Shown here: positions 1 to 64,000 of the stretch, piece by piece
How the letters are laid out: every line of letters begins with the position of its first letter
Position numbering within the stretch: the stretch's first letter is position 1
Virus record (IMG/VR): IMGVR_UViG_3300036846_000555
Span: 1-64,000 of that record
Length of the DNA: 64,000 nucleotides
Source of the DNA: a virus
Reading direction: 5' to 3' (one strand)
Translations under genes and position numbers: made by a program
Notes under the pieces: model-generated
Databases searched by the model: none
Seen by the model: the letters and a program-made list of their open reading frames with translations, nothing else
Told to the model about the DNA's origin: nothing

Positions 1-383
1 TGCGGATCGCGGTCAACGAGCGCCGCAAGAACCAGGCCACCAACGACTGGGAGGACCGCCCCAACTACTTCAACGTGACGATCTGGAGCGGCCTGGGCGA
101 GTGGGTCGCCAACAACCTGGGCAAGGGCGCCGGGATCGCCGTGTCCGGCCGGTTGAGCTGGCATGAGTGGGACACGCAGGACGGCCAGCATCGCGAGGCG
201 GTCGACATCATCGCCGACTCGATCATGCCTCAGCGCGACCACACCGGCGGCACCGGCGGCCCGTCCGCCGGGCGTGTCCGCGAGCCCGAGTCCGACGTCC
301 CGATCGACACGGGTGACCTGCCGCCCGTCCCGGTCGGCACCGCGGCGACACCAGTAGACGACACGGATGACATCCCGTTTTGA
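1..383 (+). CDS. ssb: Single-stranded DNA-binding protein, 5' truncated by the window edge
   Basis: The frame is open from base 3 (RIAVNERRKNQATNDWEDRPNYFNVTIW...GIAVSGRL...VDIIAD), an OB-fold SSB pattern. It ends in the acidic tail DDTDDIPF. Confidence 0.95.
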   Translation, partial: RIAVNERRKNQATNDWEDRPNYFNVTIWSGLGEWVANNLGKGAGIAVSGRLSWHEWDTQDGQHREAVDIIADSIMPQRDHTGGTGGPSAGRVREPESDVPIDTGDLPPVPVGTAATPVDDTDDIPF

Positions 384-402
384 TTGACCGTTCTGTCATC
401 AT

Positions 403-864
403 GTGCGTGTGCCCATGCGGCCGACCTGTACGTGCGGCGAGTGCCGGAAGTGCAAGGCGCGTGAGCGTGCGCGCAGCAACTACCAGGCGAAGACACCCGA
501 GCAACGCCGGGCCATCGTAGAGGCGCGGGACTCTGAGAAGGTTCGTGCCGCCGACCGAGCCCGCTATCAGCGCGACAGGGAGAAGCGAGTAGCTGCGCAG
601 GTGGCCTACCAGGCGACGCCCGAGGGCAAGGCAGCCCACAACCGCGCTGCGCGCGAATGGGCGCAGCGCAACGTGCTGAAGCGGAAGGCACACGAGGCCG
701 TTGGCAACGCGATCCGGGATCGCAGGCTCACGAAGGGCCCGTGCGAGGTCGGCGTCGGCTGCAAGGGCAGGGTGCAGGCGCACCACGAGGACTACTCCAA
801 GCCGCTGGACGTCCGGTGGCTCTGCACGAAGCATCACCGCGTGGCGCACGCGGCCATCGGGTAG
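403..864 (+). CDS. Phage HNH-type endonuclease
   Basis: N-terminal CxCxxC...C and C-terminal CEV..GC...VQAHHEDYSKPLDVRWLCTKHHRVAH, typical of phage HNH proteins. Confidence 0.75.
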   Translation: MRVPMRPTCTCGECRKCKARERARSNYQAKTPEQRRAIVEARDSEKVRAADRARYQRDREKRVAAQVAYQATPEGKAAHNRAAREWAQRNVLKRKAHEAVGNAIRDRRLTKGPCEVGVGCKGRVQAHHEDYSKPLDVRWLCTKHHRVAHAAIG

Positions 865-873
865 CAGGAGACC

Positions 874-1053
874 GTGTTGACAATTCCTCTCACACCTCTC
901 GCTGTCCTGCTGCTGGGCATCTGGGCGCTGTTCCGCACCCTGGGCCACATCTCCAAGACGGCCGCGCTGATCCTGATCATCGTGTCGATGATCCTCGCGA
1001 TCCTCGCGATGCTCCGCCCGTACGCGTTCCGGCGCACAGTGCCTCCCGAGTGA
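874..1053 (+). CDS. Small two-TM membrane protein (59 aa), holin-like candidate
   Basis: Not in the ORF track. AGGAG RBS, then GTG; MLTIPLTPLAVLLLGIWALFRTLGHISKTAALILIIVSMILAILAMLRPYAFRRTVPPE. Confidence 0.65.
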   Translation: MLTIPLTPLAVLLLGIWALFRTLGHISKTAALILIIVSMILAILAMLRPYAFRRTVPPE

Positions 1054-1083
1054 GGTCGTGCCTGATTGGGGTAGCTCTAGGGC

Positions 1084-1242
1084 ATGATCGGAGCCATCCT
1101 GGTGATTGCCGGACTACTGATATGGCTGCTTGCTGGCCTGCCTCTAGTCGGCATCATTCTGCTAGTCATCGGGCTGTGTTTCCTGTTCGCCGGTCCCTAT
1201 AGCTACAGCTACGGGTGGCACGGCCGCAGAGCGCCGCCTTAG
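1084..1242 (+). CDS. Small two-TM membrane protein (52 aa)
   Basis: Not in the ORF track. MIGAILVIAGLLIWLLAGLPLVGIILLVIGLCFLFAGPYSYSYGWHGRRAPP. Confidence 0.6.
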   Translation: MIGAILVIAGLLIWLLAGLPLVGIILLVIGLCFLFAGPYSYSYGWHGRRAPP

Positions 1243-1252
1243 ATGACGTGGC

Positions 1253-1278
1253 CCGCCGCCAGTCGGGGCTGGCGGCGG
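1253..1278 (+). terminator. GC-rich hairpin after the small membrane genes
   Basis: ccgccgccagtc-gg-ggctggcggcgg inverted repeat with no U-tract. Confidence 0.45.
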
Positions 1279-1328
1279 ACCGCCAAAGACGCTAACCGCG
1301 GATCGGCCGAGACTCACAAGCCATTGCG

Positions 1329-1362
1329 TAAGCGCACGTCGTGTGCTATCATCTAGGTGCGG
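1329..1362 (+). promoter_or_regulatory. Repeated phage promoter/operator element, copy 1
   Basis: TAAGCGCAC-GTC-GTGTGC-TATCAT-CTAGGTGCGG. Confidence 0.8.
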
Positions 1363-1522
1363 GGTGAGGAAGGGCCTCCCGGCCGGAGCGCTCTCTCCCC
1401 CCGGCTTTCGAAGCCGTCACCGCTCTCGGGGGTCACCGGATCCGGCGTCCAGAGAGGAGACCGGCGCCACGGATGGCGCGACGTTGACGGCGGCGGGACA
1501 CGACCAACGACCGAGGAGAACC

Positions 1523-1840
1523 ATGCCACTGCCAGACCCTCAGCTCGCCTACTACGACGCGCTGATCGCCGCCGCTGAGAAGCAGCTCGACGCTGACGCG
1601 TTCGAATGGGCGGCATCGACCGAGCCCGAGTCGCACGACTTCTACGGCGGCTCGTACGAGAACGGCTACGACGATCCCGACGAGTACCGCGCGACCGTGC
1701 TGGAGATCGGCGCCCGCGACGTCGCCGGGAAGATCGAGCACTGGGAGTCGGCGATCGCCTCCGCGGACGACCCGAGCGTGCCGTTCCGGCCGCGCGGGCT
1801 GGACCCGATTCAGCGGGCCGAGATACGAGCGGGCGCGTAG
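1523..1840 (+). CDS. Acidic hypothetical protein (105 aa)
   Basis: The true start is the ATG at 1523 after ACGACCGAGGAG; the ORF-track start at 1343 lies in the promoter. Confidence 0.75.
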   Translation: MPLPDPQLAYYDALIAAAEKQLDADAFEWAASTEPESHDFYGGSYENGYDDPDEYRATVLEIGARDVAGKIEHWESAIASADDPSVPFRPRGLDPIQRAEIRAGA

Positions 1841-1844
1841 CGCG

Positions 1845-2098
1845 CCCTCCCTCTCGCCAAGGGCCTCCTTGTGGTCCTGAATGCGGGGAGAGCGCCGGGG
1901 AAGTGGCAAGCAACCCGGCGCACCGGTATTGCCATACCAGGCGCCGAGGGCCCGGCGGCCGGTTGATGCCGGGCCCTCAGACCCCTGGATGACCAGGCTG
2001 CGCACGTCGGAGAGGCCTGCACGTTAATGAGGGGCGATCACCGGGCCGCGCGTAGCCATCAGTGAGTCTCTCACCCCGACACCGCAACACCTCACACG
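1845..2098 (-). ncRNA. Candidate structured non-coding RNA
   Basis: No credible ORF. At least 5 hairpins, including ggtat-g-GCAA-tacc (a GNRA loop on the minus strand). It lies directly downstream of a minus-strand copy of the promoter motif. Confidence 0.45.
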
Positions 2099-2105
2099 GA
2101 TCCGT

Positions 2106-2130
2106 GTTCTAGCGCACGACGTGGTATAAC
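2106..2130. promoter_or_regulatory. Bidirectional copy of the promoter/operator element
   Basis: Plus strand: CTAGCGCAC-GAC-GTGG-TATAAC. Minus strand: CAC-GTC-GTGCGC-TAGAAC. Confidence 0.6.
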
Positions 2131-2182
2131 GCCACACCAGCCGTCGCGTGGCGCGGCGGCGCTAACCGAAGAGGGGTGAGAA

Positions 2183-2965
2183 GTGCGCAGAGCCCTGATG
2201 GCCATTCCGGGCATCGCGGGTATCGCGGCGGCGGTCCTGGCAGCAACGGCGCTGGCCGGTCAGCCCGGGGGACAGCTTCCGGGGTGCGAGCCGTCGCATC
2301 AGACGCCGCAGAAGTGCATGTGCCCGGACGGGCACCACGTGTCGATGGACGGCAACCGCCGCGATAAGTGCCCGACCGAGGAGAAGTGCGACGACGCCAA
2401 GATGAAGTCGCCGTGCTGCGATTCGGACAACGACAGGGATGACGTCGACTGCCCGACCAGCAGCAGCAGCAGCACGAGCAGTAGCAGCACGAGCAGTAGC
2501 AGTACCACAAGCAGCACGCCGACGACCAGCTCGACGACGAGCAGCCAGACGGTGACGGTGTCCGTGACCGGCCCTCCCGGCCCTCCCGGCCCTCCTGGCG
2601 CAACGGGGCCTGCCGGACCAGGCGGTCCGAACGGCGCGAACGGCGCGAACGGCAAGAACGGCAAGCCCGCCAAGCCGTGCGTCGTGACCCTGAAGTCGGC
2701 GGAGACGCGGCGTCTGCCAGCGCGGTTCGCCAAGGTCAAGCGGCTGGCCGTGCTCGTTCCCGGGCGCAGGCCGCAGATCCAGCCGGTGCTCCGGGGACCG
2801 CGCGTCCGCGTCAACCTCAAGGGCCTGAAGTGCGGCACGTACGGGATCGTCATCACCGTGCCGAACAGCCGGATCATGCCGGTGCTGCGAATCTGGATCC
2901 TGCCTGGCGGTAAGCGCCTGGAGCGGGTCGGGTTCCCGCTGCCGGTCCCGCCCGAGCTGAACTGA
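2183..2965 (+). CDS. Exported protein: signal peptide, Cys-rich domain, Ser/Thr linker, collagen repeat, basic beta-rich C-terminus
   Basis: Hydrophobic N-terminus ending ATALA, 8 Cys within about 60 aa, an SSSSTSSSS tract and GPP GPP GPP GAT repeats. Confidence 0.8.
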   Translation: MRRALMAIPGIAGIAAAVLAATALAGQPGGQLPGCEPSHQTPQKCMCPDGHHVSMDGNRRDKCPTEEKCDDAKMKSPCCDSDNDRDDVDCPTSSSSSTSSSSTSSSSTTSSTPTTSSTTSSQTVTVSVTGPPGPPGPPGATGPAGPGGPNGANGANGKNGKPAKPCVVTLKSAETRRLPARFAKVKRLAVLVPGRRPQIQPVLRGPRVRVNLKGLKCGTYGIVITVPNSRIMPVLRIWILPGGKRLERVGFPLPVPPELN

Positions 2966-2977
2966 GCGGACATCCTG

Positions 2978-3007
2978 GGCAGCCACCGCCTCGCGGCGGT
3001 GGCTGCC
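2978..3007. terminator. Bidirectional hairpin between convergent genes
   Basis: Perfect 13-bp stem ggcagccaccgcc-tcgc-ggcggtggctgcc. Confidence 0.7.
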
Positions 3008-3014
3008 GAGGAGC

Positions 3015-3536
3015 CTAGTAGACGTGGTAGCCGACGCTGCCGACGCCGCCGAAGCCGAGCGCTCCGGCGGTGTTCTGGCTCAGGTCGATGTTGCGGCCGC
3101 CCGCGTACGGCCCGTGATCGTCGACGACGGCCGTGACCTGCCGACCGCCGTAGAACAGCAGGATCCGCGTCCCGAACGCGTAGCACGGCCCGGCTGAGCC
3201 GCACATCGCTACCCCGTAGGTGGCGTGCCACCCCGAGGCGGTCTGCCCGCTGTCGTCATACCAGGACGCCAGCCACAGGCCGTCGGGCTGCGGGTGGCGG
3301 CGTAACCGCCACGCCTTGACGGCACGCGCCCTGTAGGCCCGTATGCGGGCCTTGGAGACGGCCGGGCGGGCGCAGCGCACGAAGCGCCGCAGATGGGCTC
3401 TGTCGGCCCGTGTGACGTCCCTGGTGCCGCCGTAGGCGACGCTGATCGCCCGCTTGATCATCGGCCCGGAGAACGTCTTGGGGCAGGCAGGCTGGGGCGT
3501 GACGGCCGTGATGGCCGCCACCAGCAGAGCGGTCAT
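3015..3536 (-). CDS. RlpA-like double-psi beta-barrel protein (lytic transglycosylase family), exported
   Basis: ASWYDD...TASG...FGTRI...VTAVVDDHGPY..GRNIDLSQNTAGALG matches the RlpA DPBB pattern. Confidence 0.85.
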   Translation of the reverse strand: MTALLVAAITAVTPQPACPKTFSGPMIKRAISVAYGGTRDVTRADRAHLRRFVRCARPAVSKARIRAYRARAVKAWRLRRHPQPDGLWLASWYDDSGQTASGWHATYGVAMCGSAGPCYAFGTRILLFYGGRQVTAVVDDHGPYAGGRNIDLSQNTAGALGFGGVGSVGYHVY

Positions 3537-3539
3537 GAC

Positions 3540-4103
3540 TCAGCCGCCGCAGCCGACCCACTGGCCTGCGCCAGCGGCATGGTAGATCCGCTCCGCGCAC
3601 ACGTCCTGCCCGGCGGGCGTACTCAGATCGCAACCATAACCCGCTGCTGTAGAGGGCAGAATCTGGTAGCGACCCGTAGCTCCTGAGCTGGGGTTCGTGT
3701 TGTCGGGACCGGTCGAGTAGTTCGTGCCGGATTCCGACGCGCAAGCAGGCACTCCTGCCGCCCCACCGCCGCCGTAGGAAGTGGACGCGGGGTGGTAGGA
3801 GCTATTCGCTGCCGCGACGCTGGGCGCTGCCGCGACGCTGGGCGCGTGGTACACCGGCCGTGGCGCGAACATTCGGTGAAGCACGCTGATCGAGGCTCGG
3901 ATCCGCGCGTCGGTCATGTGACCGGTGCAGCTTGCGTGGGGCCCGATCAGCTTGCACCCGGCGGAGCGGCTGCCGAACCTGTCGGCGACGTGAGCGTAGG
4001 CCCGGCCGTAGGAGACGGCCTCCGCGTGCGTGAGCGCCTGCGCGCTGCCTGCGGGTACAGCAACGGCGAGCACGAAGCTCGCCGTGAGGGTCAATCGCTT
4101 CAA
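3540..4103 (-). CDS. Secreted Rpf-like (resuscitation-promoting factor) transglycosylase
   Basis: TTG start with AGGAG RBS and a signal peptide (AQA). C-terminal CASESGTNY...GATGRYQILPST...QDVCAERIY...GAGQWVGCG is the Rpf/lysozyme-like motif. Confidence 0.8.
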   Translation of the reverse strand: MKRLTLTASFVLAVAVPAGSAQALTHAEAVSYGRAYAHVADRFGSRSAGCKLIGPHASCTGHMTDARIRASISVLHRMFAPRPVYHAPSVAAAPSVAAANSSYHPASTSYGGGGAAGVPACASESGTNYSTGPDNTNPSSGATGRYQILPSTAAGYGCDLSTPAGQDVCAERIYHAAGAGQWVGCGG

Positions 4104-4303
4104 GATGACTCCTGACGGTTGATGTGGTCACTGGACTGCAGGCGCGCTAGGCCTGACGACGGCCCGACCTACCCGGGGCTCCTGCCCCTCACTTCGGAGC
4201 GCGCTGAGTGTGGTCCGTGGGTACTCCTCCTTTGGTTGCGTTCAGGGCGGCCCCGAGTACTCCGGTTTTCGGGACCGCCCGTGCTGGCACAGCGCCGGGC
4301 ACT

Positions 4304-4356
4304 GTAACACGATGCGCGCTATCCTGTACCAAACCGATCCCGACCGACCGAGGAGG
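4304..4356 (+). promoter_or_regulatory. Promoter/operator element with extended RBS
   Basis: GTAACAC-GAT-GCGCGC-TATCCT ... CGACCGACCGAGGAGG. Confidence 0.7.
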
Positions 4357-4361
4357 ACTGG

Positions 4362-4619
4362 ATGAGTACCGAACCACCGCGCGAGGTGTTGTGGATCGGC
4401 GAGCTGCTGAACGACGACGGCGCCGTCACCGCGCGCGCGCTGGTCCCCGAGGATCAGGTCCAGACAGCCAAGGCGGCACACTGGCGGGTGCTGCGCTACA
4501 CGCTGGCGGATCCGAGCATCTCCGAGGCCATCGACATCGGCGTGCGCCTGGCGAACGCGCAGCGGGTCGACGCGCCGCGTGGCTTTCAGCGCAGGCGCCG
4601 ACGTTGGCGGGCGGCATGA
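4362..4619 (+). CDS. Hypothetical protein
   Basis: Strong RBS; first gene of an ATGA-coupled run. Confidence 0.7.
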   Translation: MSTEPPREVLWIGELLNDDGAVTARALVPEDQVQTAKAAHWRVLRYTLADPSISEAIDIGVRLANAQRVDAPRGFQRRRRRWRAA

Positions 4620-4807
4620 CTGACGAGCGTGGGCATCCGCCCATCGACATCACGAACCGACGAGACAGGGAGAGCAAGGTCGTCCGCTTGCAGCCAACAT
4701 GCCACCTGGCGCAGTGGTGGTACAACGGCCGCTGCCACCATCCCGACCACCACTACGACCACCGCGGGCGGCTGGTCTACGTCAAGGTGGATCGAGGGCG
4801 ACGGTGA
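4616..4807 (+). CDS. Hypothetical protein (His/Cys-rich)
   Basis: ATGA overlap; MTDERGHPPIDITNRRDRESKVVRLQPTCHLAQWWYNGRCHH. Confidence 0.55.
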   Translation: MTDERGHPPIDITNRRDRESKVVRLQPTCHLAQWWYNGRCHHPDHHYDHRGRLVYVKVDRGRR

Positions 4808-5028
4808 TGGCGCTCTACGACGCTGAGCTGAACGCTCGCCGGGCGTCCGCGCCGGAGCCGATCAACAACGCGACCCTTCCCGCCGGGTCGCCGATGTACT
4901 ACTACTGCAAGTCGTGCGGTCACCTCACGGCCGAGCTGCCCGAGGACTGGTACGCAACGCCGCCGCCGACGTTCTGCGACTGGTGCGTCGAGCATGGCTA
5001 TGGCTCATCGAAGGCACCTTCGTCATGA
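4807..5028 (+). CDS. Zinc-ribbon protein
   Basis: YYCKSCGH...FCDWC; TGATG coupling. Confidence 0.7.
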   Translation: MALYDAELNARRASAPEPINNATLPAGSPMYYYCKSCGHLTAELPEDWYATPPPTFCDWCVEHGYGSSKAPSS

Positions 5029-5264
5029 GCGAGGGCGCGAAGGCCTACCACCTGCAGCTCAGCCGCGAGGACGACGACGTCATGGAGATCCCAAACGTCG
5101 GCCCGATCAGCGTGCTGCGTGCCTCGATTGGCGGGAGCGCCGAGTTCGGCTACTACCTCAAGTTCCGCGGTGACCCGGCCGACGTCGTGGCGATGCTGGA
5201 GCTGATCACCGAGGCCGCCAAGCAGCAGCTTCCCCGCGGCGCCTACGACGATCTCCGGTCGTGA
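5025..5264 (+). CDS. Hypothetical protein
   Basis: ATGA coupling and phage-like codon use. Confidence 0.7.
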   Translation: MSEGAKAYHLQLSREDDDVMEIPNVGPISVLRASIGGSAEFGYYLKFRGDPADVVAMLELITEAAKQQLPRGAYDDLRS

Positions 5265-5476
5265 GCTACTACCAGGTCGTCACCACGCTCGTCCGGGTCG
5301 ACGACGACCGCATCGCGCCGGTCACCGTCGGCCACTCCGTGCAGCGCCTCGACGAGCCCGAGCCGCGCAGCGACTACTACCAGTGGCATGCCGCCCAGCA
5401 GAACCACCTCGACGAGGGGAACGGCATCCAGCAGTTCACGGTCCTGGTGGGAGTCACCCGCGTCAAGATCGGATGA
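5261..5476 (+). CDS. Hypothetical protein
   Basis: GTGA coupling. Confidence 0.65.
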   Translation: MSYYQVVTTLVRVDDDRIAPVTVGHSVQRLDEPEPRSDYYQWHAAQQNHLDEGNGIQQFTVLVGVTRVKIG

Positions 5477-5802
5477 GCCGCAGCCCGTGCCCGAGCTGCC
5501 CGTGGCGGGTCGATCAGCACGCCGACGAGATCCCCGGCTTCAACCTGGAGCTGGCCGAGGGGCTGACCGCGACGCTGGACGACCAGCTCGGCGCGCCGAT
5601 GATGGCCTGCCACGGCTCCAAGACGGACCGCGAGGTGATCTGCGTCGGCTGGCTGTGGCGCTACGGCTGGGACTCGATCGGCGTCCGGCTGAAGCTACTG
5701 CGCGGCGACCTGGCGCCCGAGGATCTGGAGCCCGATCCGAGCATCCGGCTGCACGCCGACTTCGAAGAGTTCATCGCGAAGCTCCGCGCTGACTTTGAGT
5801 GA
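5473..5802 (+). CDS. DUF6283-like Cys/His metal-binding protein
   Basis: PCPSCPWR...MACH...VICVGWL pattern, recalled from memory. Confidence 0.6.
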   Translation: MSRSPCPSCPWRVDQHADEIPGFNLELAEGLTATLDDQLGAPMMACHGSKTDREVICVGWLWRYGWDSIGVRLKLLRGDLAPEDLEPDPSIRLHADFEEFIAKLRADFE

Positions 5803-5855
5803 CCGCCGGATCAATGTCGCGATCGCGACATTGATCCACCGCTAGCCTCGGCCTC

Positions 5856-5957
5856 ATGGCTGTGACGACCGTGGTCGAGATCGTCGTCGGCTGGTTGCTC
5901 GTAGCGGTCGCGGTCGGGATTCTCGTCGGCACGATGTTCGACCGCAACGGCAAGTGA
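5856..5957 (+). CDS. Single-TM microprotein (33 aa)
   Basis: Not in the ORF track. MAVTTVVEIVVGWLLVAVAVGILVGTMFDRNGK; the stop overlaps the next GTG. Confidence 0.5.
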   Translation: MAVTTVVEIVVGWLLVAVAVGILVGTMFDRNGK

Positions 5958-6190
5958 CTGACGACATCAGGCGCTACGAGCAGGCGATGGTGTGGCGCTC
6001 GCAGGCACTGCCGTTCATGCGCCTGAGCCTGGAGCATCTCCTCCAGGCGCGGGACGCGTGCCCGATGACGGGGCCGACGATGGAGCGCCGGAAGATCGAG
6101 CAGGCGATCAAGCTGGCGCGCGCGGCGTTGAAGGAGTGCGAGAACAACCTGGTGGTCGCCCGGCGGATGGTCGAGCGCCAGACACGCTAG
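5954..6190 (+). CDS. Helical hypothetical protein
   Basis: GTGA coupling. Confidence 0.6.
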   Translation: MTDDIRRYEQAMVWRSQALPFMRLSLEHLLQARDACPMTGPTMERRKIEQAIKLARAALKECENNLVVARRMVERQTR

Positions 6191-6219
6191 CGCGCAAGAT
6201 GAGTGCTAGGGTGTAGGCG
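6187..6219 (+). promoter_or_regulatory. Degenerate promoter element, probably giving a leaderless mRNA
   Basis: CTAGCGCGC-AAGATGAGTGC-TAGGGT-GTAGGCG directly followed by ATG 6220, with no SD. Confidence 0.5.
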
Positions 6220-6639
6220 ATGGCCGACCGAGGAGAAGCGAACAGCTTCAAGCACATCGTGTGGGACGACAGCAGCGTCCCCGAGCTGCAGGGCGCTTAC
6301 GTCATCCGCACCGGCGACGGCTTCATGCTGCACTGGCCGCACAGCCACGCGAGCATCATCCTCGCGAAGGGCGAGGACTGCGACCGGGCTCACATGGACC
6401 TGCTGATCGGCTACCTGCTCGACGCCGACGTCCCGCACGCCCGGCTACGCAAGGCCGGTGCTCGCGCCTACCTGTACGAGCCGTGGAAGATGCGGATCTT
6501 CGTGGACGAGATCAACCCGGGCTGGGGCAGCACGTGGCGCGCGCGGTTCCACGGGCTCGACATCAAGCTCGGGCGCCTGCGCAACTTCCGCGCGCTGCTG
6601 AACGAGCTGCGCGAGCAGCAGATCGAGAGGACCGGATGA
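6220..6639 (+). CDS. Hypothetical protein
   Basis: 139-aa ORF in the expected frame and codon usage. Confidence 0.7.
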   Translation: MADRGEANSFKHIVWDDSSVPELQGAYVIRTGDGFMLHWPHSHASIILAKGEDCDRAHMDLLIGYLLDADVPHARLRKAGARAYLYEPWKMRIFVDEINPGWGSTWRARFHGLDIKLGRLRNFRALLNELREQQIERTG

Positions 6640-6887
6640 GCGAGATCCCGTACGAGGTCACAGACCGTGGCTTCCGGCACTACGAGCCGATTGACACTCT
6701 CTACGGGCACAAGGTGCTCGTCTACGAGTCGTCCTCGGCGGCTGAGCCAGCGATCTGGCTCAGCGTCGGGCCGGGACAGACCGCGGGCGGGACCGCGCAC
6801 ATGAGCCTTGATCAGGCACGGCAACTGATCGTTGCGCTCACGGCCGCCATCGAGGGTCACTACCAGACGCGAGGGGACTCCGGATGA
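6636..6887 (+). CDS. Conserved phage hypothetical protein
   Basis: MSEIPYEVTDRGFRHYE...VYESSSAAEPAIWL...AHMSLDQARQL resembles a common small phage family. Confidence 0.7.
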   Translation: MSEIPYEVTDRGFRHYEPIDTLYGHKVLVYESSSAAEPAIWLSVGPGQTAGGTAHMSLDQARQLIVALTAAIEGHYQTRGDSG

Positions 6888-7129
6888 GCGAGATGCAGAT
6901 CACCCTGTCGGACGGGACGACGCTCACCTTCAGCCTCGCGATGACGCTCGGGCGGCTGCGCGACGAGCATGGCGTGGACAAGACGCACTGGCACAGGAAC
7001 GAGTGCGGTTGCTGCGTGACGCTGCACGCGCCGGTCGGCAGTTACCTGATCGGCAGTGACGGTGAGGCGGACTTCTTCCCGGGCGTGCATTGCGGCTGCG
7101 GCGACGACGTGACCGGACAGACGCGATGA
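6884..7129 (+). CDS. Cys/His-rich hypothetical protein
   Basis: HWHRNECGCC...HCGC; ATGA coupling. Confidence 0.65.
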   Translation: MSEMQITLSDGTTLTFSLAMTLGRLRDEHGVDKTHWHRNECGCCVTLHAPVGSYLIGSDGEADFFPGVHCGCGDDVTGQTR

Positions 7130-7362
7130 GCGCGCCCGGTCGCACCTTCCAGTTGCTGTGGTGCGAGCGGTGCGGCCACGCCGACGACGAGCTTCGACCG
7201 CCAAGACTCCCCGACTTCGCGCTCGCGTCAGGGCCGCTGGTCTGCACGGGCTGCAACGAGTCACTGACCCTCCTTGACTGCGAGGTGGCAGGCGGCGGCT
7301 TGCGTGACCGTCACAGCGGACGCTGGACGTGGGGCGCCCAGGACTTGGCGAGGGTCCGATGA
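7126..7362 (+). CDS. Zinc-ribbon protein
   Basis: WCERCG...VCTGC. Confidence 0.6.
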   Translation: MSAPGRTFQLLWCERCGHADDELRPPRLPDFALASGPLVCTGCNESLTLLDCEVAGGGLRDRHSGRWTWGAQDLARVR

Positions 7363-7556
7363 TCATCAAGGTCGAGACCTGGATCTACGTCGACGTCAAG
7401 GACACCGACCAGGCCGAGGAGGCCTGCCACGCGCTCATGCGCCTGGACCGGCAGATCAGCCGTGGCTTCCCGCACGGCGAGATCGTCGACACCAACGTCG
7501 ACCACTACGAGGTCGTCTCCGCGGAGGAGATCGCCGAGCGAGGCCTGGAGGAGTAG
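7359..7556 (+). CDS. Hypothetical protein
   Basis: ATGA coupling; MIIKVETWIYVDV. Confidence 0.65.
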   Translation: MIIKVETWIYVDVKDTDQAEEACHALMRLDRQISRGFPHGEIVDTNVDHYEVVSAEEIAERGLEE

Positions 7557-7654
7557 TGGGCCAGATCCTCGTCGACGTGATCGCGGGCCTGACGGTCCTG
7601 GTCGCGGTCGGCTTCGGCGTCGCTGCCTGGCAGGTATGGAAGGACGGACTGTGA
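7556..7654 (+). CDS. Single-TM microprotein (32 aa)
   Basis: TAGTG coupling; VGQILVDVIAGLTVLVAVGFGVAAWQVWKDGL. Confidence 0.55.
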   Translation: MGQILVDVIAGLTVLVAVGFGVAAWQVWKDGL

Positions 7655-7845
7655 GAGCGACGGTCGAGAACCTCCACGGCGTCATCGCCGACCTGCAGGA
7701 AAGCGCGCCCGTGCTGATCGCCACCGAGAACGGACTCGCCGAAGCGGACGTCATCTGGGACTGGGTCATCCAGCGAGACGACGGCTCCTGGGTCGAAACG
7801 ATCCCCGGCGCCGAGGAATGCGTCCGGGCGGTGATCGTCCGATGA
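7651..7845 (+). CDS. Hypothetical protein
   Basis: GTGA coupling; acidic. Confidence 0.6.
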   Translation: MRATVENLHGVIADLQESAPVLIATENGLAEADVIWDWVIQRDDGSWVETIPGAEECVRAVIVR

Positions 7846-8033
7846 TCATCGAGCTGAGCCATCCGTCGGATCCGCGCTTTCTCCTCGTGGCGGCACCGCC
7901 CGATCGCGTCGCGGTCGAGGATCTCGGAGCGTGGCGCTACGGCAAGCCGCTGATCCTCGCGCCTGGAGAGCCCGACCTGGTCTACGCGCAGCCGAATGGG
8001 CCCGGCACCGATTGGGTGCGCCCGGAGCGATGA
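7842..8033 (+). CDS. Hypothetical protein
   Basis: ATGA coupling. Confidence 0.55.
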   Translation: MIIELSHPSDPRFLLVAAPPDRVAVEDLGAWRYGKPLILAPGEPDLVYAQPNGPGTDWVRPER

Positions 8034-8545
8034 CCGCCGCCGTCGCGCTGATCAACCCGAAGTTTCCGCGCAACGTCGGCAACGCGTTGCGCGCCTGTTC
8101 GAACTTCGGAGCGCGCTACTGCGCGTGGACGCCGGACCGCGTCGAGGCGCCGGAGGACTGGCCGTCCGGCGAGCGTCTGCCGCGCGAGGAGCGCATGCGC
8201 CTGTACGAGGACGTCACCGTGATCACGCACAGCCGGACGATCATCGTCACCCGGTTCGCGGCGATGGGGTTCACGCCGGTCGCGATCGAGGTCCGCGACA
8301 GCGCCGAGCGCCTCCCCGAGTTCGTCCACCCCGACCGGGCGATCTACGTGTTCGGCCCCGAGGACGGGTCGCTGGACCGCGGGATCCTGTCGGCGTGCCA
8401 TCGGTTTGTGGTGATACCCGCGAGCAACTGCCTGAATCTCGCCGCGGCGGTCAACGTCGTGCTCTACGACCGCGCCGCCAAGGACGCGCGCCGCGCGGCA
8501 CGGATGCCGCGAGCGACGACCGCCTACATGCGGGTTGAGGGTTGA
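8030..8545 (+). CDS. SpoU/TrmH-family (SPOUT) RNA 2'-O-methyltransferase
   Basis: SPOUT motifs: LINPKFPRNVGNALRACSNFG (motif 1), YVFGPEDGSL (motif 2) and VVIP...CLNLAAAVNVVLYDR (motif 3). Confidence 0.93.
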   Translation: MTAAVALINPKFPRNVGNALRACSNFGARYCAWTPDRVEAPEDWPSGERLPREERMRLYEDVTVITHSRTIIVTRFAAMGFTPVAIEVRDSAERLPEFVHPDRAIYVFGPEDGSLDRGILSACHRFVVIPASNCLNLAAAVNVVLYDRAAKDARRAARMPRATTAYMRVEG

Positions 8546-8727
8546 GTCTCGACCCGGGCGCCGTCGTCGGGCCCGGGTCGCTGCCGTGCGAGCAGAGCTG
8601 CGACGTTCCGCCGGGCGTGACGATGGTCGAGGTGCCGGTGCCGCGCCACGCGTGGACGGACGTGCTGGTGTGCCCTAACTGCGGCCGGGCGTGGCTGATC
8701 ACGCCGGTCGCGACGGCCGCCTCTTAG
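8542..8727 (+). CDS. Zinc-ribbon microprotein
   Basis: LPCEQSC...LVCPNCGRAW. Confidence 0.55.
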   Translation: MSLDPGAVVGPGSLPCEQSCDVPPGVTMVEVPVPRHAWTDVLVCPNCGRAWLITPVATAAS

Positions 8728-8740
8728 CCACTTCTTCAGA

Positions 8741-8764
8741 GAAGCGCACGACGCGTGCTAGAGT
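8741..8764 (+). promoter_or_regulatory. Promoter/operator element
   Basis: GAAGCGCAC-GAC-GCGTGC-TAGAGT. Confidence 0.7.
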
Positions 8765-8857
8765 TAGCGCAAGACCGGAGCTAAAGAGTTTCGGGGCTCC
8801 TGCCGATAACACGGGGCACAGGGGCAACCAATCAACCACAGACAGGGGTACCACTTC

Positions 8858-9949
8858 ATGCTGAAGAGGTTCACTACGCGCATCGGCGTGCTCGTCACGC
8901 TGGGCGTACTCGCAGTAGGAGCAGGCAGCGCACTTGCTGCCAGCCATAGCCATTGGCTCATCACGTCCACGCACCAGGTCAAGCCGTCGGTGCTCAAGCA
9001 CCTGCACGGCAAGAAGGGCAAGCACGGCAAGCAGGGCGTTCACGGTGCTACCGGTGCCACCGGAGCGACCGGCGCCACCGGCGCTCAGGGATCGCAAGGC
9101 CTCACGGGTGACACCGGGGCAACTGGCGCGAAGGGCGACACCGGCGCTACCGGAGCAACGGGCGCTCAGGGGTCGCAAGGTCTCAAGGGCGACACCGGCG
9201 CCGCTGGCACCAAGGGCGACAAGGGCGACACTGGAGCCAATGGCGCTGACGGCACCAATGGCACCAATGGTGCCAAGGGCGACAAGGGCGACAAAGGCGA
9301 CCAGGGCCTCACGGGTAACCGTGGATCCGACGGTAGCGATGGCTACAACGGGATCAACGGCGCTGGCCTGACCATCGTCAGCCACGACGGCAACTGCCGC
9401 ACGTTCTCCTGGACTGACGGCTCCGCGCCGGACTTCCAGGTCTGCAACGGCGACCAGGGCCCGAAGGGCGACACCGGCTCGGCCGGTGCCAACGGCAACG
9501 ACGGTGCTCCCGGTCAGCAGGGCTCGCAGGGCAACCCCGGCCACGACGGCGTGGACGGCAAGGACGGCGCCCCGGGTCAGACCGGCGCGACCGGACAGGA
9601 TGGCGCCCCCGGCCAGCAGGGCCCGAAGGGCAACGACGGGACTCCCGGCGTCGACGGGACTCCCGGCCACGACGGTGCAACCGGCCCGGCCGGTGCTCCC
9701 GGCCAGGCAGGTAAGGACGGCGCCCAGGGACCGCAGGGTCCGAAGGGCGACAAGGGCGACACGGGCGCGGCTGGTCCGACCGGACCGCAGGGTAACCCTG
9801 GCGCGAACGGCAAGGACGCAACACTCCCCGCCCCGACCGTCGTCTGCGTCGTGACCAACCCGCAGGGCAAGAACCCGCAGCTCGCCATCGGCGATGCGGC
9901 CTGCGCCGGTCAGACGCAGCTTCAGGTCTACACGGTGCCGACTGCCTAA
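8858..9949 (+). CDS. Secreted collagen-like protein (363 aa)
   Basis: Signal peptide ending ALA, then [16 protein letters not shown], then about 250 aa of Gly-X-Y interrupted by one short Cys-containing domain. Confidence 0.9.
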
Positions 9950-10006
9950 GCCTCGGTACGGACACCAACCGGCACGGACGCCGATCTAGCACGGAAGCTG
10001 GGGCAT

Positions 10007-10037
10007 GGGGGGGTCTCTTCGGAGGCCCCCCTCTTTT
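10007..10037 (+). terminator. Intrinsic terminator
   Basis: ggggggtctc-TTCG-gaggcccccc followed by tctttt. Confidence 0.85.
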
Positions 10038-10114
10038 GTGCCGAACCTCTTTCCAATCGAAAAGAAGTGGTTCGGAGTTAGCTCACGTCCGATGCCGTCG
10101 GTAGCGTGCCCCGC

Positions 10115-10402
10115 ATGCCGCTATCGGACGAGACCATCAACGCGCTGCCGCAGAACGTCATCAACGAGATGGCGATCCTGGAAGACCGCGCGCTCCGCGC
10201 CGAGGGCCAGCTCACGCACAAGACCCGGCAGCTCGCCGCACTGACCGACGAGGTCGCCAAGCTCCGCGGCGAAGTCGGCCTGCTGCTCGACCTCGCAGCC
10301 GCGCTGCAGGAGTTCGCTCAGACCATCGCCGACAGCGCCAGCGTCGAAGCGCGCAGAGTCGAACAGGAGCTTCGCCACTTCCTGGTGGTGCAAGCCGGGT
10401 GA
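10115..10402 (+). CDS. Coiled-coil hypothetical protein
   Basis: MPLSDETINALPQNV...; heptad-rich. TAGCGT lies 7 nt upstream, possibly a leaderless start. Confidence 0.7.
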   Translation: MPLSDETINALPQNVINEMAILEDRALRAEGQLTHKTRQLAALTDEVAKLRGEVGLLLDLAAALQEFAQTIADSASVEARRVEQELRHFLVVQAG

Positions 10403-10632
10403 CCGCCACCCTGCGCCTGTTCGTCTCCGAGCGCGACGCCGCCGAGGACCGGCGTCTCGCCCGGATCGAACGGGCGCTAACGCAGCCGCGCTGCACGAGC
10501 TGCGGCCGGTTCGCGCGCGAGTTTTGGTTCGACTCCATCTGCCTGAACTGCATGCACGATCCGCGGCCCGCGATCCGGTTCAAGGTCGACCAGGCGCGCC
10601 GCTGGTACGCCGCCGTCGGCACATTGCGCTGA
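10399..10632 (+). CDS. Zinc-finger hypothetical protein
   Basis: RCTSCGR...ICLNC; GTGA coupling. Confidence 0.65.
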   Translation: MTATLRLFVSERDAAEDRRLARIERALTQPRCTSCGRFAREFWFDSICLNCMHDPRPAIRFKVDQARRWYAAVGTLR

Positions 10633-10671
10633 AGCACCAGCCGCTGCGGGGGTTACCATGGCGCCCGAGTC

Positions 10672-13485
10672 ATGGACCTCGTCACCATCGCGCGCGAGAA
10701 CGCAACGCTCCGCGAGGAGTTTCTGCGCCGTGGACTGGTCCCCGAGGACGAGCTGGACCAGATCGGCTGGGTGTCGCACTCCGACCTTGACCTGTGGCAG
10801 GAGGCGGGCGTCCTGGAGCTGGGCGTCACCGGATTGCAGGAGACGTGGGGTCACAGCGTCCCCGGCGGCATCCGCGTCGGTAGCGGGCATCACGGCGCGT
10901 GGGGGCTCGGCGCGCTCAGCGGCGACATCTTCAACCGGCGGATCCTGCGCGGCCGCGGCGGCCGGTTCGCCGGAAGCCTCGGCGGCAAGTCAGAGGTGCC
11001 CGGCAAGAGTCACAACCGGCGCATCAAGAACATCCTGCACCCGCCGCGCGTCTCGCGCGTCGAACATCCCGGCGCCAAGAAGGACGAGCCGATCGCGACA
11101 GTCAAGACCGCCCGGGGCATCGGACTGCCATCCAAGAAGCTGAACGTGTACGCCACCCCGCCCGCCGCGCGCGCAGGCGAGCCGCGCGCCACGCCGGGGC
11201 TGCCGGAGCGGATGAGCGCCGCACAGGCCCAGGCCGAGTTCGTCAGCCAGGCCGAGCCCGCCGCCGGGCATCCCGACGAGCTGCACGCGCTCGGCCGCGA
11301 ACGGCTGCGGCGCATGGCCGACGCGGAGCACAAGGCGGGCGTCAGCGCCTGGAAAGCCGGTGACACCGAGGCCGCGAACAAGCATCACCGCAAGGCGGGC
11401 GAGCACATGGCGGCGATCCAGAACCCCGACGAGACGCTCAAGGCGGGCACCGCCGAGATCTACGAGCGGCGCACCAAGCGGCTGGAGAAGCGGATCTCGC
11501 GCACCGTCAAGAAGGCCGGGAAGCAGAAGCGCACCCCGGCCGCCCGCCAGCCGCGCGGCCCGAACGACCTGAGCGCCGCCGAAGCGCAGTTCAACGACGC
11601 CGGACGCGTATCGCAGAAGACGCTGCTGGCCTACGTCGAGCAGGCCGCGAGCCAGCCGTCGACCGCGTCGATGTACCGCGACGCGAACGGCAACTACCAC
11701 CCGTCGCGCGCGGCCTTGCACGCCGACATCATCGACAAGCTGATGCGCCAGCACGGCACCACGACGGTGATGAAGGACGGCGTGCCGGTCGAGGAGGACG
11801 CCGGGCTGAGCGGCACCACGCCTGCGCTGAAGCCGCCCGCAGACGGCAAGCCGACCGTGATCTTCACCGGCGGCGGCTACGCGGCCGGGAAAGGCGGCGT
11901 CGTCAAGCAGCTCAAGCGGCAGGGTCAGTGGCCCGACGACGCGCTGCTGCTCGACCCCGACCTGATCAAGGCCGAGCTGCCGGAGTTCCAGAACGCCGCG
12001 ATGGACGACCCGGAAGCGAACCTGCGCGTCTACGCCGAGGCGTGGGACATCGCGCAGCAGGCGATGAAGATGGCGCAGGAGCGCGGCCTGAACGTCGTCG
12101 TCGACGGGATCACCGACACCAGCCCCGACGAGGTCGCTCAGCGGGTCAAGACCTTCACCGACAAGGGCTACGTCAACCCGCGGATCATCTACGTCAGCGT
12201 CCCGACCGACGAGGCGATCAAGCGCGCGAAGGGCCGCGCCGCGAAGGCCGAGACCCCGGCGGACCGGCGGATGATCCCCGAGGTCATCATGCGCGCCGTT
12301 CACCGCGACGTGTCCGCGACGCTGCCGGGCGTCATATCGCGCGCGAAGGACATGGGCGCCAGCGTCCAGGTGTACGACACCAATCAGGGCATCGACGAGA
12401 AGAGCGGCAAGTTCAACCCGCCGAAGCTGGTCGCCGAGGCGACACCGGAGGGCAACACCCACTACCCGGACCCCGAGGGCTACCAGACGATCCTGAACAA
12501 GGCGCAGGAGACGATCCCGAACGTGCCGGAGGTCGAGGCGCCTCAGCGTGGCGCGTGGCAGACCGGCGGGCAGATCACGTCGATCGACAAGGCGGCCGAG
12601 AAGGCCGTCGGCCGGGATCTGGCAGCGGCGACGCCGCACGCGCCAGAGGCGCATCGCGGCCAGCCGACCAGCGACGTCGGGGAGCTGTCCAGAATCGCGA
12701 AACAGCAGGGTCATCCCGCCTACCAGGCGCTGATGAACGGGGTCGCGGACGCGCTCGGCGCGACCGTTCACGACACCTCGGCGGGCAAGTCGTTCGGCGA
12801 CACCGGCAAGGACATCGCCGCGAACATGGGCCAGACGCACGTGATCATCGCGCCGCCCAAGGACGAAAAACGCGCGCTGGCGAAGGTCGCCGGGCTCGGC
12901 CAGGCCAACAACGTGACCGACCTGCACGACATGGTGCGCGGAACCGTGACCGTGCCGACGGCGCAGGATCTGCCGACCGCGATGGCGAAGATCCGGCGGG
13001 AGATGGAGCAGCAGGGCTGGGCGGTCGAGAACGTCAATCCGCGGCTGGTCGACGAGAGCGGCTCCAAGCGATCCGAGGCCAACGGCTACGGCGACACGCA
13101 ACTGATCCTCCGCGGGCCCAAGAGCGCGGGCGGCATGCTGGCCGAGCTGCAGCTCACCACCAATCCGATGTGGTGGGCCAAGGAGGTCGGGCCCGGCCAC
13201 GATCTCTACAAGCTGGAGCGCCAGGTCACGACTCGCGCATCGGCTGAGAAGCGCAAGCCGACCAACGAGGAGTCAAAGCTCGCGGGCGAGATCCAGAAGG
13301 CCGCCAAGCCGATGTATGACCGGGCGTGGGGCGCGTCGCTGAGCGGCGGCATCCACGGCCACCCGGACGTCGTCCTGGGCGATGGGAAGGAGCGGTCGGC
13401 GAGCGTCGCCAAGATCAAGGAGCTGGGCCGCAGAACGGCCGGGCTGATCAGCGGAACGCCAGCAGCAGCGAGGGCGGCCGCCTGA
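10672..13485 (+). CDS. 937-aa multidomain protein: head-targeting N-terminus, zeta-toxin-like P-loop kinase, RelA/SpoT-like nucleotidyltransferase
   Basis: Kinase: VIFTGGGYAAGKGG, LLDPDLIKAELPE, LNVVVDG, RMIPEVIMRAVH. Synthetase: PKDEKRALAKV, DLHDMVRGTV, GYGDTQL, AELQLTT, GHDLYK. Confidence 0.85.
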   Translation: MDLVTIARENATLREEFLRRGLVPEDELDQIGWVSHSDLDLWQEAGVLELGVTGLQETWGHSVPGGIRVGSGHHGAWGLGALSGDIFNRRILRGRGGRFAGSLGGKSEVPGKSHNRRIKNILHPPRVSRVEHPGAKKDEPIATVKTARGIGLPSKKLNVYATPPAARAGEPRATPGLPERMSAAQAQAEFVSQAEPAAGHPDELHALGRERLRRMADAEHKAGVSAWKAGDTEAANKHHRKAGEHMAAIQNPDETLKAGTAEIYERRTKRLEKRISRTVKKAGKQKRTPAARQPRGPNDLSAAEAQFNDAGRVSQKTLLAYVEQAASQPSTASMYRDANGNYHPSRAALHADIIDKLMRQHGTTTVMKDGVPVEEDAGLSGTTPALKPPADGKPTVIFTGGGYAAGKGGVVKQLKRQGQWPDDALLLDPDLIKAELPEFQNAAMDDPEANLRVYAEAWDIAQQAMKMAQERGLNVVVDGITDTSPDEVAQRVKTFTDKGYVNPRIIYVSVPTDEAIKRAKGRAAKAETPADRRMIPEVIMRAVHRDVSATLPGVISRAKDMGASVQVYDTNQGIDEKSGKFNPPKLVAEATPEGNTHYPDPEGYQTILNKAQETIPNVPEVEAPQRGAWQTGGQITSIDKAAEKAVGRDLAAATPHAPEAHRGQPTSDVGELSRIAKQQGHPAYQALMNGVADALGATVHDTSAGKSFGDTGKDIAANMGQTHVIIAPPKDEKRALAKVAGLGQANNVTDLHDMVRGTVTVPTAQDLPTAMAKIRREMEQQGWAVENVNPRLVDESGSKRSEANGYGDTQLILRGPKSAGGMLAELQLTTNPMWWAKEVGPGHDLYKLERQVTTRASAEKRKPTNEESKLAGEIQKAAKPMYDRAWGASLSGGIHGHPDVVLGDGKERSASVAKIKELGRRTAGLISGTPAAARAAA

Positions 13486-14222
13486 TGGCGCGCGACCCGT
13501 TGACACCCGCGGACCCGGGCGGCACGCAGGACACGTCCGTCGACCCGTCGCAGCTCGGCCCGAACATAGAGCCGCCGGACGGAGGATCGGGCTCCAGCCT
13601 GGACGGCGGCGACTACGACTACTGGCTGCGCGACGGCACGACGCCATACCGCACGCTCGGCCCGGCGGAGGGCGACGTGTTCTCCCAGGACGACGACGGC
13701 TGGATGATGCAGCACGCCGTCGACCGCGACAAGCTGTGGCCGTCCAGCGCGGAGCGGGTGGCGGGCATGATCGGCGGGCGCCAGCGGCTGATCGAGCCGT
13801 CGAAGGGCACCGCGCCGCTGTACCCCGGGCCTGACGAGGACTTCTCGCCGGTCGAGTCGCCCGACTACCTGGCCGAGGCCGACTCCAGCGGCGATCTGCC
13901 GCAGCCCGACGACGACGCCACCAACCTGCCGGAGCCGCCGCCGTCGATGGCGCAGCAGCCGGATGATTCTTCCGCGGGCATGACCGAGCAGCAGATCCGT
14001 GACGCGGGCCTGCGCATCGACGTGCCGTTCGAAAGTCCGCTTCCGGTGGACTTGAAGTACAAGGACACGGGGCAGCAGGCGTGGACTCCGCCTCCGGGGT
14101 TCCGTCAGGGCCTGCCTCCGATCGACGACTGGATCGCGGAACGGCTAGGCGTGCCGCGCGACTTAGGAACGGAAGGGGCCGAGAGTGGCGGTAGCGGAGA
14201 GACCGGGGAGCCCGGCGCCTGA
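13485..14222 (+). CDS. Acidic Pro/Asp-rich protein translationally coupled to the toxin-like gene
   Basis: TGATG overlap; the true start is 13485 (MARDPLTPAD), not 13326. Confidence 0.75.
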   Translation: MARDPLTPADPGGTQDTSVDPSQLGPNIEPPDGGSGSSLDGGDYDYWLRDGTTPYRTLGPAEGDVFSQDDDGWMMQHAVDRDKLWPSSAERVAGMIGGRQRLIEPSKGTAPLYPGPDEDFSPVESPDYLAEADSSGDLPQPDDDATNLPEPPPSMAQQPDDSSAGMTEQQIRDAGLRIDVPFESPLPVDLKYKDTGQQAWTPPPGFRQGLPPIDDWIAERLGVPRDLGTEGAESGGSGETGEPGA

Positions 14223-14514
14223 CTGCCCGCCGGGTCACCCGGACGAGTTCGTGGGACGGCCGGTCAACCCGGCCGAGCAGATTCGTGTTCTGCTGGTCCG
14301 CAAGAAGCGTCAGGGGATCATGGACTGGAGCCGCGTGTGGCCGTGGGCGGTCGGCCGCGTGCGCTGGCCGCATGACCGCGAGGAGCGGCACGAGTGGAAG
14401 CGGACGATCATGTGGGCGGAGGTGGCGTTCCGGTCGGCGTACGAGGGCGAGCACGTGATCGTGGACATGAGCGCGCTGATCATGTTTGAGCTGCGGATCA
14501 CCGAAGACGCGTAA
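14185..14514 (+). CDS. Trp-rich hypothetical protein
   Basis: WSRVWPWAVGRVRWPHDREERHEW; the start is uncertain. Confidence 0.6.
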   Translation: MAVAERPGSPAPDCPPGHPDEFVGRPVNPAEQIRVLLVRKKRQGIMDWSRVWPWAVGRVRWPHDREERHEWKRTIMWAEVAFRSAYEGEHVIVDMSALIMFELRITEDA

Positions 14515-14570
14515 GCACACATCGCGCGCTTAGGTGTGCTATCCTTGGTGGTGACCACCGACCGAGGAGG
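14512..14570 (+). promoter_or_regulatory. Promoter/operator element with a shifted extra half-site and extended RBS
   Basis: TAAGCACAC-ATC-GCGCGCTTA-GGTGTGC-TATCCT ... CCGACCGAGGAGG. Confidence 0.75.
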
Positions 14571-14575
14571 AAGCA

Positions 14576-14878
14576 GTGACCCATACCTACCACGACGCTC
14601 TGCCCGGCTTTGACGACCGGCAGATCCTGCACGACGGCTGCCATGAATGCGAGGACCGCGGCAAGGATCTCCGCAGTGCGCTGGCGCACATGGACAGCGT
14701 GACGTTCCGGCGCGCGTGGAAGCGCGCGTTTGACCTGTGGGCGTCTGACGGCGACCACGCCGCGGTCGGCCACGCCAGCGATACGGAGCAGAAGCTGCTG
14801 GAGGTGCTGTGGGGCATCCAGGTGCATCTGCAGCGCGAGGGCTACACGCTCGACGGCAACCTGCCGCGAATCGCATGA
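14576..14878 (+). CDS. Hypothetical protein
   Basis: GTG start after the strong RBS; HDGCHEC motif. Confidence 0.75.
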   Translation: MTHTYHDALPGFDDRQILHDGCHECEDRGKDLRSALAHMDSVTFRRAWKRAFDLWASDGDHAAVGHASDTEQKLLEVLWGIQVHLQREGYTLDGNLPRIA

Positions 14879-15156
14879 CCTTCCACGGCGACATGCTGGC
14901 GGCGCGCCAGGCCGAGCGCCAGCGACTGCTGGAGGAGCAGGCCGAGCGCCAGCGCCAGCGTGCGCCCGAGCCCGTCGAATGGCACGGCGAGGAGCTGGCC
15001 GAGGACGAGCAGCGGAGCATCGAGCGCTGGATGAAGTGGATCGCGGTCGCGATCGCGGTGGTCCTTGGGCTGACGGTCACCCCGTGGGCGTACTGGATCG
15101 GCCTGGCCGTGGCGGGGATCGCGATCCCGTCCATGGCGGCCCGCGCAGCTCGATGA
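14875..15156 (+). CDS. Membrane protein with a C-terminal TM hairpin
   Basis: ATGA coupling; WIAVAIAVVLGLTVTPWAYWIGLAVAGIAI. Confidence 0.7.
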   Translation: MTFHGDMLAARQAERQRLLEEQAERQRQRAPEPVEWHGEELAEDEQRSIERWMKWIAVAIAVVLGLTVTPWAYWIGLAVAGIAIPSMAARAAR

Positions 15157-15449
15157 ACGACGGTGACTGCTCCGTTCCTGACTGCCAGAATCCCGCTCAC
15201 GCGCGGGGCTGGTGCCGGAAGCACTACGCGCGGTGGCGCCGGTACGGCGACCCCGAGGGACGGCACGAGTACCCGCCGCCGGTTCACGGCAGGCCCAGCA
15301 CCTACAACAACCATCACTGCCGGTGCGCCGCCTGCACCAAGGCGTGGGCCGACAGCCACTACGAGTACATGCAGCGCAGCCCCGAGCAGCAGAAGAAGGC
15401 CAGGCAGCGCACGGAGCGCCGCCGCCTGCGCGAGTGGGCGTCACGTTAG
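15153..15449 (+). CDS. Double zinc-finger protein with an HNH-type N-terminal finger and no nuclease domain
   Basis: CSVPDC...ARGWCRKHYARWRRYGDP and HGRPSTYNNHHCRCAACTKA. Confidence 0.7.
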   Translation: MNDGDCSVPDCQNPAHARGWCRKHYARWRRYGDPEGRHEYPPPVHGRPSTYNNHHCRCAACTKAWADSHYEYMQRSPEQQKKARQRTERRRLREWASR

Positions 15450-15545
15450 GGCCGCGCAGCTCGGTTAGAGAAGTATGCGCGAGGAGGGCGGCCACCCAAC
15501 AGGAGGGGTTGTGCCCAGGCCAGAGCCTCCCAGAACCACCACCAC

Positions 15546-15569
15546 GGGCCCCGGTTTCGGCCGGGGCCC
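15546..15569 (+). terminator. UUCG hairpin
   Basis: gggccccggt-TTCG-gccggggccc. Confidence 0.55.
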
Positions 15570-15611
15570 GAAAGGTGTCAGGAATCATGGGGCTGGCGCG
15601 ACTCCTGATGT

Positions 15612-15914
15612 ATGGAGCAACCCACCCAACCCACCATCCTGCTGATGCTGTCCTACGAGCAGGCCACCGCGATCCGCGACGCCGTGACATGCCTCGGCCT
15701 GGCGGTCGACGGCGAGCTTGAGGCGATCGGCGAGACGTACGCCAAGTCCGACGGCCCGGACATGGGCGCCGCGAACCACTGGGCCGACGACCAGGTGCGC
15801 CTGGCGTACGAGGTCCATCACATGATCGACGAGCAGCAGCGCCCGTACATGGAGCGCTTCTCGCGCTGGTGGCGGGAGGTTCGCCACCAGTACGAGGCCC
15901 GCGCCGGGAGGTAG
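15612..15914 (+). CDS. Hypothetical protein
   Basis: 100-aa ORF with typical codon use. Confidence 0.65.
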   Translation: MEQPTQPTILLMLSYEQATAIRDAVTCLGLAVDGELEAIGETYAKSDGPDMGAANHWADDQVRLAYEVHHMIDEQQRPYMERFSRWWREVRHQYEARAGR

Positions 15915-15929
15915 GCTTGCGGCGCTCCG

Positions 15930-16013
15930 ATGCGCCGCTCCTCCTTCCTCCGGTTCGTGTACGTGTTCGGCACGTTCGCGGCGGTGCTGTACGTCTGCGC
16001 GCACTTGAGCTAG
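15930..16013 (+). CDS. Single-TM microprotein (27 aa)
   Basis: Not in the ORF track. MRRSSFLRFVYVFGTFAAVLYVCAHLS. Confidence 0.4.
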   Translation: MRRSSFLRFVYVFGTFAAVLYVCAHLS

Positions 16014-16047
16014 CGGCGACGTCCTGCGCAAGCGGTAGCGTTCAGGT

Positions 16048-16124
16048 TGCGGTATGGAGCAGCGGCAGCTCGCCGGGGCGCCCGCACGCCCCGGAGGTCG
16101 TGGGTTCAAGTCCCACTACTTGCC
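16048..16124 (+). tRNA. tRNA-like element or pseudo-tRNA with no canonical anticodon loop
   Basis: The D arm (TGGAGCAGCGGCAGCTCG), variable AGGTC and T arm (GTGGG-TTCAAGT-CCCAC) are intact. The anticodon arm has 12 nt between its 5-bp strands, and the acceptor stem is mismatched. Confidence 0.7.
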
Positions 16125-16163
16125 CGAGAGGGCCGGACAAGGTTCCGGCCCTCTCCACTTGAA

Positions 16164-16197
16164 CTAGCGCGCGATGTGTGCTAACCTTTAGGTGCGG
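16164..16197 (+). promoter_or_regulatory. Promoter/operator element
   Basis: CTAGCGCGC-GAT-GTGTGC-TAACCT-TTAGGTGCGG. Confidence 0.8.
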
Positions 16198-16439
16198 TCG
16201 GAGTGAGGCCGCCGCCCCAGGAGGTCCCTCTCCGGAGTGGAGATCGAAAGCTGAGCGCCCGATCCACCGGGCCAGGGCTGGAGATCCCGGGGAGTCCGGG
16301 CTCAGTTCCCGGATGGGGCACCCAGCAGGACAAGCTTGGATCAGTACCGGCCCTCTGGGCCCCAGATCCTCTGATCCAGCGGGGAACGGCCTCGTTAGGG
16401 CTCGGCGCCTGGCCAGCGTCCGGCCCGCCCGCTAACTGA
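16195..16439 (+). ncRNA. Candidate structured RNA, leader of tRNA-Glu
   Basis: No credible ORF. Nested helices: ctgagc/gctcag, ggccagg/cctggcc, ggatcag/ctgatcc, ggccc-tct-gggcc. Confidence 0.45.
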
Positions 16440-16511
16440 GCCGCGTTCGTCTAGTGGTCAGGACGCCGCCCTCTCACGGCGGTAGCACGGGTTCGAACCC
16501 CGTACGCGGTG
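16440..16511 (+). tRNA. tRNA-Glu (anticodon CTC), CCA not encoded
   Basis: Cloverleaf: acceptor gccgcgt/acgcggt, anticodon arm ccgcc-CTCTCAC-ggcgg, T loop TTCGAAC. Confidence 0.95.
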
Positions 16512-16534
16512 CCTTTGAATCGAGGAGACAACCG

Positions 16535-16765
16535 ATGAAGTGGACCAAGCAGGAGGCAGGCTTCTACACGCTGGACGGCACCGACTACGCCGTCGCGTCG
16601 ATGAACGCGATGGGCGACGACGACGAGTTCGTCTCGCGGATGGAGTGGGCCCTGGTGCGGTTCAACCCGGGTGACCGGCGCGACTCGCAGGGCGGCGAGA
16701 ACCTGAACTGGTTCGACACGATGCGCCAGGCGCGAGTGGCCGCGGAGCGGCTGGCTCGCGGGTAG
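16535..16765 (+). CDS. Hypothetical protein
   Basis: GAGGAG RBS; MKWTKQEAGFYTL. Confidence 0.75.
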   Translation: MKWTKQEAGFYTLDGTDYAVASMNAMGDDDEFVSRMEWALVRFNPGDRRDSQGGENLNWFDTMRQARVAAERLARG

Positions 16766-16768
16766 TGT

Positions 16769-16834
16769 TCGGCCGGGCGCGCTGCCCTGGGGGCGCTCAG
16801 GGCGCGGCGCCGCCGCACGCCCGGCCGAGCTTTT
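16769..16834 (+). terminator. Long irregular hairpin with a T-run
   Basis: tcggccgggcg...cgcccggccga-gctttt. Confidence 0.6.
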
Positions 16835-16974
16835 GCAAGATCCCTCTTAGGTAACGGTAGCCGCGGGGCGAAACTTCTCGCTAAATGCGAGAACGCTCAC
16901 ATCTGGAGCTAGCCGCGGCGGTCTGCCGGTGGCAGTATGCGGGTGTCCGGATGACAGCGAGGAGGGAGTCACGC

Positions 16975-17163
16975 ATGCGGGTTGCCGAGATCGACGCCAT
17001 GATGGCCGCCGGGATCCCGTTTGAGCGGATCGAGGCCGAGATCGAGTGCGCACAGGAGTCGGACGTGGTCAAGAGCGCGCTCTGGCTGTACGCGTGGACG
17101 GAGTCCGACCGGACCGCCCGGCGCCGCGCCGTCGGCGAGCTGATCGCCGGGCTCGGCCTCTAG
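16975..17163 (+). CDS. Small helical protein, host-like
   Basis: GGAGGGAG RBS; IDAMMAAGIPFERIEAEI...KSALWLYAW. Confidence 0.65.
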   Translation: MRVAEIDAMMAAGIPFERIEAEIECAQESDVVKSALWLYAWTESDRTARRRAVGELIAGLGL

Positions 17164-17165
17164 TA

Positions 17166-17227
17166 TTAGCGCGCATCGTGTGCTATCCTGTAGGTGGGCC
17201 CAGAGAGGGCCCACACCGACCGAGGAG
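17166..17227 (+). promoter_or_regulatory. Promoter/operator element with hairpin and extended RBS
   Basis: TTAGCGCGC-ATC-GTGTGC-TATCCT-GTAG, then gtgggccc-AGAGA-gggcccac and ACCGACCGAGGAG. Confidence 0.85.
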
Positions 17228-17232
17228 CAGCG

Positions 17233-17418
17233 ATGGATTGGGGTTTCTACTTGCAGCCCGAGCCGCTGAGCGCGAGCGAGATGGCTGCCGTGCAGCACGC
17301 GGGACAGATCGACCGCGAGCGTCAGGCTGTCGAGCGCGCCCACCGGCGCGGCGACGAGCGTGCGCTGCGCCGGGCGCTGGCCCGCCTGCACGCGCGCGAG
17401 GAGAGGATCGAGCGATGA
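17233..17418 (+). CDS. Hypothetical protein
   Basis: ATG after the cassette RBS. Confidence 0.7.
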   Translation: MDWGFYLQPEPLSASEMAAVQHAGQIDRERQAVERAHRRGDERALRRALARLHAREERIER

Positions 17419-17657
17419 CCGACACCAAACAGCAGAAGGCCGTCTTGCGGCAAAACAAGTCCGCGCGCGCCGCCCGCAAGAAGTTCCCCGTGGGCTCGCG
17501 CGTAACGAGCGCTGACCACGACGGCTTGCCGATCGGCGAGGTGATCCGCCACGTCCCGCAGAGCAACGCTCAGGGCGGCGTGATCGTGGTCCGCTGGCCG
17601 AACGGCCAGGTCGGACGTCACGGCCCGATCAGCTTGCGAGTGGTCGACGATGGCTAG
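17415..17657 (+). CDS. Small SH3/KOW-like beta protein
   Basis: KFPVGSRV...IGEV...VIVVRWPNG. Confidence 0.6.
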   Translation: MTDTKQQKAVLRQNKSARAARKKFPVGSRVTSADHDGLPIGEVIRHVPQSNAQGGVIVVRWPNGQVGRHGPISLRVVDDG

Positions 17658-17910
17658 GCGAGCGCTCTTCTTGATGCAGGACTACGCGGGCGGCACGCGC
17701 CAGCTCTACCGAGGCAAGAACCCCGGGATCGCCGAGGAGCGCAAGCGCGCCCTGATGCGCTCCGGCTGGCCCGCGAACACCTTCGTGACAGTGGAGGCCA
17801 TGAGCCTGGCCGAAGCTCACGACAAGGCGCAGGCGATCCTCTGGAAGCGCCTGCACATTGACGCACGTCGTGTGCTAAAATCAGAGCAGACAACGACCGA
17901 GGAGGAGTGA
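17650..17910 (+). CDS. Hypothetical protein whose 3' end contains a promoter element
   Basis: Overlaps the previous stop; the last codons coincide with the repeated element. Confidence 0.6.
   Translation: MARRALFLMQDYAGGTRQLYRGKNPGIAEERKRALMRSGWPANTFVTVEAMSLAEAHDKAQAILWKRLHIDARRVLKSEQTTTEEE
17858..17905 (+). promoter_or_regulatory. Promoter/operator element with extended RBS
   Basis: TTGACGCAC-GTC-GTGTGC-TAAAAT ... ACGACCGAGGAGG. Confidence 0.8.
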
Positions 17911-18704
17911 CAATGCAACTAGGCTTCGGGTATTCCCGAGGTGTCCCGGAGGACATCACGACAGCGTGGGGTGCGCGACTCATCGCCCCGAACGATCTTC
18001 TGCACGACCGGCAGGATCTCGTTGCCGACAGCGACGAGGCCAAGCGCGAGCTGATCGCGTGGCTGAACGGCGCCACGCCCGGCAAGGGCGCGATCCGCGA
18101 GGCGCTCAAGGCGCTGAGCGAGCAGGCGTCCGAGCTGCGCTACCGCGAGGGCGAGTTCACCGTCTACGAGGACGAGGACGGCATCATCGTCGGTAACACT
18201 CAGCAGTCCGGCGGGTATGTGTACGTGAGCGGCTGGTTGAAGCCTGACCGGCTGTCGGCCGAGGAGCGCGAGCGGCTGACCGAGATCCGCCGGATGACCG
18301 AGCTGGGGCGCGCGCACGAGGATCTCAAGCAGGGCTGGTACCGGCTGATCCGCGGCTCGATCCCGGCCGAGCGCTGGGAGAAGGCGTACGGCTGGAGCGC
18401 CAAGGAGGCCGCGCAGATGGACGGCACCAGCTACGACGTCCGGCTGTTCTTCTACGAGCCCGACGGCTCCTACCGCGAGATCGGCGAGAACACCGACCTG
18501 CAGCTTGAGTTCGGCTACGGCGGCACCGGACCGCACACCTCCGCCGAGACCATCGTGCGCGACCTCACCGGCACCTACGACGGCAGTCCCGCCGGGCTGC
18601 GCACGCTGGTGCCCGAGGTGTTCGACGGTGGCCGCATCGCCAGCGAGGTGATCGTGTTCGCTGCCGACGTCAAGGCGCGGCTGGCGCAGCGGGCGGCGGC
18701 ATGA
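17907..18704 (+). CDS. Hypothetical protein (about 265 aa, two domains; start 17907 or 17913)
   Basis: Long ORF with strong RBS. The C-terminal FEFGYGGTGP-type motif appears here as LEFGYGGTGPHTSAETI. Confidence 0.8.
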   Translation: MTMQLGFGYSRGVPEDITTAWGARLIAPNDLLHDRQDLVADSDEAKRELIAWLNGATPGKGAIREALKALSEQASELRYREGEFTVYEDEDGIIVGNTQQSGGYVYVSGWLKPDRLSAEERERLTEIRRMTELGRAHEDLKQGWYRLIRGSIPAERWEKAYGWSAKEAAQMDGTSYDVRLFFYEPDGSYREIGENTDLQLEFGYGGTGPHTSAETIVRDLTGTYDGSPAGLRTLVPEVFDGGRIASEVIVFAADVKARLAQRAAA

Positions 18705-18910
18705 GGGGTCCCTGCAGGTGTCTGCATCGTGCCGCGTGGCGCGTCACGGCGTACCGCTGCAACTACTCCGCCTTCAACGGCTACCACTACACGCCGAGCG
18801 ACTACAGCGAGGTGACGTGCAGCCAGGACGCCGGGGGTTGCGGCAGGCGGTGGCGCACCAAGGCACGCTACGTCGAGGAGCTGCCGCGGATGGCCCGTAG
18901 CTCACGTTAG
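18701..18910 (+). CDS. Zinc-binding microprotein
   Basis: PCRC...CNYSAFNGYHYTPSDYSEVTC...GCGRRWRT. Confidence 0.7.
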   Translation: MRGPCRCLHRAAWRVTAYRCNYSAFNGYHYTPSDYSEVTCSQDAGGCGRRWRTKARYVEELPRMARSSR

Positions 18911-18961
18911 GCGTTACGGGACGCTACACTGGGTCGGCGTACCCGACCCGAGGAGGACAAG

Positions 18962-19462
18962 ATGCCCAGTGCGACGCAGGACGCGCCCGCCCAGAACGGC
19001 AGCGCACCCCAGGTTCCGCATGCTGCCGAGATCATCCAGCAGCTCCGCGCCCTGATCGACGAGCGACGCAACCGGCTCGCCGAGCTGGACCAGGAGCGCG
19101 ACCGGATCAACGCCGAGGTGAAGGCCTACGAGCAGGCGATCAAGCCGCTGACCGGAGAGCAGCCACGCAAGCGCGGCCGAGCCAAGGCCCAGCAGCCCGG
19201 GAACCTGACGAGGGTCGGCACCAATCGCCTGGAGGAGCTGAAGAACTTCCTCCGCGCCTACGGCGCCGATCACGACGAGTTCCGGCAGGTCGACATCCGC
19301 GCCGCGATGGGCCAATGGGCGGACGGCGCCAAGATCAGCTCCGGCGCGAGCGCCTCGGCGTTTGAGACGCTGCGTCAGGAGCCGCACAACTTCTTGCGCA
19401 TCGGCCGGGTGGACGGCAATTCGAAGTACTACCGGCTGACCCGTGAAGCGCTGCGGTCATGA
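18962..19462 (+). CDS. Coiled-coil plus probable winged-helix DNA-binding protein
   Basis: N-terminal heptads, then EELKNFL...FRQVDIRAAM...AFETLRQ...RIGRVDGNSKYYRLT. Confidence 0.6.
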   Translation: MPSATQDAPAQNGSAPQVPHAAEIIQQLRALIDERRNRLAELDQERDRINAEVKAYEQAIKPLTGEQPRKRGRAKAQQPGNLTRVGTNRLEELKNFLRAYGADHDEFRQVDIRAAMGQWADGAKISSGASASAFETLRQEPHNFLRIGRVDGNSKYYRLTREALRS

Positions 19463-19941
19463 GCGCGTCACGCAACGGCCGGGTCGACATGACCCTGCTG
19501 GGGATCTCCGACGCGGACATCCTCGGCATCCTCGATGACCTGAGCGACGAGAACGGCTGGGCGACGACCATGGCGGTCCGCGTTCAGCTTGGCGAGGACC
19601 CGTGGATTCCGTCCACGGGCGAGCACCGTTCCGGCGTCGGCATCCGGCTGGCGTGGCTGCGCCGGTACGGCTGGCTGGAGAAAGGCCAGCGCGAGAAGAT
19701 CGAGTCCGACGACGAGCGCGGCTGGCGCTGGTCGCAGTCGTGGCGGCTCACGGCGATGGGCCAGGCGCTGCTTGACCACCCGGAGCTGAGCCGGACGGTC
19801 GAGAAGGCGATGGACGGGCTGAACCCCGCGCAGCGGCTCCGGCTGGTCCGTGAGCTGGGCGAGTCGGGATTCGGCGCGGCGCCCGAGATCCACGCGGCGC
19901 TGCGTCGGCAGTGGCGACGTTCGATGCGGCTGCGCGCGTGA
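19459..19941 (+). CDS. Probable winged-helix DNA-binding protein
   Basis: DADILGILDDL...TTMAVRVQL...VGIRLAWLRRYGWLEK...WRLTAMGQALL. Confidence 0.65.
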   Translation: MSASRNGRVDMTLLGISDADILGILDDLSDENGWATTMAVRVQLGEDPWIPSTGEHRSGVGIRLAWLRRYGWLEKGQREKIESDDERGWRWSQSWRLTAMGQALLDHPELSRTVEKAMDGLNPAQRLRLVRELGESGFGAAPEIHAALRRQWRRSMRLRA

Positions 19942-20132
19942 CCGGCTGCTACTGCCTGTGCGGGATCAACCACCCGTCCGTCCCGGGCCTGTGCGGCGGC
20001 GACGCCGAGACGAAGATCTTCGTCTGGGTCGGCGAGGAGCCCGAGCGCGAGCAGGTCCCCATCCCGATGTGCGAACGCTGCGCCGCGGCGACGCTGCAGC
20101 ACACTCCGGGAGCGTCCGCGACATCGTCATGA
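19938..20132 (+). CDS. Cys-rich microprotein
   Basis: GCYCLCGINHP...LC...MCERC; GTGA coupling. Confidence 0.6.
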   Translation: MTGCYCLCGINHPSVPGLCGGDAETKIFVWVGEEPEREQVPIPMCERCAAATLQHTPGASATSS

Positions 20133-20165
20133 GGTTGGGGGCCGACACGGCCGTACGCTTCCCGT

Positions 20166-21596
20166 GTGTCGGTCTCCGCACCTCAGCCCGCGGCGCCTGC
20201 TCCGCCACCCGCCGCGGGTGGCGGCGGCAGCTTCGAACAGCTCCATCCCCGTGGGCGGGGTGGGAAATGGATCGTCTCGCACGGCGCCGGGTACGGGGCC
20301 GGAGGGCCTGACCAGACCACCCTGCAGCTTCAGCAGCGCCTGAAGCAGCTCGGCTTCGACGTCCCCGCCGACGGCAAGTACGGTCCGGCGACGAAGCAGG
20401 CCGTCCAGGCGTTCCAGAACCGCTACGGGCTCCAAACGAGCGGCGGCGTGGACGCCGCGACGATGGCGATTCTGCAGAACCCGCCGCCGCAGACGCTCAA
20501 GCAGGCGCAGAAATCGCTGGGGCTCACCGCAAAGGGCACGCCGATCCCGACGAAGACGTCCAAGAAGGTGGCCAAGAAGACGTCCACGGCCAAGACCGCG
20601 ACCGGCGCGACCCGGAGTAAGGGCAAGACGATCTCGTCGCCCCAGGCGACGCTCACGCGGGCCCTGAACGCCACCGTGCAGGGGCCGGGGCATCTCGGTA
20701 ACGGCAACCTCGCTCAGGGCGCGGGCCTGACCGGCACGTCGAGCCCGGCCGTTTCGAACTTGCAGGCGACGCTCACCGCCGCCGGATTCAAGGTCACCAA
20801 GGACGGGCGGTTCGGCCCGCAGACGGAGGCAGCCGTGAGACAGCTCCAGCAGGCGCACGGGCTCCAGGTCGACGGCATCGTCGGACCCGAGACGAAGGGC
20901 CTGCTGATCGGCCTGGCCGCGGCTGCGCCGAAGGCCGCTTCGAAGGCCAGGGCCAAGAAGACCACGCGCGCGATCACGAGCCGGTCGATTCCGGGGCAGC
21001 CCGCCGTTCTGCGCACCAAGGCCGGGACGCCGCGGCACAGCGGCCGGTCCGGCGGAAGCCGGATGAAGCTCCAGCCGCCGAAGAAGGCGCCCGCGACCCT
21101 GAAGTACTCCGCGGAGGTGCCGACCGAGCAGCCCGAGCTGGAGGAGACGACCGTCCAGTTCGGCTACGGCGGCCAGCCGTCACGCTCGATCAAGGACGGC
21201 CGCGACACCACGCCCGCCGCTGACCAGCCGGTGTGGACACGGACCGGCGTCCAGACCGACATCGGCGACCTGGCGATCCCGGACGGCCGTGACCCGGCGC
21301 TGCCGACACCCAGCGTCGGCGAGATCCTCGCTGACGGCCGCGAGCCCGTGCCGCCGCTCTCCGGCCAGACGCTCGCCGACGGCCGCGAGCCTGTGCCGCC
21401 GCCGCCCGGCGACGAGACGATCCCGGACGGCCGCAACTACATCCGGACGGTGTCGCTGCTGGCCGAGGCCGTGCTGGAGCGCAAGGCCGCCAAGACCGGC
21501 ATCGAGTTCGTCTGCGCGCGGGCCCGCGAGCAGGCGCTGCGCGAGCGGCTCAGCGAGGCGGGCTACACCACGAGGAGGAGCAATGACCCTGCTTGA
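20166..21596 (+). CDS. Protein with two peptidoglycan-binding (PG_binding_1-like) domains, DGREP repeats and a C-terminal shared helix motif
   Basis: LQQRLKQLGF...DGKYGPATKQAVQAFQ...GL...G.VD and LQATLTAAGF...DGRFGPQTEAAVRQLQ...GLQVDGIVGPET. No catalytic domain was recognised. Confidence 0.85.
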   Translation: MSVSAPQPAAPAPPPAAGGGGSFEQLHPRGRGGKWIVSHGAGYGAGGPDQTTLQLQQRLKQLGFDVPADGKYGPATKQAVQAFQNRYGLQTSGGVDAATMAILQNPPPQTLKQAQKSLGLTAKGTPIPTKTSKKVAKKTSTAKTATGATRSKGKTISSPQATLTRALNATVQGPGHLGNGNLAQGAGLTGTSSPAVSNLQATLTAAGFKVTKDGRFGPQTEAAVRQLQQAHGLQVDGIVGPETKGLLIGLAAAAPKAASKARAKKTTRAITSRSIPGQPAVLRTKAGTPRHSGRSGGSRMKLQPPKKAPATLKYSAEVPTEQPELEETTVQFGYGGQPSRSIKDGRDTTPAADQPVWTRTGVQTDIGDLAIPDGRDPALPTPSVGEILADGREPVPPLSGQTLADGREPVPPPPGDETIPDGRNYIRTVSLLAEAVLERKAAKTGIEFVCARAREQALRERLSEAGYTTRRSNDPA

Positions 21597-21918
21597 AGAC
21601 CGATTGCAGGAGGCTGTCGACGCGCGCAAGGCGGCGACCACCTCGACTGAGTTCGTCCGCGCCCGCGCTCGCGAGAAGTTCTTCCGGCGCGAGCTGGAGG
21701 AGAAGGAGTTCACCGCGGCGCGCCGCGAGACGCTGGCGAAGAAGGGTCACGCGATGCCGCACGGCGGCTTCCCGATCGAGAACGGCGCGGATCTCGCCAA
21801 CGCGATCCAGGCGCTCGGCCGGGCGAAGAACCCGGAGGCGGCGAAGGCGCACATCATCAAGCGCGCGAAAGCGCTCGGGCTGACCAGCAAGCTGCCGGAC
21901 GGCTGGAACGTGAGCTGA
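21583..21918 (+). CDS. Probable head-associated protein (shared helix plus DUF6582-like domain)
   Basis: AMPHGGFPIEN..DL.NAI.A.GRAK......HIIKRAKALG....LP..W, a domain recalled from phage head proteins. Confidence 0.7.
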   Translation: MTLLEDRLQEAVDARKAATTSTEFVRARAREKFFRRELEEKEFTAARRETLAKKGHAMPHGGFPIENGADLANAIQALGRAKNPEAAKAHIIKRAKALGLTSKLPDGWNVS

Positions 21919-22373
21919 TGCCCGACGCTCTGGCGCAGGCGGTCGCAGACCGGGTCGGCGCGAAGACGTCGACCGAGTTCGTCCGGGCGCGCGCCCGCGA
22001 GCGGGTTCTGCGCGAGTGGCAGTGGCTCGACGAGCACGCCGAGGAGTGGCTGCCGACCGCGCTGCAGGAGTCCACCAAGACGGCCGGGTACAGCGTCACG
22101 CCGTCACCGTTCTCGCGGAGCAAGACGAGCAACTGGATCGCTCGGCTCGGCGGGCTCCCGGCGTACATCCAGAACGTCGCGAAGGGCATCATGAAGTCCG
22201 GCAAGTCCGAGTCGGAGGCGATCGCGTCGGCGATCGCCGTCATGAAGCGATGGGCGGCCGGGGGCGGCAAGGTGAGCGCCGAGGTGAAGGCGGCGGCAGC
22301 GAAGGCGCTCAGTCAGTGGGAGGCCCTCAAGGCCAAGAACGCCACGAAGAAGGGCGTCAAAGCCGCCGCATAA
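21918..22373 (+). CDS. Probable head-associated protein (shared helix plus conserved actinophage helical domain)
   Basis: NWIARLGGLPAYIQNVAKGIM...SEAIASAI...WEALKAK. Confidence 0.7.
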   Translation: MPDALAQAVADRVGAKTSTEFVRARARERVLREWQWLDEHAEEWLPTALQESTKTAGYSVTPSPFSRSKTSNWIARLGGLPAYIQNVAKGIMKSGKSESEAIASAIAVMKRWAAGGGKVSAEVKAAAAKALSQWEALKAKNATKKGVKAAA

Positions 22374-22394
22374 GCGCACGACGTGTGCTATACT
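22371..22394 (+). promoter_or_regulatory. Promoter/operator element
   Basis: TAAGCGCAC-GAC-GTGTGC-TATACT. Confidence 0.85.
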
Positions 22395-22399
22395 CAAAG

Positions 22400-22586
22400 C
22401 GTCGGGTGAGAGAAGGGTTCTCCCCGATTGGCGCGAGTCGCCGGTGGGGGCCCAGCTTCGATCCCAGGCGTGGGTGAGCGGCCCCGGCGTCAGGCTCGCG
22501 GCCCTTGAACGGGTGGCTGACAGAGAGCCCGCTCCGATCCCTGGTCCAACCGACTTCACCAGGCTGAGAGAAGAGCGGGCTTCGGG
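22400..22586 (+). ncRNA. Candidate structured small RNA between two promoter copies
   Basis: Three hairpin domains: cgggtgaga/tctccccg; cgcgagtc-gccgg/ccggc-ggctcgcg; agcccgctc-cctggt/accagg-gagcgggct. Confidence 0.5.
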
Positions 22587-22649
22587 CTAAGCACGCATCG
22601 TGTGCTACAATGTAGGTGCGGCCACGAGGCCGTGATCCCCGACCGAGGA
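22587..22649 (+). promoter_or_regulatory. Promoter/operator element with hairpin and RBS
   Basis: CTAAGCACGC-ATC-GTGTGC-TACAAT-GTAGGTG-cggcc-acga-ggccg ... CCGACCGAGGAC. Confidence 0.85.
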
Positions 22650-22653
22650 CACG

Positions 22654-22815
22654 ATGACCACCACCGAGAAGACGTTCACCATCACCTGCCAGCACGGCAA
22701 GTTCGCCAGTCGCTGGGTCGTGAGGGCGTACTGGCTCGGCGCGGAGCGTGTCGTGTACGAGAGCCCCAGCGTCTACGCCTGTTGCCGCTGGGTTGCCAAA
22801 CAGAAAGAGGACTGA
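22654..22815 (+). CDS. Microprotein (53 aa)
   Basis: Not in the ORF track. MTTTEKTFTITCQHGKFASRWVVRAYWLGAERVVYESPSVYACCRWVAKQKED; abuts the next ATG. Confidence 0.7.
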   Translation: MTTTEKTFTITCQHGKFASRWVVRAYWLGAERVVYESPSVYACCRWVAKQKED

Positions 22816-23025
22816 ATGAGCTACGCCCCCGAAGTGATCGCTGACGCCAGCGGCACGTGGGCAGGTAACGCGCTGCGGTTCGCCACCGAGCTGGAGGCCG
22901 AGATGTACGCGTTCGACCTGTCGATGCGCTGGGCGCTGGTGACTGCCACGCGCGTCGTCGAGTCCGACGACCCCGTCAACTACGCCATCGACAACGGCGT
23001 GCTGACCCGGATCGAGGCGGAATGA
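22816..23025 (+). CDS. Hypothetical protein
   Basis: MSYAPEV...GTWAGNALRFATELEAE, a common phage-type small protein. Confidence 0.75.
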   Translation: MSYAPEVIADASGTWAGNALRFATELEAEMYAFDLSMRWALVTATRVVESDDPVNYAIDNGVLTRIEAE

Positions 23026-23189
23026 GCAAGCGCCGCGCCACCGGCCAGCCGCGCGTCCGTAGCTGGGTCGCTGTCGCGGCGCACATGCGCTCCGGCGCGG
23101 GCTCGCATGGCAAGCGCGGCAAGGGCCGCGGGCGCCGTGACGACCGCTCCCGCCAGAGCGTGCGCGCGTCGCTGCGAGACGCGCGATGA
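23022..23189 (+). CDS. Highly basic microprotein (55 aa)
   Basis: Not in the ORF track; ATGA-coupled at both ends. MSKRRATGQPRVRSWVAVAAHMRSGAGSHGKRGKGRGRRDDRSRQSVRASLRDAR. Confidence 0.7.
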   Translation: MSKRRATGQPRVRSWVAVAAHMRSGAGSHGKRGKGRGRRDDRSRQSVRASLRDAR

Positions 23190-23395
23190 GCCCCACCGAA
23201 GAGCAGAACGACCGCTTCGACGCGGTCCTTGACCGGCTCGACGATCGCTTCGTCGCGCGGGTGCTCGGCCTTGGCGGCTACGGCGCCGACTACGAGGCGA
23301 TCATCGTCCGCTTCGACAGCTTTTCGCAGGCGCGGGCTGAGCGGATTCTGCGGGCGCTGGAGGGCGAGGCCCGCCGGATCCAGGGATTGTGGTAA
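23186..23395 (+). CDS. Hypothetical protein
   Basis: ATGA coupling. Confidence 0.65.
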   Translation: MSPTEEQNDRFDAVLDRLDDRFVARVLGLGGYGADYEAIIVRFDSFSQARAERILRALEGEARRIQGLW

Positions 23396-23457
23396 CGCAC
23401 GATGTGTGCTACAATTGAGGTGCGGTCAGAGAGTGGCCGCGACACCGACCGAGGAGC
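23392..23457 (+). promoter_or_regulatory. Promoter/operator element with hairpin and extended RBS
   Basis: GTAACGCAC-GAT-GTGTGC-TACAAT-TGAGGT-gcggtca-GAGAG-tggccgc ... ACCGACCGAGGAG. Confidence 0.85.
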
Positions 23458-23461
23458 AGAT

Positions 23462-25330
23462 TTGACCACCACCCTGCAAGCCGTTTACGAGCGCCAGCAG
23501 GCTGCCGACAACGCGCGCTGGGACGTCCACGAGACCTACGAGCGCGTGTACTGGGAGCTGGACGCCCGGGCGCGCGAGCGCGTCAACGTGTACGAGCATC
23601 CCGACGTCGTCGCTGCCCAGCGGGTCGCCGACAAGCTGACCGCCGAGGTCGCCGCGCTCCGCGAGGAGGTCGGCGGGCGCGTGTTCCGCGTCGTCGACTC
23701 AAAGCTCGACGAGCTGCGCGCCCGCATCGAGAAGCTGAACAAGAAGGCCGCCAAGTACGAGACCGAGCCCGTCACGCTGATCGTCTCCGACGAGCACCAC
23801 CAGGACGTCATCCGCGAGGCCCGCCATGCCGCGGACGCGGTCGAGGCCTCCCTGGAGGCCGTCGAGGGCACCCGCCACTACACCGAGCGGATCGTCGACT
23901 ACACGTTCGTGGTGGTCGACGGGCCCAGCGCGGTGATCGAGGGCTGGGTGTTCGTGGCCACGCTGGACCACGACGCCGACCAGGGCGCCGATGAGAGCGT
24001 CGGCATCCGCCGGGCGCCCGTGGGCACCAACCTCGCCAACCGGATCGGCACCGACGCCGCCGCGGCGGTCGAGGCGGTCGACCTGACGAGCTACCGCCAC
24101 GCCAGCAATGACTGCGACCACTGCGGCTTCAAGCGCCGCCGGAACCAGACCTACGTGCTCTACGAGCTGGCCACCGGCGAGCTGCGCCAGATCGGCTCGA
24201 CGTGTCTGAAGGACTACACGGGCGCCAGCTCCGCTGAGCGGGCCGCGTCCTGGGCCGAGTGGCTGCAGGCGCTGTACAGCGACCTCGGCGGCGGCGGCAA
24301 CTACGAGGATGAGGGCCCCGGCGGCGGACGGATCGCCTACCGGACCGACGACTTCCTGGCCAACGTCGCCGCGGTCACCCGCGAGAACGGCTGGCAGTCA
24401 CGCTGGAGCAAGGACGGCTACGGCGGCTTTGAGCGCAACCACAACGCCACGGCCGACCAGGCGCTGGCCAACATGACCGCCCGCAAGCCTGACATCAAGG
24501 TCACCACCGAGGACCGCGAGGAGGCTCGGATCGCGCTGGAGTGGGTCCGCGACGACCTGGCCGAGCGCGACGAGCTGGACGAGTTCCAGCACAACCTCGC
24601 GACCTACTGCCGCGCGGACTACCTGCCCGCCAAGGGCGACGGATTCGTGGCCTACGCCATCGAGGCGCGCAAGCGCGAGATCGGCGACCGGCTGGAGTAC
24701 GAGCGCAAGCAGCGGGTCGCGGTCGAGTCCGAGTGGATCGGCGAGGTGAAAGAGCGGCTGAAGGGCCTGACCTTCACCGTCACGTTCACCAAGACGATCG
24801 ACGGGAACTACGGCGCCAAGCAGCTCACCAAGGGCCACGACGAGAACGGGAACCTGCTGATCTGGTGGGCGTCCGGCGGGACCTGGCTCGACCAGGGCCA
24901 CACGTACGAGCTGACCGCCACGGTCAAGGCTCACGACCGCGACAGCTACCAGAACGACGCGAAGGTGACCGAGATCACCCGGGTCCACGGCCCCTCCGTC
25001 ACCGACATCACCGTGTGCGACGACTGCGGCGAGCGGCTGCAGCCCGACCCCGAGAAGGCTGGCAGCAGTAAGGCCGAGATCTGCGCCTGCACCATCAAGG
25101 CGCGTGAGGAGGCCGCCGCCGAGGAGGCCGCGGCGGCGGCGGCCTTCGACGCCGAGCACGCTGAGCTGCGCGCGGTCTATGACCGGGTCCGCGAGAACCC
25201 CGAGAGCACCTGGCGGTACCTCCCCTTTGAGAGCTTCGTCCGGACGGCCGGGAACGACCCGGAGCTGGTCGAAGCGCTCGTCAAGAGCCTGGACGAGAAG
25301 GCAGCAGCAACGACCGAGGAGACACGATGA
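23462..25330 (+). CDS. Large phage protein with a Zn site (CDHC...GSTC) and a C-terminal OB-fold-like domain
   Basis: TTG start after the RBS; SEWIGEVKER...TVTF...GNYG...DENGNLLIWWAS...LTATVKAH pattern. Confidence 0.85.
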   Translation: MTTTLQAVYERQQAADNARWDVHETYERVYWELDARARERVNVYEHPDVVAAQRVADKLTAEVAALREEVGGRVFRVVDSKLDELRARIEKLNKKAAKYETEPVTLIVSDEHHQDVIREARHAADAVEASLEAVEGTRHYTERIVDYTFVVVDGPSAVIEGWVFVATLDHDADQGADESVGIRRAPVGTNLANRIGTDAAAAVEAVDLTSYRHASNDCDHCGFKRRRNQTYVLYELATGELRQIGSTCLKDYTGASSAERAASWAEWLQALYSDLGGGGNYEDEGPGGGRIAYRTDDFLANVAAVTRENGWQSRWSKDGYGGFERNHNATADQALANMTARKPDIKVTTEDREEARIALEWVRDDLAERDELDEFQHNLATYCRADYLPAKGDGFVAYAIEARKREIGDRLEYERKQRVAVESEWIGEVKERLKGLTFTVTFTKTIDGNYGAKQLTKGHDENGNLLIWWASGGTWLDQGHTYELTATVKAHDRDSYQNDAKVTEITRVHGPSVTDITVCDDCGERLQPDPEKAGSSKAEICACTIKAREEAAAEEAAAAAAFDAEHAELRAVYDRVRENPESTWRYLPFESFVRTAGNDPELVEALVKSLDEKAAATTEETR

Positions 25331-25557
25331 CCACGACCGAGACCGTCACGGTCGGCCGGATCACCTACGAGGTGACCGCCACCAGCGACGAGCACACGCC
25401 GTACGAGCTGCGCGGACCGCGCGGCGCGCACTACGGGCTGATGCGCAACGTGCCCAACCCGCACCTGCTCTTCATGTTCAACCTGCGGGGATTCACCCGC
25501 GGCACCCCCGACGCCTGGTTCACCGACCGGAGCGGGACCCTGGAGCTACTGCGATGA
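25327..25557 (+). CDS. Hypothetical protein
   Basis: ATGA coupling; YELRGPRGAHYGLMRN. Confidence 0.7.
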   Translation: MTTTETVTVGRITYEVTATSDEHTPYELRGPRGAHYGLMRNVPNPHLLFMFNLRGFTRGTPDAWFTDRSGTLELLR

Positions 25558-25781
25558 CCGAACCGTTCACGATCGGACCCGACTACCTCAATGAGGCCCT
25601 GGAGGCCGCCGAGGTGAAGGGCATCACGATGACCAAGAACTGGCGCGGGCAGCTCAAGCTCGACACCGAGATGTCGTCGACCGAGGCGATCAACGTCCTC
25701 GTCAGCGGCCTGGCCCGGCTGTATGCCAAGCTGATGCGCGCCCGCAACGAGCTGGCCCGCCAGCAAGAGCACGCATCATGA
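25554..25781 (+). CDS. Hypothetical protein
   Basis: ATGA coupling. Confidence 0.7.
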   Translation: MTEPFTIGPDYLNEALEAAEVKGITMTKNWRGQLKLDTEMSSTEAINVLVSGLARLYAKLMRARNELARQQEHAS

Positions 25782-26056
25782 GCGCCGCGCGGGAGTACTG
25801 GCTAGAGCAGCAGGAGGCCGCCCCGAAGGTGACCATCCTGCGCGAGGGCACCCTGCGCGTCGTGCGCAAGCCGCGGCGGCTGTCCTGCGGCGGGCACGCC
25901 GAGCCGGGCTGGAGCATCCGCCAGACCGTCGGCTTGGTCGACGGCGAGTTCTTCAGCGACGAGATCTGCCAGGTCTGCGAGTACGACCAGCACGGCGCCG
26001 AGCCCGGGCCCGACTGGCCCAAGCACGGCAACGTCCCGGCTACCCCGCGCAGATAG
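25778..26056 (+). CDS. Hypothetical protein with Cys pairs
   Basis: LSCGGH...ICQVC. Confidence 0.65.
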   Translation: MSAAREYWLEQQEAAPKVTILREGTLRVVRKPRRLSCGGHAEPGWSIRQTVGLVDGEFFSDEICQVCEYDQHGAEPGPDWPKHGNVPATPRR

Positions 26057-26999
26057 CGAACACGGTTAGCTGCCACTGCGTCCCGTTCGGGAAGCCGTTC
26101 TCACCGGCCTGAACATGCCAGGCGTTGCCGTCAGGCTCGTCGGTGAACGCGACCAGCTCAGGCGTCGCGGGCATGACGTGGTAGCCGCCTGAGAGCAGCG
26201 TCGTCCCGGCTGGACAGGGCGTGATCACGTCCTTGGTCTGCCCGGCGCTGTTCGGACTGGCGTTGGAGACGAGCTGCGTGGTGGCGGTGCCGGATGAGCC
26301 CGGCGGCCCCTGTGGTCCGGCCGGACCGGCCGGTCCTGTCGCGCCGATCGGCCCGGGATCTCCCTGGGAGCCCTTGGCGCCCGCTGGCCCGGTTGCGCCT
26401 GGGGGTCCGACGCACGACGGGTCGCTGGGGGCGCACGCGGCCCCTTGCGGCCCCTTGGGTCCGTCCGCGCCGGTGGCGCCTGCTGCGCCGGTCGCGCCTG
26501 CTGTTCCGTCGAGGCCATTCGCGCCGGGTGCGCCAACGTCGCCCGCCGGTCCGGCGGTTCCGGCTGGCCCCGCAGCGCCTGCGGCTCCGGCCGAGCCCGT
26601 GTCGCCCTTGACGCCCTTCGGTCCCTTCGGACCGGGCGCCGCGGCGGCGGTGGCGACGGCCGACCCCGGTGCGCCCGGCAGGCCGGGAGCGCCGTCCTTG
26701 CCGTTGGCGCCGGGCACGCCGGGGAGGCCTTGCTTGCCCATCATGTAGAGCAGGATGTTGTTGCTCTTGCCGTTCGCGCGCCCGGCGCTGTTGTGCGCGT
26801 TGTCGGCGACGAGCTGCGCGGTGTGCGACTGGTGGCGGGCGACGTGCTGGGCGAGCAGCAGCGCGATGGAGGTCAGGATCGCGAGCAGGAACAGCGCGAG
26901 CCACGTCCCGAGGAACCGCTTGCGCGAGTAGCCGAGCACGCGCTTGTTCGAATCGGCAAGCTGCTGCACGGGGTCGGGCGGAGGATCAGGCACTGCCAT
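26040..26999 (-). CDS. Membrane-anchored collagen-like protein with a C-terminal Cys-containing beta domain
   Basis: ATG 26999 after AAGGAG; N-terminal TM helix, about 180 aa of Gly-X-Y, then TPCPAGTTLLSGGY...VFAICAG. Confidence 0.85.
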   Translation of the reverse strand: MAVPDPPPDPVQQLADSNKRVLGYSRKRFLGTWLALFLLAILTSIALLLAQHVARHQSHTAQLVADNAHNSAGRANGKSNNILLYMMGKQGLPGVPGANGKDGAPGLPGAPGSAVATAAAAPGPKGPKGVKGDTGSAGAAGAAGPAGTAGPAGDVGAPGANGLDGTAGATGAAGATGADGPKGPQGAACAPSDPSCVGPPGATGPAGAKGSQGDPGPIGATGPAGPAGPQGPPGSSGTATTQLVSNASPNSAGQTKDVITPCPAGTTLLSGGYHVMPATPELVAFTDEPDGNAWHVQAGENGFPNGTQWQLTVFAICAG

Positions 27000-27294
27000 C
27001 GTCGGTCTCCTTCGGGTCGATTCTGCGCATCTTGCCTCCAAGCTCGGCCTGCGTCTCGGCTAGCTGGCGGCGCGCCTCACGCAGCTCGCCGGTGAGTTCG
27101 GCGTTGCGCGCGCGCTCCTCGTCGCGCTGCACGCGCAGTTCGGCGTTCAGCGTGGTCATCTCCTTGACGATCGTGTCCTGCTGGGCGAGGACGGCGGTGG
27201 TGTCGTCGCGTCGCCAGCGCAGCGCGGTGAAGATCAGTCCGGCGACGCCAGCGACGCCGATGGCGAGCGAGACGAGCTGCGGGATGTCGACCAC
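26986..27294 (-). CDS. TM plus coiled-coil protein (holin/lysis-cassette-like)
   Basis: GTG start; IPQLVSLAIGVAGVAGLIFTALRW followed by a long coiled coil. Confidence 0.7.
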   Translation of the reverse strand: MVDIPQLVSLAIGVAGVAGLIFTALRWRRDDTTAVLAQQDTIVKEMTTLNAELRVQRDEERARNAELTGELREARRQLAETQAELGGKMRRIDPKETDDGSA

Positions 27295-27336
27295 ACCCCG
27301 AGTTGTAAGCCCGGATCCGGAGGTAGGCTCACCGGA

Positions 27337-27510
27337 GTGTCCGATCTCTTGCCGCCGCTGTACGCCGACGTCGAGACGCCCCGCACGTACGCCGACGTCG
27401 AGGATCCGCACGCCTACGCCGACGCCGCCAACCCGCGCGCGTACGCCGACGTCCAGGATCCGACCGCCACGGTCGACGTGATCAATCCCGAGGTACTGGT
27501 CGAAAGCTAA
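27337..27510 (+). CDS. 57-aa microprotein made of 9-aa YADVxxPxx repeats
   Basis: Not in the ORF track. MSDLLPPLYADVETPRTYADVEDPHAYADAANPRAYADVQDPTATVDVINPEVLVES; 27-bp tandem repeat. Confidence 0.65.
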   Translation: MSDLLPPLYADVETPRTYADVEDPHAYADAANPRAYADVQDPTATVDVINPEVLVES

Positions 27511-27547
27511 CTGCGGCCCGGCGCACCGCGGCTCTTACGATGCCGTC

Positions 27548-28252
27548 ATGGCGCTCCTCACTGGCCCGTGGAAGATCAAGCGCGGCGCCACCTCCCCGCC
27601 GTATCAGGTGACGCTGCGTAACGCTGACAAGAGCCCGGTCGACCTGAGCCTCGCCGATCACGTGAACTTCGTCATGTGCCTGCGCGGCGAGACCGAGCTG
27701 CCGACCGTCGACGCGCTGGCAGCCACGCTCCAGGAGGGCGACGCGGACACCGGCACGGACGTCGGCATGTGCGAGTACGACTGGGCGCAGGGCGACACGG
27801 ATGCGATCGGGATCTACGACGTCGAGTTCGCGCTCTACGACGCCACCGGCAACGTGTACGCGCGGATCCCGAACGACGGCTACCTGGAGCTGCAGGTGCT
27901 CGGGAACCTGTCGGCGCCGGAGGTCGAGGAGATCGGCCTGCCGGTCACCTACGACCTCCGCATCTACCACGGCGACACGTGGGCGCAGGCGTTCCGGCTG
28001 CTTCAGCAGGGCGCTCCGGTCGACCTGACCGGCTCGACGGTCGAGTCGTCTGCCGAGGACACGAACAACGTCACGACAGCGCTGACGGTCACGATCCTCG
28101 ACGCTGTCGACGGGCGGCTGCAGATCTCCGCGCCCGCGGGCACGCTCGCGGTCGGCGACTACGACTACGACGTGCAGGTGACCGACGCCAGCAGCGACGT
28201 CACCACCTGGATCAAGGGTCAGCTCATCGTTGATCCGGACGTGACCCCGTGA
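27548..28252 (+). CDS. Tandem BppU-like Ig domains (receptor-binding or baseplate upper protein type)
   Basis: [12 protein letters not shown]......VDLS...V.F...G...YDW..GDT...G.Y..EF, and a second copy YHGDTW...VDLTG...DG.L.I...GDYDYDVQV. Confidence 0.7.
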
Positions 28253-28569
28253 GCACCGGCAGCGTCGAGATCATCGGATTCGACGCGACGGTCGAGATCA
28301 CCCCGCCCGCAACCGCGGCGGTGGAGGTCGTCGCTTCTGCTGGCCCGGAGGGCCCGGAGGGCCCCGCCGGTCCGGAGGGCTCGGTTGGGCCGGTAGGACC
28401 GCAGGGGCCGCCGGGGCCGACAGGGGCGCCGGGGCCAGCGGGGCCGACGGGGCCAGCGGGGCCGACGGGGGCGACGGGGCCACCCGGCCCGTGGACGCAG
28501 ATCACGCAAGCCGCGTACGACGCGCTCGCGCCGCCGGACCCGAACACGCTGTATGTGATCGTCGGATGA
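28249..28569 (+). CDS. Short collagen-containing fibre protein
   Basis: GPE/GPA repeats ending in [21 protein letters not shown], a common phage fibre cap motif. Confidence 0.8.
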
Positions 28570-29996
28570 CCGAGCTGAACACCGCCGGTGCCGTCTATTT
28601 GGGCGCGGCCAGGGCGAGTGCGGTCTACGTCGGAGCGAACCAGGCATGGCCCCAGCTCCCGGCCAGGCTCCCGGGGCTGCTGTTCTGGCTCGACGCGTCG
28701 AAGCTGCCCGGCGCCATCGGCAGCGCCGTCAGCACGTGGCCGGACCTCAGCGGCAACAGACACGACTGCACGGCCATCGGGGCACCGCCGACGCTGCAGG
28801 CGTCGCCGAACGGCCTGCCGTGGGTCCAGTTCAACGGTGCTGGTCTGACAGCGGCGGGACTCGCTGCCGCGCTGTCGGATCGAGCGGAGCTTGGCTACGC
28901 GCTCATGCTGTGGCCGACCGCGTTCAACAACTCGATCGTGATCGAGGCGCCTTCGACGAACGTCTGGGATCTGATGGTCCTGTACGGCGGCGGCGGCGCG
29001 GTCTACGTCGGCACCAAGCAGCCGTCCTACCGGCTGCTGACGCCTCCCGCGCCCGGCGTCCTGGACGACTGGAACCTCGTGACGATCGACATGGCAACGG
29101 ACACGCGGCTGTGGCTCAACGCTGTGGAGGTGACGACCTACTCGGACGGCGGCGGTGGTGTTGCGCTGCCGACGATCTCGCTGGGCACCGACGCGGTGGT
29201 CGGCCAGTACTACAACGGGAACTTCCCGTGGCTGGGGCAGATGGCGGAGATCTGCGTCTACGACCATGCGCTGGCCGACACCGACCGCCAGGCGCTTGAG
29301 CGCTACCTGCACGCGAAGTGGCTGAAGAACCTGGCAGCGATACCGGGGCTGCTGTGGTGGCTCGACGCATCCCAGCTCGCGCTCTCCTCGGGCGCAGACG
29401 TTACGACATGGCCCGACCGGGGACCGAGCCACTACGACGCGACCGCGACCGAGACGCCACCGACGTTCGTCCCCGGCGCGGTGCGCTTCGCGGCGTCGTC
29501 TAACCGGATGCGAGTCGCGGGCCTGGGCACGGCAATGAGCGGACGGTCGGACTACAGCATCGTCTGCCGCTTCAACTCGGCCGATGTCAGCAACTGGCCG
29601 GTCTTCTTCACGTCGCCGTATGACGCGCTCTGGCAGTGGATGCTTGAGCTTGACGCGAGCACCTCCGGCATCTACGTCGGCTCGGGGAATGGGCGCTTCC
29701 GCCTGTTCAACGGCGTGCCGGTGCAGACGAACGCGTGGTCGGTTATGTCCGTCACCGTCACGAACGGCCTGCCGCGCCTGTGGTTGAACGGCGCCGAGGT
29801 CACGAGCTATCAGCTCGGACCCAACGGCGACTGTCTGCCATCCATCTCCGAGATCACTGCCGATGTGCTGCTGTGCGGGTACTACGCCGGTCCCAGCTAC
29901 TCGTTCACCGGCGACATCGCGCACCTCGCGCTGTACGACCACGCGCTGACCGACGCCGAGCGGCAGACCGCCGAGACGTACCTGAACATCGGCTAG
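28566..29996 (+). CDS. Two LamG/concanavalin-like lectin domains
   Basis: Duplicated PGLL(F/W)WLDAS...V..WPD..G...A......P ... G..AE...YDHAL.D.ERQ..E.YL. Confidence 0.8.
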
Positions 29997-29998
29997 TC

Positions 29999-30065
29999 GA
30001 AGCGCACATCTTGTGCTACAATGTAGGTGCGGGCCGGAGAGCCCGCCCCCCCCGACCGAGGAGGC
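29999..30065 (+). promoter_or_regulatory. Promoter/operator element with hairpin and extended RBS
   Basis: GAAGCGCAC-ATC-TTGTGC-TACAAT-GTAGGT-gcgggc-cggaga-gcccgc ... CCGACCGAGGAGG. Confidence 0.85.
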
Positions 30066-30070
30066 ACAGG

Positions 30071-30217
30071 ATGGTGAAGGTGAAGATCACGTTCGCCAGC
30101 GGCGCGAGCCGGTCCGCCAAAGGCAAGACCGCTGAGGCGGCTGTCGCCAGGCTGAAGAAGTACGTGGGCTCGCTGGGCGCCATCACCGCGGTCGACGTGA
30201 AAGGAGCAGCAGCGTGA
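30071..30217 (+). CDS. Basic microprotein (48 aa)
   Basis: ATG after the cassette RBS; [30 protein letters not shown]. Confidence 0.65.
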
Positions 30218-30756
30218 GCAAGATTCAAGCGGGCGACCGGGTGATCACGCGCGACAATGCGCTGGCCAAGGTCGTCTACACCTGGCGCGAGGAGGGCGTC
30301 GAGTTCGCCGCCATCGCGTACGAGGACCGGCGCAAGCTCGGCCTCGGAGCACTGAACCCGGAGGCTGGGCTGGACGAGCACCGGGTCAAGACGGGCAAGG
30401 TCGTCCGGTCGGGCGGCGACTACTACAACCCCGAGGACTGGGTGCCCGAGCAGGGGCTGCGGCGTGCTACGCCGCACAACCTGCGCCGCGCAGGGCTGGA
30501 CGCGACCGAGCCGACCGAGGCGCCGACCGAGGCGCCGAAGGAGACCTGCCAGTGGCTGATCCAGGTCGCCAGCGATAACCCCGAGCCGGACTTCCCCGAG
30601 GATCTCTGGCGGACGATCGAGTGCGGCGCGGAGCTGACCGTCAACGAGTACGGCTCCTGGCGCTGCGCCGCCGGTCACGAACACGTGACCTTTGACGATC
30701 CCGCCCGCGGCGCCTACGACGCCGAGCAGGCGTTCATCGAGCGGCAGGAGGGCTGA
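30214..30756 (+). CDS. Hypothetical protein (SH3-like N-terminus, Zn-ribbon C-terminus)
   Basis: IQAGDRVITR...; TCQW...ECGA...WRCAAGHEH. Confidence 0.7.
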   Translation: MSKIQAGDRVITRDNALAKVVYTWREEGVEFAAIAYEDRRKLGLGALNPEAGLDEHRVKTGKVVRSGGDYYNPEDWVPEQGLRRATPHNLRRAGLDATEPTEAPTEAPKETCQWLIQVASDNPEPDFPEDLWRTIECGAELTVNEYGSWRCAAGHEHVTFDDPARGAYDAEQAFIERQEG

Positions 30757-30800
30757 GGAGGTGGCCGCCCCCGAGCGGCCACAAAGCCCCCCGGCGGTGC

Positions 30801-31502
30801 TTAGAACGTCGTCGCGGTCCCGAAGACGATGCACGCGTTCGACAGCCCGTTGGGGCCGTCGGCGAGATCGACTGCGGCGATCGAGATCGACGTGTCCTTG
30901 CCAGCGTTGCTGACGTAGTGAACCTCGACGTCGGCGCGGCTCGATGCCGAGCTGAGCGGCGAGAGCAGCACGCGCGCCGTGGTGTTGGCGGTCCCGAACC
31001 GGGGCACGATGGCGAAGTTGGTGCCATCACGCTCGGTCAGGATGCCCGGCGCCACGTTGGTGGCCACGGCGGTCAGGGTCAGACGGCCGAATGCGTCGCA
31101 GGCCGCGTTGAGCTTGACGCCGTCCAGGTCGGAGACGTCCGTGTTGGGCGTGTTCGTGTCGCCCTTGAACGTGAACTCCGTGGCGTTGTTGCCGCCACCG
31201 GGCCCGGGAGGACCGGCGACGCCCTGCGGACCCATCGGGCCGGTGTCGCCCTTCGGACCGGCAGGACCGGCCGGACCGAGCGGACCAGCGGGACCAGCAG
31301 GGCCGGGCAGGCCCATCTGACCCATCGGACCGGCAGGACCGGCAGGACCAGCGGGACCACGCGGGCCCCTCGGGCCGCGCGGGCCCACGTGCGAACCGGC
31401 GGCCGTTGCCGGATGCGCGGACGCCACGGCCGCGCCAAACACCATGCACGCTGCCGCGACCACGAGGGACGCGACCAGCAGTGCTCTTACGGAAACCTTC
31501 AT
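30801..31502 (-). CDS. Secreted collagen-like protein
   Basis: AAGGAG RBS, signal peptide (ASA), about 60 aa of Gly-X-Y and a C-terminal beta domain with 2 Cys. Confidence 0.85.
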
Positions 31503-31720
31503 GCGCTGTGTTCTCCTTGAGAAGTGATACGGCAGGATGACTTGCTGCCCTACGCACGGATTCCTCGTCTAAGCCCCACCCCCTCGTTGTCGCCCTAGCC
31601 CCGTAACAGGATCGGCTGGTGGGAGTTGCGCTGCTCCGATCCGTTACCGCGCATATCGTCTCATGCGCAGCAGAATCCATCTGAGGGACAGCGCACAGGC
31701 CGCCGTAGTATCGGCTCACC

Positions 31721-33226
31721 ATGGGCGCCACCACGGTCACGGACCCTTCCACGGAGACGCTTGAGCTGCGGGAGGCGATGTACGCGCTCCCGCGCAGCGC
31801 CGTCGAGTTCCCCACCGAGCTGCAGGAAGAGCGCGTCCAGCGGCTCGTCGGCCACGGTCTGAGCCTGGAGGAAGCCACCGCCCGCGAGGAGCAGGAGCGC
31901 TCCAAGCTGCTGCCGCTGCACATCCTGCGCCCGTGCGTCGGCAAGGGCAAGGGCCGCCACATCTACGAGGCCAAGATGCTGGAGGAGAACGCCCACAAGT
32001 TCGCGGGCTGGCGCCAGTACATCGACCACCTCTCCCCCGAGGCGCGCCGCGCGGCAAAGGGTCTGCCGCGCTCGATCCGCGACCTGGGCGGCCGGATCGT
32101 GGAGAGCTACTGGGACGGCAGCGTGCCACCCAGCCCCGACAAGGGGTTCGGCCAGGGCGCCGTCGTCGGCTGGTCGCTCCCGACACCGTTCATTCGCGAG
32201 CTGGCCGAGAACGACCCAGAGCTGGTCGAAGCTTCGATCTCCGCGAATGCCACCGGCGTGCAGCCGACGATGCGTGACGGCCGCCGGGCGTGGCTGGTCG
32301 AAGGCATCGAGGACCGCGGAAGCGTTGACTGGGTGACGGAGGCGGGCGCTGGCGGCCGCGTCGTCGCGTTGATGGAAGCTGCCTACGAGGAGGACGGGAT
32401 GGGACTGCTTGAGTCCATGACCGACGAGGAGTTCATCACCTACGTCGAAGAGGTGCGCCCCCACCTGCTCACCGAGCAGTCCGACGGCGACGCCGAGGAT
32501 GCGGAGGACGGCGGCGACGACGAGCTTGAGGAGATGATCGCGCGGATGATGAAGCGCAACCCCAAGCTGAACCGCAGCCAGGCCGAGGCGCTCGCCAAGA
32601 AGGCGCTCGCTCAGTCAAGTTCATCAGTGGCGGAAGCCGAGACCACAAAGGAGACAGACATGGGTGCGATCACCCCAGAGGCGCTCCAGGAGGCTCTCCA
32701 GAGTGAGGACTCTCGCAGCGCCCTGGAGGCCGTCATCGAGCCGATGGTCGAGCAGCGCGTCAAGGCGCTGGTCGAGTCGGCGGTGGCGAGCGAGCGCGAG
32801 CTGATCCGCGCGGAGGCGCATGCTGACGCGGACCGGCAGCTTGAGCTGCGCGACATGCGCGACGTGGCTCACCGGCAGATCAGCGAGGCGAAGCTTCCCG
32901 GAGCGTTCTCGGACCGCGCGAAGGCGCTGTTTGAGATCACCGACAACGGCCCGACGTCGACGCTGGACGTCGTCGACGACGTCGACGAGGGGGGCGCGGT
33001 CACCAAGAAGGCGGCCGACAAGCTCCAGGAGGCGGTGGATGCCGCCATCCAGGATCAGCGCGAGCTGCTCGCCGCGGCGAACCCGACGACCGTCCGCGGT
33101 CAGGGTCCGGGCGCTCCCGCCAAGCGCGGCGAGGGCGACGAGGAGCCGAAGAAGGGCGAGGGAACGCTCTACGGCGCTCTGCTTCAGGAATCGGGAGTCG
33201 ATCCCGCGACAGCGTGGAACGACTGA
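31721..33226 (+). CDS. Prohead protease and scaffold fusion
   Basis: LHILRPCVG...YIDH...RSIRDLGG...ASISANA...SVDWVTEAGAGG protease part, then an acidic coiled-coil scaffold with many LxE sites. It lies upstream of the capsid gene. Confidence 0.85.
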   Translation: MGATTVTDPSTETLELREAMYALPRSAVEFPTELQEERVQRLVGHGLSLEEATAREEQERSKLLPLHILRPCVGKGKGRHIYEAKMLEENAHKFAGWRQYIDHLSPEARRAAKGLPRSIRDLGGRIVESYWDGSVPPSPDKGFGQGAVVGWSLPTPFIRELAENDPELVEASISANATGVQPTMRDGRRAWLVEGIEDRGSVDWVTEAGAGGRVVALMEAAYEEDGMGLLESMTDEEFITYVEEVRPHLLTEQSDGDAEDAEDGGDDELEEMIARMMKRNPKLNRSQAEALAKKALAQSSSSVAEAETTKETDMGAITPEALQEALQSEDSRSALEAVIEPMVEQRVKALVESAVASERELIRAEAHADADRQLELRDMRDVAHRQISEAKLPGAFSDRAKALFEITDNGPTSTLDVVDDVDEGGAVTKKAADKLQEAVDAAIQDQRELLAAANPTTVRGQGPGAPAKRGEGDEEPKKGEGTLYGALLQESGVDPATAWND

Positions 33227-33255
33227 GGCCATCGGTAGGCAGAAAGGAGTGACTC

Positions 33256-33639
33256 ATGCCGTATAACCGTCCAGGCCCCGGCGTCTACGTCGTCAACGGT
33301 GGGACAGCGATCAACCATGGCGCGCCGGTGCAGCAGAACGGCTTCGTCGGCGTCGCGGTCAAGCAGCAGTTGGTGCCGTGGGATCAGGGACTCTCCGTCC
33401 AGGCGGTGATCCAGCCGAGCGAGCCGTACTTCATCATCACCAAGGGCGTCGTCCAGGTGCCGAACGCGGGGATCACCGCGAACGTCAAGGGCGACCCGAT
33501 CTACATCGGTGCGGGCAACGTGCTCACGGCCACGACCGGCAGCCCGAAGTTCGGGCGGGTCGTGGAGGTCGCGGGCTCGCGCGGTGTGCCGCCGAACAAG
33601 GTCCGGATCGACCTGGACTCCAAGGACAGCTTCGTCTAG
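33256..33639 (+). CDS. Capsid decoration/cement protein (DUF2190-like)
   Basis: G.PV...G.VGVA...TKGV..VP...GDPIY...; position between scaffold and capsid. Confidence 0.75.
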   Translation: MPYNRPGPGVYVVNGGTAINHGAPVQQNGFVGVAVKQQLVPWDQGLSVQAVIQPSEPYFIITKGVVQVPNAGITANVKGDPIYIGAGNVLTATTGSPKFGRVVEVAGSRGVPPNKVRIDLDSKDSFV

Positions 33640-33750
33640 TTCTCAGCCGGGTTCCCCACCCCGGCTGAGTCGGCCCCTCGGGGCATCATCATGGGCGCGT
33701 TGCGCCTCCCGGGGAGAAGCAGGCAGAACACATCACGAGGAGCAACGCAC

Positions 33751-34806
33751 ATGAACGGCAATCCATATGGGGTCTTCGGACGGCCGATCCGGCTGCTTGA
33801 GGCCTACCGCGAGTGGCGCGACGAGCGGATGCTGGAGGAGGCCGACTCCAAGGCCGACTTCCCATCCTTCCTGTACGGCCCGGTCCGTCAGTCGATGTGG
33901 ACCGGCTACAGCCGCGCCCAGGCGCAGTACCAGCGCTACACCCGCCAGGAGAACGCACCCGACTTCCGTGACCGGCGGCTGCGCGGCCTGAACGGGCTGC
34001 AGGGAATCGGCTACGTGGGCGACCACGGGCACTACCCGGGCATGGCGCGGACGGAGCGTCCGCCCGCCCGGCTGGCGGTCGACACCTACGGCGGCGTCTA
34101 CCAGATCACCCGCCAGGCGATCATCAACGACGACAGCAACGAGCTGCTGAACCGCAACCCGGCCGACATGGGCTACGCGGCCGGGGTGTTCATCCTGCAG
34201 ACCGTGATCGCGATGATCCAGAACCCCGGCAACGCGCCGGACGGCAACCCGTTCTACAGCGTCGCTCGCGGCAACCAGGTGGTCACGCCGCTGTCCGAGG
34301 ACGCGCTCGCGGACGCGATCGGGTTCATGGAGGCCCAGGTCGACGACGACGGCCGCCAGATCGTCGTCACGCCGCAGGTGCTGGTGGTCCGCAACGCCCG
34401 GATGCAGATGATTGCGCAGCGGATCCTGAACTCGACGCAGACCGGCACGCAGATCCAGTACACCGGCGCAGCCGGTGCCGGGTCCAACGTGTTCGACAAG
34501 GGCACGATCAACCCGCTGGCCGGGATCCTGCCCGCCGACGGCGTGATTCGCGACCCGTGGTTCAGCGATTCCAACGACTGGTACCTGTTCGCCGACCCCG
34601 GCGACGTCCCGTCGTTCGCCGTGGGCTTCCTCAACGGGCAGTCGGAGCCGCAGGTGATGCTCAAGGACCCGATGGTCCGGATGGCGCTCGGAGCGGGTAC
34701 CGACCCGTACCAGTTCGAACTCGACTCGGTCGACTTCAAGGTGAGGTCGGACTTCGGCGTGGCGCCTGTCGATCCCAAGGGCGCGTTCCGCTCAATCGTC
34801 CCGTAA
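33751..34806 (+). CDS. Major capsid protein (Mu gpT-like, HK97 fold)
   Basis: True start 33751 (GAGGAG RBS). ADFPSFL...TYGGVYQITRQAIINDD...WYLFADP...FLNGQSEP...FKVRSDFG..VDPKG. Confidence 0.9.
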   Translation: MNGNPYGVFGRPIRLLEAYREWRDERMLEEADSKADFPSFLYGPVRQSMWTGYSRAQAQYQRYTRQENAPDFRDRRLRGLNGLQGIGYVGDHGHYPGMARTERPPARLAVDTYGGVYQITRQAIINDDSNELLNRNPADMGYAAGVFILQTVIAMIQNPGNAPDGNPFYSVARGNQVVTPLSEDALADAIGFMEAQVDDDGRQIVVTPQVLVVRNARMQMIAQRILNSTQTGTQIQYTGAAGAGSNVFDKGTINPLAGILPADGVIRDPWFSDSNDWYLFADPGDVPSFAVGFLNGQSEPQVMLKDPMVRMALGAGTDPYQFELDSVDFKVRSDFGVAPVDPKGAFRSIVP

Positions 34807-34849
34807 CGCGGGTAGCCTCAGCACATCGAACCAAGGAGCAGACACAGCC

Positions 34850-35416
34850 ATGAGCCCGAGAGGTAACGATGCGGAGGCGGCGGGCACCGAGCTGCAGGCC
34901 CGGACCGGCGAGCCTCCCAACGCGGAGACGATGATCGCGGAGAACCAGGCGCGCTGGCCCGAGGGGCTGCGCGCCGCAAACAACCGCCCGATCGACCAGG
35001 ACGCGACCGACGAGCTGGAAGCGGATGAGGTCGAGGGCATGCTCGACGTGGAGGGTGACGTTCGCGTTCTCGGCCACGCGGTGCGCGGCCCGTTCGTCGT
35101 CGTCGTCTACGAGGACGAGAACGGCAACGTCCACAAGGAGGCGGTGCAGCGCAAGGGCCACGAGAAGCAGGCCAAGCGCATGGCAGGCCCGGAGCCGGAC
35201 GATCCCGAGAAGGCCGACCAGGAGTACCAGGACAAGGCCACGAAGCGCGCCAAGAAGGCGTGGGAGGCGCAGCAGAAGGCCGAGAAGGAGGCCGACGAGG
35301 ACGACGACGGCGAGTCCACTGAGCCTGCCGCGCCCGCTGAGCCTGCCGCGCCCGCTGAGCCCGCAGCGCCGCAGACGACGCCTGCCGCTGCTGGCCGCGG
35401 CCGCCGCCAGCAGTAG
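34850..35416 (+). CDS. Acidic head-associated hypothetical protein with EPAAPA repeats
   Basis: Directly after the capsid gene, strong RBS, and a 3x 18-bp repeat near 35320-35372. Confidence 0.7.
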   Translation: MSPRGNDAEAAGTELQARTGEPPNAETMIAENQARWPEGLRAANNRPIDQDATDELEADEVEGMLDVEGDVRVLGHAVRGPFVVVVYEDENGNVHKEAVQRKGHEKQAKRMAGPEPDDPEKADQEYQDKATKRAKKAWEAQQKAEKEADEDDDGESTEPAAPAEPAAPAEPAAPQTTPAAAGRGRRQQ

Positions 35417-35428
35417 GAGGAGGCGACG

Positions 35429-36016
35429 GTGAGCGTCACAACCTCATCGGGGCTGCCGCCCACCGTCGCCGACCTGGAGAGCTGGAGCCGGATCGACTTC
35501 TCGTCGCTCGACGCGCCGTTCACCGACAGCGACCTGGGCGTGCAGATCGTGCGCGCGACGGCGTACCTGACCGCGGTCACCGGCCGGGCGATGGACGACA
35601 CGATGCCGCCGCCGCTCGTCCCGATCGCGCAGGACGCCTACCAGCTCCAGGTCGAGCAGGAGGTGTTCAAGAGCCAGCCCGACTACGTCGAGACGTCCGC
35701 GGACGATCTCATCCAGAGCTTCTCGGCGGGCAACTACTCCGAGACCCGGAAGGAGCCTGGGCGCGCGACGCGCCGGTCGGTCATGCCGCTCGGGCTGCCG
35801 GACATCAACCCGGACCCGCGGCTGAACACCGACATCTGGCTGCTCTGCACGCCTGAGATGCAGGACTACTGGCGCTTCATCCTGCAGGGCGCGGGCGCCC
35901 CGACGTTTGAGGTCACCGAGGCCGACTGGGGCAACTACGACGGGCTGTACCCGTACAGCTACGGCGTGGGTGCGTTCCGCGGGCCGGTGCTCGATCCGGG
36001 CGTCTGGGGTGCGTAG
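35429..36016 (+). CDS. Head-tail adaptor (neck)
   Basis: Position and the TVADL...RAT.YL...TGR...SAGNYSET pattern. Confidence 0.65.
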   Translation: MSVTTSSGLPPTVADLESWSRIDFSSLDAPFTDSDLGVQIVRATAYLTAVTGRAMDDTMPPPLVPIAQDAYQLQVEQEVFKSQPDYVETSADDLIQSFSAGNYSETRKEPGRATRRSVMPLGLPDINPDPRLNTDIWLLCTPEMQDYWRFILQGAGAPTFEVTEADWGNYDGLYPYSYGVGAFRGPVLDPGVWGA

Positions 36017-36414
36017 TGTCGCTGCAGACCGCGCTGGTTGACCGAGCCCGTCAGGTCAGCGAGACGCCGACCGGCGAGAAGGTCGAGGGCTCGACGATCT
36101 TCCAGACGTCCAACGGCCCGTGGTTCAAGGTGCGGCTCACCATGTCGCCCGCGCCGGAGGCCGATGATCCGCAGGCCGGGCGTCGACGCGTCCCGCATCC
36201 CGGGACGATCCTGTGCGGCGTCAAGGACGCCGACGGCGGCGCGGTGACGATCAGCTCCGCGGACCGGCTGTGGGTCAACTCCAAGGAGTTGGGCGACGCG
36301 CTGTACGAGATCACCTCCGACGGTGAGCCGATCCGCAAGAGGCGCAAGCTGATCGGCTGGATGGCGAACATCACGCGCCTGGAGGAGCATCCCTTCACCC
36401 CGGCGGAGCTGTGA
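36016..36414 (+). CDS. Head-tail stopper or joining protein
   Basis: Position; beta-rich, with ADRLWV...YEI..DGEPIR. Confidence 0.6.
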   Translation: MSLQTALVDRARQVSETPTGEKVEGSTIFQTSNGPWFKVRLTMSPAPEADDPQAGRRRVPHPGTILCGVKDADGGAVTISSADRLWVNSKELGDALYEITSDGEPIRKRRKLIGWMANITRLEEHPFTPAEL

Positions 36415-36417
36415 GCC

Positions 36418-36954
36418 GTGGCGTGGGCGATTGAAGGCAAGTACTACGGGCCGAGTCTCTCCAACGCGTTCGCGCCCGAACCGGCGCGCGCGGCGGCCAA
36501 GAAGATGGCGCGCACCGGCACCGACCGCCTGCACGACCTGATCGTCGAGTTCACGCCGGTCAGGACCGGGAACCTGCGGTCGAGCTGGTACACGACCGGC
36601 ACGATCTCGGCCGAGCTGGCGGGCCGCGAGGGACACTACGTCGGACGGGTCAAGACCGATGTTGACTACGCGCCGGACGTGAACTACGGGACGGGGCTGT
36701 GGGGCCCGGAGCACCGCAAGTACCTGATCGAGCCGCACGCCCCCAACAAGTTCCTGTCGTGGATCGACCCGGCCACCGGCAGGCGCGTGTTCGCGCGGCG
36801 GGTGTGGCATCCGGGCAGTGAGGGCGCGCACATGATCGAGAAGGCGGCGGCGGTGCTGGAGGGAATGAGCGACCCGGCGCTGGAGGAGGATCTCCGGGAC
36901 TTCAAGCGGGCGATGGAGGACCAGATGATCGAGGCTCAGGCCGGGGCGAAGTGA
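36418..36954 (+). CDS. HK97 gp10-like neck/minor tail protein
   Basis: TPVRTGNLRSSW...VDYAPDVNYGTG...HPG.EG.HM.EKA. Confidence 0.85.
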   Translation: MAWAIEGKYYGPSLSNAFAPEPARAAAKKMARTGTDRLHDLIVEFTPVRTGNLRSSWYTTGTISAELAGREGHYVGRVKTDVDYAPDVNYGTGLWGPEHRKYLIEPHAPNKFLSWIDPATGRRVFARRVWHPGSEGAHMIEKAAAVLEGMSDPALEEDLRDFKRAMEDQMIEAQAGAK

Positions 36955-37535
36955 GCACCGGTAACGGCAACGGGCTGGACGTCGGGCGCAGCCATATCGA
37001 CGCGCTGCGCAGCGTCAAGCGCTACGTCTCGGTCGCGCTCGGCGACGACTGGGAGGTGCGCCTGGCGCGCGAGGAGGGCGCGTTCGCTCGCCCGTTCGCC
37101 CGCGTCTGGCAGGTCGCCGGGACGACGTACCCGCTGCTCAGCGGACGGTGGCTGACCGACATGGTGCAGCCGTTCGTGATCGCTGCCTACCCGGAGCAGG
37201 GCCGCGATCCGGACCAGGCGCTGCTGTTCGCCCAGTCGGTCGAGAACACGCTGTACAGGGCGTTCCGCGTCGGCGTGGAGGACGGCCGGGCGCTGCGCGT
37301 CCCGCTGTACAACTACTACCGGGTCAAGAGCTGGGATGCAGGCGTGTGGTATCCGCGGGCGTTCATGCGCGTCCAAGACCTCTCGACGCAGCCGTTCCCC
37401 GACCCGGATGAGAACACGCTGTGGACCGTGGTCTGTGACGTGCGCCTGACCTGGCGGCGGCTGGGCGAAACGATCCCGGAGCAGCCCGCGCTCAAGGGCG
37501 TCACCGTCTCAACTCCGTCTGTGGCCGGGCCCTGA
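36951..37535 (+). CDS. Tail terminator/completion protein
   Basis: Position between the gp10-like gene and the sheath. Confidence 0.6.
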   Translation: MSTGNGNGLDVGRSHIDALRSVKRYVSVALGDDWEVRLAREEGAFARPFARVWQVAGTTYPLLSGRWLTDMVQPFVIAAYPEQGRDPDQALLFAQSVENTLYRAFRVGVEDGRALRVPLYNYYRVKSWDAGVWYPRAFMRVQDLSTQPFPDPDENTLWTVVCDVRLTWRRLGETIPEQPALKGVTVSTPSVAGP

Positions 37536-37591
37536 TCCAGCCTTACTATCCGGCGCAGCCCGTCTGTGGGGTTCACAGAGAGGAGCACTGA

Positions 37592-37909
37592 ATGTCGGAA
37601 GAAGCAACACCACGCCGCGCGAGCAGAGCGAAGACCGAGGCCACGCCGGAGGCTCCCACCGAGACTCCCACCGAGGCCGCGACAGAGGGCACGACAGAGG
37701 GTGAAGGGGCGCAGAGCACCGGCGCGGAGGAGTCCGCTTCCATTCCGGTCACCCAACTGGTCGAGGAGTCAACCGGGTTCCTCGGCGTTCCGTCACACAC
37801 CGCCATGGGCGCGCTGAGCGGCGACCTGAGCGAGACGATGACGGTCGACGAGGCCAAGATGAAGGTGGACGAGTGGCTACAGCAGCCAGTCAAGGTCGAG
37901 GAGGGGTAA
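37592..37909 (+). CDS. Small acidic protein before the sheath
   Basis: GAGGAG RBS; ends with TVDEAKMKVDEWL. Confidence 0.7.
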   Translation: MSEEATPRRASRAKTEATPEAPTETPTEAATEGTTEGEGAQSTGAEESASIPVTQLVEESTGFLGVPSHTAMGALSGDLSETMTVDEAKMKVDEWLQQPVKVEEG

Positions 37910-37912
37910 CAC

Positions 37913-39388
37913 ATGCCTGGCGTCTTCTCCAAGGAAGCGCGGCCGGTTCGCCCCGGCGCGTACTTCGACTGGGCGGCGGAGCCGGTCGAGACCATCCTCC
38001 CGAGCATCGGCTCGGTGGTGCTGCTCGGCATCGTCCACGACTGGGGCCCGGCCGAGCAGGTGACCCCGACCGTGTCGCTGGGCGACTTCCAGTCCAAGTT
38101 CGGCTCGTCCAACACGCCGGGCTACCGCGCCGTCAAGCAGGCCTTCAAGGGCGAAGGGCTCCAGGGCCGAGGCGGCGCGGGAGAGGTGCTCGTCTACCGG
38201 ATCACCGGCGCCAGCGGTGCAGCCGCGTCGGCTGACGTGCAGAACACGACGCCCGCCACCGCGCTCACGCTGACGGCGAAGTACCCGGGCTCGTTCGGCA
38301 ACAACATCGGCTACAAGAGCCACGCCGACGTGGACGTGACGAAGAACGACTTCCTGATCTACGTCAACGGGCAGTTCGTCGAGACCTACACGTACGACAA
38401 GGCCGACATCCAGGGCCTCGTTGATCAGATCAACGCCACCTCGGTGTGGGTGTCGGCCACGCTCGGGATCGACGGCACGGCGCTCCCGACCACGGCATCG
38501 CCGGACGTGATCACGCCGCTGGCCACGGGCGACGACGGCTCGACACTGGTGCAGCAGGACTGGCAGGACTTGATCACCGCCTGCTCCAGCGCGCGCTTCT
38601 CGCTGTTCGCCGCGTTCGACCTGATCGACCCGACGACGCTGACGTCGCTGCAGCAGTGGTGCCAGCAGTCCAACCTGGGCGGCCGCCGGTTCATGCTGGT
38701 TGTCGGCGGTGGCACCGGTGACACCGCGACGACGGCCATCGCGCGCTCGACGACGCTGGAAGCGATGTCCTCGGGTGGCGGCGGCGAGAACATCGTCAAC
38801 GTCGGTGTTGGCACGCTGATCGACAACGAGTTCGGTGAGCTGTCCACGTCGCAGCTCGCGCCGCGGATCGCCGGGATCCTGGCGGCGCGCGGCGAGTCGA
38901 TGAGCCTGACGTTCGCGCGGCTGGCCGACACGGTCGCCGGGGTGCTGCCGAGCGACTCCGACGTCACCGCGTGCTTCAACGGCGGCGTCGTCGTGTTCGG
39001 GCAGGACTCCAACCAGGCGTCCCCGATCCGGGTCGAGAAGGGCCTGACGACCTACACCGGCGGCGACTCCACCAAGCCGTACCTGATCTACCGCAACCCG
39101 AAGTTCGTCAGGACCATGCACGGCATCGAGCTGGACATCACCGAGTGGTCCACGTCGAACGCCATCGGCTCGCTGCAGGTCAACGACGCGACTCGCGCGT
39201 ACGTCGTCGGCTACGCGCACCAGGTCATCCAGTCGCGTGCCGACCGAGGCGTGATCCAGTCCGGCTTCAGCGTCGGGATCGACCCGATCCCGCCGCCCAC
39301 CGACGACGACGAGTTCATCGCGCTGGTGTACGGCATCGCGTTCGGCCGCTCGGTCGAGCAGATCTTCAACCTCGTCTACATCAGTTAG
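37913..39388 (+). CDS. Contractile tail sheath protein (PBSX XkdK-like)
   Basis: RPGAYFD...DWGP...LTAKYPG..GN...P..AG..A...SLT...EKGLTTY...KFVRTM. Confidence 0.92.
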   Translation: MPGVFSKEARPVRPGAYFDWAAEPVETILPSIGSVVLLGIVHDWGPAEQVTPTVSLGDFQSKFGSSNTPGYRAVKQAFKGEGLQGRGGAGEVLVYRITGASGAAASADVQNTTPATALTLTAKYPGSFGNNIGYKSHADVDVTKNDFLIYVNGQFVETYTYDKADIQGLVDQINATSVWVSATLGIDGTALPTTASPDVITPLATGDDGSTLVQQDWQDLITACSSARFSLFAAFDLIDPTTLTSLQQWCQQSNLGGRRFMLVVGGGTGDTATTAIARSTTLEAMSSGGGGENIVNVGVGTLIDNEFGELSTSQLAPRIAGILAARGESMSLTFARLADTVAGVLPSDSDVTACFNGGVVVFGQDSNQASPIRVEKGLTTYTGGDSTKPYLIYRNPKFVRTMHGIELDITEWSTSNAIGSLQVNDATRAYVVGYAHQVIQSRADRGVIQSGFSVGIDPIPPPTDDDEFIALVYGIAFGRSVEQIFNLVYIS

Positions 39389-39400
39389 GAGGTGTGAGCG

Positions 39401-39943
39401 ATGTCAATCGGATCAAGCGAGGGCCTATACCGCGTCAGCGGGATGTACGGCTACGTGATCATGGACGGTCACGTCCGAGCGGAGATCACCGACGTCACGG
39501 CGACCATCACGATCGCCAAGGTCGAGATCCCGCTCGTGGGCGCCACCCGGATGGGCATCAAGCCGGGCCGGGAGACGCGCGAGGGCACGTTCACGGTGCA
39601 GAAGGTGGATTCGCACTGGGAGAAGTACGTCTTCAGCTACCTGTCGCAGAGCTTGGCCGACCGCCGGGCCGCGCGCGGCACGCAGGCGGGCTCGATGCGC
39701 TCGTTCGCGATGCAGGTGTGGCTGGACGACCCGGACGCGCTCGGCTACGAGGTCTGGCAGTTCAACGGCTGCATGATCTGGGACCTGCCGCTCGGGTTCA
39801 ACATCACCACCGACGTGCTCGACCGCTCGTTCACGTTCGGGTGGGAGACCGAGAAGCCGCTGGAGTCCTACGAGATCATCCAGGGCCAGACCAACCCGGT
39901 CACCGGCCAGCCCGCGATCACGGTGCTCGACTCGCTGAGCTGA
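39401..39943 (+). CDS. Tail tube protein (XkdM-like)
   Basis: SGMYG.V..DG.....TDVTA.I.I.K..I...G...G.FTV.KVDS...LDDPDALG.E...F.GC. Confidence 0.88.
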   Translation: MSIGSSEGLYRVSGMYGYVIMDGHVRAEITDVTATITIAKVEIPLVGATRMGIKPGRETREGTFTVQKVDSHWEKYVFSYLSQSLADRRAARGTQAGSMRSFAMQVWLDDPDALGYEVWQFNGCMIWDLPLGFNITTDVLDRSFTFGWETEKPLESYEIIQGQTNPVTGQPAITVLDSLS

Positions 39944-39947
39944 TCCG

Positions 39948-40385
39948 ATGCTGAAAGACGACGCATGGTTCTCGGGCTTCGTCGCTGGCGAGGGGTCGTT
40001 CTACCTCGCGGGACCGCGCCACGTGCCGCGGTTCAGCATCAAGCTGCGGGATGACGACTCGGCCGTCCTTCTTCTCGTGCAGCAGAGCTTCGGTGGGCGT
40101 CTGCTCTGGGGAAAGAGCAACTACCTGAGCGCCAACGGGCTGGTCGATTGGTCGGTCACGAACAAGAAGGGCTTGCGTGGCCTCGTCGAATACTTCGACC
40201 GCTTCCCGCTCTACAACAAGAAGGCGTGGGACTACGCGCTCTGGCGTGAAGCCGTGCTCGCGTATCTCCGGGCCGGATACCGCGCGCCGGAGTTGGCAAC
40301 CATCGCGGCCAGCTTCCGCGACGTACGCGACTACAGCCCGCAGCAGGCCAGCATGGTCCAGCGCCATCTGGAGGCCGTGGCATGA
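39948..40385 (+). CDS. Single-motif LAGLIDADG homing endonuclease
   Basis: WFSGFVAGEGSF...PRFSIKLR.DD..VL..V...FGG...W.VT....L..LV.YFDRFPL..KK..DY..W. Confidence 0.9.
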   Translation: MLKDDAWFSGFVAGEGSFYLAGPRHVPRFSIKLRDDDSAVLLLVQQSFGGRLLWGKSNYLSANGLVDWSVTNKKGLRGLVEYFDRFPLYNKKAWDYALWREAVLAYLRAGYRAPELATIAASFRDVRDYSPQQASMVQRHLEAVA

Positions 40386-40588
40386 CCGTGGTGGATTGGG
40401 AGCGGGCCTGGTTGGAACTCAAGACCTACCTGCTCACGAAGAACAGTCACGGCCAACGAGACCTCCTGTCTCAACTCACACGCATCGAGGTCGCCTGCCG
40501 CCTGCCTGAAGGCGAGCGCGACTTCGACCCCACACCGCAACGACAGTCCCCTACGCGCGCACTCCGCGAGGTGCAGCGGCATGGCTGA
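40382..40588 (+). CDS. Hypothetical protein
   Basis: ATGA coupling to the endonuclease. Confidence 0.55.
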   Translation: MTVVDWERAWLELKTYLLTKNSHGQRDLLSQLTRIEVACRLPEGERDFDPTPQRQSPTRALREVQRHG

Positions 40589-40633
40589 TCCGACCCACCG
40601 TCGCGAGGCCACCGGCCCCGGAGGAGCAGTCAC

Positions 40634-41242
40634 ATGGCAGACGCACCCGTCGCGGAAGACGTCCGCGTACAGTCGCCACCGCAGTCGCGGCAGCGTAAGC
40701 AGTCCCCGCCGTTGCCGCCGCCCACGGCTCTGAGAGGCCGCGAGGATCGCCCGCAGGAGGAGCGTCCCGTCCCGGAGGTTCTCGACTCGCTGGCGGGCGA
40801 CCGGCCCGTCACGGAGACCGAGGCGACGTCGGCGCTGGAGTGGTTCCTGTCCGAGGAGCCCGACGAGGACGGCGAGCAGACGCACACGATCGAGATCAAC
40901 GTCGGCATCGGCGATGCGCAGCACTGGATCTCGTGGGTCGTGCGGCCCATCGACGGCGACGTGCTGCGCCGGATTCAGCGCCAGACCTCGGCGATGCGTC
41001 GCCGCGGCCGCTCGGACGACCTGGCGGTCGACCAGCTCGGGAACCTCAAGGTGATCGTGGCGGGCTCCGTCGACCCGGACGTCGAGACGCTGGCGGAGCA
41101 GCAGGGCAAGCAGCCCGAGGCGATCCTGCTCAAGCGCTTCTCAAAGAAGCCGGGCCTGATCGCGCAGCTCGCGACGCAGATCATGGCGCTGTCCGGCTTC
41201 GATGACGACGACGTACGGGACGCCCTGAGCGCAAAAAACTGA
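40634..41242 (+). CDS. Tail assembly chaperone (XkdN-like)
   Basis: Position before the tape measure; KKPGLIAQLATQIMALSGF; ends in GCA AAA AAC TGA. Confidence 0.85.
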   Translation: MADAPVAEDVRVQSPPQSRQRKQSPPLPPPTALRGREDRPQEERPVPEVLDSLAGDRPVTETEATSALEWFLSEEPDEDGEQTHTIEINVGIGDAQHWISWVVRPIDGDVLRRIQRQTSAMRRRGRSDDLAVDQLGNLKVIVAGSVDPDVETLAEQQGKQPEAILLKRFSKKPGLIAQLATQIMALSGFDDDDVRDALSAKN

Positions 41243-41496
41243 TCAAGGCCGGGGGCGAGGCGCGGCTTCTGTCCCTGGCCTGGAGGTACGGCGGTGAGGA
41301 CCCTTACCGGACCTACAACGGGCTCGACGAGGACTACCGCCCGCTCGGGCGCCCGAACGAGGACGCGCGCCCGCCCATGTACCCGAGCCGTCTGCGGCAC
41401 TTCATGTACGGGTGCGCGATGGCGGCGCTCGATCAGGACACGAAGATCGCGGGTGGCTCGACGGCGCGCCGGGCGGTTAGGGCGATGGGGGGCTAG
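41233..41496 (+). other. -1 programmed frameshift site and extension of the tail chaperone (lambda gpG/GT type)
   Basis: Slippery heptamer A AAA AAC at 41233-41239. The -1 frame is open for 86 aa (KLIKAGGEARLLSLAWRYGGEDPY...) to a TAG abutting the tape-measure ATG. Confidence 0.85.
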
Positions 41497-44400
41497 ATGG
41501 CGGTAAGCCTGGAAGCCGTCTTCAACCTGATCGACCGGGCCAGCGGGCCGCTGCGCACGATCCAGCGCAACGCGATGCTGACCGACAAGGCGCTGGGCTC
41601 GATGGGCAAGAACCGGCAGCTCTCGATGCTCAGCGACAGCTTCGGCAAGGTCGGGTGGTCCTCCAAGCAGATGCGCGGGGAGGTCGAGAAGACGAGGTGG
41701 ACGGTGCAGTGGCTGGGGAAGGAGCTGGACCGCGACGCGCTCAAGTTCAAGAACATCAAGAACCACATCGAGAACTTCACCCGGTCGCTGGTGCAGTCGC
41801 ACCCGGCTATTCAGGGCGCCGCCCAGGGGCTGGGTGGTCTGGGTGGTGCGGTGAAGGGGTTCGCGACGGCGCTCCCGATGATGGGGACGCTGATCATCAC
41901 GGCGATCCCGATCATCCTCCAGCTCGCCGGGGCGATCGGCGCCGTCAGCACGTCCCTGATCGGGGCGGCTGGCGGCGGCGCGCTGCTCGGCGGCGGCCTG
42001 CTCGGCGCGTTCGGGGTCGGGCTCGGCTCGGTGGCGGTGCTCGCCAAGCCCGCGATCACGCAGCTCACCAACTACCAGAAGGCCGTCACCAACCTGAACA
42101 AGGCGATCGCGTCGGGGAAGCCGGGGCAGATCAAGGCGGCTCAGCTCAACGTTGACCGGCTCGCGAAGGCCAACCCGGGCGTGGCCGGGCTCGCACAGAA
42201 CATCGCCAAGTTCAAGAAGGAGTGGGACAAGGCGACGGCGCCGGGCAAGGCGAGCTTCCTCAAGCTCGCGAACGAGGGGATCGCGCTCCTGGTCAAGAAC
42301 ACGCAGTGGCTCGCCAAAGAGGTCGACAAGAACATGGCCGCGGTCGAGCGGGCGATCCGGACGCACATGGGGCCGTTGGTCAAAGCGCTCAAGCCCCTGA
42401 TCGGCGGGCTCGGCGGCGTCTTCCGCGCGAATATCGGCGGCGCCGTCGGCGGCGTCGTGGATCTCCTGAAGGGTCTCGGCAACATCCTCAAGGTCATCGC
42501 GCCGACCCTGGACAAGGCGGGCGGCGCGTTCCAGAGGATGGCCAAGGCGTTTGAGTCGTGGACGGGGTCGGCACACGGGCGGCAGACGGTCAAGAACATG
42601 ACCGATGCGTTCAAGGAGTGGGCGCGGCTGCTCGGCGGGATCGCGCGGATCATCGGCGACGTCATCGGCGCCGGGATGCAGACCGGCACCGGCGTGGTCA
42701 AGAAGTGGGCGGACTCCGTCACCGCCGTCGCCAACATGCTCGCGAAGCCGGGCGGCACGAAGGGGATCGAGAGCTGGTTCAAACGGACGATGGATCAGGC
42801 CGGGAAGCTCATGCCCGTCCTGAAAACCATCGCGTCGTCGATGCTCCAGCTCTACCAGATCTGGAAGCCGCTCGGGGCCGTTACGCAGGCCGTCTTGAAG
42901 GCTGTCCCGTCCTGGATGCTGACGGTGGGTGCGCTGGGCTTCATCGGCGGGAAGGCCGTCGCTGGAGCGGCCGGTCCCGTCAAGGCGATCGGCAAGGCGT
43001 TCGGCAAGTTCAAGGACAAGGGCGACCGGCCGACGGACCCGCTGTTCGTCGCGGTCGTCGGGGAAACCGGCAAGACCACCAGCGGTCTGTTCGGCGGCGG
43101 CAAGTTCAGCGAACGCCTATCGAAGTGGGAGGAGAAGGGCGGATGGCGAGGCAAGCTCGCCGGGGGTCTCCGGAAGGTCGGGATCGGCCGGGCCGCGGAA
43201 GAGGCCGAGCAGTTGGCGATCCCCGGACTGGAAGCAGCAGCGGGCGTCACCGCTGCAGGCGCCGCAGGCAAGGGCGGTCTGCTGAGCAAGGTTGGCGGCT
43301 TCTTCAGCAAGATCGGCGGCAAGCTCGGGCTCAGCGGACTGTTCAAGGGTGGCGGCGGCATCGAGGGCGAGATCGGCAGGCTCGCCAAGGTCGGTGGGCA
43401 CTTCGGGCGCTTCGGCGGTGTTGCTGCGCTGGGCGTCCCGCTGCTGGAGAGCATGATCCCGTCGAAGGTCATGGGGTCCACCGTCGGCAAGATCGCCGGG
43501 TCGACGTTGTCGGGCGCAGGCTTCGGCGCGATTCTCGGCCCGGAGGGCGCGGCGGTCGGCGCAGGTCTCGGCGCCGCGTACGGCGGAGCGAAGGCGCTCG
43601 GCCTGGACCCGGGGAAGCTCGGCGGTCTCGCCAAGAAGGGGTTCACGGCGGTCAAGGGCGCGGCTGGGGACGCGTGGAAGTGGATCAAGGGGCACTGGGA
43701 CTGGCTCGGCATCCTCGCCGGTCCGCTGGGGCTCGCGACCACGATGATCATCAAGCACTTCGGGGCGATCAAGAAGGCGATCGGCGCGGCGTGGAACTGG
43801 ATCAAGCGCGCCGCCACCAATGCCGCCAAGTGGATAGTGGACGCGTTCAGCAACGCGTGGAAGTGGATCAAGAACGCCGCCACCAATGTCGCCAAGTGGG
43901 TGTCGGGCGCGTTCACCAACGCGTGGAACTGGATCAAGACCGGTGTCAGCAATGCGGCGAAGTGGATAGTCGGCGCGTTCAACAACGCGTGGAACTGGAT
44001 CAAGGCTCTGCCGGGCAAGATCGCGGGCGTATTCGCCAAACTGCCCGGCCTGCTCCTGGGCGCGCTGAAGGGGATCGGGCACGCGATCACCAAGCCGTTC
44101 ACGGACGCGTTCGACTTCGTCAAGAAGCACATCCCGCACTTCCACAGCCACAAGATCCTCGGGGTCTCCGTGCCGCTCCCGTTCGCGGAGGGCGGCACGG
44201 TGCCGCGGACCACGGACGTGCTCGTCGGGGAGGCCGGACCGGAGGTTCTGCATCTGCCCGCCGGGACTCGCGTGACGCCAAACCATGCGCTGCCGACGAT
44301 GTACGCGCAGACCGGCACGCCCACGCCGATGCCCGGCAGTGCAGCGTCAGCAACGGGCGCGCGAGGAGCCCAGAACTTCACGCAGACGCTCCGGGCGACG

Positions 44401-46440
44401 CAGGTTGCGATGACCAAGCTTGTGCAGCAGTCGCAGCAGATCTTGGCGGCGCTGAACAACATGGGCAAGGCGCTCCAGAACACCGAGAACGAGCTGACCA
44501 ACCCGCGCTCGGGGATGGTGGGCGCACTCAACGCTGTTGAAACCGAGTTCTCGCAGTTCTCCAAGGCCAGCCACAACGCCGCCCAGGCGATCCAGAACGA
44601 CATGACCTGGCTCGGCAACCAGATGAACGCGATCCTGCCGCCGCAGAGCAAGGCGGCGTTCGACGCGATGGTGACCAACTTCACCGCCACCAGGGCGAGC
44701 CTGCAGAAGGTCTGGACGCAGGTGATCACCGACGTCAACTGGGGCGTCGGCCAGATCTTCAAGTCGATGGCGGGCGCGTTCAAGACGATGGGCGTAAACC
44801 CGCCTGCAGGCGTCGCTGCGGCCACGAAAGGCAAGGCGAGGGGTGGGCGCCTACCCGGGGAGCCGCGTGGCGACCACATCCCCCTGTACGGCTCTGGCGG
44901 CACGCTGCTGGGCATGGCTGACGGCGGGGAGCTGGTCGTCAACCGTCACACCGAGCAGCGCGTCAACCGGATGCTGCCGCGCGGGACGTCGCTCGGCGGG
45001 GAGGTCGCGGGCGAGACGACGCCGCACTTCAAGTCGGGCAGCTTCGCGCACGGCGGCCGGATCCCCGGCTACCAGACCGGCGGGGTGGTCGGCCAGATCA
45101 ACTCGCTGGCGTCCGCGTCCGGGTTCAACAAGACCGCCATCGCCGGGCTGCTCGGCAACGCGATGCAGGAGTCGAGCCTGAACCCGAACACGCCCGGCGG
45201 CGGCCTGTGGCAGCAGATCTCCAACTTCGGCTCGGGCACCGGCGGGTCGGTGCAGGCACAGTGGGCGCGGATGCTGCCGCAGATCATGGGCATCCGCGGG
45301 TCGATGAACAACGCGGGCAGCCCCGGCGCCGCCGCCACGATCTTCGAACAGTCGTTTGAGCGGGCGGGCATCCCGGCGCTCGCGAACCGCATCCGGTACG
45401 CGAACGCGGCGTTCTCGGGCTCGCTCGGCCCGCTCACCGGCGGCGCGGGCGCTGGCGGCGGTGTCGCGCCGACGATCAGGGCACCGGGAGTCAAGGGCCC
45501 GGCGGGCGCGATCACCGCGATGGGCCAGGCCGCGATCGCTCAGATCGTCAACGCCGCCAACAAGGCGGTGCAGGCGGCGCAGCCTGCGATCATCGGCGGC
45601 GGCGGCGGCGCGGGCCCCACGTTCGTGCCGACCGGCGGTCCCGTCCCCCCGAAGGTTCAGGCGGCGTTGCAGTTCGCGAACGAGCTGGCGACCCGCCATC
45701 CGCCGTACGGCCACCAGGGCGCCGGATGGGGACTCGGCGCCTACGACTGCTCCTCGTACGTGAGCACGGTCATGGACGCGGCGGGCATCTGGCCGAAGTG
45801 GGCGTACTACACGGCGGCGCAGCCGATCAACCAGCACACCGACCCCGGACCGGGCCAGTGGATCACGCTCGGCACGTGGGGCAGCTCGGGGCAGCAGGCG
45901 CACACGATGATGGAGATCGACGGCCACTACTTCGAATCGGGCGGCGGCGACGGCGGACCGCACCGCGACTCGGGCTGGTCGCAGAAGTTCGACCAGTACC
46001 GCCATCCACACGGCTTCGCGCTCGGCGGCGTCGTGGACAACGCGAGCGCGGCGAAGTCGAAGAAGAACCTGTTCCTCCGCGTGAACCCGGGCGTTGGCAA
46101 GGCCGGTTACCAGCCGACGCAGGAAGAGGCCGCGGGCATCCAGGCCAACCAGCAGGCGATCCGCACGCAGTTCGCGAAAGGTCACGCGATGGGCGGCTAC
46201 CTGCCGGTGCCGTGGTTCGCGGAGGGCGGCGACTTCATCGCCAAGCGCCCGCAGATCATCGGCGTCGGCGACCGGCCCGGCGGCGAGCGGGTCACGGTGC
46301 AGCCCGCGGGCCAGGGGCGTATCGGCAGTCCTGTCCACATCGAGATCCACAAGGTCGAGGTTCATCGCAAGGGCGACATCCAGAAGATCGTCGACGAGGA
46401 GCTGGCGGCGCTCGCCAGCTCGCTGGAGGCGCAGCTCTGA
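41497..46440 (+). CDS. Tape measure protein with C-terminal tail-lysozyme-like and NlpC/P60-like domains
   Basis: 1647 aa, Ala/Gly-rich with 11-aa W-repeats (NAWNWIK). Domains: AIAGLLGNAMQESSLNP...GLWQ, and YDCSSYVS...HT. Confidence 0.95.
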   Translation: MAVSLEAVFNLIDRASGPLRTIQRNAMLTDKALGSMGKNRQLSMLSDSFGKVGWSSKQMRGEVEKTRWTVQWLGKELDRDALKFKNIKNHIENFTRSLVQSHPAIQGAAQGLGGLGGAVKGFATALPMMGTLIITAIPIILQLAGAIGAVSTSLIGAAGGGALLGGGLLGAFGVGLGSVAVLAKPAITQLTNYQKAVTNLNKAIASGKPGQIKAAQLNVDRLAKANPGVAGLAQNIAKFKKEWDKATAPGKASFLKLANEGIALLVKNTQWLAKEVDKNMAAVERAIRTHMGPLVKALKPLIGGLGGVFRANIGGAVGGVVDLLKGLGNILKVIAPTLDKAGGAFQRMAKAFESWTGSAHGRQTVKNMTDAFKEWARLLGGIARIIGDVIGAGMQTGTGVVKKWADSVTAVANMLAKPGGTKGIESWFKRTMDQAGKLMPVLKTIASSMLQLYQIWKPLGAVTQAVLKAVPSWMLTVGALGFIGGKAVAGAAGPVKAIGKAFGKFKDKGDRPTDPLFVAVVGETGKTTSGLFGGGKFSERLSKWEEKGGWRGKLAGGLRKVGIGRAAEEAEQLAIPGLEAAAGVTAAGAAGKGGLLSKVGGFFSKIGGKLGLSGLFKGGGGIEGEIGRLAKVGGHFGRFGGVAALGVPLLESMIPSKVMGSTVGKIAGSTLSGAGFGAILGPEGAAVGAGLGAAYGGAKALGLDPGKLGGLAKKGFTAVKGAAGDAWKWIKGHWDWLGILAGPLGLATTMIIKHFGAIKKAIGAAWNWIKRAATNAAKWIVDAFSNAWKWIKNAATNVAKWVSGAFTNAWNWIKTGVSNAAKWIVGAFNNAWNWIKALPGKIAGVFAKLPGLLLGALKGIGHAITKPFTDAFDFVKKHIPHFHSHKILGVSVPLPFAEGGTVPRTTDVLVGEAGPEVLHLPAGTRVTPNHALPTMYAQTGTPTPMPGSAASATGARGAQNFTQTLRATQVAMTKLVQQSQQILAALNNMGKALQNTENELTNPRSGMVGALNAVETEFSQFSKASHNAAQAIQNDMTWLGNQMNAILPPQSKAAFDAMVTNFTATRASLQKVWTQVITDVNWGVGQIFKSMAGAFKTMGVNPPAGVAAATKGKARGGRLPGEPRGDHIPLYGSGGTLLGMADGGELVVNRHTEQRVNRMLPRGTSLGGEVAGETTPHFKSGSFAHGGRIPGYQTGGVVGQINSLASASGFNKTAIAGLLGNAMQESSLNPNTPGGGLWQQISNFGSGTGGSVQAQWARMLPQIMGIRGSMNNAGSPGAAATIFEQSFERAGIPALANRIRYANAAFSGSLGPLTGGAGAGGGVAPTIRAPGVKGPAGAITAMGQAAIAQIVNAANKAVQAAQPAIIGGGGGAGPTFVPTGGPVPPKVQAALQFANELATRHPPYGHQGAGWGLGAYDCSSYVSTVMDAAGIWPKWAYYTAAQPINQHTDPGPGQWITLGTWGSSGQQAHTMMEIDGHYFESGGGDGGPHRDSGWSQKFDQYRHPHGFALGGVVDNASAAKSKKNLFLRVNPGVGKAGYQPTQEEAAGIQANQQAIRTQFAKGHAMGGYLPVPWFAEGGDFIAKRPQIIGVGDRPGGERVTVQPAGQGRIGSPVHIEIHKVEVHRKGDIQKIVDEELAALASSLEAQL

Positions 46441-47258
46441 TGGCCGACGGGCTGAACATCACGCTCTCCGCCATCGGCGACGGGCTGACCGTCGACAAGA
46501 ACGGGCGGCCGCTGCTGCCGGTCCCGTTCGTGTTCCAGTGCTCGCCGCTGGAGGAGTTCTCGATCGTCCACGCGTTCAACATGGGCACCTACGACACCAT
46601 CGACGACGACCAGTTCGTCCGCCGCGGCTCGCGTCAGCTCGACACCTGGACGTTCGACACGATGGCGATGTACCTCGGCGACGACGGCTACGGCCACTAC
46701 CGGCCCGACTGGGTGCCGTACCCGACCCGCGAGAAGTCCGGCCGCCAGTACCAGCGCCCCGAGTGGTACAAGGACCAGCTCGTCAGCCTGTTCACGGCCG
46801 GGTCGCCGTTCCGGTTCGTCGCCGCGTTCAAGCACTCGACCACGATCCGCCGCGCGTTCGCGGTGCTGACCGCCTTCAACGAGGTGTACAAGCATGGCGA
46901 GGGCGACGCGATCTACTTCCAGGGCGTCGCGTTCCAGGAGTGGCGCGACCCGCGCGGCAAGACGGTGCCGTCGCGCGGCACGCACAAGCTCCCGGCGCAC
47001 GTGCGCTTCCGTTCCGTCGGCGGCCATTACATCGCCTACGACACCGCCAGCAATCGGAACCTCCCGCACGCGAAGGCGGCCTCGACCCTGTCCGATCTCG
47101 CGCGCTACTACTACGGCGACGCGTCGAAGTGGCGCCAGATCGCGAAGGCGAACCACCTGCGCGGCGGCGGCTCGACGTCGTACATCTTCAGCCGCTGGTA
47201 CCCGCACCGGTTGTCCAAGGGCAAGCCGAACGTGACGATGGTGATCCCGAAGAAATGA
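46440..47258 (+). CDS. Tail tube initiator with LysM domain (XkdP-like)
   Basis: TLSDLARYYYGDASKWRQIAKAN. Confidence 0.85.
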   Translation: MADGLNITLSAIGDGLTVDKNGRPLLPVPFVFQCSPLEEFSIVHAFNMGTYDTIDDDQFVRRGSRQLDTWTFDTMAMYLGDDGYGHYRPDWVPYPTREKSGRQYQRPEWYKDQLVSLFTAGSPFRFVAAFKHSTTIRRAFAVLTAFNEVYKHGEGDAIYFQGVAFQEWRDPRGKTVPSRGTHKLPAHVRFRSVGGHYIAYDTASNRNLPHAKAASTLSDLARYYYGDASKWRQIAKANHLRGGGSTSYIFSRWYPHRLSKGKPNVTMVIPKK

Positions 47259-48838
47259 CCACGCCCGTCATCAGCGCGGCGCAGCGCCACATGGAGATCC
47301 ACTTCGAAAAGGTCGCCGTCAGCGGGCTGGAGCAGACCATCTCCACGCCGGACATCTGGAAGACCCGGATCCGTCTGCTCGCGCGCGGCCAGGGCCAGAC
47401 GATCGACATCTCCAGCCTGGTCGACAACCTCACGTGGCAGGACGAGTCCTCCGACGATCTCGCGAACATCAACACGCAGGCGGCGCTGACCGGCTCGATC
47501 ACGCTGCACAAGCCGCCGCTGCGCCAGTACAAGACGCTGGCGCCGCTGCTCTACCCCGGCGAGTCGCTGAGCGCCCGCGTCGTCAAGTCCGGCTCGCAGG
47601 AGCGCTCCGGCTTTGGCGCGATGGGCGTCGTGATCATCTGCCAGGTCGGCTACGGCAACCAGTACTCCAACGTGTGGGCGATGCGCGTCGGGCCGGGCTA
47701 CGACTCGGGCGTGGCCGACACGGTGACGCTGTCGGACGGAAGCTGGAACCTGAATCTCACCGACGACCTGTGGACGCTCGCGCAGACCGTCGCCGACTTC
47801 AAGTACACGGCGGGCAAGACGTCACGCAAGCAGGGCTGGCGGTGCGACCAGATCGCCCACGACGTGTGCCAACGCTACCGGGTGCCGGTCCGCACGCTGT
47901 CGCAGGGCACCGCGTACTTCTCGATGGCGATCTCCTCGACGGCGCTGACCTCGCCGGTGCATGTCATCACCGCCGCCTACCACGAGGAGACCAAGCGGAC
48001 CGGGCGCACGTTCATCATCCGCTGGGGCGCGCCGGACGCCAAGCACCCGTTCGGCGCGCTGGAGGTGGTCCCGATGCGCCGCAACCGCGCGCTGTACAAG
48101 TTCCGCGAGCAGCTTCTCGACGCCACGCTCACCCGCAGCCAGGATCCCGGCTTCGCGACCGTCATCGAGGCCCGCGGCCAGATGAAGGGCAAGGGCGGCA
48201 AGACGCGCAAGATCACCCAGACCACGCTGAACGCCTCCGCGATCAAGCGGTTCGGGTTCATCCGCAAGACGGTCAGCTTCGGGTCGGTGTCGTCCGAGCT
48301 GGAGCTGCAGATCCTCGCCAAGCGCGCGCTCGCGCAGCGCCTGACGCCGTTACGCACCGCCGAGATCAACCATCCGGGGATCGCCACCATCCGCCGCGGC
48401 GACGCGATCCGCATCGACCTGCCCGAGGAGGGCTACGGCAACGTGGCGCTCACGTCGCTCGCGGCGCCCGGGACGAAGGGCCAGAGCAAGGCGTACATCG
48501 CGGCGCTGCAGGCCGCCGAGAAGTCCGACCCGACGATGTTCAGCCAGGCGAACCCGGCGGTGGCGGCGCAGGCCGCCGCGGGCGCGGGCTCCTCGACCAC
48601 CCCGAAGGCGGACGCGAACACGCCCGCGATGCTGCCGACCTCCAACCAGGGCATCGCGTTCGTGGTCACGGCCGCGCACGCGGTCGCGGCCGGGAGCTAC
48701 ACGATGGATCTGACGACCGGCTTCATCGACGTGCTCGACCCCAACGAGGTCCGCGCCCAGGTGGACAAGGCGATCCGCGACTGGAAGGCGGCGTCCAAGC
48801 CGTCGACGCCCGCGAAGACCGCGAAGGCGAAGCACTGA
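47255..48838 (+). CDS. Baseplate hub protein (XkdQ-like)
   Basis: ATGA start at 47255. ISSLVDNLTW...AYHEETKRTGR.F.IR...KRFG.IRK...GIATIRRGDAIRI...YTMDL. Confidence 0.8.
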   Translation: MTTPVISAAQRHMEIHFEKVAVSGLEQTISTPDIWKTRIRLLARGQGQTIDISSLVDNLTWQDESSDDLANINTQAALTGSITLHKPPLRQYKTLAPLLYPGESLSARVVKSGSQERSGFGAMGVVIICQVGYGNQYSNVWAMRVGPGYDSGVADTVTLSDGSWNLNLTDDLWTLAQTVADFKYTAGKTSRKQGWRCDQIAHDVCQRYRVPVRTLSQGTAYFSMAISSTALTSPVHVITAAYHEETKRTGRTFIIRWGAPDAKHPFGALEVVPMRRNRALYKFREQLLDATLTRSQDPGFATVIEARGQMKGKGGKTRKITQTTLNASAIKRFGFIRKTVSFGSVSSELELQILAKRALAQRLTPLRTAEINHPGIATIRRGDAIRIDLPEEGYGNVALTSLAAPGTKGQSKAYIAALQAAEKSDPTMFSQANPAVAAQAAAGAGSSTTPKADANTPAMLPTSNQGIAFVVTAAHAVAAGSYTMDLTTGFIDVLDPNEVRAQVDKAIRDWKAASKPSTPAKTAKAKH

Positions 48839-49185
48839 TGCTCGGGCCCGAACCGCTCGTGCTCGCGGGCCGCCAGGCGTTCCTGGATGCGCAGGCCGAG
48901 TTCGCCGGGATCGTCGCGCCGCTCGGCTTCTTCACCGTGAGCTGGTACGGGTCGCAGATGTCCGACGAGCGCGGCAGCTTCGGGATCGTCGACCCGGCGA
49001 TGGGGCTCGCGAACTCCGTCGGCGACGTCGTCGAGGTCGGCTACGGCGGGGACACGGTACGCGTGTACGTGATCGGCTCCCAGGCCGGGCTCGGCACCGA
49101 CCTCGGCATCACCCGACGCTCCTACCTGGCGCTCGGCCTGCTCGCGGTCGAGCCGATCACGGCGACTGTGGGGACGGTGACATGA
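48838..49185 (+). CDS. Small RlpA/DPBB-like protein in the baseplate cluster
   Basis: TGATG coupling. VSWYG...VGDVVEV...G..VRVYV...TDLGITRRSYLALG resembles a DPBB layout. Confidence 0.55.
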   Translation: MLGPEPLVLAGRQAFLDAQAEFAGIVAPLGFFTVSWYGSQMSDERGSFGIVDPAMGLANSVGDVVEVGYGGDTVRVYVIGSQAGLGTDLGITRRSYLALGLLAVEPITATVGTVT

Positions 49186-52100
49186 CCGGCAAGCTCGCGC
49201 TGCGCGACGCGTTGAACAAGCACGGCCAGCGGATGGTCGAGAAGCACAAGGGGTCGCACTGGGCGTCGGTCATCGACACGACCCCGCTGACGCTCGACAT
49301 CCACGACTACGACCACAACGTGTTTGAGGGCGACGACTTCTCGCTGTCGCAGTCGCTGACCAGCTACCGCCAGTCGGTCGGCCTGCACGTCGATGATCTC
49401 GTGCTGCTGCAGGACGTCGGCGACGCGTGGGTGGCGGTCGACGTCGTCTCGGACAAGCCCGTCCCCGCGCTCGGCGGCGGCAAGGTCGGCCCGACGGGTC
49501 CCATCGGCCCGCAGGGCCCGATTGGCAACACGGGCCCTATCGGCGCGCAGGGCCCCATCGGCAACACGGGCGCGCAGGGACCGATCGGTAACACCGGGCC
49601 GCAGGGGGCGCAGGGGCCGCAGGGCGTCCAGGGCGTGCAGGGCGCGGTCGGTCCGGCCGGGCAGTCGTTCACGTACCGCGGGGCGTGGGCCAGCGGCACC
49701 GCCTACGTGCTCGACGACGTCGTCACCGGCTCGGACGGGTCGAGCTACATCGCGATGCAGGCCAACACCGGGCATGACCCGACAACCGACTCGGCGCACA
49801 CGTATTGGTCGCCGATGGCGATCCACGGCGCGACCGGCCCGCAGGGCGCGCAGGGCGCGCAGGGGGTCGCCGGGCCGACCGGCCCGAAGGGCGACCAGGG
49901 ACTCATAGGAACGACGGGGAACACCGGCCCGACGGGTCCCGCGGGCGGGCTCCTGTACACCCAGACGATCGGCGACGGTTCCAGCACGCAGTTCGTCGTC
50001 ACTCACGGGCTCGGCACGGTCTCCGTCCAGGTGACCGTGTATCAGACCGCGGCGCCGCACGCCGAGGTCACCGCCGAGATCGCGCACACCGACGCGAACA
50101 CGATCACCGTGACGACGACCGCCGTGCCCGCGTCGGGCGAGTTCACGGTGGCGGTCAACAGCCCGGGCGGCCCCGGGCCGCAGGGGCCGGTCGGTCCGCG
50201 CGGCTCGCAGTTCAACACGTACACCGGCTCGGGGACGCCGCCGACGGGCACCTTCCCCGGCGAGAGGGACGGCGATCAGGCGGTGCGGGCCAGCGACGGC
50301 GAGATGTTCCAGCGCGTCAACGGCGTCTGGGTGGATCAGGGATGGAGGAGCGTCGGCGCCACCTACGACAGCGATCAGATCGGCACCGTCAAGACCTACA
50401 GCGGCGCGACGATCCCGACCAACTGGATGCTGGCGGACGGCCGTGCGCTACAACGCGCCTCCTACCCCGACCTGTTCACGGCGCTGGGCGGCACGTCGAG
50501 CCCGTGGGGATTGCCGGACTCCGCGACGTTCAACATCCCCGATCTGCGCAGCCGCATGCTGGTCGCGGCCGGTCAGGGCGCTGGTCTGACCGCTCGGGCG
50601 ATGGCTGCCGCCAGCGGCTCGGAGAGCGTCACGCTCGACGCGACGATGATCCCTGGGCACAGCCACCAGTTCAACGTCAACTCGGGCTACATCTCCAGCG
50701 ACCATTCGCACTCTCTGAACATCAACAGCGGTGGCGCGAGCGCTCGGCACAACCACTACACGGTCGGTAATCAACAGGCAGTGCCATCGGCGGGAAGCTG
50801 GCCGCTGGCGGGCGGCGGCGCGAGCATCAGCGCCGGGGCCTACCCGTATATGTACCCCGGAGCGAACTTCACCCCCAACCAGGTTGGGACCAGCAACGAC
50901 CTGCAGGACCACGGGCACAACGTCAGCGGCGGCACGAGCGGGGTCAGCGCCAACCACTACCACAACGTCGCCGGAGGAACCGACAACGGCAGCGGCGGCG
51001 GGCTGTCGCACTCCAACATGCCGCCCTGGTGTGCGATCGCGATGATCGTCAAGGTGACCGGCGCGCAGATCAATCCTGGCGGCGCGCTGCAGGGCGCCAC
51101 GGGTCAGCGCGGCGCGATCTGGTACATCTGGAACGGGGCGGGCATCCCGCCCGCGGGCACGTTCGTCGGCGAGCTGGACGGCGATTGGGCGATCCGTCAG
51201 TCCGATGGCGAGAACTTTGAGCGCGTCGGCGGGGTGTGGGTTGATCAGAACTTCACGAACCGCACGAACGCGACGCCGGTTGCCGCGAGGGGGTATGGCG
51301 TCGGGACGCTCACCTTGACCTCTGGGGCGTTCACGAAGATCCCTCTGGACACGATCGACCATGACACGGGCGGGAATATGTCAACCGCGACCGGGCGGTT
51401 TACCTGCCCGTCGCCCGGCTGGTATCAGGCGAGCGGCTCGGTGGAGACCCCTGTCGCAGCGGGCGCGCGCGCTATTGCCGCCATCTTCAAGAACGGAACC
51501 GAGGTCTCGCGAGGCTCGGGCGGGACGGCCGACACCAACGTCACGGTCAGTGCCGCCCTGTACTGCGCTGCTGGCGACTACCTGGAGCTGTGGGCTTACA
51601 ACTCGGGAGCCGTAACTGGCAACATTCCGGGCGGCGGCCAGTTCCGCTATCTCTCCGTGGCGCTGATCACCGCGGGCTCGGGACCGCAGGGCGCCCGCGG
51701 CGCAATCTGGTTCACCTACAACGGGACCGGGACGCCCGCCACGGGTACGTTCAGCAACGAGGCCGACAACGACATGGCGATGCGCTCGTCAGACGGCGAG
51801 GTGTTCAAGCGCGTCTCGGGAGCATGGGTCGATCAGGGGTGGAAGGCGACGGCAGGGATCACGCAGACGCCAACGGCGGTGCGCATGCGCCGCGCTGCGG
51901 CGTTCTCACTCACCGCGAACACATGGATGAGACTCCCGCTCGATACTGCCGATTTCGATACCGCCGGGATGGCGAGCGTCGCCAACGGACGCGTCAACAT
52001 TCTGACCGACGGGGTGTACCAAGTCGATGCGAACGTCCTGCTCAACGCGAGCGCCACCGGTACCTACACCACCGTCGCGTGCGGAATCTATAAGAACGGC

Positions 52101-53903
52101 GCGCAATACAGCCAGAACTATTCGCAGCCTGCAATCCAGATACTGGGGTCTGCCACGGCCTCCGACAAGATCCAGTGCAAGGCGGGCGATTATCTTGAGC
52201 TGTACGCCCTCAACTCGCAGGGTCTGACGACGTGGTCCGGGGTCAGCGCGAACTACTTGTCTGTGGCGCTGATCGCTGCCGGGCCTGGTCCACAGGGGCA
52301 GCGCGGCTCCAACTGGTTCACGTACACGGGCGCGGGCACACCCGCTGCCGGGACGTTCACCGGCGAGCTTGACGGCGACATGGCGGTCAGGGCATCCGAT
52401 GGCGAGGTGTTCCGCCGCATCGCTGGCGCGTGGGCGGACCAGAACTGGAAGCAATCGACCGGCATGGCGACGATGGATAAGTGGCATCAGGTCGGGCAGC
52501 CCGGTGAGCCCGCTTTCCTCAACGCTTGGGTGAACTATGGCGGCACGTATGCGCCCGCGCAGTTCCGGAAGTACCCCGACGGGACGGTCAGGATCCGTGG
52601 GCTCGTGCAGGCCGGAGCCAGCAGCACGGCGGTGTTCACGCTACCGCCCGGCTACCGTCCGCAGACCGGCCAGCAGATCATCAACGCCACGGACATCAAC
52701 GCAGAGGTCCACTCGCGCTTGGAGATCTACCCCGACGGGACGGTGATCCTCATCTGGGTGGCTCCCGGCGGCAGCGGCTACGCCTCGATCAACTGCAACT
52801 TCGACACCGACACGGTGACGAACTACGCGGTTGGCACGCGGGGGGCGAACTGGTTCGCGTATAGCGGCGCGGGCGTGCCGCCGACGCCGTCGTTCACCGG
52901 CGAGATCGACAACGACATGGCCGTGCGCACCTCCGACAGCGAGGTGTTCAAACGGATCGCCGGAGTGTGGACCGACCAGAGCTACAAGGCTGGCGTGAAC
53001 ATCACGTCAACAGCACAGGTCACGGCACGGATGCACGTGGGGGCAGCCCAGACAACGAACGGCTGGACGAAGGTCGCGCTTGACACGATCGACTTCGACG
53101 CGAGCGCCACCGTTGCCGACCTACCGAATCATCGGATGATCGCTCCCACGACCGGCTACTACCGGATCACGGGCCTCGTCACCTGGGGCGGGTCAACGTG
53201 GACGGGGACTTGCATCGCTTCGGTTTACGTGAACGGAGTCGAGACCCGTGGGATGGAGCAGTACGCCACCGGGAACGGCAGCGACTTGCGGAGCTTCCTG
53301 GTTGACGATGTCTTCCGTCTGAAGCAGGGCGATGTCGTCGAGCTGTGGGCCTACTCAGCCGTGGGCTTCAGTCTCAACGTCGGCCCGGTGGCGGGGTGCT
53401 TCCTGTCCATGACGCTGGATACGGCCGGGCCCGGCCCGCAAGGACCGCCAGGACCGGGACCGGGCGGCTCGGTGCAGCGCAACATCGGCAAGTACGCGGG
53501 CTACAACACGATGTCCGGGAGTGCCAACATCCTGGACGGAGCAGGCGGCGGAGGTGCCGGGAACGCGCTGATCCTGACGGTCACGCCGACCGTGCCGTCG
53601 TGGTGGGAGGTCAACTTCTACTGCGCGAACATCCTGGCGGTATCGGCCGCGTACTACTACACGCAGCTCACAATGGGCCTCTCGCCCGCCGACCTGGATG
53701 GAATCAGCGCCACCGACGGCTGGGTGATCACGCAGCACAGCCAGGTGCAGACCTACGAGGGCCGCGCGTTCCTGCGTATCTTCCGGCTGGCGGCGAATCA
53801 GACGTACACGATCACACCGGCGCTCGCAACCTCGGGCGGCTCGTTCCAGTACTACACCGCGCCGTCACACCTCTGGATCGAAGGGAAACTATGGCCGCAG
53901 TAG
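49182..53903 (+). CDS. Spike/tail-fibre fusion (1573 aa): baseplate-spike N-terminus, collagen, tail collar, 3 C1q-like domains, a lectin-like domain
   Basis: VIDTTPLTL...GL.VDDLVLL; Gly-X-Y; IGTVKTY.G...P.NW..ADG...YPDLF...FNIPDLR; C1q-like ...GDYLELWAY; five repeated linkers. Confidence 0.9.
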
Positions 53904-54268
53904 GGACATACGCGTTCGTGGACAAGACCGAGGGCGTGGTGACGAATCTCATCACCGCAGGTGAGGAAATCCACCCTGCCGACATCCGTGAGGACACGCA
54001 CTGGGTGGTGGACGTGACCGACCTGCCCACGCAGCCCGAGATCGGCTGGGCGTACGACGGGGCGACGTTTACTGAGCCCGTCGCTGACGTCAACCGCCGG
54101 TCGCTGAACCAAAAGGCTGCGAACGCGTTGAAGGGCAACCAGACGTTCCAGGCGCTGCAGTCGCCCACTAACGCGCAGGTGCTGGCGCAGGTGCAGGCGC
54201 TCACCCGGCAGGCGACTGCGCTGATCCGACTGGTGGCAGATCAGCTCGACACGACGGACGGGGCATAA
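53891..54268 (+). CDS. Tail fibre assembly chaperone-like protein
   Basis: VDVTD..TQPEIGWAYDGATFTEP; follows the fibre gene. Confidence 0.7.
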   Translation: MAAVGTYAFVDKTEGVVTNLITAGEEIHPADIREDTHWVVDVTDLPTQPEIGWAYDGATFTEPVADVNRRSLNQKAANALKGNQTFQALQSPTNAQVLAQVQALTRQATALIRLVADQLDTTDGA

Positions 54269-54270
54269 CA

Positions 54271-54603
54271 ATGCCGATCTACATCGTTTTCGTAGTCAAC
54301 CAGTCTCCGGCGGAGACCGATATAGCTCCGACGTGGGCGATGCTCAACCGGGCGGACAGCCCCGAGGACGCGGTGCAGGAGATCATTGCGACTGGCATGC
54401 TGCCGCCCAGCGACGAGGTCTACGTCAGCGACGTGACCGACGCGGACATCTTCATGGTGGAGCGCACGATCGACGTGACGATCAAGCCGGTGCCGTCCGG
54501 GGACCCGCCGCTGGTCCAGCATCTGGCCGCGGAGCTGCCCGCGGAGAGTCTTCCCGTCTCGGAGGACGTTCCCGTGTCGGGCAACGGGGGCGCTGGTGCC
54601 TGA
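54271..54603 (+). CDS. Acidic hypothetical protein
   Basis: ORF between the fibre genes. Confidence 0.6.
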   Translation: MPIYIVFVVNQSPAETDIAPTWAMLNRADSPEDAVQEIIATGMLPPSDEVYVSDVTDADIFMVERTIDVTIKPVPSGDPPLVQHLAAELPAESLPVSEDVPVSGNGGAGA

Positions 54604-57600
54604 CACCATCGGCAGGCTCCGCGCCCCGCGGCTCGCGAGCGCTCCGGCCTCCCCGGCCCGCGGCGAGGAGTACTACGACCTCGGGCTCGACCAGCTCCTG
54701 TACTGGAACGGGACGAAGTGGATCGCTGGCGCCGGGAGCGGTAACGGCGGAGGCGGTGGCGGTGGCGCCGGGCACACGATCCAGGACGAAGGGGCTGCGC
54801 TACCGGCGCGCACCAATTTGAACTTCAAGGGCGCGGGCGTCACGGCGACCGACAACGGAGCCAGCAGCTCGACGGACGTGACGATCCCCGGTGGGATGGC
54901 GGCGACCGTGGCGGCGCGCGCGTACCGCAATGCAGCGGTTGCGCTTGCCACCGGCTGGACGAAGATCCCGCTCGATACGGTGTCCTTCGACACGTCTGGG
55001 ATCGTGCAGGTTGCCCAGGGGCGCATACAGGTTCAGCAGGCGGGCTACTACCAGATCTCCGGTGGCCTGGGGGAGATCACCTATGCGGTAGGTGACTTCG
55101 TGTGCTCGATCTACGTCAACGGGGTCGAGCGCAACCGGGGGTCGCGAGCTTCGGTTGCAGCAAACTGGAACGCCTCCGAGGTGGCGGCCACGCTCCAGCT
55201 CAACGCTGGGGATTACGTCGAGATCTGGGCGTTCTGCATGGCGGCCCAGACGCTCAATGCTGGTCAAGCGAACAACAACTATCTGTCGCTGTCGCTGATC
55301 TCGTCGCTGACAGCTACGGCGGCGCCGGTCACCGCTGCGCGCGGTTATCGCAACGCTGCATTCACGGGTGTGGCGGCTCAGTGGAACAAGATCGCGCTTG
55401 ACACCACCGTCTTCGATCCCGGCGGCAACCTGCAGCTTGCCAATGGCCGCTACGTCGCACCGGCGACTGGGCAGTATCAGGTCAACGGCGAGACCGCGTG
55501 GCAGCCGGGCGCCGCCAATACGAACCTCATGTCCCACGCCGCGATCTACGTCAATGGCGCGCTGCGAACCACGGGCGGAGTTATGCCCTACACGGACAGC
55601 TCCGGCTACGTCCGCGCGAACGTCAGCGATGTCCTCAATCTGAACGCTGGCGACTACGTTGAGCTTTATAGCTACACCAGCGGGGCGTGGCCGCTCATGA
55701 CGGGGACGGGCCCCGCCTACAACTACTTGTCGATTGTTCAGGTCGGTCAGCAGTCCCAGCTTCAGAGCGGTCTGACCACGGGAGCGGTGGCCGCGCGGGC
55801 GTACCGCAATGCTGCGCTCACGCTCGCTGCCAACTTCGTCAAGGTTCCGCTCGACGCGATCTCCTTCGACACGGCGGGAATAGTGCAGACCGCCAACGGC
55901 CGCATCCAGATTCAGACGCCGGGCTACTACCAAGTTGACGCCCTCGTGAACTACGTCCCTGGTGCGAGTTCGTTCTTCATCGTGTCGGTGTACGTCAACG
56001 GCGTGGAACGGGCGCGCGGCAGCCAGATTCAGGCGTCGGTCTCAAACAACACCGCCTTTTCGGCCGCAGATGTAATGCAGCTCAACGCGGGCGACTACCT
56101 TGAGCTATGGGCATACGGGTCCGGGCCAGTGAGCCCTGGACCATCGGTGACGTATCTGGCGGTGTCGATGGTCGCAGCGTTGCCGAGCACGCCTGCGCCG
56201 GTCACCGTTGCCCGCGCATACCGGCAGGCAGCCCTCTCGATCGGTGCTGCTGCGTGGACGAAGATCCCCGTCGATACCGTCTCCACCGATCCCGGCGGGA
56301 ACATGGCGCTCGGCAGCGGTCGGTACGTGTGCCCCGCGTCGGGCTGGTATCAGGCCAATCTCGGCGCGACGCTGAGCGCGTCAGCGGGCGGCGCGATGGG
56401 CGTCTGCCTCTACAAGAACGGCGCGCAGGTCTCCAAGGAGATCTTGACCGAGGCAACGCCGACCGCCTCGGGGGTGCTGAGCGCGCACGGCTCAGACATC
56501 GTGCAATGCAACGCCGGGGACTACCTGGAGATGTACGTCTACACCAGCCAGGCGCTCAGCCTGCTCGTCGAGGCCGACGTCAACTTCCTGTCGGTCGTGA
56601 TGGTCGGGCAGACGGCGGCGGTGTACGCGACGGCGATGCAGACGGCTGCTCGGGCATACCTCATGGCGGCGTTCAGCCTCACGAGCAGTTGGCACAAGAT
56701 ACCCGTCGATACGCTCAGCTTTGACGCGAGCGGCGGGGCCATGCAGCTCGCCACCGGGCGCTACGTGTGCCCGACCGCGGGTTACTACTCGGTAGAGGGT
56801 TGCGTCGTGGTGAACAACACCACGAATGCGCTGCTTATAGCTGGGATCTACAAGAACGGAGCGAGGGTCGCGCAGGGCAGCGGCTTGGCGGCGGTGAACA
56901 CGTATGCCGAGTCGCATGTCAATGTGGCCGACGTCGTCCAGTGCAACGCTGGCGACTACCTCGAACTGTGGGGTTACGCCAGTGCGACGGAGCCTCTTTT
57001 CAACGACCCTACGAGCAACTACCTCTCCGTGGTCAAGGTCGATGTCGGTGGGCAGCGTGGAGCCCAGTGGTACACCTACACCGGCTCGGGGACGCCGCCC
57101 GCGAGCACATTCGCGGGCGAGCAGGACGGCGATCAGTGCGTGCGCTCGTCTGACAGCGAGGTGTTCAGGCGGGTCAGTGGGGCGTGGGTCGATCAGGGCT
57201 ACGCGATGGGCTACGCGATGCAGACCGCCGCGCTGCTGTACCGCAGCGCGGCGTACAGCACGACCGCAGGCACGCAGAAGGTCCCGCTCGACGCGACGAC
57301 CTTCGACGCGGGCGGCAATGTCACGCTTGCCACCAGCCGCTACGTGTGCCCGGTCGCAGGCTACTACCAGGTCAACGGCGTTATTACGGCGGGCGGCGCG
57401 ACCAGCAGCACACAGTCGATGCAGGCGATGATCTACAAGAACGGGGCCACCGCGTGCGCCGGGGGCGTCGTTGGCGGCAACCCTGGCGGGATCGGCGTCC
57501 CGGTGTCGGCCGTCCTGCAGTGTGCTGCGGGCGACTATCTGGAGCTGTACGTCTGGGCTCAGCCTGCCGGGCTTGCCTTGAGTAACAGCGCCGCCACGGT

Positions 57601-59101
57601 TTACCTCTCCGTCGTCAAGGTGGACGTGGGCGGCCGACCGGGACCGCAGGGACCGCAGGGGCAAGCGGGGCCCGCGGGAGCACCGGGCACCCTCGACGTC
57701 TACGCCCAGACTCAGAACACGTCTGCCGCCGCTCAGGCGATCCCGTCGCAGGCGTGGACGATTGTGACGCTTCCCACTCTCACCATCAGCAAGTCCGATG
57801 GGACCAATGCCGACTTCACCGCCAACGCCGACGGGTCGCTCACGATCCTGAAGGCGGGCAACTACAGCTTCGCAGCCGCCGTCTTCGCGTCGTCGGCTCT
57901 CGCCGACAACACGAACCTCAATATGTCGCTGAATCGCAAGGCGGGCGCGACCCCCACCACCGTGACCGATGGGCAGTTCGTCAACAGCGATGCCACCTAC
58001 GGAACATCGGGTAACAACTACTGCTCGATCCTCGCTGCCGCCGACCTCGTGTGCGCTGTTGGCGATCGCATCTGCGTCTTCCTCTGGCAGAGCGCTGCGC
58101 AGACGAGCTTCCGGATCGGGAACTTCTCAGCCACGCGCCAGGGCGCGGGGCCGCAGGGGCCGCCTGGGCCGACGGGCGGCAACGCGACGGTGCCGATCGA
58201 CCCGTGGCATACGGTTGGGAGCGACGGCGGCGCAACCAGTCTCCTGAATGGTTGGACCGGGACGGTCCAGTACCGCAAGGACCCGCTGGGCCGAGTGTGG
58301 GTGCGCGCTACCAACGCCAGTGGCGGCGCGACTGGCACGTCGGTGTTCACGTTGCCGGTGGGTTACCGCCCCAAGACCGACCAAGTCTTCGACAACCTCC
58401 AAGCGAGCGGAACGGCCGGAACCTATGTGGGGGTAGGCGCAGCAGGCAACGTCTCACCGACCTACGCGGGGACCGGTGTTTACATCGACCTCAGCTTCGA
58501 CACCGAGACCGTGACGCAGATGCCGACCGGGCCGACCGGGCCGACCGGGCCGCAGGGGCCGCCCGGCAACCCCGCGCCGACCGTCACCTCGCTCCCGGGC
58601 AGCCCCGTCGATGGGCAGGAGTGCTACTTCGTCGCTGACGCCACGAACGGCATCGTCTGGCATCTGAAGTACCGGGCCGCATCCTCGTCAACGTACAAGT
58701 GGGAGTGTGTTGGCGGGCCACCACTCCGCGCCGACGTGACCACGGGGCAGACCGCATCGACAGCCAGCGCATGGGTTGACCTGGCGACTCCCGGCCCGCT
58801 TGTCACCCCGCCGCTTGGCGGTGACTTCGACGTGCTGTACGGCTGTTTCATGAGCGCAGCACCGACCAGCGGGTTCATCTGGATCGCAGGGGTTGGAGTA
58901 GGCGGCGGCGCCCCAACGCGCATGGCTAGGCTGGACGGCCCGTCGGGCGGCGGAGCGGCCGTCACCTCGACTCCGTCAGACAAGTTCCGGGCGACCGGCA
59001 TTGCCGCGGGCACCACGTTCAAGATGCAGTACCAGTACGTCAACGTCACCCCGACGTGGTCCCAACGTTACCTTGAGGTGCGGCCCGTGCGAGTCGGCTG
59101 A
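54596..59101 (+). CDS. Tail fibre with 6-7 tandem C1q/TNF-like domains (1501 aa)
   Basis: Repeated AARAYRNAA...W.KIPLD..SFD.GG....GRY.CP..GYY.V...IY.NG...GDYLEL..Y...LSV. Confidence 0.9.
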   Translation: MPDTIGRLRAPRLASAPASPARGEEYYDLGLDQLLYWNGTKWIAGAGSGNGGGGGGGAGHTIQDEGAALPARTNLNFKGAGVTATDNGASSSTDVTIPGGMAATVAARAYRNAAVALATGWTKIPLDTVSFDTSGIVQVAQGRIQVQQAGYYQISGGLGEITYAVGDFVCSIYVNGVERNRGSRASVAANWNASEVAATLQLNAGDYVEIWAFCMAAQTLNAGQANNNYLSLSLISSLTATAAPVTAARGYRNAAFTGVAAQWNKIALDTTVFDPGGNLQLANGRYVAPATGQYQVNGETAWQPGAANTNLMSHAAIYVNGALRTTGGVMPYTDSSGYVRANVSDVLNLNAGDYVELYSYTSGAWPLMTGTGPAYNYLSIVQVGQQSQLQSGLTTGAVAARAYRNAALTLAANFVKVPLDAISFDTAGIVQTANGRIQIQTPGYYQVDALVNYVPGASSFFIVSVYVNGVERARGSQIQASVSNNTAFSAADVMQLNAGDYLELWAYGSGPVSPGPSVTYLAVSMVAALPSTPAPVTVARAYRQAALSIGAAAWTKIPVDTVSTDPGGNMALGSGRYVCPASGWYQANLGATLSASAGGAMGVCLYKNGAQVSKEILTEATPTASGVLSAHGSDIVQCNAGDYLEMYVYTSQALSLLVEADVNFLSVVMVGQTAAVYATAMQTAARAYLMAAFSLTSSWHKIPVDTLSFDASGGAMQLATGRYVCPTAGYYSVEGCVVVNNTTNALLIAGIYKNGARVAQGSGLAAVNTYAESHVNVADVVQCNAGDYLELWGYASATEPLFNDPTSNYLSVVKVDVGGQRGAQWYTYTGSGTPPASTFAGEQDGDQCVRSSDSEVFRRVSGAWVDQGYAMGYAMQTAALLYRSAAYSTTAGTQKVPLDATTFDAGGNVTLATSRYVCPVAGYYQVNGVITAGGATSSTQSMQAMIYKNGATACAGGVVGGNPGGIGVPVSAVLQCAAGDYLELYVWAQPAGLALSNSAATVYLSVVKVDVGGRPGPQGPQGQAGPAGAPGTLDVYAQTQNTSAAAQAIPSQAWTIVTLPTLTISKSDGTNADFTANADGSLTILKAGNYSFAAAVFASSALADNTNLNMSLNRKAGATPTTVTDGQFVNSDATYGTSGNNYCSILAAADLVCAVGDRICVFLWQSAAQTSFRIGNFSATRQGAGPQGPPGPTGGNATVPIDPWHTVGSDGGATSLLNGWTGTVQYRKDPLGRVWVRATNASGGATGTSVFTLPVGYRPKTDQVFDNLQASGTAGTYVGVGAAGNVSPTYAGTGVYIDLSFDTETVTQMPTGPTGPTGPQGPPGNPAPTVTSLPGSPVDGQECYFVADATNGIVWHLKYRAASSSTYKWECVGGPPLRADVTTGQTASTASAWVDLATPGPLVTPPLGGDFDVLYGCFMSAAPTSGFIWIAGVGVGGGAPTRMARLDGPSGGGAAVTSTPSDKFRATGIAAGTTFKMQYQYVNVTPTWSQRYLEVRPVRVG

Positions 59102-59121
59102 CGTCACCAGAGGAGAGGAAG

Positions 59122-59814
59122 ATGACCCTGATCGCAGAGCTGGACCACGAGCAGGACCCCGCCGTCGTCGTCACGCTGTACGACTACGGCGCGGACACCG
59201 TACCGCCGCACATGACCGCGCCCGCGTTCGTGGACGTGACCGACGAGGACCCGCGACCCGAGCCGGGCTACATCTACGACGGGGAGGCGTTCGCGCCGGG
59301 TGCGCCGCAGCAACAGGAGGCAGTCAGGCAGCAGGCTGCGAGCAACGCTCTGGCGGCGGTCGATGCCAACGCGGACTTTCTGGCGTTGGCGAGCCCTACG
59401 CCTGAGCAGGTCATTGCGCAGGTAACGATCCTGACCCAGCACGTCAACGCACTGACCCGTGTGCAATTGTCGCGGGTGGCCCCGGGGCAGTATCCGATCG
59501 AGGGACTGCCGGGATTCCCGGCTACGCTGCCGCCGGTGCCGCCGGACGTCGAGCCGTCGCCTCCCGTCGCGTCGTTCACATTCACACCGGCCGACCCCCA
59601 GAAGGGCGACCAGATCCAGTTCGATGCGAGCGCGTCAACGGCGGGCTCGACTCCGATCACCCGCTACGACTGGAGCTTCGGAGACACGGCTGCGCCCGAT
59701 GCAGGCCCGACGCCGACGTACACGTTCACCAAGTTCGGCGACTATGACGTGACGCTGACGCTCACCGACGAGGACGGGCTCACCGACCAGGCCACCCAAA
59801 CGATCACGATCTAA
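59122..59814 (+). CDS. Fibre chaperone-like N-terminus fused to a PKD domain
   Basis: VDVTDEDPRPEPGYIYDG; PVASFTF...GD.I.FDAS.S......Y.WSFGD...PT.TF...GDY.VTLT.TD.DG. Confidence 0.8.
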   Translation: MTLIAELDHEQDPAVVVTLYDYGADTVPPHMTAPAFVDVTDEDPRPEPGYIYDGEAFAPGAPQQQEAVRQQAASNALAAVDANADFLALASPTPEQVIAQVTILTQHVNALTRVQLSRVAPGQYPIEGLPGFPATLPPVPPDVEPSPPVASFTFTPADPQKGDQIQFDASASTAGSTPITRYDWSFGDTAAPDAGPTPTYTFTKFGDYDVTLTLTDEDGLTDQATQTITI

Positions 59815-59818
59815 CGCC

Positions 59819-60349
59819 ATGAGCATCATCGAACCCGACTCGCTTGACTACGACCTGATCCCACCCGACCCGGGGCTGATCAACCCGGACCTCCAGCTCG
59901 ACGCGGCGCTCGCGCCCGTCGAGGATGCCGGGCCAGACGCGCCGATCCCGTTCGGCAAGAGCTGGCGCTTCGACTTCATCGCCGGACAGTTCATCCGCGA
60001 CGGGTCCGCGCCCCAGGCGACCTACGAGCTGGACAGCCTGATCATGTGGATCGAGAAGACCGCCCGCACCGCCCGGTACGCCCACCCGATCTACTCCGAC
60101 CAGTACGGCGTCGAAGAGCCGTACGGGCTGATCGGCCAGCAGGCCGACGACGCGCTGCTGTCCGCGTACGAGGACGGGCTCACCGAGGCGCTGCTCGTCC
60201 ACGACCGGATCGTCGCGGTCGAGGGCTTCGGGTTCTCGCAGGATCCGTTTGACGAGGCGCTCTACGCGTCGTTCACAGTGGTCGTTGACGCGGCGCCGCC
60301 GCTAGAGGCGCAGCCGCTTGAATTCAGCAATATTCCGATCGCGACATGA
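59819..60349 (+). CDS. Baseplate wedge/sheath initiator (gp25, XkdS-like)
   Basis: GKSWRFDF..G.F...L..WI.K...T.RY.H.IYS..YG.E...EALL.HDRI..V..F.F. Confidence 0.85.
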   Translation: MSIIEPDSLDYDLIPPDPGLINPDLQLDAALAPVEDAGPDAPIPFGKSWRFDFIAGQFIRDGSAPQATYELDSLIMWIEKTARTARYAHPIYSDQYGVEEPYGLIGQQADDALLSAYEDGLTEALLVHDRIVAVEGFGFSQDPFDEALYASFTVVVDAAPPLEAQPLEFSNIPIAT

Positions 60350-60522
60350 TCCCCCTGTCCCAGACCTGCATAGCTTGCGGCCGAGACAAGCCCGCAGACC
60401 AGTTCTACGTCAGGAGGGACGGGCGCGAGCCTCGGCTCACCGGACGATGCAACTCGTACGCCAACACGCAGCCAGCGTGCGGTCCCTGTAACTGTCGGAA
60501 GGGCGGAAGGGTGGTGATCTGA
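60346..60522 (+). pseudogene. Internally deleted HNH homing-endonuclease remnant (58 aa)
   Basis: The N-terminal TCIACGRDKPADQFY is joined to the C-terminal ANTQPACGPCNCRKG. The central region and HNH His are missing. Confidence 0.65.
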
Positions 60523-60523
60523 A

Positions 60524-62029
60524 ACGACCGACGTCACCGACCTCACCGAGATCTTCTCCGAGACGCTCGCGCGCGTCCGGGCCCGGATGGATCAGGACGC
60601 CAACGCCGGGCTGACCGACGACGACCCGGACTGGGTCGACACCCGCGAGGGCTCGTTCTACTGGGACATGACGCAGCCGTCCGCGATGGAGTGCGCGCGG
60701 CTGTGGGATGCGATGACCGAGACGATCGCCGCGGCGTTCCCGTCGACCGCGTGGGGCGACTATCTCGACGAGCACGGCACCACGTTCGGGCTGACGCGCA
60801 ACCCGGCGACGCCCGCCACCGGGCAGCTCACGTTCCTCGCGTCAGCGGCGACGCTGATCGCGGCCGGGACGCAGGCGTCGGCGGTCGCTCCGCTGACCGG
60901 CGACGTGCAGAGCTACCAGACGACCGCGAGCGGCACGACCAGCGCGCCGCTGAAAGCGCCGACCGGCGTGGCGGTGGCCCCGAACAACGCGGGCGGCAAG
61001 CTGACCGCAGCCACCCGCTACTACCACGTGACCGCGCTGAACGCGTTCGGGGAGACGACCGGCACCGCCGACATCGCGGGCACGACGACGGGCACGGCGG
61101 GCCAGAACGTGATCACCTGGGGGGCGGTCACGGGCGCGACGTCCTACAACGTGTACGTCACGCAGACGGCGCAGTCCACCGGCGCGCTGCTCGGGAACAC
61201 GACCGCTCTGACCTACACCGACAACGGCAACGTCACGCCGAACGTCGCCGCGATCGAACCGACGACGAACACGACGTCGGGCATCACGCTCGACGCGGTC
61301 GCGTTGACGCCGGGCACGGCGGGCGACGTTGCCCCGAACGCCGTCACGTCGCTGGACACGGTGCTGCCGACGGTGATCTCGGTCACGAACCCGGTGCCGA
61401 TGGATGGCGGCACCGAGCTGGAGTCAGACGACGACTTCCGGCTGCGGATCCTCGGCGAGTACGTCGGCACGTCGGGCGGCGGGAACGTCACCGACTATCG
61501 GCGCTGGTCGGCGGGGGAGGGCGTCTCGCGCGTGGCGGTGATCCCGTGCTGGAACGTGACGGCGCAGAATCCAACGGGTGCCGGGACGGTGCTGGTCGTC
61601 GCGATGAACGCGGACGGCTCTCCGGTCGCGACCGCGACGGTCACCGCGCTGCAGGAGTTCCTTGACCCGGTGCCGGGGCTTGGGCAGGGCCAGGCTCCGG
61701 TTGGCGCGACGGTGACGGTGGTCACGTCCTCGATCCTGACGGTTACGATCTCGGCCACGGTCGTCGCCGAGAAGGGCTACTCGCTGGACGGCACCGGCAA
61801 CACCATCGCGACGCGGCAGGCGATCATGTCCGCGCTGGCGACCTACCTGCAGGGCCTGCAGCCGGGCGACACGATCATCTACGAGCACGTCCAGGCGGCC
61901 TTCTTCGTCACCGGCGTCCACAAGGTCAACAGCCTGCTGGTCAACAACGCCACCAACGACATCACGCTCGCGGCGGGCGCGTCGCCGCAGGTGGCGCTGC
62001 TGGGCACCGTGACCCTGACGGACGGCTGA
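60524..62029 (+). CDS. Baseplate J-like protein (XkdT-like) with an FN3-like insertion; start probably upstream of ATG 60587
   Basis: REGSFYWD...A.GDYLDEH...GLTR.PAT.A.G...E.DDD.R.RI...GN..DYRRW...AG.V. The in-frame TDVTDLTEIFSETLARVRAR precedes the first ATG. Confidence 0.9.
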   Translation, partial: TTDVTDLTEIFSETLARVRARMDQDANAGLTDDDPDWVDTREGSFYWDMTQPSAMECARLWDAMTETIAAAFPSTAWGDYLDEHGTTFGLTRNPATPATGQLTFLASAATLIAAGTQASAVAPLTGDVQSYQTTASGTTSAPLKAPTGVAVAPNNAGGKLTAATRYYHVTALNAFGETTGTADIAGTTTGTAGQNVITWGAVTGATSYNVYVTQTAQSTGALLGNTTALTYTDNGNVTPNVAAIEPTTNTTSGITLDAVALTPGTAGDVAPNAVTSLDTVLPTVISVTNPVPMDGGTELESDDDFRLRILGEYVGTSGGGNVTDYRRWSAGEGVSRVAVIPCWNVTAQNPTGAGTVLVVAMNADGSPVATATVTALQEFLDPVPGLGQGQAPVGATVTVVTSSILTVTISATVVAEKGYSLDGTGNTIATRQAIMSALATYLQGLQPGDTIIYEHVQAAFFVTGVHKVNSLLVNNATNDITLAAGASPQVALLGTVTLTDG

Positions 62030-62031
62030 GC

Positions 62032-63150
62032 ATGGCGGTCTCCGATCCACTCGCGGTCTTCTCCTCCGGCGTCATGACGACGGTCGCCCTGAGCGAGGAC
62101 ACTCCGGCTGATCTGCTCGGCGAGGTGCCGCCGTTTGAGCGCACGGCCTACGAGGTCCAGGCGGTGCTGCAGGTCGTCGCCAACGAGCTGTTCCGGCTGG
62201 AGCAGGCGCGCCAGGCGGTGATCCTGAACTTCCTGCCCAGCACCGCCGACGCGCTGCTGCCGATGTTCGAACAGCTCCTCGGCCTGCCGGTCGACCCGCC
62301 CGGGCTGACGCTCGCGTCCCGCCAGCAGCTCGTGCTCGCAACCATGCGGCGCCTGAAAGGCCAGGGTCGCGGCCTGGACTGGGAGGCGACCATCACCGCG
62401 CTGTTCGGGACGAGCTGGTCCTATCAGGAGTACAACCCGGCAGCGACCGTCACCGCGAACTTCGTACCGAACCCGTCGTTTGAGAAGGACACGGTCGGAA
62501 GCGCACCGGCGGTGTGGGCTTCGCGCGTCAACTTCAACAGCGCTGGCGGGGCGTTGACGTGCCAGGCGCAGGCCCAGGCGGGGTCGAAAGGCATGCAGGT
62601 CGTCGCCCCTAGCGGCGGCGCGGTCGGTGCGGAGGTCCCGCTCTCTGGCACGTTCACCAGTGGCGAGCCGTACACGTTCTCGGTCTGGTTGAAGGGCAAT
62701 GCCGGTGGGGAGCGCGTTGTCCTCCTGTTCGGCAGTGCGTCCGACGTGGTTCAGGGCGCGAACCTCACGCTGACCACCACGTGGACGCGGTATTCGGTCA
62801 CCTGGACGCCGACCGCGAACCGCACGGGTGTCTCGGCCGGTTTCCAGACGACCACGTCATCCGCCGTGACTGTGTTTGCGGACAGTGCGATGGTGTCGCA
62901 GGCGGCTGCGATGGGTCCGTACGTCGATGGGGACACGTCCGGCTACTCGTGGGCGGGTACGCCGGGGCAGAGCGCGACCATGCAGGCGAGTGGACCGCCC
63001 CCGAACACGGTCTCGATCCGGATCCCGCAGGCGTACGGCGGCTTTGGCTGGCCGTTCATCCGCGACCTCACGCCCGCGCACCTCGCGATCACCGAGGGCT
63101 ACTCCGACGGCTTCTTCGTCGGCATCACGAACATCGGAGGCACTCTGTGA
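62032..63150 (+). CDS. Baseplate wedge protein (XkdU/P2 gpI-like) with an inserted carbohydrate-binding module
   Basis: TADALLPMFEQLLGLP...SRQQLVLA; insert NFVPNPSFE...YTFSVW.KG...LTTTWTRYSVTWT. Confidence 0.8.
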   Translation: MAVSDPLAVFSSGVMTTVALSEDTPADLLGEVPPFERTAYEVQAVLQVVANELFRLEQARQAVILNFLPSTADALLPMFEQLLGLPVDPPGLTLASRQQLVLATMRRLKGQGRGLDWEATITALFGTSWSYQEYNPAATVTANFVPNPSFEKDTVGSAPAVWASRVNFNSAGGALTCQAQAQAGSKGMQVVAPSGGAVGAEVPLSGTFTSGEPYTFSVWLKGNAGGERVVLLFGSASDVVQGANLTLTTTWTRYSVTWTPTANRTGVSAGFQTTTSSAVTVFADSAMVSQAAAMGPYVDGDTSGYSWAGTPGQSATMQASGPPPNTVSIRIPQAYGGFGWPFIRDLTPAHLAITEGYSDGFFVGITNIGGTL

Positions 63151-64000
63151 GCAAGCACCGGCAGCTCAACTACGGCCAGCCGATTCCCCAGGACTTCCTG
63201 GACGCGCTCCAGGAGTTCGTCGGCGTCGGCAGCCGCAACCTGTTCCTGACGCAGATCGGCTCCAACCAGGTCCAGATTGCCGCGGGCGTCGGGAACGCGC
63301 AGGTGTCGCTCGGGATCGACGGCCTGTGGCGCTACATCTCAGCGACCGTCCAGACGACCGTCACCGGCGCGGCCGGGACGTACAGCATCTTCGCGACCAC
63401 CGGCAACAACGCGTTCGCGACCAACCCGACGCCGCCGCCGCCCGAGACCGACTCGACCGACTACACGTTCGCGCTGACCGCGCTGCTGACCGGCAACCCC
63501 ACGGCCGCGCACTACCGCAAGATCGGCGAGGCGGTCTTCGACGGGACGCGCATCCTGAACCTCCGCCAGCTCATCGACGGCGGCGTCGACGGCGCGCAGC
63601 TCTGGCAGCCGGGCGACCTCAAGCTGACCGCCGTGGCGGCCCCGCCCGCTGGATGGCTCGCCTGCGACGGCTCCGCAGTCAGCCGCACCACCTACCCGGC
63701 GCTGTTCGCGGCCCTCGGTGGCGCGACGTCGCCGTGGGGGCAGGGCGACGGATCGACCACGTTCAACGTCCCGGACTTCCGCGGCCGCGTCCCGATCGGG
63801 GCAGGGCAGGGCGCGGGCCTGACCAACCGCGTCCGCGGCGAGTACGGCGGCGGGACGCTCGACACGGCCAGCCCCAAGCGCGGCGAAGAGGCTCACCTGC
63901 TCGCCGCGGCCGAGTCGGGCACCAACGGCAACGGCGGCACCGGCTACGTCTCCAACGACCACTCGCACGGCGTCAGCATCCAAAGCGGCGGCGCGAGCGC
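63147..64000 (+). CDS. Tail fibre with collar domain, 3' truncated by the window edge
   Basis: Not in the ORF track (no stop). GTG 63147; PGDLK...PAGWLACDGSAVSRTTYPALFAALG...GDGSTTFNVPDFRGRVPIG. Confidence 0.9.
   Translation, partial: MSKHRQLNYGQPIPQDFLDALQEFVGVGSRNLFLTQIGSNQVQIAAGVGNAQVSLGIDGLWRYISATVQTTVTGAAGTYSIFATTGNNAFATNPTPPPPETDSTDYTFALTALLTGNPTAAHYRKIGEAVFDGTRILNLRQLIDGGVDGAQLWQPGDLKLTAVAAPPAGWLACDGSAVSRTTYPALFAALGGATSPWGQGDGSTTFNVPDFRGRVPIGAGQGAGLTNRVRGEYGGGTLDTASPKRGEEAHLLAAAESGTNGNGGTGYVSNDHSHGVSIQSGGAS

Follow-up and report, generated by a model that had tools for sequence, protein, structure and literature searches.

Which kind of control, if any, is exerted by the short palindrome that recurs ahead of genes in this phage DNA? 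The window, that is, the whole stretch analysed, comprises the first 64,000 nucleotides of the IMG/VR record IMGVR_UViG_3300036846_000555, the 122-kb genome (G000) of a high-GC phage known only from metagenomes, and a sequence-only reading of it had claimed a dispersed cassette repeat. The repeat is real, and stronger than was claimed. With up to two mismatches allowed, AGCGCAC-N3-GTGTGCT is matched 14 times in the window, where 1.0 match would be expected, and no shuffle out of 100 attains this number. The element is indeed a palindrome, although its length is 19 rather than 17 bp (9-1-9, T-AGCRCAC-RWY-GTGYGCT-A) and the centre given as N3 is constrained to RWY. Its terminal TA is the start of the -10 TAnnnT, and its right arm provides the TRTGn of an extended -10.

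In the 122-kb genome, the oriented pattern (palindrome plus TAnnnT) occurs at 31 sites, compared with 0-3 in shuffles. There are about 30 copies in total: 11 clean and 3-4 degenerate ones at 1-30 kb and about 18 at 67-119 kb, with no copy inside the 30.0-67.5 kb virion block when the whole genome was scanned. Most sites are intergenic (25/30), and in 26/30 the -10 is in register and on the same strand as the gene that follows. A motif search extended to the full genome and to relatives showed the element to be genome-wide and present in related phages as well, with 8-32 copies in each of at least eight related genomes or genome fragments from uncultured phages (18-24 palindromes and 26-31 oriented sites in G001-G003; 8-32 matches to the oriented pattern in G006-G008). 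Nine of the 13 copies originally listed in the window are clean (1330, 8742, 16165, 17167, 17859, 22372, 22589, 23393 and 30000), the one at 14513 carries an additional right arm and -10 that are displaced, those at 2110, 4303 and 6187 are degenerate, and one degenerate copy, at about 18893, had been overlooked. The features of the window are as follows.

1330-1522, + strand: cassette; perfect-arm palindrome and -10 TATCAT at 1330-1352, structured leader of about 155 nt, GACCGAGGAG at 1509-1518, ATG at 1523.
2110-2132, unstranded: degenerate copy; left arm intact, right arm GTGGTAT, -10-like TATAAC.
4303-4361, + strand: variant copy, retained in the G002 ortholog; weak arms, -10 TATCCT, no hairpin, CCGACCGACCGAGGAG at 4346-4355, ATG at 4362.
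6187-6235, + strand: spacing variant (8-5-8), probably leaderless; -10 TAGGGT, ATG 7 nt on, GACCGAGGAG at 6226-6235 within the reading frame.
8742-8764, + strand: putative promoter-operator with a long leader, upstream of a collagen-like tail-fibre gene.
14513-14575, + strand: doubled copy; palindrome at 14513-14531, second right arm/-10 (GTGTGC-TATCCT) displaced by 12 bp at 14534-14545, GACCGAGGAG at 14560-14569, GTG at 14576; the locus is a divergent promoter pair in relatives.
16165-16513, + strand: putative promoter-operator (16165-16187) with a non-coding RNA leader of about 250 nt and tRNA-Glu(CTC) at 16440-16513.
17167-17232, + strand: canonical cassette; palindrome/-10 at 17167-17189, hairpin at 17194-17214 (AGAGA loop on an 8-bp stem), GACCGAGGAG at 17218-17227, ATG at 17233.
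17859-17912, + strand: short-leader cassette without hairpin, heading the operon that contains the endolysin gene (20166-21596); -10 TAAAAT, GACCGAGGAG at 17895-17904, ATG at 17913.
18893-18961, + strand: degenerate copy, in register in the G002 ortholog; 7-bp insertion before the -10 TACACT, GACCCGAGGAG, ATG at 18962.
22372-22588, + strand: putative perfect-arm promoter-operator (22372-22394), then a segment of about 195 nt without ORF or RBS; conserved in G003.
22589-22653, + strand: canonical cassette; hairpin at about 22619-22632 after the -10 TACAAT, GACCGAGGAC at 22641-22650, ATG at 22654.
23393-23461, + strand: canonical cassette; hairpin at about 23420-23441 after the -10 TACAAT, GACCGAGGAG at 23447-23456, TTG at 23462.
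25312-25321, + strand: promoter-less RBS motif GACCGAGGAG within an operon, 5 nt ahead of the next gene start (25327).
30000-30070, + strand: canonical cassette, the final copy ahead of the virion block; hairpin at about 30029-30046 after the -10 TACAAT, then a C-run, GACCGAGGAG at 30054-30063, ATG at 30071.

The TAGGTG, hairpin and GACCGAGGAG that were thought to follow many palindromes are found jointly at 17167, 22589, 23393 and 30000, while the other window copies differ; beyond the canonical type, leaders may be short, absent (ATG 6-9 nt past the -10) or long and non-coding. Similarly, islands of small genes or non-coding RNAs, which had been said to follow every copy, do follow some, but other copies head operons for late-type products, such as tail-fibre-like proteins, endolysin, terminase and head cargo.

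The cassette is rather probably the standard transcription-unit header of this phage clade, composed of three separable modules: promoter-operator, hairpin and RBS motif. The first, acting as DNA, would be a promoter of the kind served by the host primary sigma factor, having an extended -10 (TRTGn-TAnnnT) and no -35. In a logo of 93 sites from four genomes, which lacks a -35, the information begins sharply at position 0 and stops with the final T of the -10, and a generic -35/-10 scan found 1 site only in 20 kb. Both arms are equally conserved in these sites (C3 and C5, 99%; G13 and G15, 99-100%) and, as a polymerase-related reason exists for the right arm only, polymerase does not explain the conservation of the left one. 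The sole asymmetry between the arms, G4 versus T14 (T in 86%), falls precisely on the T of TGn. Positions 4 and 14 do not covary between arms (P=0.29), and the double-weak centre A8+T10 was never observed against about 7.5 cases expected (P=3e-5), which together point to two cooperating half-sites rather than to a nucleic-acid hairpin. Additionally, TGnTAnnnT is depleted genome-wide (31 occurrences versus 54 in shuffles); a left arm stands in register at 18 of these, and the genome scan found none in any cassette-free intergenic gap.

On these sequence features, the most likely reading is that a dimeric phage repressor occludes a promoter used by the host sigma. The 19-bp palindrome overlapping the promoter would bind a dimeric phage-encoded protein, with an operator spanning about -29 to -11, TGn and the first two -10 bases included; because of this overlap, the bound dimer should exclude RNA polymerase. 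A scattered regulon under one regulator had been proposed before, and a promoter with a built-in operator is supported by the equal arms, the lack of a -35, the fixed -10 register, the orientation of the sites with their genes and the retention of the design across the phage clade.

The best candidate for the binder, judging from phyletic pattern, fold and gene position, is an 87-aa HTH_17 protein, a MerR-like winged helix encoded at positions 76537-76800 of the genome, outside the window. It is present in all eight palindrome-bearing records (8/8), always about 50-100 nt behind a variant palindrome promoter, and the sequence of its HTH core, VGTAEAA..LGVERPRIGRW, hardly varies among the matches listed (120 of 240). 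Its AF2 model (pLDDT 85) has RacA, NmlR and BldC, all MerR-type winged helices, as its closest folds, and its top PHROG match is "MerR-like transcriptional regulator". In two lineages, a tandem two-domain HTH_17 chain is accompanied by an asymmetric operator (AGCTCAC...GTGTGCT in G007 and nnnACAC...GTGTGCT in L077). Against the candidate, the G006 protein has a single domain, yet about half of the right arms there are GTTAGC, and a distant tandem homologue occurs in G009, a record without palindromes; other conserved proteins with unassigned fold may be the binder. The position of the regulator gene, always behind a weakened copy of the site, suggests autoregulation, so the 87-aa protein would control its own synthesis.

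A MerR-type protein sitting in the spacer of a promoter may activate as well as repress, and it is conceivable, if unlikely, that the binder switches the promoters on, either by remodelling the spacer in the MerR style or by appropriating sigma. The fold of the candidate, the location of MerR operators in the promoter spacer, the lack of a -35 and the late-type genes headed by cassettes would agree with activation, but the core elements are strong (TG at -15/-14 in 86-100% of sites, TAnnnT in all), and promoters with strong TG and TAnnnT are normally independent of activators. Furthermore, the dyad is centred some 8 bp from the -10 and overlaps TGn and the -10 TA, whereas MerR-type operators sit farther away, as in the merT promoter, and Pfam revealed no sigma factor among 174 phage proteins of 45-330 aa.

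It is very unlikely that the palindrome is instead the site of a host transcription factor, exploited to time or condition phage expression. Operator variants follow phage lineages, and the motif is not a regulon in the four Streptomyces genomes scanned, which may not represent the host (0-1 motifs per 7-8 Mb, the same as a reversed-pattern control). Although the half-site TAGCAC resembles that of CIRCE/HrcA (TTAGCAC), and the phage binder is so far a candidate only, the spacing is 3 bp here and 9 bp in CIRCE.

Returning to the header, its second module, acting as RNA, would be an optional hairpin at the extreme 5′ end of the transcript that most likely protects the mRNA 5′ end. This downstream hairpin is under structural selection. 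Among 37 leaders, arms of the same site pair at 5.6/6 positions, compared with 3.45/6 between sites (P<2e-4); the arms form at least 20 classes, with the first paired base 5-8 nt past the -10. A covariance alignment of 62 leaders, which was fitted to the hairpin structure and is thus biased towards it, shows pairing in 76.5% of cells versus 59.3% in shuffles (reached in 0/500), compensatory changes in 5/6 pairs and a covariation score of 0.347 versus 0.142 in shuffles and 0.04-0.21 in slid controls. The stems are unrelated in sequence and variable in length, and the loops have 3-7 nt, about half being of the GAGA type. As sequence and length vary in this way and the stem starts at about +1, a generic 5′ stabiliser appears to fit better than a boxB-like antiterminator site, which had been suggested and found no support. 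Stem-loops that stabilise the 5′ terminus of mRNA are found in the ompA leader and in the phage SP82 and aprE leaders in B. subtilis. Here too the stem-loop lies a few nucleotides from the predicted 5′ end, with its structure kept and its sequence free, although in our case function and start sites are deduced from sequence.

The third module, also acting as RNA, would be CCGACCGAGGAG, an extended Shine-Dalgarno at starts that is used without a promoter too. It has 125 copies across four genomes, with the start codon peaking 5 nt downstream; in G000, 32 exact copies are found versus 0.4 expected per strand and, with at most one mismatch, it precedes 17/24 promoter-proximal genes versus 15/182 others. 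CCGACCGAGGAG is an autonomous start-associated motif like the cluster K SAS, as the promoter-less copy within an operon (25312-25321) indicates. That the hairpin, with or without CCGACCGAGGAG, is a protein-binding RNA operator (boxB-like or RegA/RegB-like) defining a second, post-transcriptional regulon seems distinctly unlikely, given the loops of 3-7 nt, the unrelated stems, the many cassettes devoid of a hairpin, the rarity of canonical terminators, and searches in which no boxA-like partner, Rfam family match or complementary sRNA was found. By contrast, the GAGA-type loops, the conservation of 10-12 nt far past the needs of ribosome pairing, and the retention of the motif as a nucleotide sequence even within coding frames, in differing frames (6226 in G000; G003 and G002 orthologs), speak for such an operator.

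The repeats had also been regarded as possible seeds of recombination, and the cassettes might be mainly mobile or recombinogenic linkers like PeSL, spread by recombination and bordering shuffled islands. In comparison with G003, some non-homologous islands do start right after a conserved cassette, for example at 1320, 6244, 8761, 16155, 17242 and 109919, cassettes flank the segment 17242-17890 on both sides, and the phage encodes RecT and a PD-(D/E)XK nuclease. However, island borders are no commoner at cassettes than at random gene starts (8/50 versus 5.5 expected, P=0.17; 5/65 and 4/65 versus 7.1 expected in other comparisons, P=0.86 and 0.94), so the proposed seeding of recombination is unsupported. 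Identical stretches shared by two cassettes reach at most 26 nt (median, 9), the modules are found apart from each other and no cassette contains a terminator stem-loop. Moreover, compensated changes have accumulated in the hairpin stems while the functional motifs stay exact, which indicates selection and not recent copying. The linker explanation is highly improbable.

The cassette is a variant of an already known kind of phage control, and it differs from each of the systems compared here. In phiC31, conserved inverted repeats (CIRs) are reportedly bound by repressor c (work attributed to Ingham et al. 1994 and Wilson et al. 1995); they are said to be 17-bp inverted repeats with many intergenic copies at a repeated promoter class of this high-GC Streptomyces phage, which is reportedly temperate and whose CIR binder would be its immunity repressor. 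The systems share repeats at a promoter class and a scattered regulon under one protein (here a putative one), but the sequences differ and here the operator is fused to -16/-10 elements. Furthermore, no integrase or resolvase was found in our phage and its TerL is SPO1-like; consequently, the operator system is probably not one of lysogenic immunity.

Cluster O mycobacteriophages, which are non-temperate, carry more than 30 copies per genome of a 17-bp repeat, TGTTCGG-N3-CCGAACA, one third of them within genes and without ties to promoters or start codons (PMC4351075). The 7-3-7 dyad, a copy number of about 30 or more and a non-temperate actinophage, probably so here, are common to both systems, but here the palindrome has a fixed -10 register and is oriented with genes (PMC4351075). 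The SAS of Cluster K, GGGATAGGAGCCC, is a conserved AGGAG-containing motif of 12-13 nt, a few nucleotides before the start codon, and in ESAS the inverted repeats do not form RNA pairs (PMC3203893). Our RBS motif is SAS-like, as had been suggested, in its conservation past rRNA pairing, its ATG bias, its frequency behind larger intergenic gaps and the inverted repeat often found upstream, whereas it differs in sequence, in the covariation of the upstream hairpin and in the defined promoter-operator ahead of it (PMC3203893). Of the other analogues named by the sequence-only reading, boxB finds no support, and PeSLs of T4-type phages, in which a terminator stem-loop lies upstream of a -35/-10 promoter and which mark indel borders and form mini-circles, share the repeated promoter/stem-loop/SD header before small accessory gene blocks (PMC2839356, PMC4122927). 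They differ in the role of the stem-loop, which here lies downstream of the predicted start and is not a terminator, in the palindromic operator and in the border enrichment, absent here (PMC2839356, PMC4122927). L5 / Cluster A stoperators also involve about 30 dispersed sites genome-wide and one phage regulator (here a candidate), but they are asymmetric, oriented and monomer-bound, affect elongation and occur in temperate phages (PMC9283540).

For the phage, a scheme of early genes shut off by a repressor would be too neat, as several cassettes head tail-fibre, endolysin, terminase and head-cargo genes. In the favoured reading, a single repressor would silence or dampen about 30 units jointly; the single late virion operon would stand outside the regulon, under its own different and unique promoter.

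The repeats of this genome belong to a real, family-wide expression cassette of three modules: a palindrome fused to a -10 element (a predicted promoter plus operator), an optional 5′ leader hairpin and an optional ribosome-binding site (RBS) motif. The source record has 122,349 bp at 68.7% GC and is 99% complete according to CheckV (the window being its first 64 kb), and a codon-bias gene caller written for this analysis called 206 genes in it, nearly all of them on the plus strand. Its main regions are:

1-31 kb: left region, with small genes, collagen-like tail-fibre genes, an endolysin and head-associated proteins
31.7-64.3 kb: virion block, with capsid (33751), sheath (37913) and baseplate (60587) genes
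Beyond the window: TerL (78431), RecT plus nuclease, primase-helicase and large head-cargo proteins
Beyond the window: a dense small-gene array, ArdA among its genes

The palindrome noted in the sequence-only reading is repeated beyond chance, with 14 occurrences in the window where 1.0 is expected, and iterated matrices together with an oriented pattern recover ~30 sites in the whole genome, against 0-3 in shuffles. Nine of the 13 copies originally listed are clean, but those at 2110, 4303 and 6187 are degenerate, in the one at 14513 a second right arm and -10 are displaced, and a further degenerate copy (~18893) had been missed; no copies are present between 30.0 and 67.5 kb. The coupling of the palindrome to an extended -10 was also borne out, but the block is longer than had been noted: it reads T-AGCRCAC-RWY-GTGYGCT-A, which is a 9-1-9 palindrome with its last TA forming the beginning of TAnnnT. 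A logo built on 93 sites of four genomes has information that begins sharply with the first T and ceases after the final T of the -10, with none for a -35 element, and a generic sigma-70 scan requiring a -35 yields one site in 20 kb. Most sites are intergenic (25 of 30), and in 26 the -10 and the downstream gene share a strand. Additionally, four sites in the clade are bidirectional, one palindrome serving two back-to-back -10 boxes (e.g., 75576/75593). The palindrome of the variant cassette at 4303 can also be read leftwards (TAGCGCGCATCGTGTTACAGT) and, for this reason, a minus-strand RNA may start near it; 825 bp without a called gene (window 3537-4361) lie between a minus-strand lipoprotein-like gene and this cassette.

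Right-arm conservation is explained by the promoter, as T12-G13-T14-G15-C16 constitutes a TRTGn "-16/extended -10" element that is precisely in phase with the -10. By contrast, nothing in RNA polymerase accounts for the left arm, which is conserved equally strongly (C3 and C5 reach 99% in the 93-site logo). The single systematic asymmetry is a G at position 4 facing a T, rather than a C, at position 14, where TGn demands it. These two positions do not covary (P=0.29) and, consequently, the arms are not kept to pair mutually, and a nucleic-acid hairpin or cruciform formed by the palindrome itself is rejected. Around the centre, one weak half (GAT or ATC) is tolerated, while A8 and T10 together are found 0 times against ~7.5 expected (P=3e-5), an avoidance that, judged from sequence, is the signature of two putative cooperating half-sites, that is, of a dimer. 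If transcription starts ~7 nt past the -10, the dyad centre would be placed near -20 and the site would span TGn and the first two bases of the -10; because of this overlap, occupancy should occlude the polymerase.

The distribution of the promoter sequence itself is also informative. TGnTAnnnT is depleted genome-wide (31 copies vs 54 in shuffles), most of the remaining copies have the left arm, and none is found in intergenic gaps that lack a cassette. This depletion suggests selection against stray promoters and, as the sequence is purged outside cassettes, extended -10 promoters here essentially always carry the operator. In fact, the cassette serves every recognisable promoter but one, a late promoter. 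The 32-kb virion operon has this unique promoter at window 31672-31720, unlike the cassettes: AGAATCCATCTGrGGGA is followed, after ~17 nt, by TAGTAT and, ~9 nt later, by the start codon (ATG) of the leading gene. Each of the four relatives has one conserved copy, and this promoter may be the target of a Mor-like "late activator" encoded at 77652-78224. A half-operator seen at this promoter in the genome under study is not kept in the relatives.

Downstream of the -10, four types of leader are observed:

Hairpin plus CCGACCGAGGAG: 42-52 nt from the -10 to the start codon
RBS motif alone: 31-35 nt from the -10 to the start codon
No leader: ATG or GTG 6-9 nt past the -10, kept in orthologs
Long non-coding RNA: 1330, 8742, 16165 (leading to tRNA-Glu) and 22372

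Probable leaderless mRNAs are located at window 6207-6235 and at genome 76427-76461 and 84822-84853. Two cassette-driven segments contain neither an ORF nor an RBS (window 1353-1508 and 22395-22588, the latter kept in G003, a whole relative), and Rfam returned no match for them even at an E-value of 1; in its gathering and E-value modes, tRNA-Glu alone was matched. A tRNA-like sequence (window 16029-16156), with an acceptor-like stem, a perfect T-arm (GTGGGTTCAAGTCCCAC) and a long extra arm, is called by neither ARAGORN nor Rfam; the strong hairpin that follows it is directly upstream of the cassette driving a 250-nt RNA and tRNA-Glu.

Alignment of the leaders with MAFFT and RNAalifold gave no structure, because hairpins of different lengths fall out of register; per-site folding, arm-swap statistics and covariance-model alignment were used instead. 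The hairpins are more stable than shuffles (mean z -2.4), and each arm matches the opposite arm of its site at 5.6 of 6 positions, compared with 3.45 of 6 for arms taken from other sites (P<2e-4). Ortholog stems are compensated before the same gene (e.g., CGGGCC/GCCCG, CGGCCC/GGCCG and GGAGGG/CCCTCC). When 62 leaders were placed on the covariance model, double-sided changes were observed in 5 of 6 pairs, and the covariation score (0.347) was above all 500 shuffles and all slid controls, in an alignment that is fitted to the model and thus biased towards its structure. The first paired base is 5-8 nt past the -10, which is the predicted 5′ end. By analogy, a structure that is kept at the predicted extreme 5′ end while its sequence is free (at least 20 different classes of arm pairs, 5/6 pairs compensated) looks like a 5′ stabiliser. 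It had also been proposed that the hairpin binds an antiterminator, in the manner of lambda boxB, which combines a fixed GNRA-like pentaloop with an N-type peptide and boxA. Such a site would need a fixed loop, but here both the loops (3-7 nt) and the stems vary, and the leader alignment contains no boxA-like conserved block between hairpin and RBS; the proposal is therefore not upheld. Regarding termination, a terminator scan yielded no excess over shuffles and found none in cassettes; other types of terminator are common in high-GC hosts. The lone convincing intrinsic terminator of the first 40 kb (10007-10041, an 11-bp GC stem followed by CTTTTGT) is directly 3′ of a collagen-like tail-fibre gene.

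The third module, GACCGAGGAG, is present in 32 exact copies in this genome against 0.4 expected per strand, and in 125 across four genomes. The start codon, ATG in 73% of cases, peaks 5 nt downstream. With one mismatch allowed, the motif precedes 17 of 24 promoter-proximal genes and 15 others, some of them inside operons (e.g., 25312), and it is thus an autonomous module. Reasoning from the known anti-SD, the GACC part of CCGACCGAGGAG has no complement at the usual 16S 3′ end; the motif extends past rRNA pairing, in line with the suggestion that its GACCGA part is extra to a Shine-Dalgarno sequence. Moreover, in the probably leaderless orthologs at 6190, GACCGAGGAG persists past the start codon but in differing reading frames, and selection thus acts on the nucleotide sequence itself. 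No phage small RNA complementary to CCGACCGAGGAG was found, every complement being the RBS of a minus-strand gene.

When IMG/VR was scanned with the pattern, the cassette turned up in further uncultured viruses. Three whole relatives of 110-125 kb, with 74-84% nucleotide identity across 42-64% of the genome, have 26-31 oriented sites each, and the clade spans 105-134 kb among records at least 85% complete. Lineage variants are observed: in the related record G007 the operator is AGCTCAC...GTGTGCT, with GACCAAGGAG, in G006 about half of the right arms are GTTAGC, and in L077 the left arm is reduced to ACAC. Four Streptomyces genomes gave 0-1 matches each, equal to a control pattern, and the exact motif strings retrieved nothing but unrelated primers from the searchable literature.

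No close cultured relative was found by megablast of 8 kb or tblastn of two proteins against cultured phages; matches are limited to a distant sheath and TerL, the latter ~28% identical to that of SPO1-like Bacillus myoviruses. The phage is probably virulent: neither tyrosine nor serine recombinases (integrase/resolvase) were found in this genome or the three full-length relatives, and no close prophage was found in GTDB species genomes. Two of these three relatives have direct terminal repeats. The IMG/VR label of G007 is provirus. A high-GC Gram-positive host is suggested by leaderless starts, -35-less TAnnnT promoters, Streptomyces-type DUFs and distant Streptomyces homologues.

After 174 small proteins had been scanned with Pfam, three candidates for DNA binding remained, including the candidate operator binder:

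Genome 76537-76800: 87-aa HTH_17 protein

This protein occurs in all palindrome-bearing records found, and its gene is in a switch-like region with divergent cassettes (74.8-76.5 kb), always 50-100 nt downstream of a weakened copy of the site. Its HTH core is nearly invariant among the best 120 of 240 homologue matches, and structural modelling (pLDDT 85) gives a winged helix of the MerR type, with RacA, NmlR and BldC as its nearest folds. A homodimer prediction scored 0.31 against a mark of 0.42 and weighs neither way. Some lineages have a tandem form, with two diverged winged-helix domains in one chain (9770-10204 in L068/L076, which are G007; ~9950-10354 in L077; and L069). The tandem protein is found in two lineages, and it is precisely there that the operator half-sites differ from each other, a coincidence that is suggestive, its base being one or two evolutionary events. 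Taken together, the 87-aa MerR-like protein is a possible, rather than a probable, binder of the palindrome. Other proteins were set aside. A winged-helix Fe_dep_repress/MarR/DtxR-like protein (genome 113500-113820) is absent from the palindrome-bearing G001 and G006-G008, and its variable recognition helix counts against an operator-binding role. The Mor-like protein at 77652-78224 adjoins TerL, has "late transcriptional activator" as its best PHROG matches, and is more likely a late activator or a small terminase. An XRE-type HTH protein is not kept across the clade.

It had been further proposed that the repeats seed recombination and bound accessory islands. The cassette is not a preferred border, at either end, of the islands that are non-homologous between this genome and each relative: 8/50, 5/65 and 4/65 island starts are near cassettes, where 5.5-7.1 would be expected from gene starts. 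As for seeding, no pair of cassettes shares more than 26 identical bases. There are isolated cases of a cassette kept before different genes, for instance, that at 17167 and its G003 ortholog.

As a type of control, dispersed promoter-embedded operators are already known and the arrangement is unsurprising. The CIRs of phiC31 are dispersed operators, and the cassette design would work likewise, as with P1 and its C1 repressor: the same palindrome is present at many promoters of one phage (~30 here, in register with the -10). In those systems a phage repressor binds, and the sole candidate here would be the MerR-like protein. However, theirs is a lysogeny repressor, whereas here no recombinase was found in four genomes, TerL is SPO1-like and no close prophage was found in the GTDB species genomes. 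The 7-3-7 repeats of Cluster O mycobacteriophages (PMC4351075), themselves unexplained, have a geometry similar to that of the palindrome. Unlike in all of these, the operator is fused to -16/-10 rather than -35 elements, resides in a probably virulent SPO1-like myovirus, covers all recognisable promoters except the late one and is accompanied by a covarying 5′ hairpin. L5 stoperators are asymmetric, 13-bp, transcription-oriented and intra-transcript, in contrast to a symmetric 19-bp palindrome at promoters. PeSL cassettes are defined by a terminator stem-loop (PMC2839356) adjoining a sigma-70 -35/-10 promoter, and form borders of insertions, deletions and replacements, whereas here the hairpin follows the -10 and lacks a U-tract, there is no -35 information and borders are not enriched. 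Closer to the RBS motif are the SAS of cluster K mycobacteriophages (PMC3203893), likewise asymmetric AGGAG motifs 3-7 nt before starts that extend past rRNA pairing, but their consensus is GGGATAGGAGCCC instead of CCGACCGAGGAG, and the associated ESAS are imperfect 17-bp inverted repeats without RNA pairing, unlike the covarying hairpin described here.

The family offers a second natural instance of SAS-like start-associated motifs. A two-layer, phage-private code can be envisaged, in which the MerR-like protein would read the operator (in some lineages as a single-chain tandem "dimer" on an asymmetric site) and a phage factor or modified ribosome would read CCGACCGAGGAG; as a joint claim, we regard this as improbable. 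To our knowledge, a role in selective translation or timed destruction has never been established for the SAS of cluster K; if the two-layer code were true, it would imply either of these for phage mRNAs. For binding studies, the 87-aa candidate and the 19-bp site make a concrete pairing, and the -35-less promoter, operator, 5′ hairpin and strong RBS could be used as parts for high-GC Gram-positive expression. For the phages themselves, the design is compact, each extended -10 promoter carrying its own operator and stray boxes being purged elsewhere, and it provides a near-complete transcription-unit map for an uncultured clade of high-GC soil myoviruses without cultured relatives.

Follow-up and report, generated by a model that had tools for sequence, protein, structure and literature searches.

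A phage protein joining an AvrRxo1/zeta-type kinase to a Tas1-like RelA/SpoT synthetase, probably a two-enzyme host-takeover effector

Described systems and the present locus

The gp21 protease of phage T4 (Peptidase_S77) cleaves after L/I-x-E, and the T4 internal proteins IPI-III and Alt carry a capsid-targeting sequence that gp21 removes after such a site. Zeta and PezT toxins are UDP-GlcNAc 3'-kinases, and AvrRxo1, a type III effector of Xanthomonas, is an NAD 3'-kinase (PMC5491322; PMC5087710; PMC5923241). In temperate phages, Apk2 toxins are (p)ppApp synthetases fused to MuF, with Tas1 (Apk1) as the Pseudomonas T6SS counterpart (PMC10083569; PMC12226406), and SaEAS is an exported alarmone synthetase of Streptomyces albidoflavus (PMC12691689). 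Zeta-like kinases fused to MuF have been described, as have RelA/SpoT domains fused to MuF or residing in polyvalent proteins (PMC5512222). Whether such effectors are carried in the capsid, and how the phage benefits, is a question posed in the Apk2 papers (PMC10083569; PMC5576092).

Here we describe a 937-aa protein (P0001) encoded in a window of 64,000 nucleotides (positions 1 to 64,000 of IMG/VR virus record IMGVR_UViG_3300036846_000555), part of a high-GC phage genome of 122 kb. A sequence-only reading had taken it for a zeta-like kinase fused to a RelA/SpoT-like synthetase, probably loaded into the capsid, and the motifs that it quoted were all found where it had placed them (Table 1). 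Our analysis suggests that the protein is probably a two-enzyme host-takeover effector and that it varies a theme known from phage effectors of the polyvalent or MuF type, its toxin character being suggested by its relatives. The reading frame is a real gene, with a GC3 of 0.92; no other in-frame start lies between the upstream stop (10630-10632) and the ATG, and its start matches that of the homologues in the alignment. The survey of homologues that the same reading had proposed returned about 28 full-length relatives of the kinase-synthetase protein, on phage contigs of 107-125 kb. The AF2 model of the whole protein has a mean pLDDT of 78.7.

Table 1. Coordinates of the features discussed in the text (nucleotides of the window; residues of the 937-aa protein unless stated otherwise)
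Feature	Position	Strand	Residues	Evidence
Whole gene	10672-13485	+	937 aa	ORF, GC3 of 0.92, ~28 homologues, AF2 model
Helical leader ending in L-Q-E, candidate targeting segment	10672-10842	+	1-57	Model, alignment, HMM
L-Q-E, candidate prohead-protease site	10834-10842	+	55-57	Sequence, alignment
Disordered stretch with diverged tag	10849-11040	+	60-123	pLDDT < 50
Diverged tag RRILRGRGGRF	10936-10968	+	89-99	
Small beta unit and long helical hairpins	11050-11520	+	127-160 and 183-283	AF2 model
Zeta/AvrRxo1-type P-loop kinase	11650-12528	+	327-619	Pfam PF06414, VIA, Foldseek, zeta alignment
Walker A, GGGYAAGKG	11869-11895	+	400-408	
D-P-D	11953-11961	+	428-430	
DGITDT	12103-12120	+		Zeta alignment
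VVVDG		+	475-479	
Tas1-like RelA/SpoT synthetase	12670-13362	+	667-897	Profile, Pfam of relatives, model, Foldseek, VIA
syn1, P728-K730-R734-K738	12853-12885	+		
syn2, DMVRGT	12928-12945	+	753-758	
syn3, GYGDTQ	13084-13101	+	805-808 (GYGD)	
syn4, ELQLTT	13144-13161	+	825-830	
GHDLY (GH..Y)	13195-13209	+	842-846	
C-terminal helical tail, family-specific	13363-13482	+	898-937	Alignment, HMM, model
Canonical tag LHPRGRGGKW	20241-20270	+	26-35 of the 476-aa protein 20166-21596	Sequence
Candidate prohead protease (S77/T4 gp21-like N-terminal part) and acidic scaffold-like region with four LQE	31721-33226	+		ESM Atlas
Major capsid protein	33751-34806	+	Pfam match: 68-384 of the stop-to-stop frame	Pfam Phage_capsid_4, E 1e-35

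The two enzymes

A tblastn search of 50,697 phage records matched only the RSH of Bordetella phage PHB04, megablast reached Streptomyces phages only through short collagen repeats, and phmmer of the whole protein against the PDB returned noise. Direct searches with the terminal regions were unproductive: Pfam and NCBIfam gave no real matches to the C-terminal 277 aa or the N-terminal 365 aa. In the PDB, the narrow family profile (A1) got no further than zeta (E 0.08), apart from spurious matches to lectin repeats.

The proposed P-loop zeta-like kinase is borne out by a Pfam Zeta_toxin match far above chance (aa 389-571; E 3.1e-22, 79.4 bits, the cut-off being 22.3) and by its fold, with a Foldseek E of 3e-7. 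The model of the domain matches AvrRxo1, zeta and PezT (4z8v, 1gvn and 2p5t) at VIA Z scores of 19.2, 16.0 and 14.7, respectively, and has in common with them a P-loop phosphotransferase fold that includes the N-terminal extension; 248 residues align with AvrRxo1 at an rmsd of 3.4. As modeled, the kinase is structurally closer to AvrRxo1 than it is to zeta. Both Lys407 and Asp430 occur here and are invariant in the family, and Asp430 aligns to zeta Asp67, the catalytic Asp of zeta (PMC5923241). This residue and the Zeta_toxin match are common to our protein and the zeta/AvrRxo1 kinases. In contrast to those kinases, the domain forms part of a 937-aa chain, its Walker A Lys is followed by Gly (GKG, not GK[ST]; Gly or Ser across the family), and DGITDT aligns to the zeta loop EGTGRT. 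That loop presumably helps bind UDP-GlcNAc; since the zeta-type substrate loop is not kept, the sequence does not support a strict UDP-GlcNAc (UNAG) kinase identity. No epsilon, PezA or Arc1-like partner gene was recognized among the neighbors, which have no family matches. The helices at aa 201-283 were considered as an EzeT-like, cis-acting, epsilon-like antitoxin and had no covering structural matches; an HMM of the middle region (beta unit and hairpins) matches only the core family.

The RelA/SpoT assignment also held, by way of relatives. Pfam RelA_SpoT (PF04607) does not match the 937-aa protein itself even at E 10, and it matches 18 of 28 short relatives. The profile of a wider alignment of relatives (A2), which the RSH link required, matches Tas1 (6ox6) in the PDB at E 5.9e-21, with 78.5 bits versus 27.5 for the next RSH. 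The domain is modeled at a pLDDT of 92.8; Foldseek ranks Tas1 highest and returns nothing but RSH synthetases among its top 48 matches, and a VIA Z of 12.8 likewise supports the fold. Nine residues that align to Tas1 motifs (K730, R734, K738, D753, R756, G805, Y806, E825 and Q827) do not vary across 21 homologues. The syn2 (D-x-x-R-x-T) and syn4 (E-x-Q-x-[NT]-[ST]) motifs resemble Tas1, not RelA, and syn3 is neither the Apk G-x-N nor the S-x-H of the RSH/(p)ppGpp type. Apk-type signatures are R-x-T in syn2, G-x-N in syn3 and a syn4 that is not I-R-T (PMC12226406). In sequence, Tas1, a (p)ppApp enzyme, is the closest to the synthetase, whose product specificity is a prediction only.

Comparison with the described synthetases brings out both likeness and difference. 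With Apk2 and Tas1, our protein has the RSH synthetase fold in common, Tas1 being its nearest solved sequence; like Apk2, it is a phage-encoded synthetase that forms the C-terminal part of a carrier protein, and an Aph1-like hydrolase is present in the 122-kb genome. However, it has no MuF or PAAR domain, its gene is not portal-adjacent, the syn3 of the family is GY[RG]D, the synthetase is fused to a second enzyme, and no adjacent Tis1/IapK-like gene was recognized. The hydrolase, too, is placed differently: it belongs to a second tagged protein, encoded 85 kb away, unlike the neighboring immunity gene of Apk2. The nearest cultured relative is the C-terminus of a protein encoded directly after the portal in phage PHB04, where a 69-aa ORF and then an HD_4 hydrolase come after the synthetase protein, an order that equals the Apk2-IapK-Aph1 layout (PMC10083569). 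SaEAS (8vx3) is among the best structural matches of the synthetase, at a VIA Z of 12.8, and resembles our protein in its actinobacterial setting and in placing an RSH domain behind interchangeable delivery domains, whereas its sequence match is weak (27 bits).

The leader, the tag and the head genes

As the sequence-only reading had noted, no MuF domain is recognizable, and a Pfam search for PF04233 gives none. The N-terminus instead carries a leader, whose helices span aa 3-61 in the AF2 model and which keeps the module ARENA..LREEFLRRG...LD.W in the A1 alignment. An HMM of aa 1-130 matches many proteins with other cargo behind this module (zeta only, zeta + zeta, zeta + RSH, or RSH only); a word-indexed search with the same residues finds the close family only. 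Pfam on ten distant leader-bearing proteins named no further cargo except one weak GNAT. An L-x-E at aa 55-57 is conserved in nearly all homologues, followed in our protein by T (LQET) and not A (LQEA).

After the L-Q-E lies a diverged copy of a tag with the consensus W-x-E-x-LHPRGRGGK[WF], here without H-P. Its suspected likeness to the HPRGRGGKW of the 20166 protein is real: homologues P0006, P0017-19 and P0022 have the canonical LHPRGRGGKW in its place, and several direct homologues carry LQE-x-W-x-E-x-LHPRGRGGKW at the same alignment position. Among GC3-supported ORFs of the 122-kb genome, the canonical tag is confined to the 20166-21596 protein, a peptidoglycan-binding protein with PG_binding_1 and PG_binding_3 domains, and to three large ORFs directly after the portal (92.5-102 kb). 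In the latter, five copies stand at module boundaries, each preceded by [LV]-x-E-A; neither Pfam nor PHROGs found MuF in the first of these proteins. One portal-adjacent tagged protein contains an Aph1-like (p)ppApp hydrolase module (~98.56-99.13 kb; E 7.7e-12 against 7smg) that keeps the Aph1 residues D24, R96, R119, K133 and Y134 (PMC10083569), beside a tagged CCA-adding enzyme. The synthetase protein is accompanied by this module on two related phage contigs, and the two occur together in the three related phage genomes examined. An alternative role for the module would be the repair of tRNA that host toxSAS defences have damaged. In the literature, the tag strings turned up in unrelated papers only.

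LQE is threefold enriched in the genome (17 observed against 5.7 expected) and is concentrated in the scaffold, the portal and the portal-adjacent cargo proteins. The scaffold gene (31721-33226) may carry a T4 gp21-like S77 protease, on the strength of a language-model score (ESM Atlas, 0.95, with 21 of 30 matches to Peptidase_S77) that is a lead only; its product has no Pfam, PHROG or PDB sequence match. In the major capsid protein, LLEA and MLEEA directly precede the capsid fold. In complex prediction, the leader (aa 1-105) scored 0.16 against a mark of 0.32 with the capsid and protease-scaffold proteins, which is evidence neither way. In P0059 and P0064, the zeta domain has the same N-terminal extension and is joined to Portal_Mu and Mu_F.

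Capsid loading of the 937-aa protein and its cleavage at LQE are plausible in our view, a reading supported indirectly by the tag shared with portal-adjacent multi-enzyme proteins, the LQE-rich scaffold gene with its possible S77 protease and the portal/MuF-zeta fusions in distant relatives. Counting against packaging are the absent MuF, the distance from the portal (90492-92540 of the 122-kb genome, ~78 kb from our gene) and the small-gene setting: the gene lies among small ORFs, many of which separate it from the capsid gene 20 kb downstream, and the distant family members P0033 and P0041 likewise lie among small genes. The arrangement recalls the T4 internal proteins in its N-terminal leader ending in L-x-E, in the candidate S77 protease within the scaffold gene and in a predicted cargo of host-directed enzymes. 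It differs from them in a leader that is helical and ~57 aa long, not 10-19 aa, and in the extra conserved tag after the site. It is also like the polyvalent proteins, in which several unrelated conflict-type enzymes share one phage polypeptide; here a kinase and an RSH domain do so, and relatives swap cargo. However, the polyvalent-protein paper (PMC5512222) includes neither a zeta-like kinase and RelA/SpoT in one chain nor a leader with an HPR-type tag (the words "HPR" and "linker" are absent from its text), and it assigns processing to zincin-like peptidase domains, where we propose a head protease. A literature search for toxSAS with zeta toxin found no paper describing a kinase-synthetase fusion.

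A proposed packaged effector and its alternatives

Both enzymes look intact in sequence and model, as an AvrRxo1/zeta-type ATP-dependent kinase and a Tas1/Apk-like pyrophosphokinase. The explanation we favor, with confidence that is about even, is a modular phage effector of the polyvalent-protein kind that is packaged, cleaved and injected with its two nucleotide-directed enzymes. The protein would be made late, loaded into the procapsid via its leader or tag, trimmed after L-x-E by the S77-type head protease and brought into the host together with the DNA. There, the synthetase would move pyrophosphate from ATP onto the 3'-OH of adenine nucleotides, making (p)ppApp and draining ATP, and the kinase would phosphorylate a nucleotide cofactor or a nucleotide sugar on one of its hydroxyls, with an NAD-like substrate likelier than UDP-GlcNAc. 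The tagged Aph1-like hydrolase may keep the product of the synthetase in check or undo its formation, or it may shield the cell that makes the phage. An ATP drain at the start of infection is of no obvious benefit to the phage, which speaks against this explanation, as do the missing H-P of the tag in our protein, its LQET site, its GKG Walker A, its unusual syn3, the tentative S77 assignment and the possible tRNA-repair role of the Aph1-like module.

The most serious competitor, to which we give appreciable though clearly lower weight, has the same two enzymes acting unpackaged, as an early or middle gene product that rewires nucleotide pools or disarms nucleotide-based immunity, with the N-terminal module and tag serving regulation, partner binding or turnover. 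The lack of MuF fits this, as does the position of the gene and its distant relatives among small ORFs far from the portal, and the tag is also found on a peptidoglycan-binding protein, not a classic capsid-interior one. Yet the tag is otherwise confined to multi-enzyme proteins directly after the portal, it lies in a disordered region behind a site common to scaffold and portal, and elsewhere zeta and RSH domains are each joined to portal or MuF proteins or encoded after them. Alternatively, the targets could be RNA ends, with a polynucleotide-kinase-like domain and a CapRel/FaRel2-like tRNA 3'-pyrophosphokinase blocking or remodeling host tRNA. Polynucleotide kinases match at a VIA Z of about 10 and CapRel at 11.3, and the tagged CCA-adding enzyme beside the alarmone-hydrolase-like module in the same genome would suit such a role; however, the Z of 10.2 for polynucleotide kinases is far below those of AvrRxo1 and zeta, and the RSH profile prefers Tas1, with CapRel not among its sequence matches, so we regard this as unlikely.

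That one or both domains are catalytically dead, leaving a structural protein or nucleotide-binding decoy, seems more improbable still. The non-canonical Walker A, the unusual syn3 and the missing direct RelA_SpoT match might suggest it, but dozens of active-site-type residues are invariant in homologues down to 41% identity, the folds are compact and confidently modeled, and homologue P0023 carries an intein exactly within its P-loop. Least probable is a toxin carried by a prophage as part of a toxin-antitoxin or superinfection-exclusion module comparable to epsilon/zeta or toxSAS. Both domain families are classic toxins of such systems (PMC10532202; PMC7229694), whereas no antitoxin-like neighbor was recognized and an architecture that unites a carrier, a tag and several cargo modules is that of polyvalent effectors. 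The conserved 246-aa protein encoded downstream was considered as an immunity protein; it is acidic and proline-rich, looks disordered and has no family match.

A bolder form of the packaged-effector explanation, which we hold to be rather doubtful, would make the kinase-synthetase effector, its kinase directed at NAD or a nucleotide, and the tagged Aph1-like hydrolase a matched capsid set, freed at [LV]-x-E by the S77-type protease. On injection, the set would shut down the host through a brief and self-limiting collapse of its ATP and NAD-type pools, after which the hydrolase would restore adenine nucleotides for the replication of the phage. In a further version, the fused enzymes would act sequentially on one nucleotide, yielding an undescribed product.

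Phage Apk2 (p)ppApp synthetases and zeta-like kinases have so far been met only as separate MuF add-ons. The present family unites both enzymes in one chain, has a MuF-less carrier whose tag is common to portal-adjacent cargo proteins, and is found together with an Aph1-like hydrolase. The family thus offers a compact system in which to ask whether effectors are packaged and cleaved by the head protease, which nucleotides an AvrRxo1-like phage kinase targets, and how a phage tolerates its own ATP-draining enzyme.

A zeta-type kinase and an alarmone synthetase in one chain

The ORF at 10672-13485 has a GC3 of 0.92 and no alternative in-frame start upstream of its ATG, and some 28 homologues that match it in full length (39-98% identity; contig sizes 107-125 kb) align with it in long stretches of invariant residues; it is a real gene, under selection over its entire length. 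For the full chain, AlphaFold gives a model with a mean pLDDT of 78.7. A sequence-only reading had proposed a zeta-like P-loop kinase followed by a RelA/SpoT-type synthetase, and both domains are borne out by the searches reported here. Pfam Zeta_toxin matches aa 389-571 (E 3.1e-22), and Foldseek with the model retrieves zeta, AvrRxo1 and PezT at E of about 3e-7. On structural re-alignment AvrRxo1 ranks first (Z 19.2 over 248 residues, rmsd 3.4, model aa 327-619), ahead of zeta (16.0), PezT (14.7), gonococcal zeta (10.9) and polynucleotide kinases (about 10), and the predicted fold is therefore of the zeta/AvrRxo1 type, nearest to the NAD 3'-kinase AvrRxo1. The profile alignment with zeta sets D-P-D (aa 428-430) against D-N-D, so that D430 corresponds to Asp67, the catalytic residue of zeta (PMC5923241). 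However, the Walker A motif, GGGYAAGKG, departs from zeta kinases in that its lysine is followed by neither Thr nor Ser, and DGITDT stands in place of the zeta segment EGTGRT. Since the EGTGRT loop of zeta contributes to UDP-GlcNAc binding, UDP-GlcNAc is not assumed to be the substrate here.

The metagenomic homologue P0023 (1311 aa) has the P-loop of its kinase interrupted by an intein, placed exactly after GGGYA and before SGKGG. As inteins favour conserved functional sites, this argues that the P-loop matters. The intein measures about 400 aa, carries homing-endonuclease domains (PF05204, PF14528) and apparently starts with Pro, not Cys.

Neither Pfam nor NCBIfam matches aa 661-937. An exhaustive phmmer search with the C-terminal part (E up to 1e-3) collected 285 representative proteins, in chains of 150 to 4,400 aa, and in most of them the synthetase domain forms the C-terminal end. 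When 27 short members were aligned with the target domain, PF04607 (RelA_SpoT) matched 18 of the 28, and the profile of this alignment found Tas1 (6ox6) in the PDB at E 5.9e-21 (78.5 bits), with RelQ, RelP, RelA and SaEAS next at about 1e-5. The model of the domain (pLDDT 92.8, pTM 0.90; Z 12.8 on structural re-alignment) has only alarmone synthetases among its best 48 Foldseek matches, Tas1 first. Residues invariant among the close homologues coincide with the synthetase motifs when aligned with Tas1 (see table). Of these, syn2 and syn4 show the Tas1/Apk pattern, that of the (p)ppApp-type synthetases, and not the (p)ppGpp pattern, whereas syn3 reads GYGD in the target and GYRD in the wider family, neither the G-x-N of Apk nor the S-x-H of RelA/SpoT homologues (RSH; PMC12226406). 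With motifs so mixed, adenine nucleotides are a best guess from sequence for the acceptor.

Features of the two-domain protein and of the phage genome (aa, residues of the target; contig, the whole 122-kb contig, with the same locus in L002 coordinates in parentheses)
Feature	Position	Content or match
Target ORF, 937 aa	window 10672-13485 (+)	kinase aa 327-619, synthetase aa 667-897
syn1	aa 730-738	K730, R734, K738
syn2	aa 753-758	D753-x-x-R756-x-T758
syn3	aa 805-806	G805-Y806
syn4	aa 825-827	E825-x-Q827
Helix after syn4	aa 842-846	G842-H843...Y846
Collagen-repeat protein, 363 aa	window 8858-9949	Pfam Collagen E 2e-39; tail-fibre PHROGs
Gene overlapping the target's stop codon	window 13482-14222	246-aa acidic, proline-rich protein
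Peptidoglycan-binding protein, 476 aa	window 20166-21596	PG_binding_3, two PG_binding_1
Long ORF of tape-measure size	contig	
Tail sheath		PHROG 279, E 7e-53
Capsid protein		Phage_capsid_4, E 1e-35
Portal	contig 90,492-92,540	PHROG 10963, E 2e-28
Three large multi-module ORFs directly after portal	contig 92570-102000 (L002:6580-16001), outside window	tag-separated modules
Aph1-like module	contig about 98557-99129 (L002:12558-13130)	residues 640-830 of the second portal-adjacent ORF

A leader with exchangeable cargo

In the model, helices run up to aa 61 and are followed by a disordered stretch (aa 60-123, pLDDT below 50), with a small beta unit and long helices between this stretch and the kinase. 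L-Q-E (aa 55-57), a candidate prohead-protease site, closes the helical leader immediately ahead of the disordered stretch, which holds RRILRGRGGRF. The earlier likening of this motif to the tag of the peptidoglycan-binding protein at 20166 is upheld by five homologues with LQE-x-W-x-E-x-LHPRGRGGKW at the same alignment position, and because of these the target is read as carrying a diverged copy of that module. When every GC3-supported ORF of the genome is scanned, the canonical form of the motif is confined to the N-terminus of the 20166 protein and to the three post-portal ORFs (92.6-102.0 kb), whose five copies each lie 8-12 residues downstream of [LV]-x-E-A; it is also found in 55 of the 210 relatives fetched. 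The 20166 protein has a Pro/Ala/Gly-rich start followed by LHPRGRGGKW (aa 26-35), no catalytic domain was recognised in it, and it may be a wall-binding protein associated with the virion and not the endolysin.

HMMs made from segments of the alignment of close homologues place the leader module at the head of many other proteins, with one zeta, two zeta, zeta plus RSH, or RSH alone as cargo. Zeta plus RSH is present in the related proteins P0033, P0071, P0084, P0124 and P0142, and P0191 has the reversed order, RSH then zeta. The architecture is that of a polymorphic or polyvalent effector family, with a constant carrier and exchangeable cargo. Tandem zeta-type kinases stand under the same leader, with no synthetase, in P0029, P0030, P0032, P0034, P0035, P0039 and P0062.

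Previous studies have described zeta-like kinases on proteins with the phage head-protein domain MuF and RelA/SpoT domains on MuF or polyvalent proteins (PMC5512222, PMC5576092), Apk1/Tas1 and Apk2 with the (p)ppApp hydrolase Aph1 (PMC10083569, PMC12226406), and exported alarmone synthetases (PMC12691689). The components are known separately; the fused chain, the MuF-less leader and the tag, of which we found no description, appear new within the limited literature searched, which is not proof of absence. The sequence-only reading recognised no MuF domain, and the MuF test agreed; in contrast to MuF toxins, the target has no such domain and does not adjoin the portal, and thus fails the tests that define them. 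It probably works as they do.

The phage and its post-portal enzyme chains

The phage is tailed, and its tail is contractile; its contig (122,349 bp, G+C 68.6%, nearly all genes on the + strand) has the window as its first 64 kb. Matches at the DNA level to cultured Streptomyces phages are short and, within the region, confined to the collagen-repeat gene; since only Streptomyces phages match, the host is likely, by inference, to be an actinobacterium. Between the collagen-repeat gene and the target's operon downstream there are 700 bp. The protein encoded across the target's stop codon has 76% identity in the related phage L001, has no family assignment, and is probably disordered.

Five copies of [LV]-x-E-A ... 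LHPR[GD]R.G[KRV]W lie between the modules of the post-portal ORFs, among which are a weak GNAT, a CCA-adding enzyme that has an HD domain, an alarmone-hydrolase-like module and DUF7178; neither Pfam nor PHROGs finds MuF in these ORFs. The hydrolase-like module matches Aph1 (7smg) at E 7.7e-12, ahead of SpoT and Rel hydrolase domains, and is identical at five of the six residues of the Aph1 specificity signature (D24, R96, R119, K133 and Y134, with D116 in a gap; PMC10083569). Two related phage contigs (125,432 and 122,419 bp) hold both a target homologue and this module. Aph1 is an immunity enzyme of Apk2 systems (PMC10083569), which fits a (p)ppApp-making synthetase in the target. The module may equally counter host tRNA-pyrophosphorylating defences, in favour of which is the CCA-adding enzyme adjoining it. 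In Bordetella phage vB_BbrM_PHB04 (MF663786.1 35166-39176), the portal is followed in order by a 493-aa "hypothetical" protein with a C-terminal RelA_SpoT domain, a 69-aa ORF, and an HD_4 hydrolase annotated as a bifunctional (p)ppGpp enzyme. PHB04 is a cultured myovirus of 94 kb, and these three genes resemble the Apk2-IapK-Aph1 trio.

Packaging and the proposed mode of action

We consider packaging of the target in the capsid roughly an even matter. In its favour, the target shares its tag with the multi-enzyme proteins beside the portal, and P0059 and P0064 have Portal_Mu and Mu_F joined to zeta domains that bear the same N-terminal extension. Also in favour, PHROG 16619 ("minor head protein") spans the kinase, and among cultured phages the closest RSH relative forms the C-terminal end of the protein encoded just after the PHB04 portal. 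The internal proteins of T4 lose their capsid-targeting leaders to gp21, which cleaves after L/I-x-E. In the proteome of the present phage there are 17 LQE sites versus 5.7 expected, four of them within the scaffold-like ORF 31721-33226; seven of the eight [LVIM]QEA sites are in scaffold, portal or portal-adjacent proteins, and LLEA and MLEEA stand in the capsid protein shortly before the start of its fold. The first 260 aa of ORF 31721-33226 resemble Peptidase_S77, the T4 gp21 family (ESM Atlas score 0.95), an identity that is a lead only, since HMM searches and a PDB sequence search gave no match; as the C-terminal half is acidic and bears the four LQE sites, the ORF is a candidate protease-scaffold fusion. 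Against packaging, the target gene lies 78 kb from the portal amid small genes, distant relatives occur in comparable non-head contexts, the target's site is LQET and its tag has no His-Pro.

If these latter points prevail, the same two enzymes would act with no packaging, a reading that we hold possible but clearly less probable than delivery by the virion. That both domains act on RNA ends is improbable, that they are inactive slightly more so, and that the protein is the toxin of a prophage toxin-antitoxin pair very improbable indeed. The reading that we prefer, at about an even chance, is of a carrier-borne two-enzyme effector, which would probably be taken into the procapsid and cut after L-x-E before its injection; its C-terminal domain would then produce (p)ppApp-type nucleotides at the expense of ATP, and its kinase would phosphorylate a nucleotide cofactor or a nucleotide sugar.
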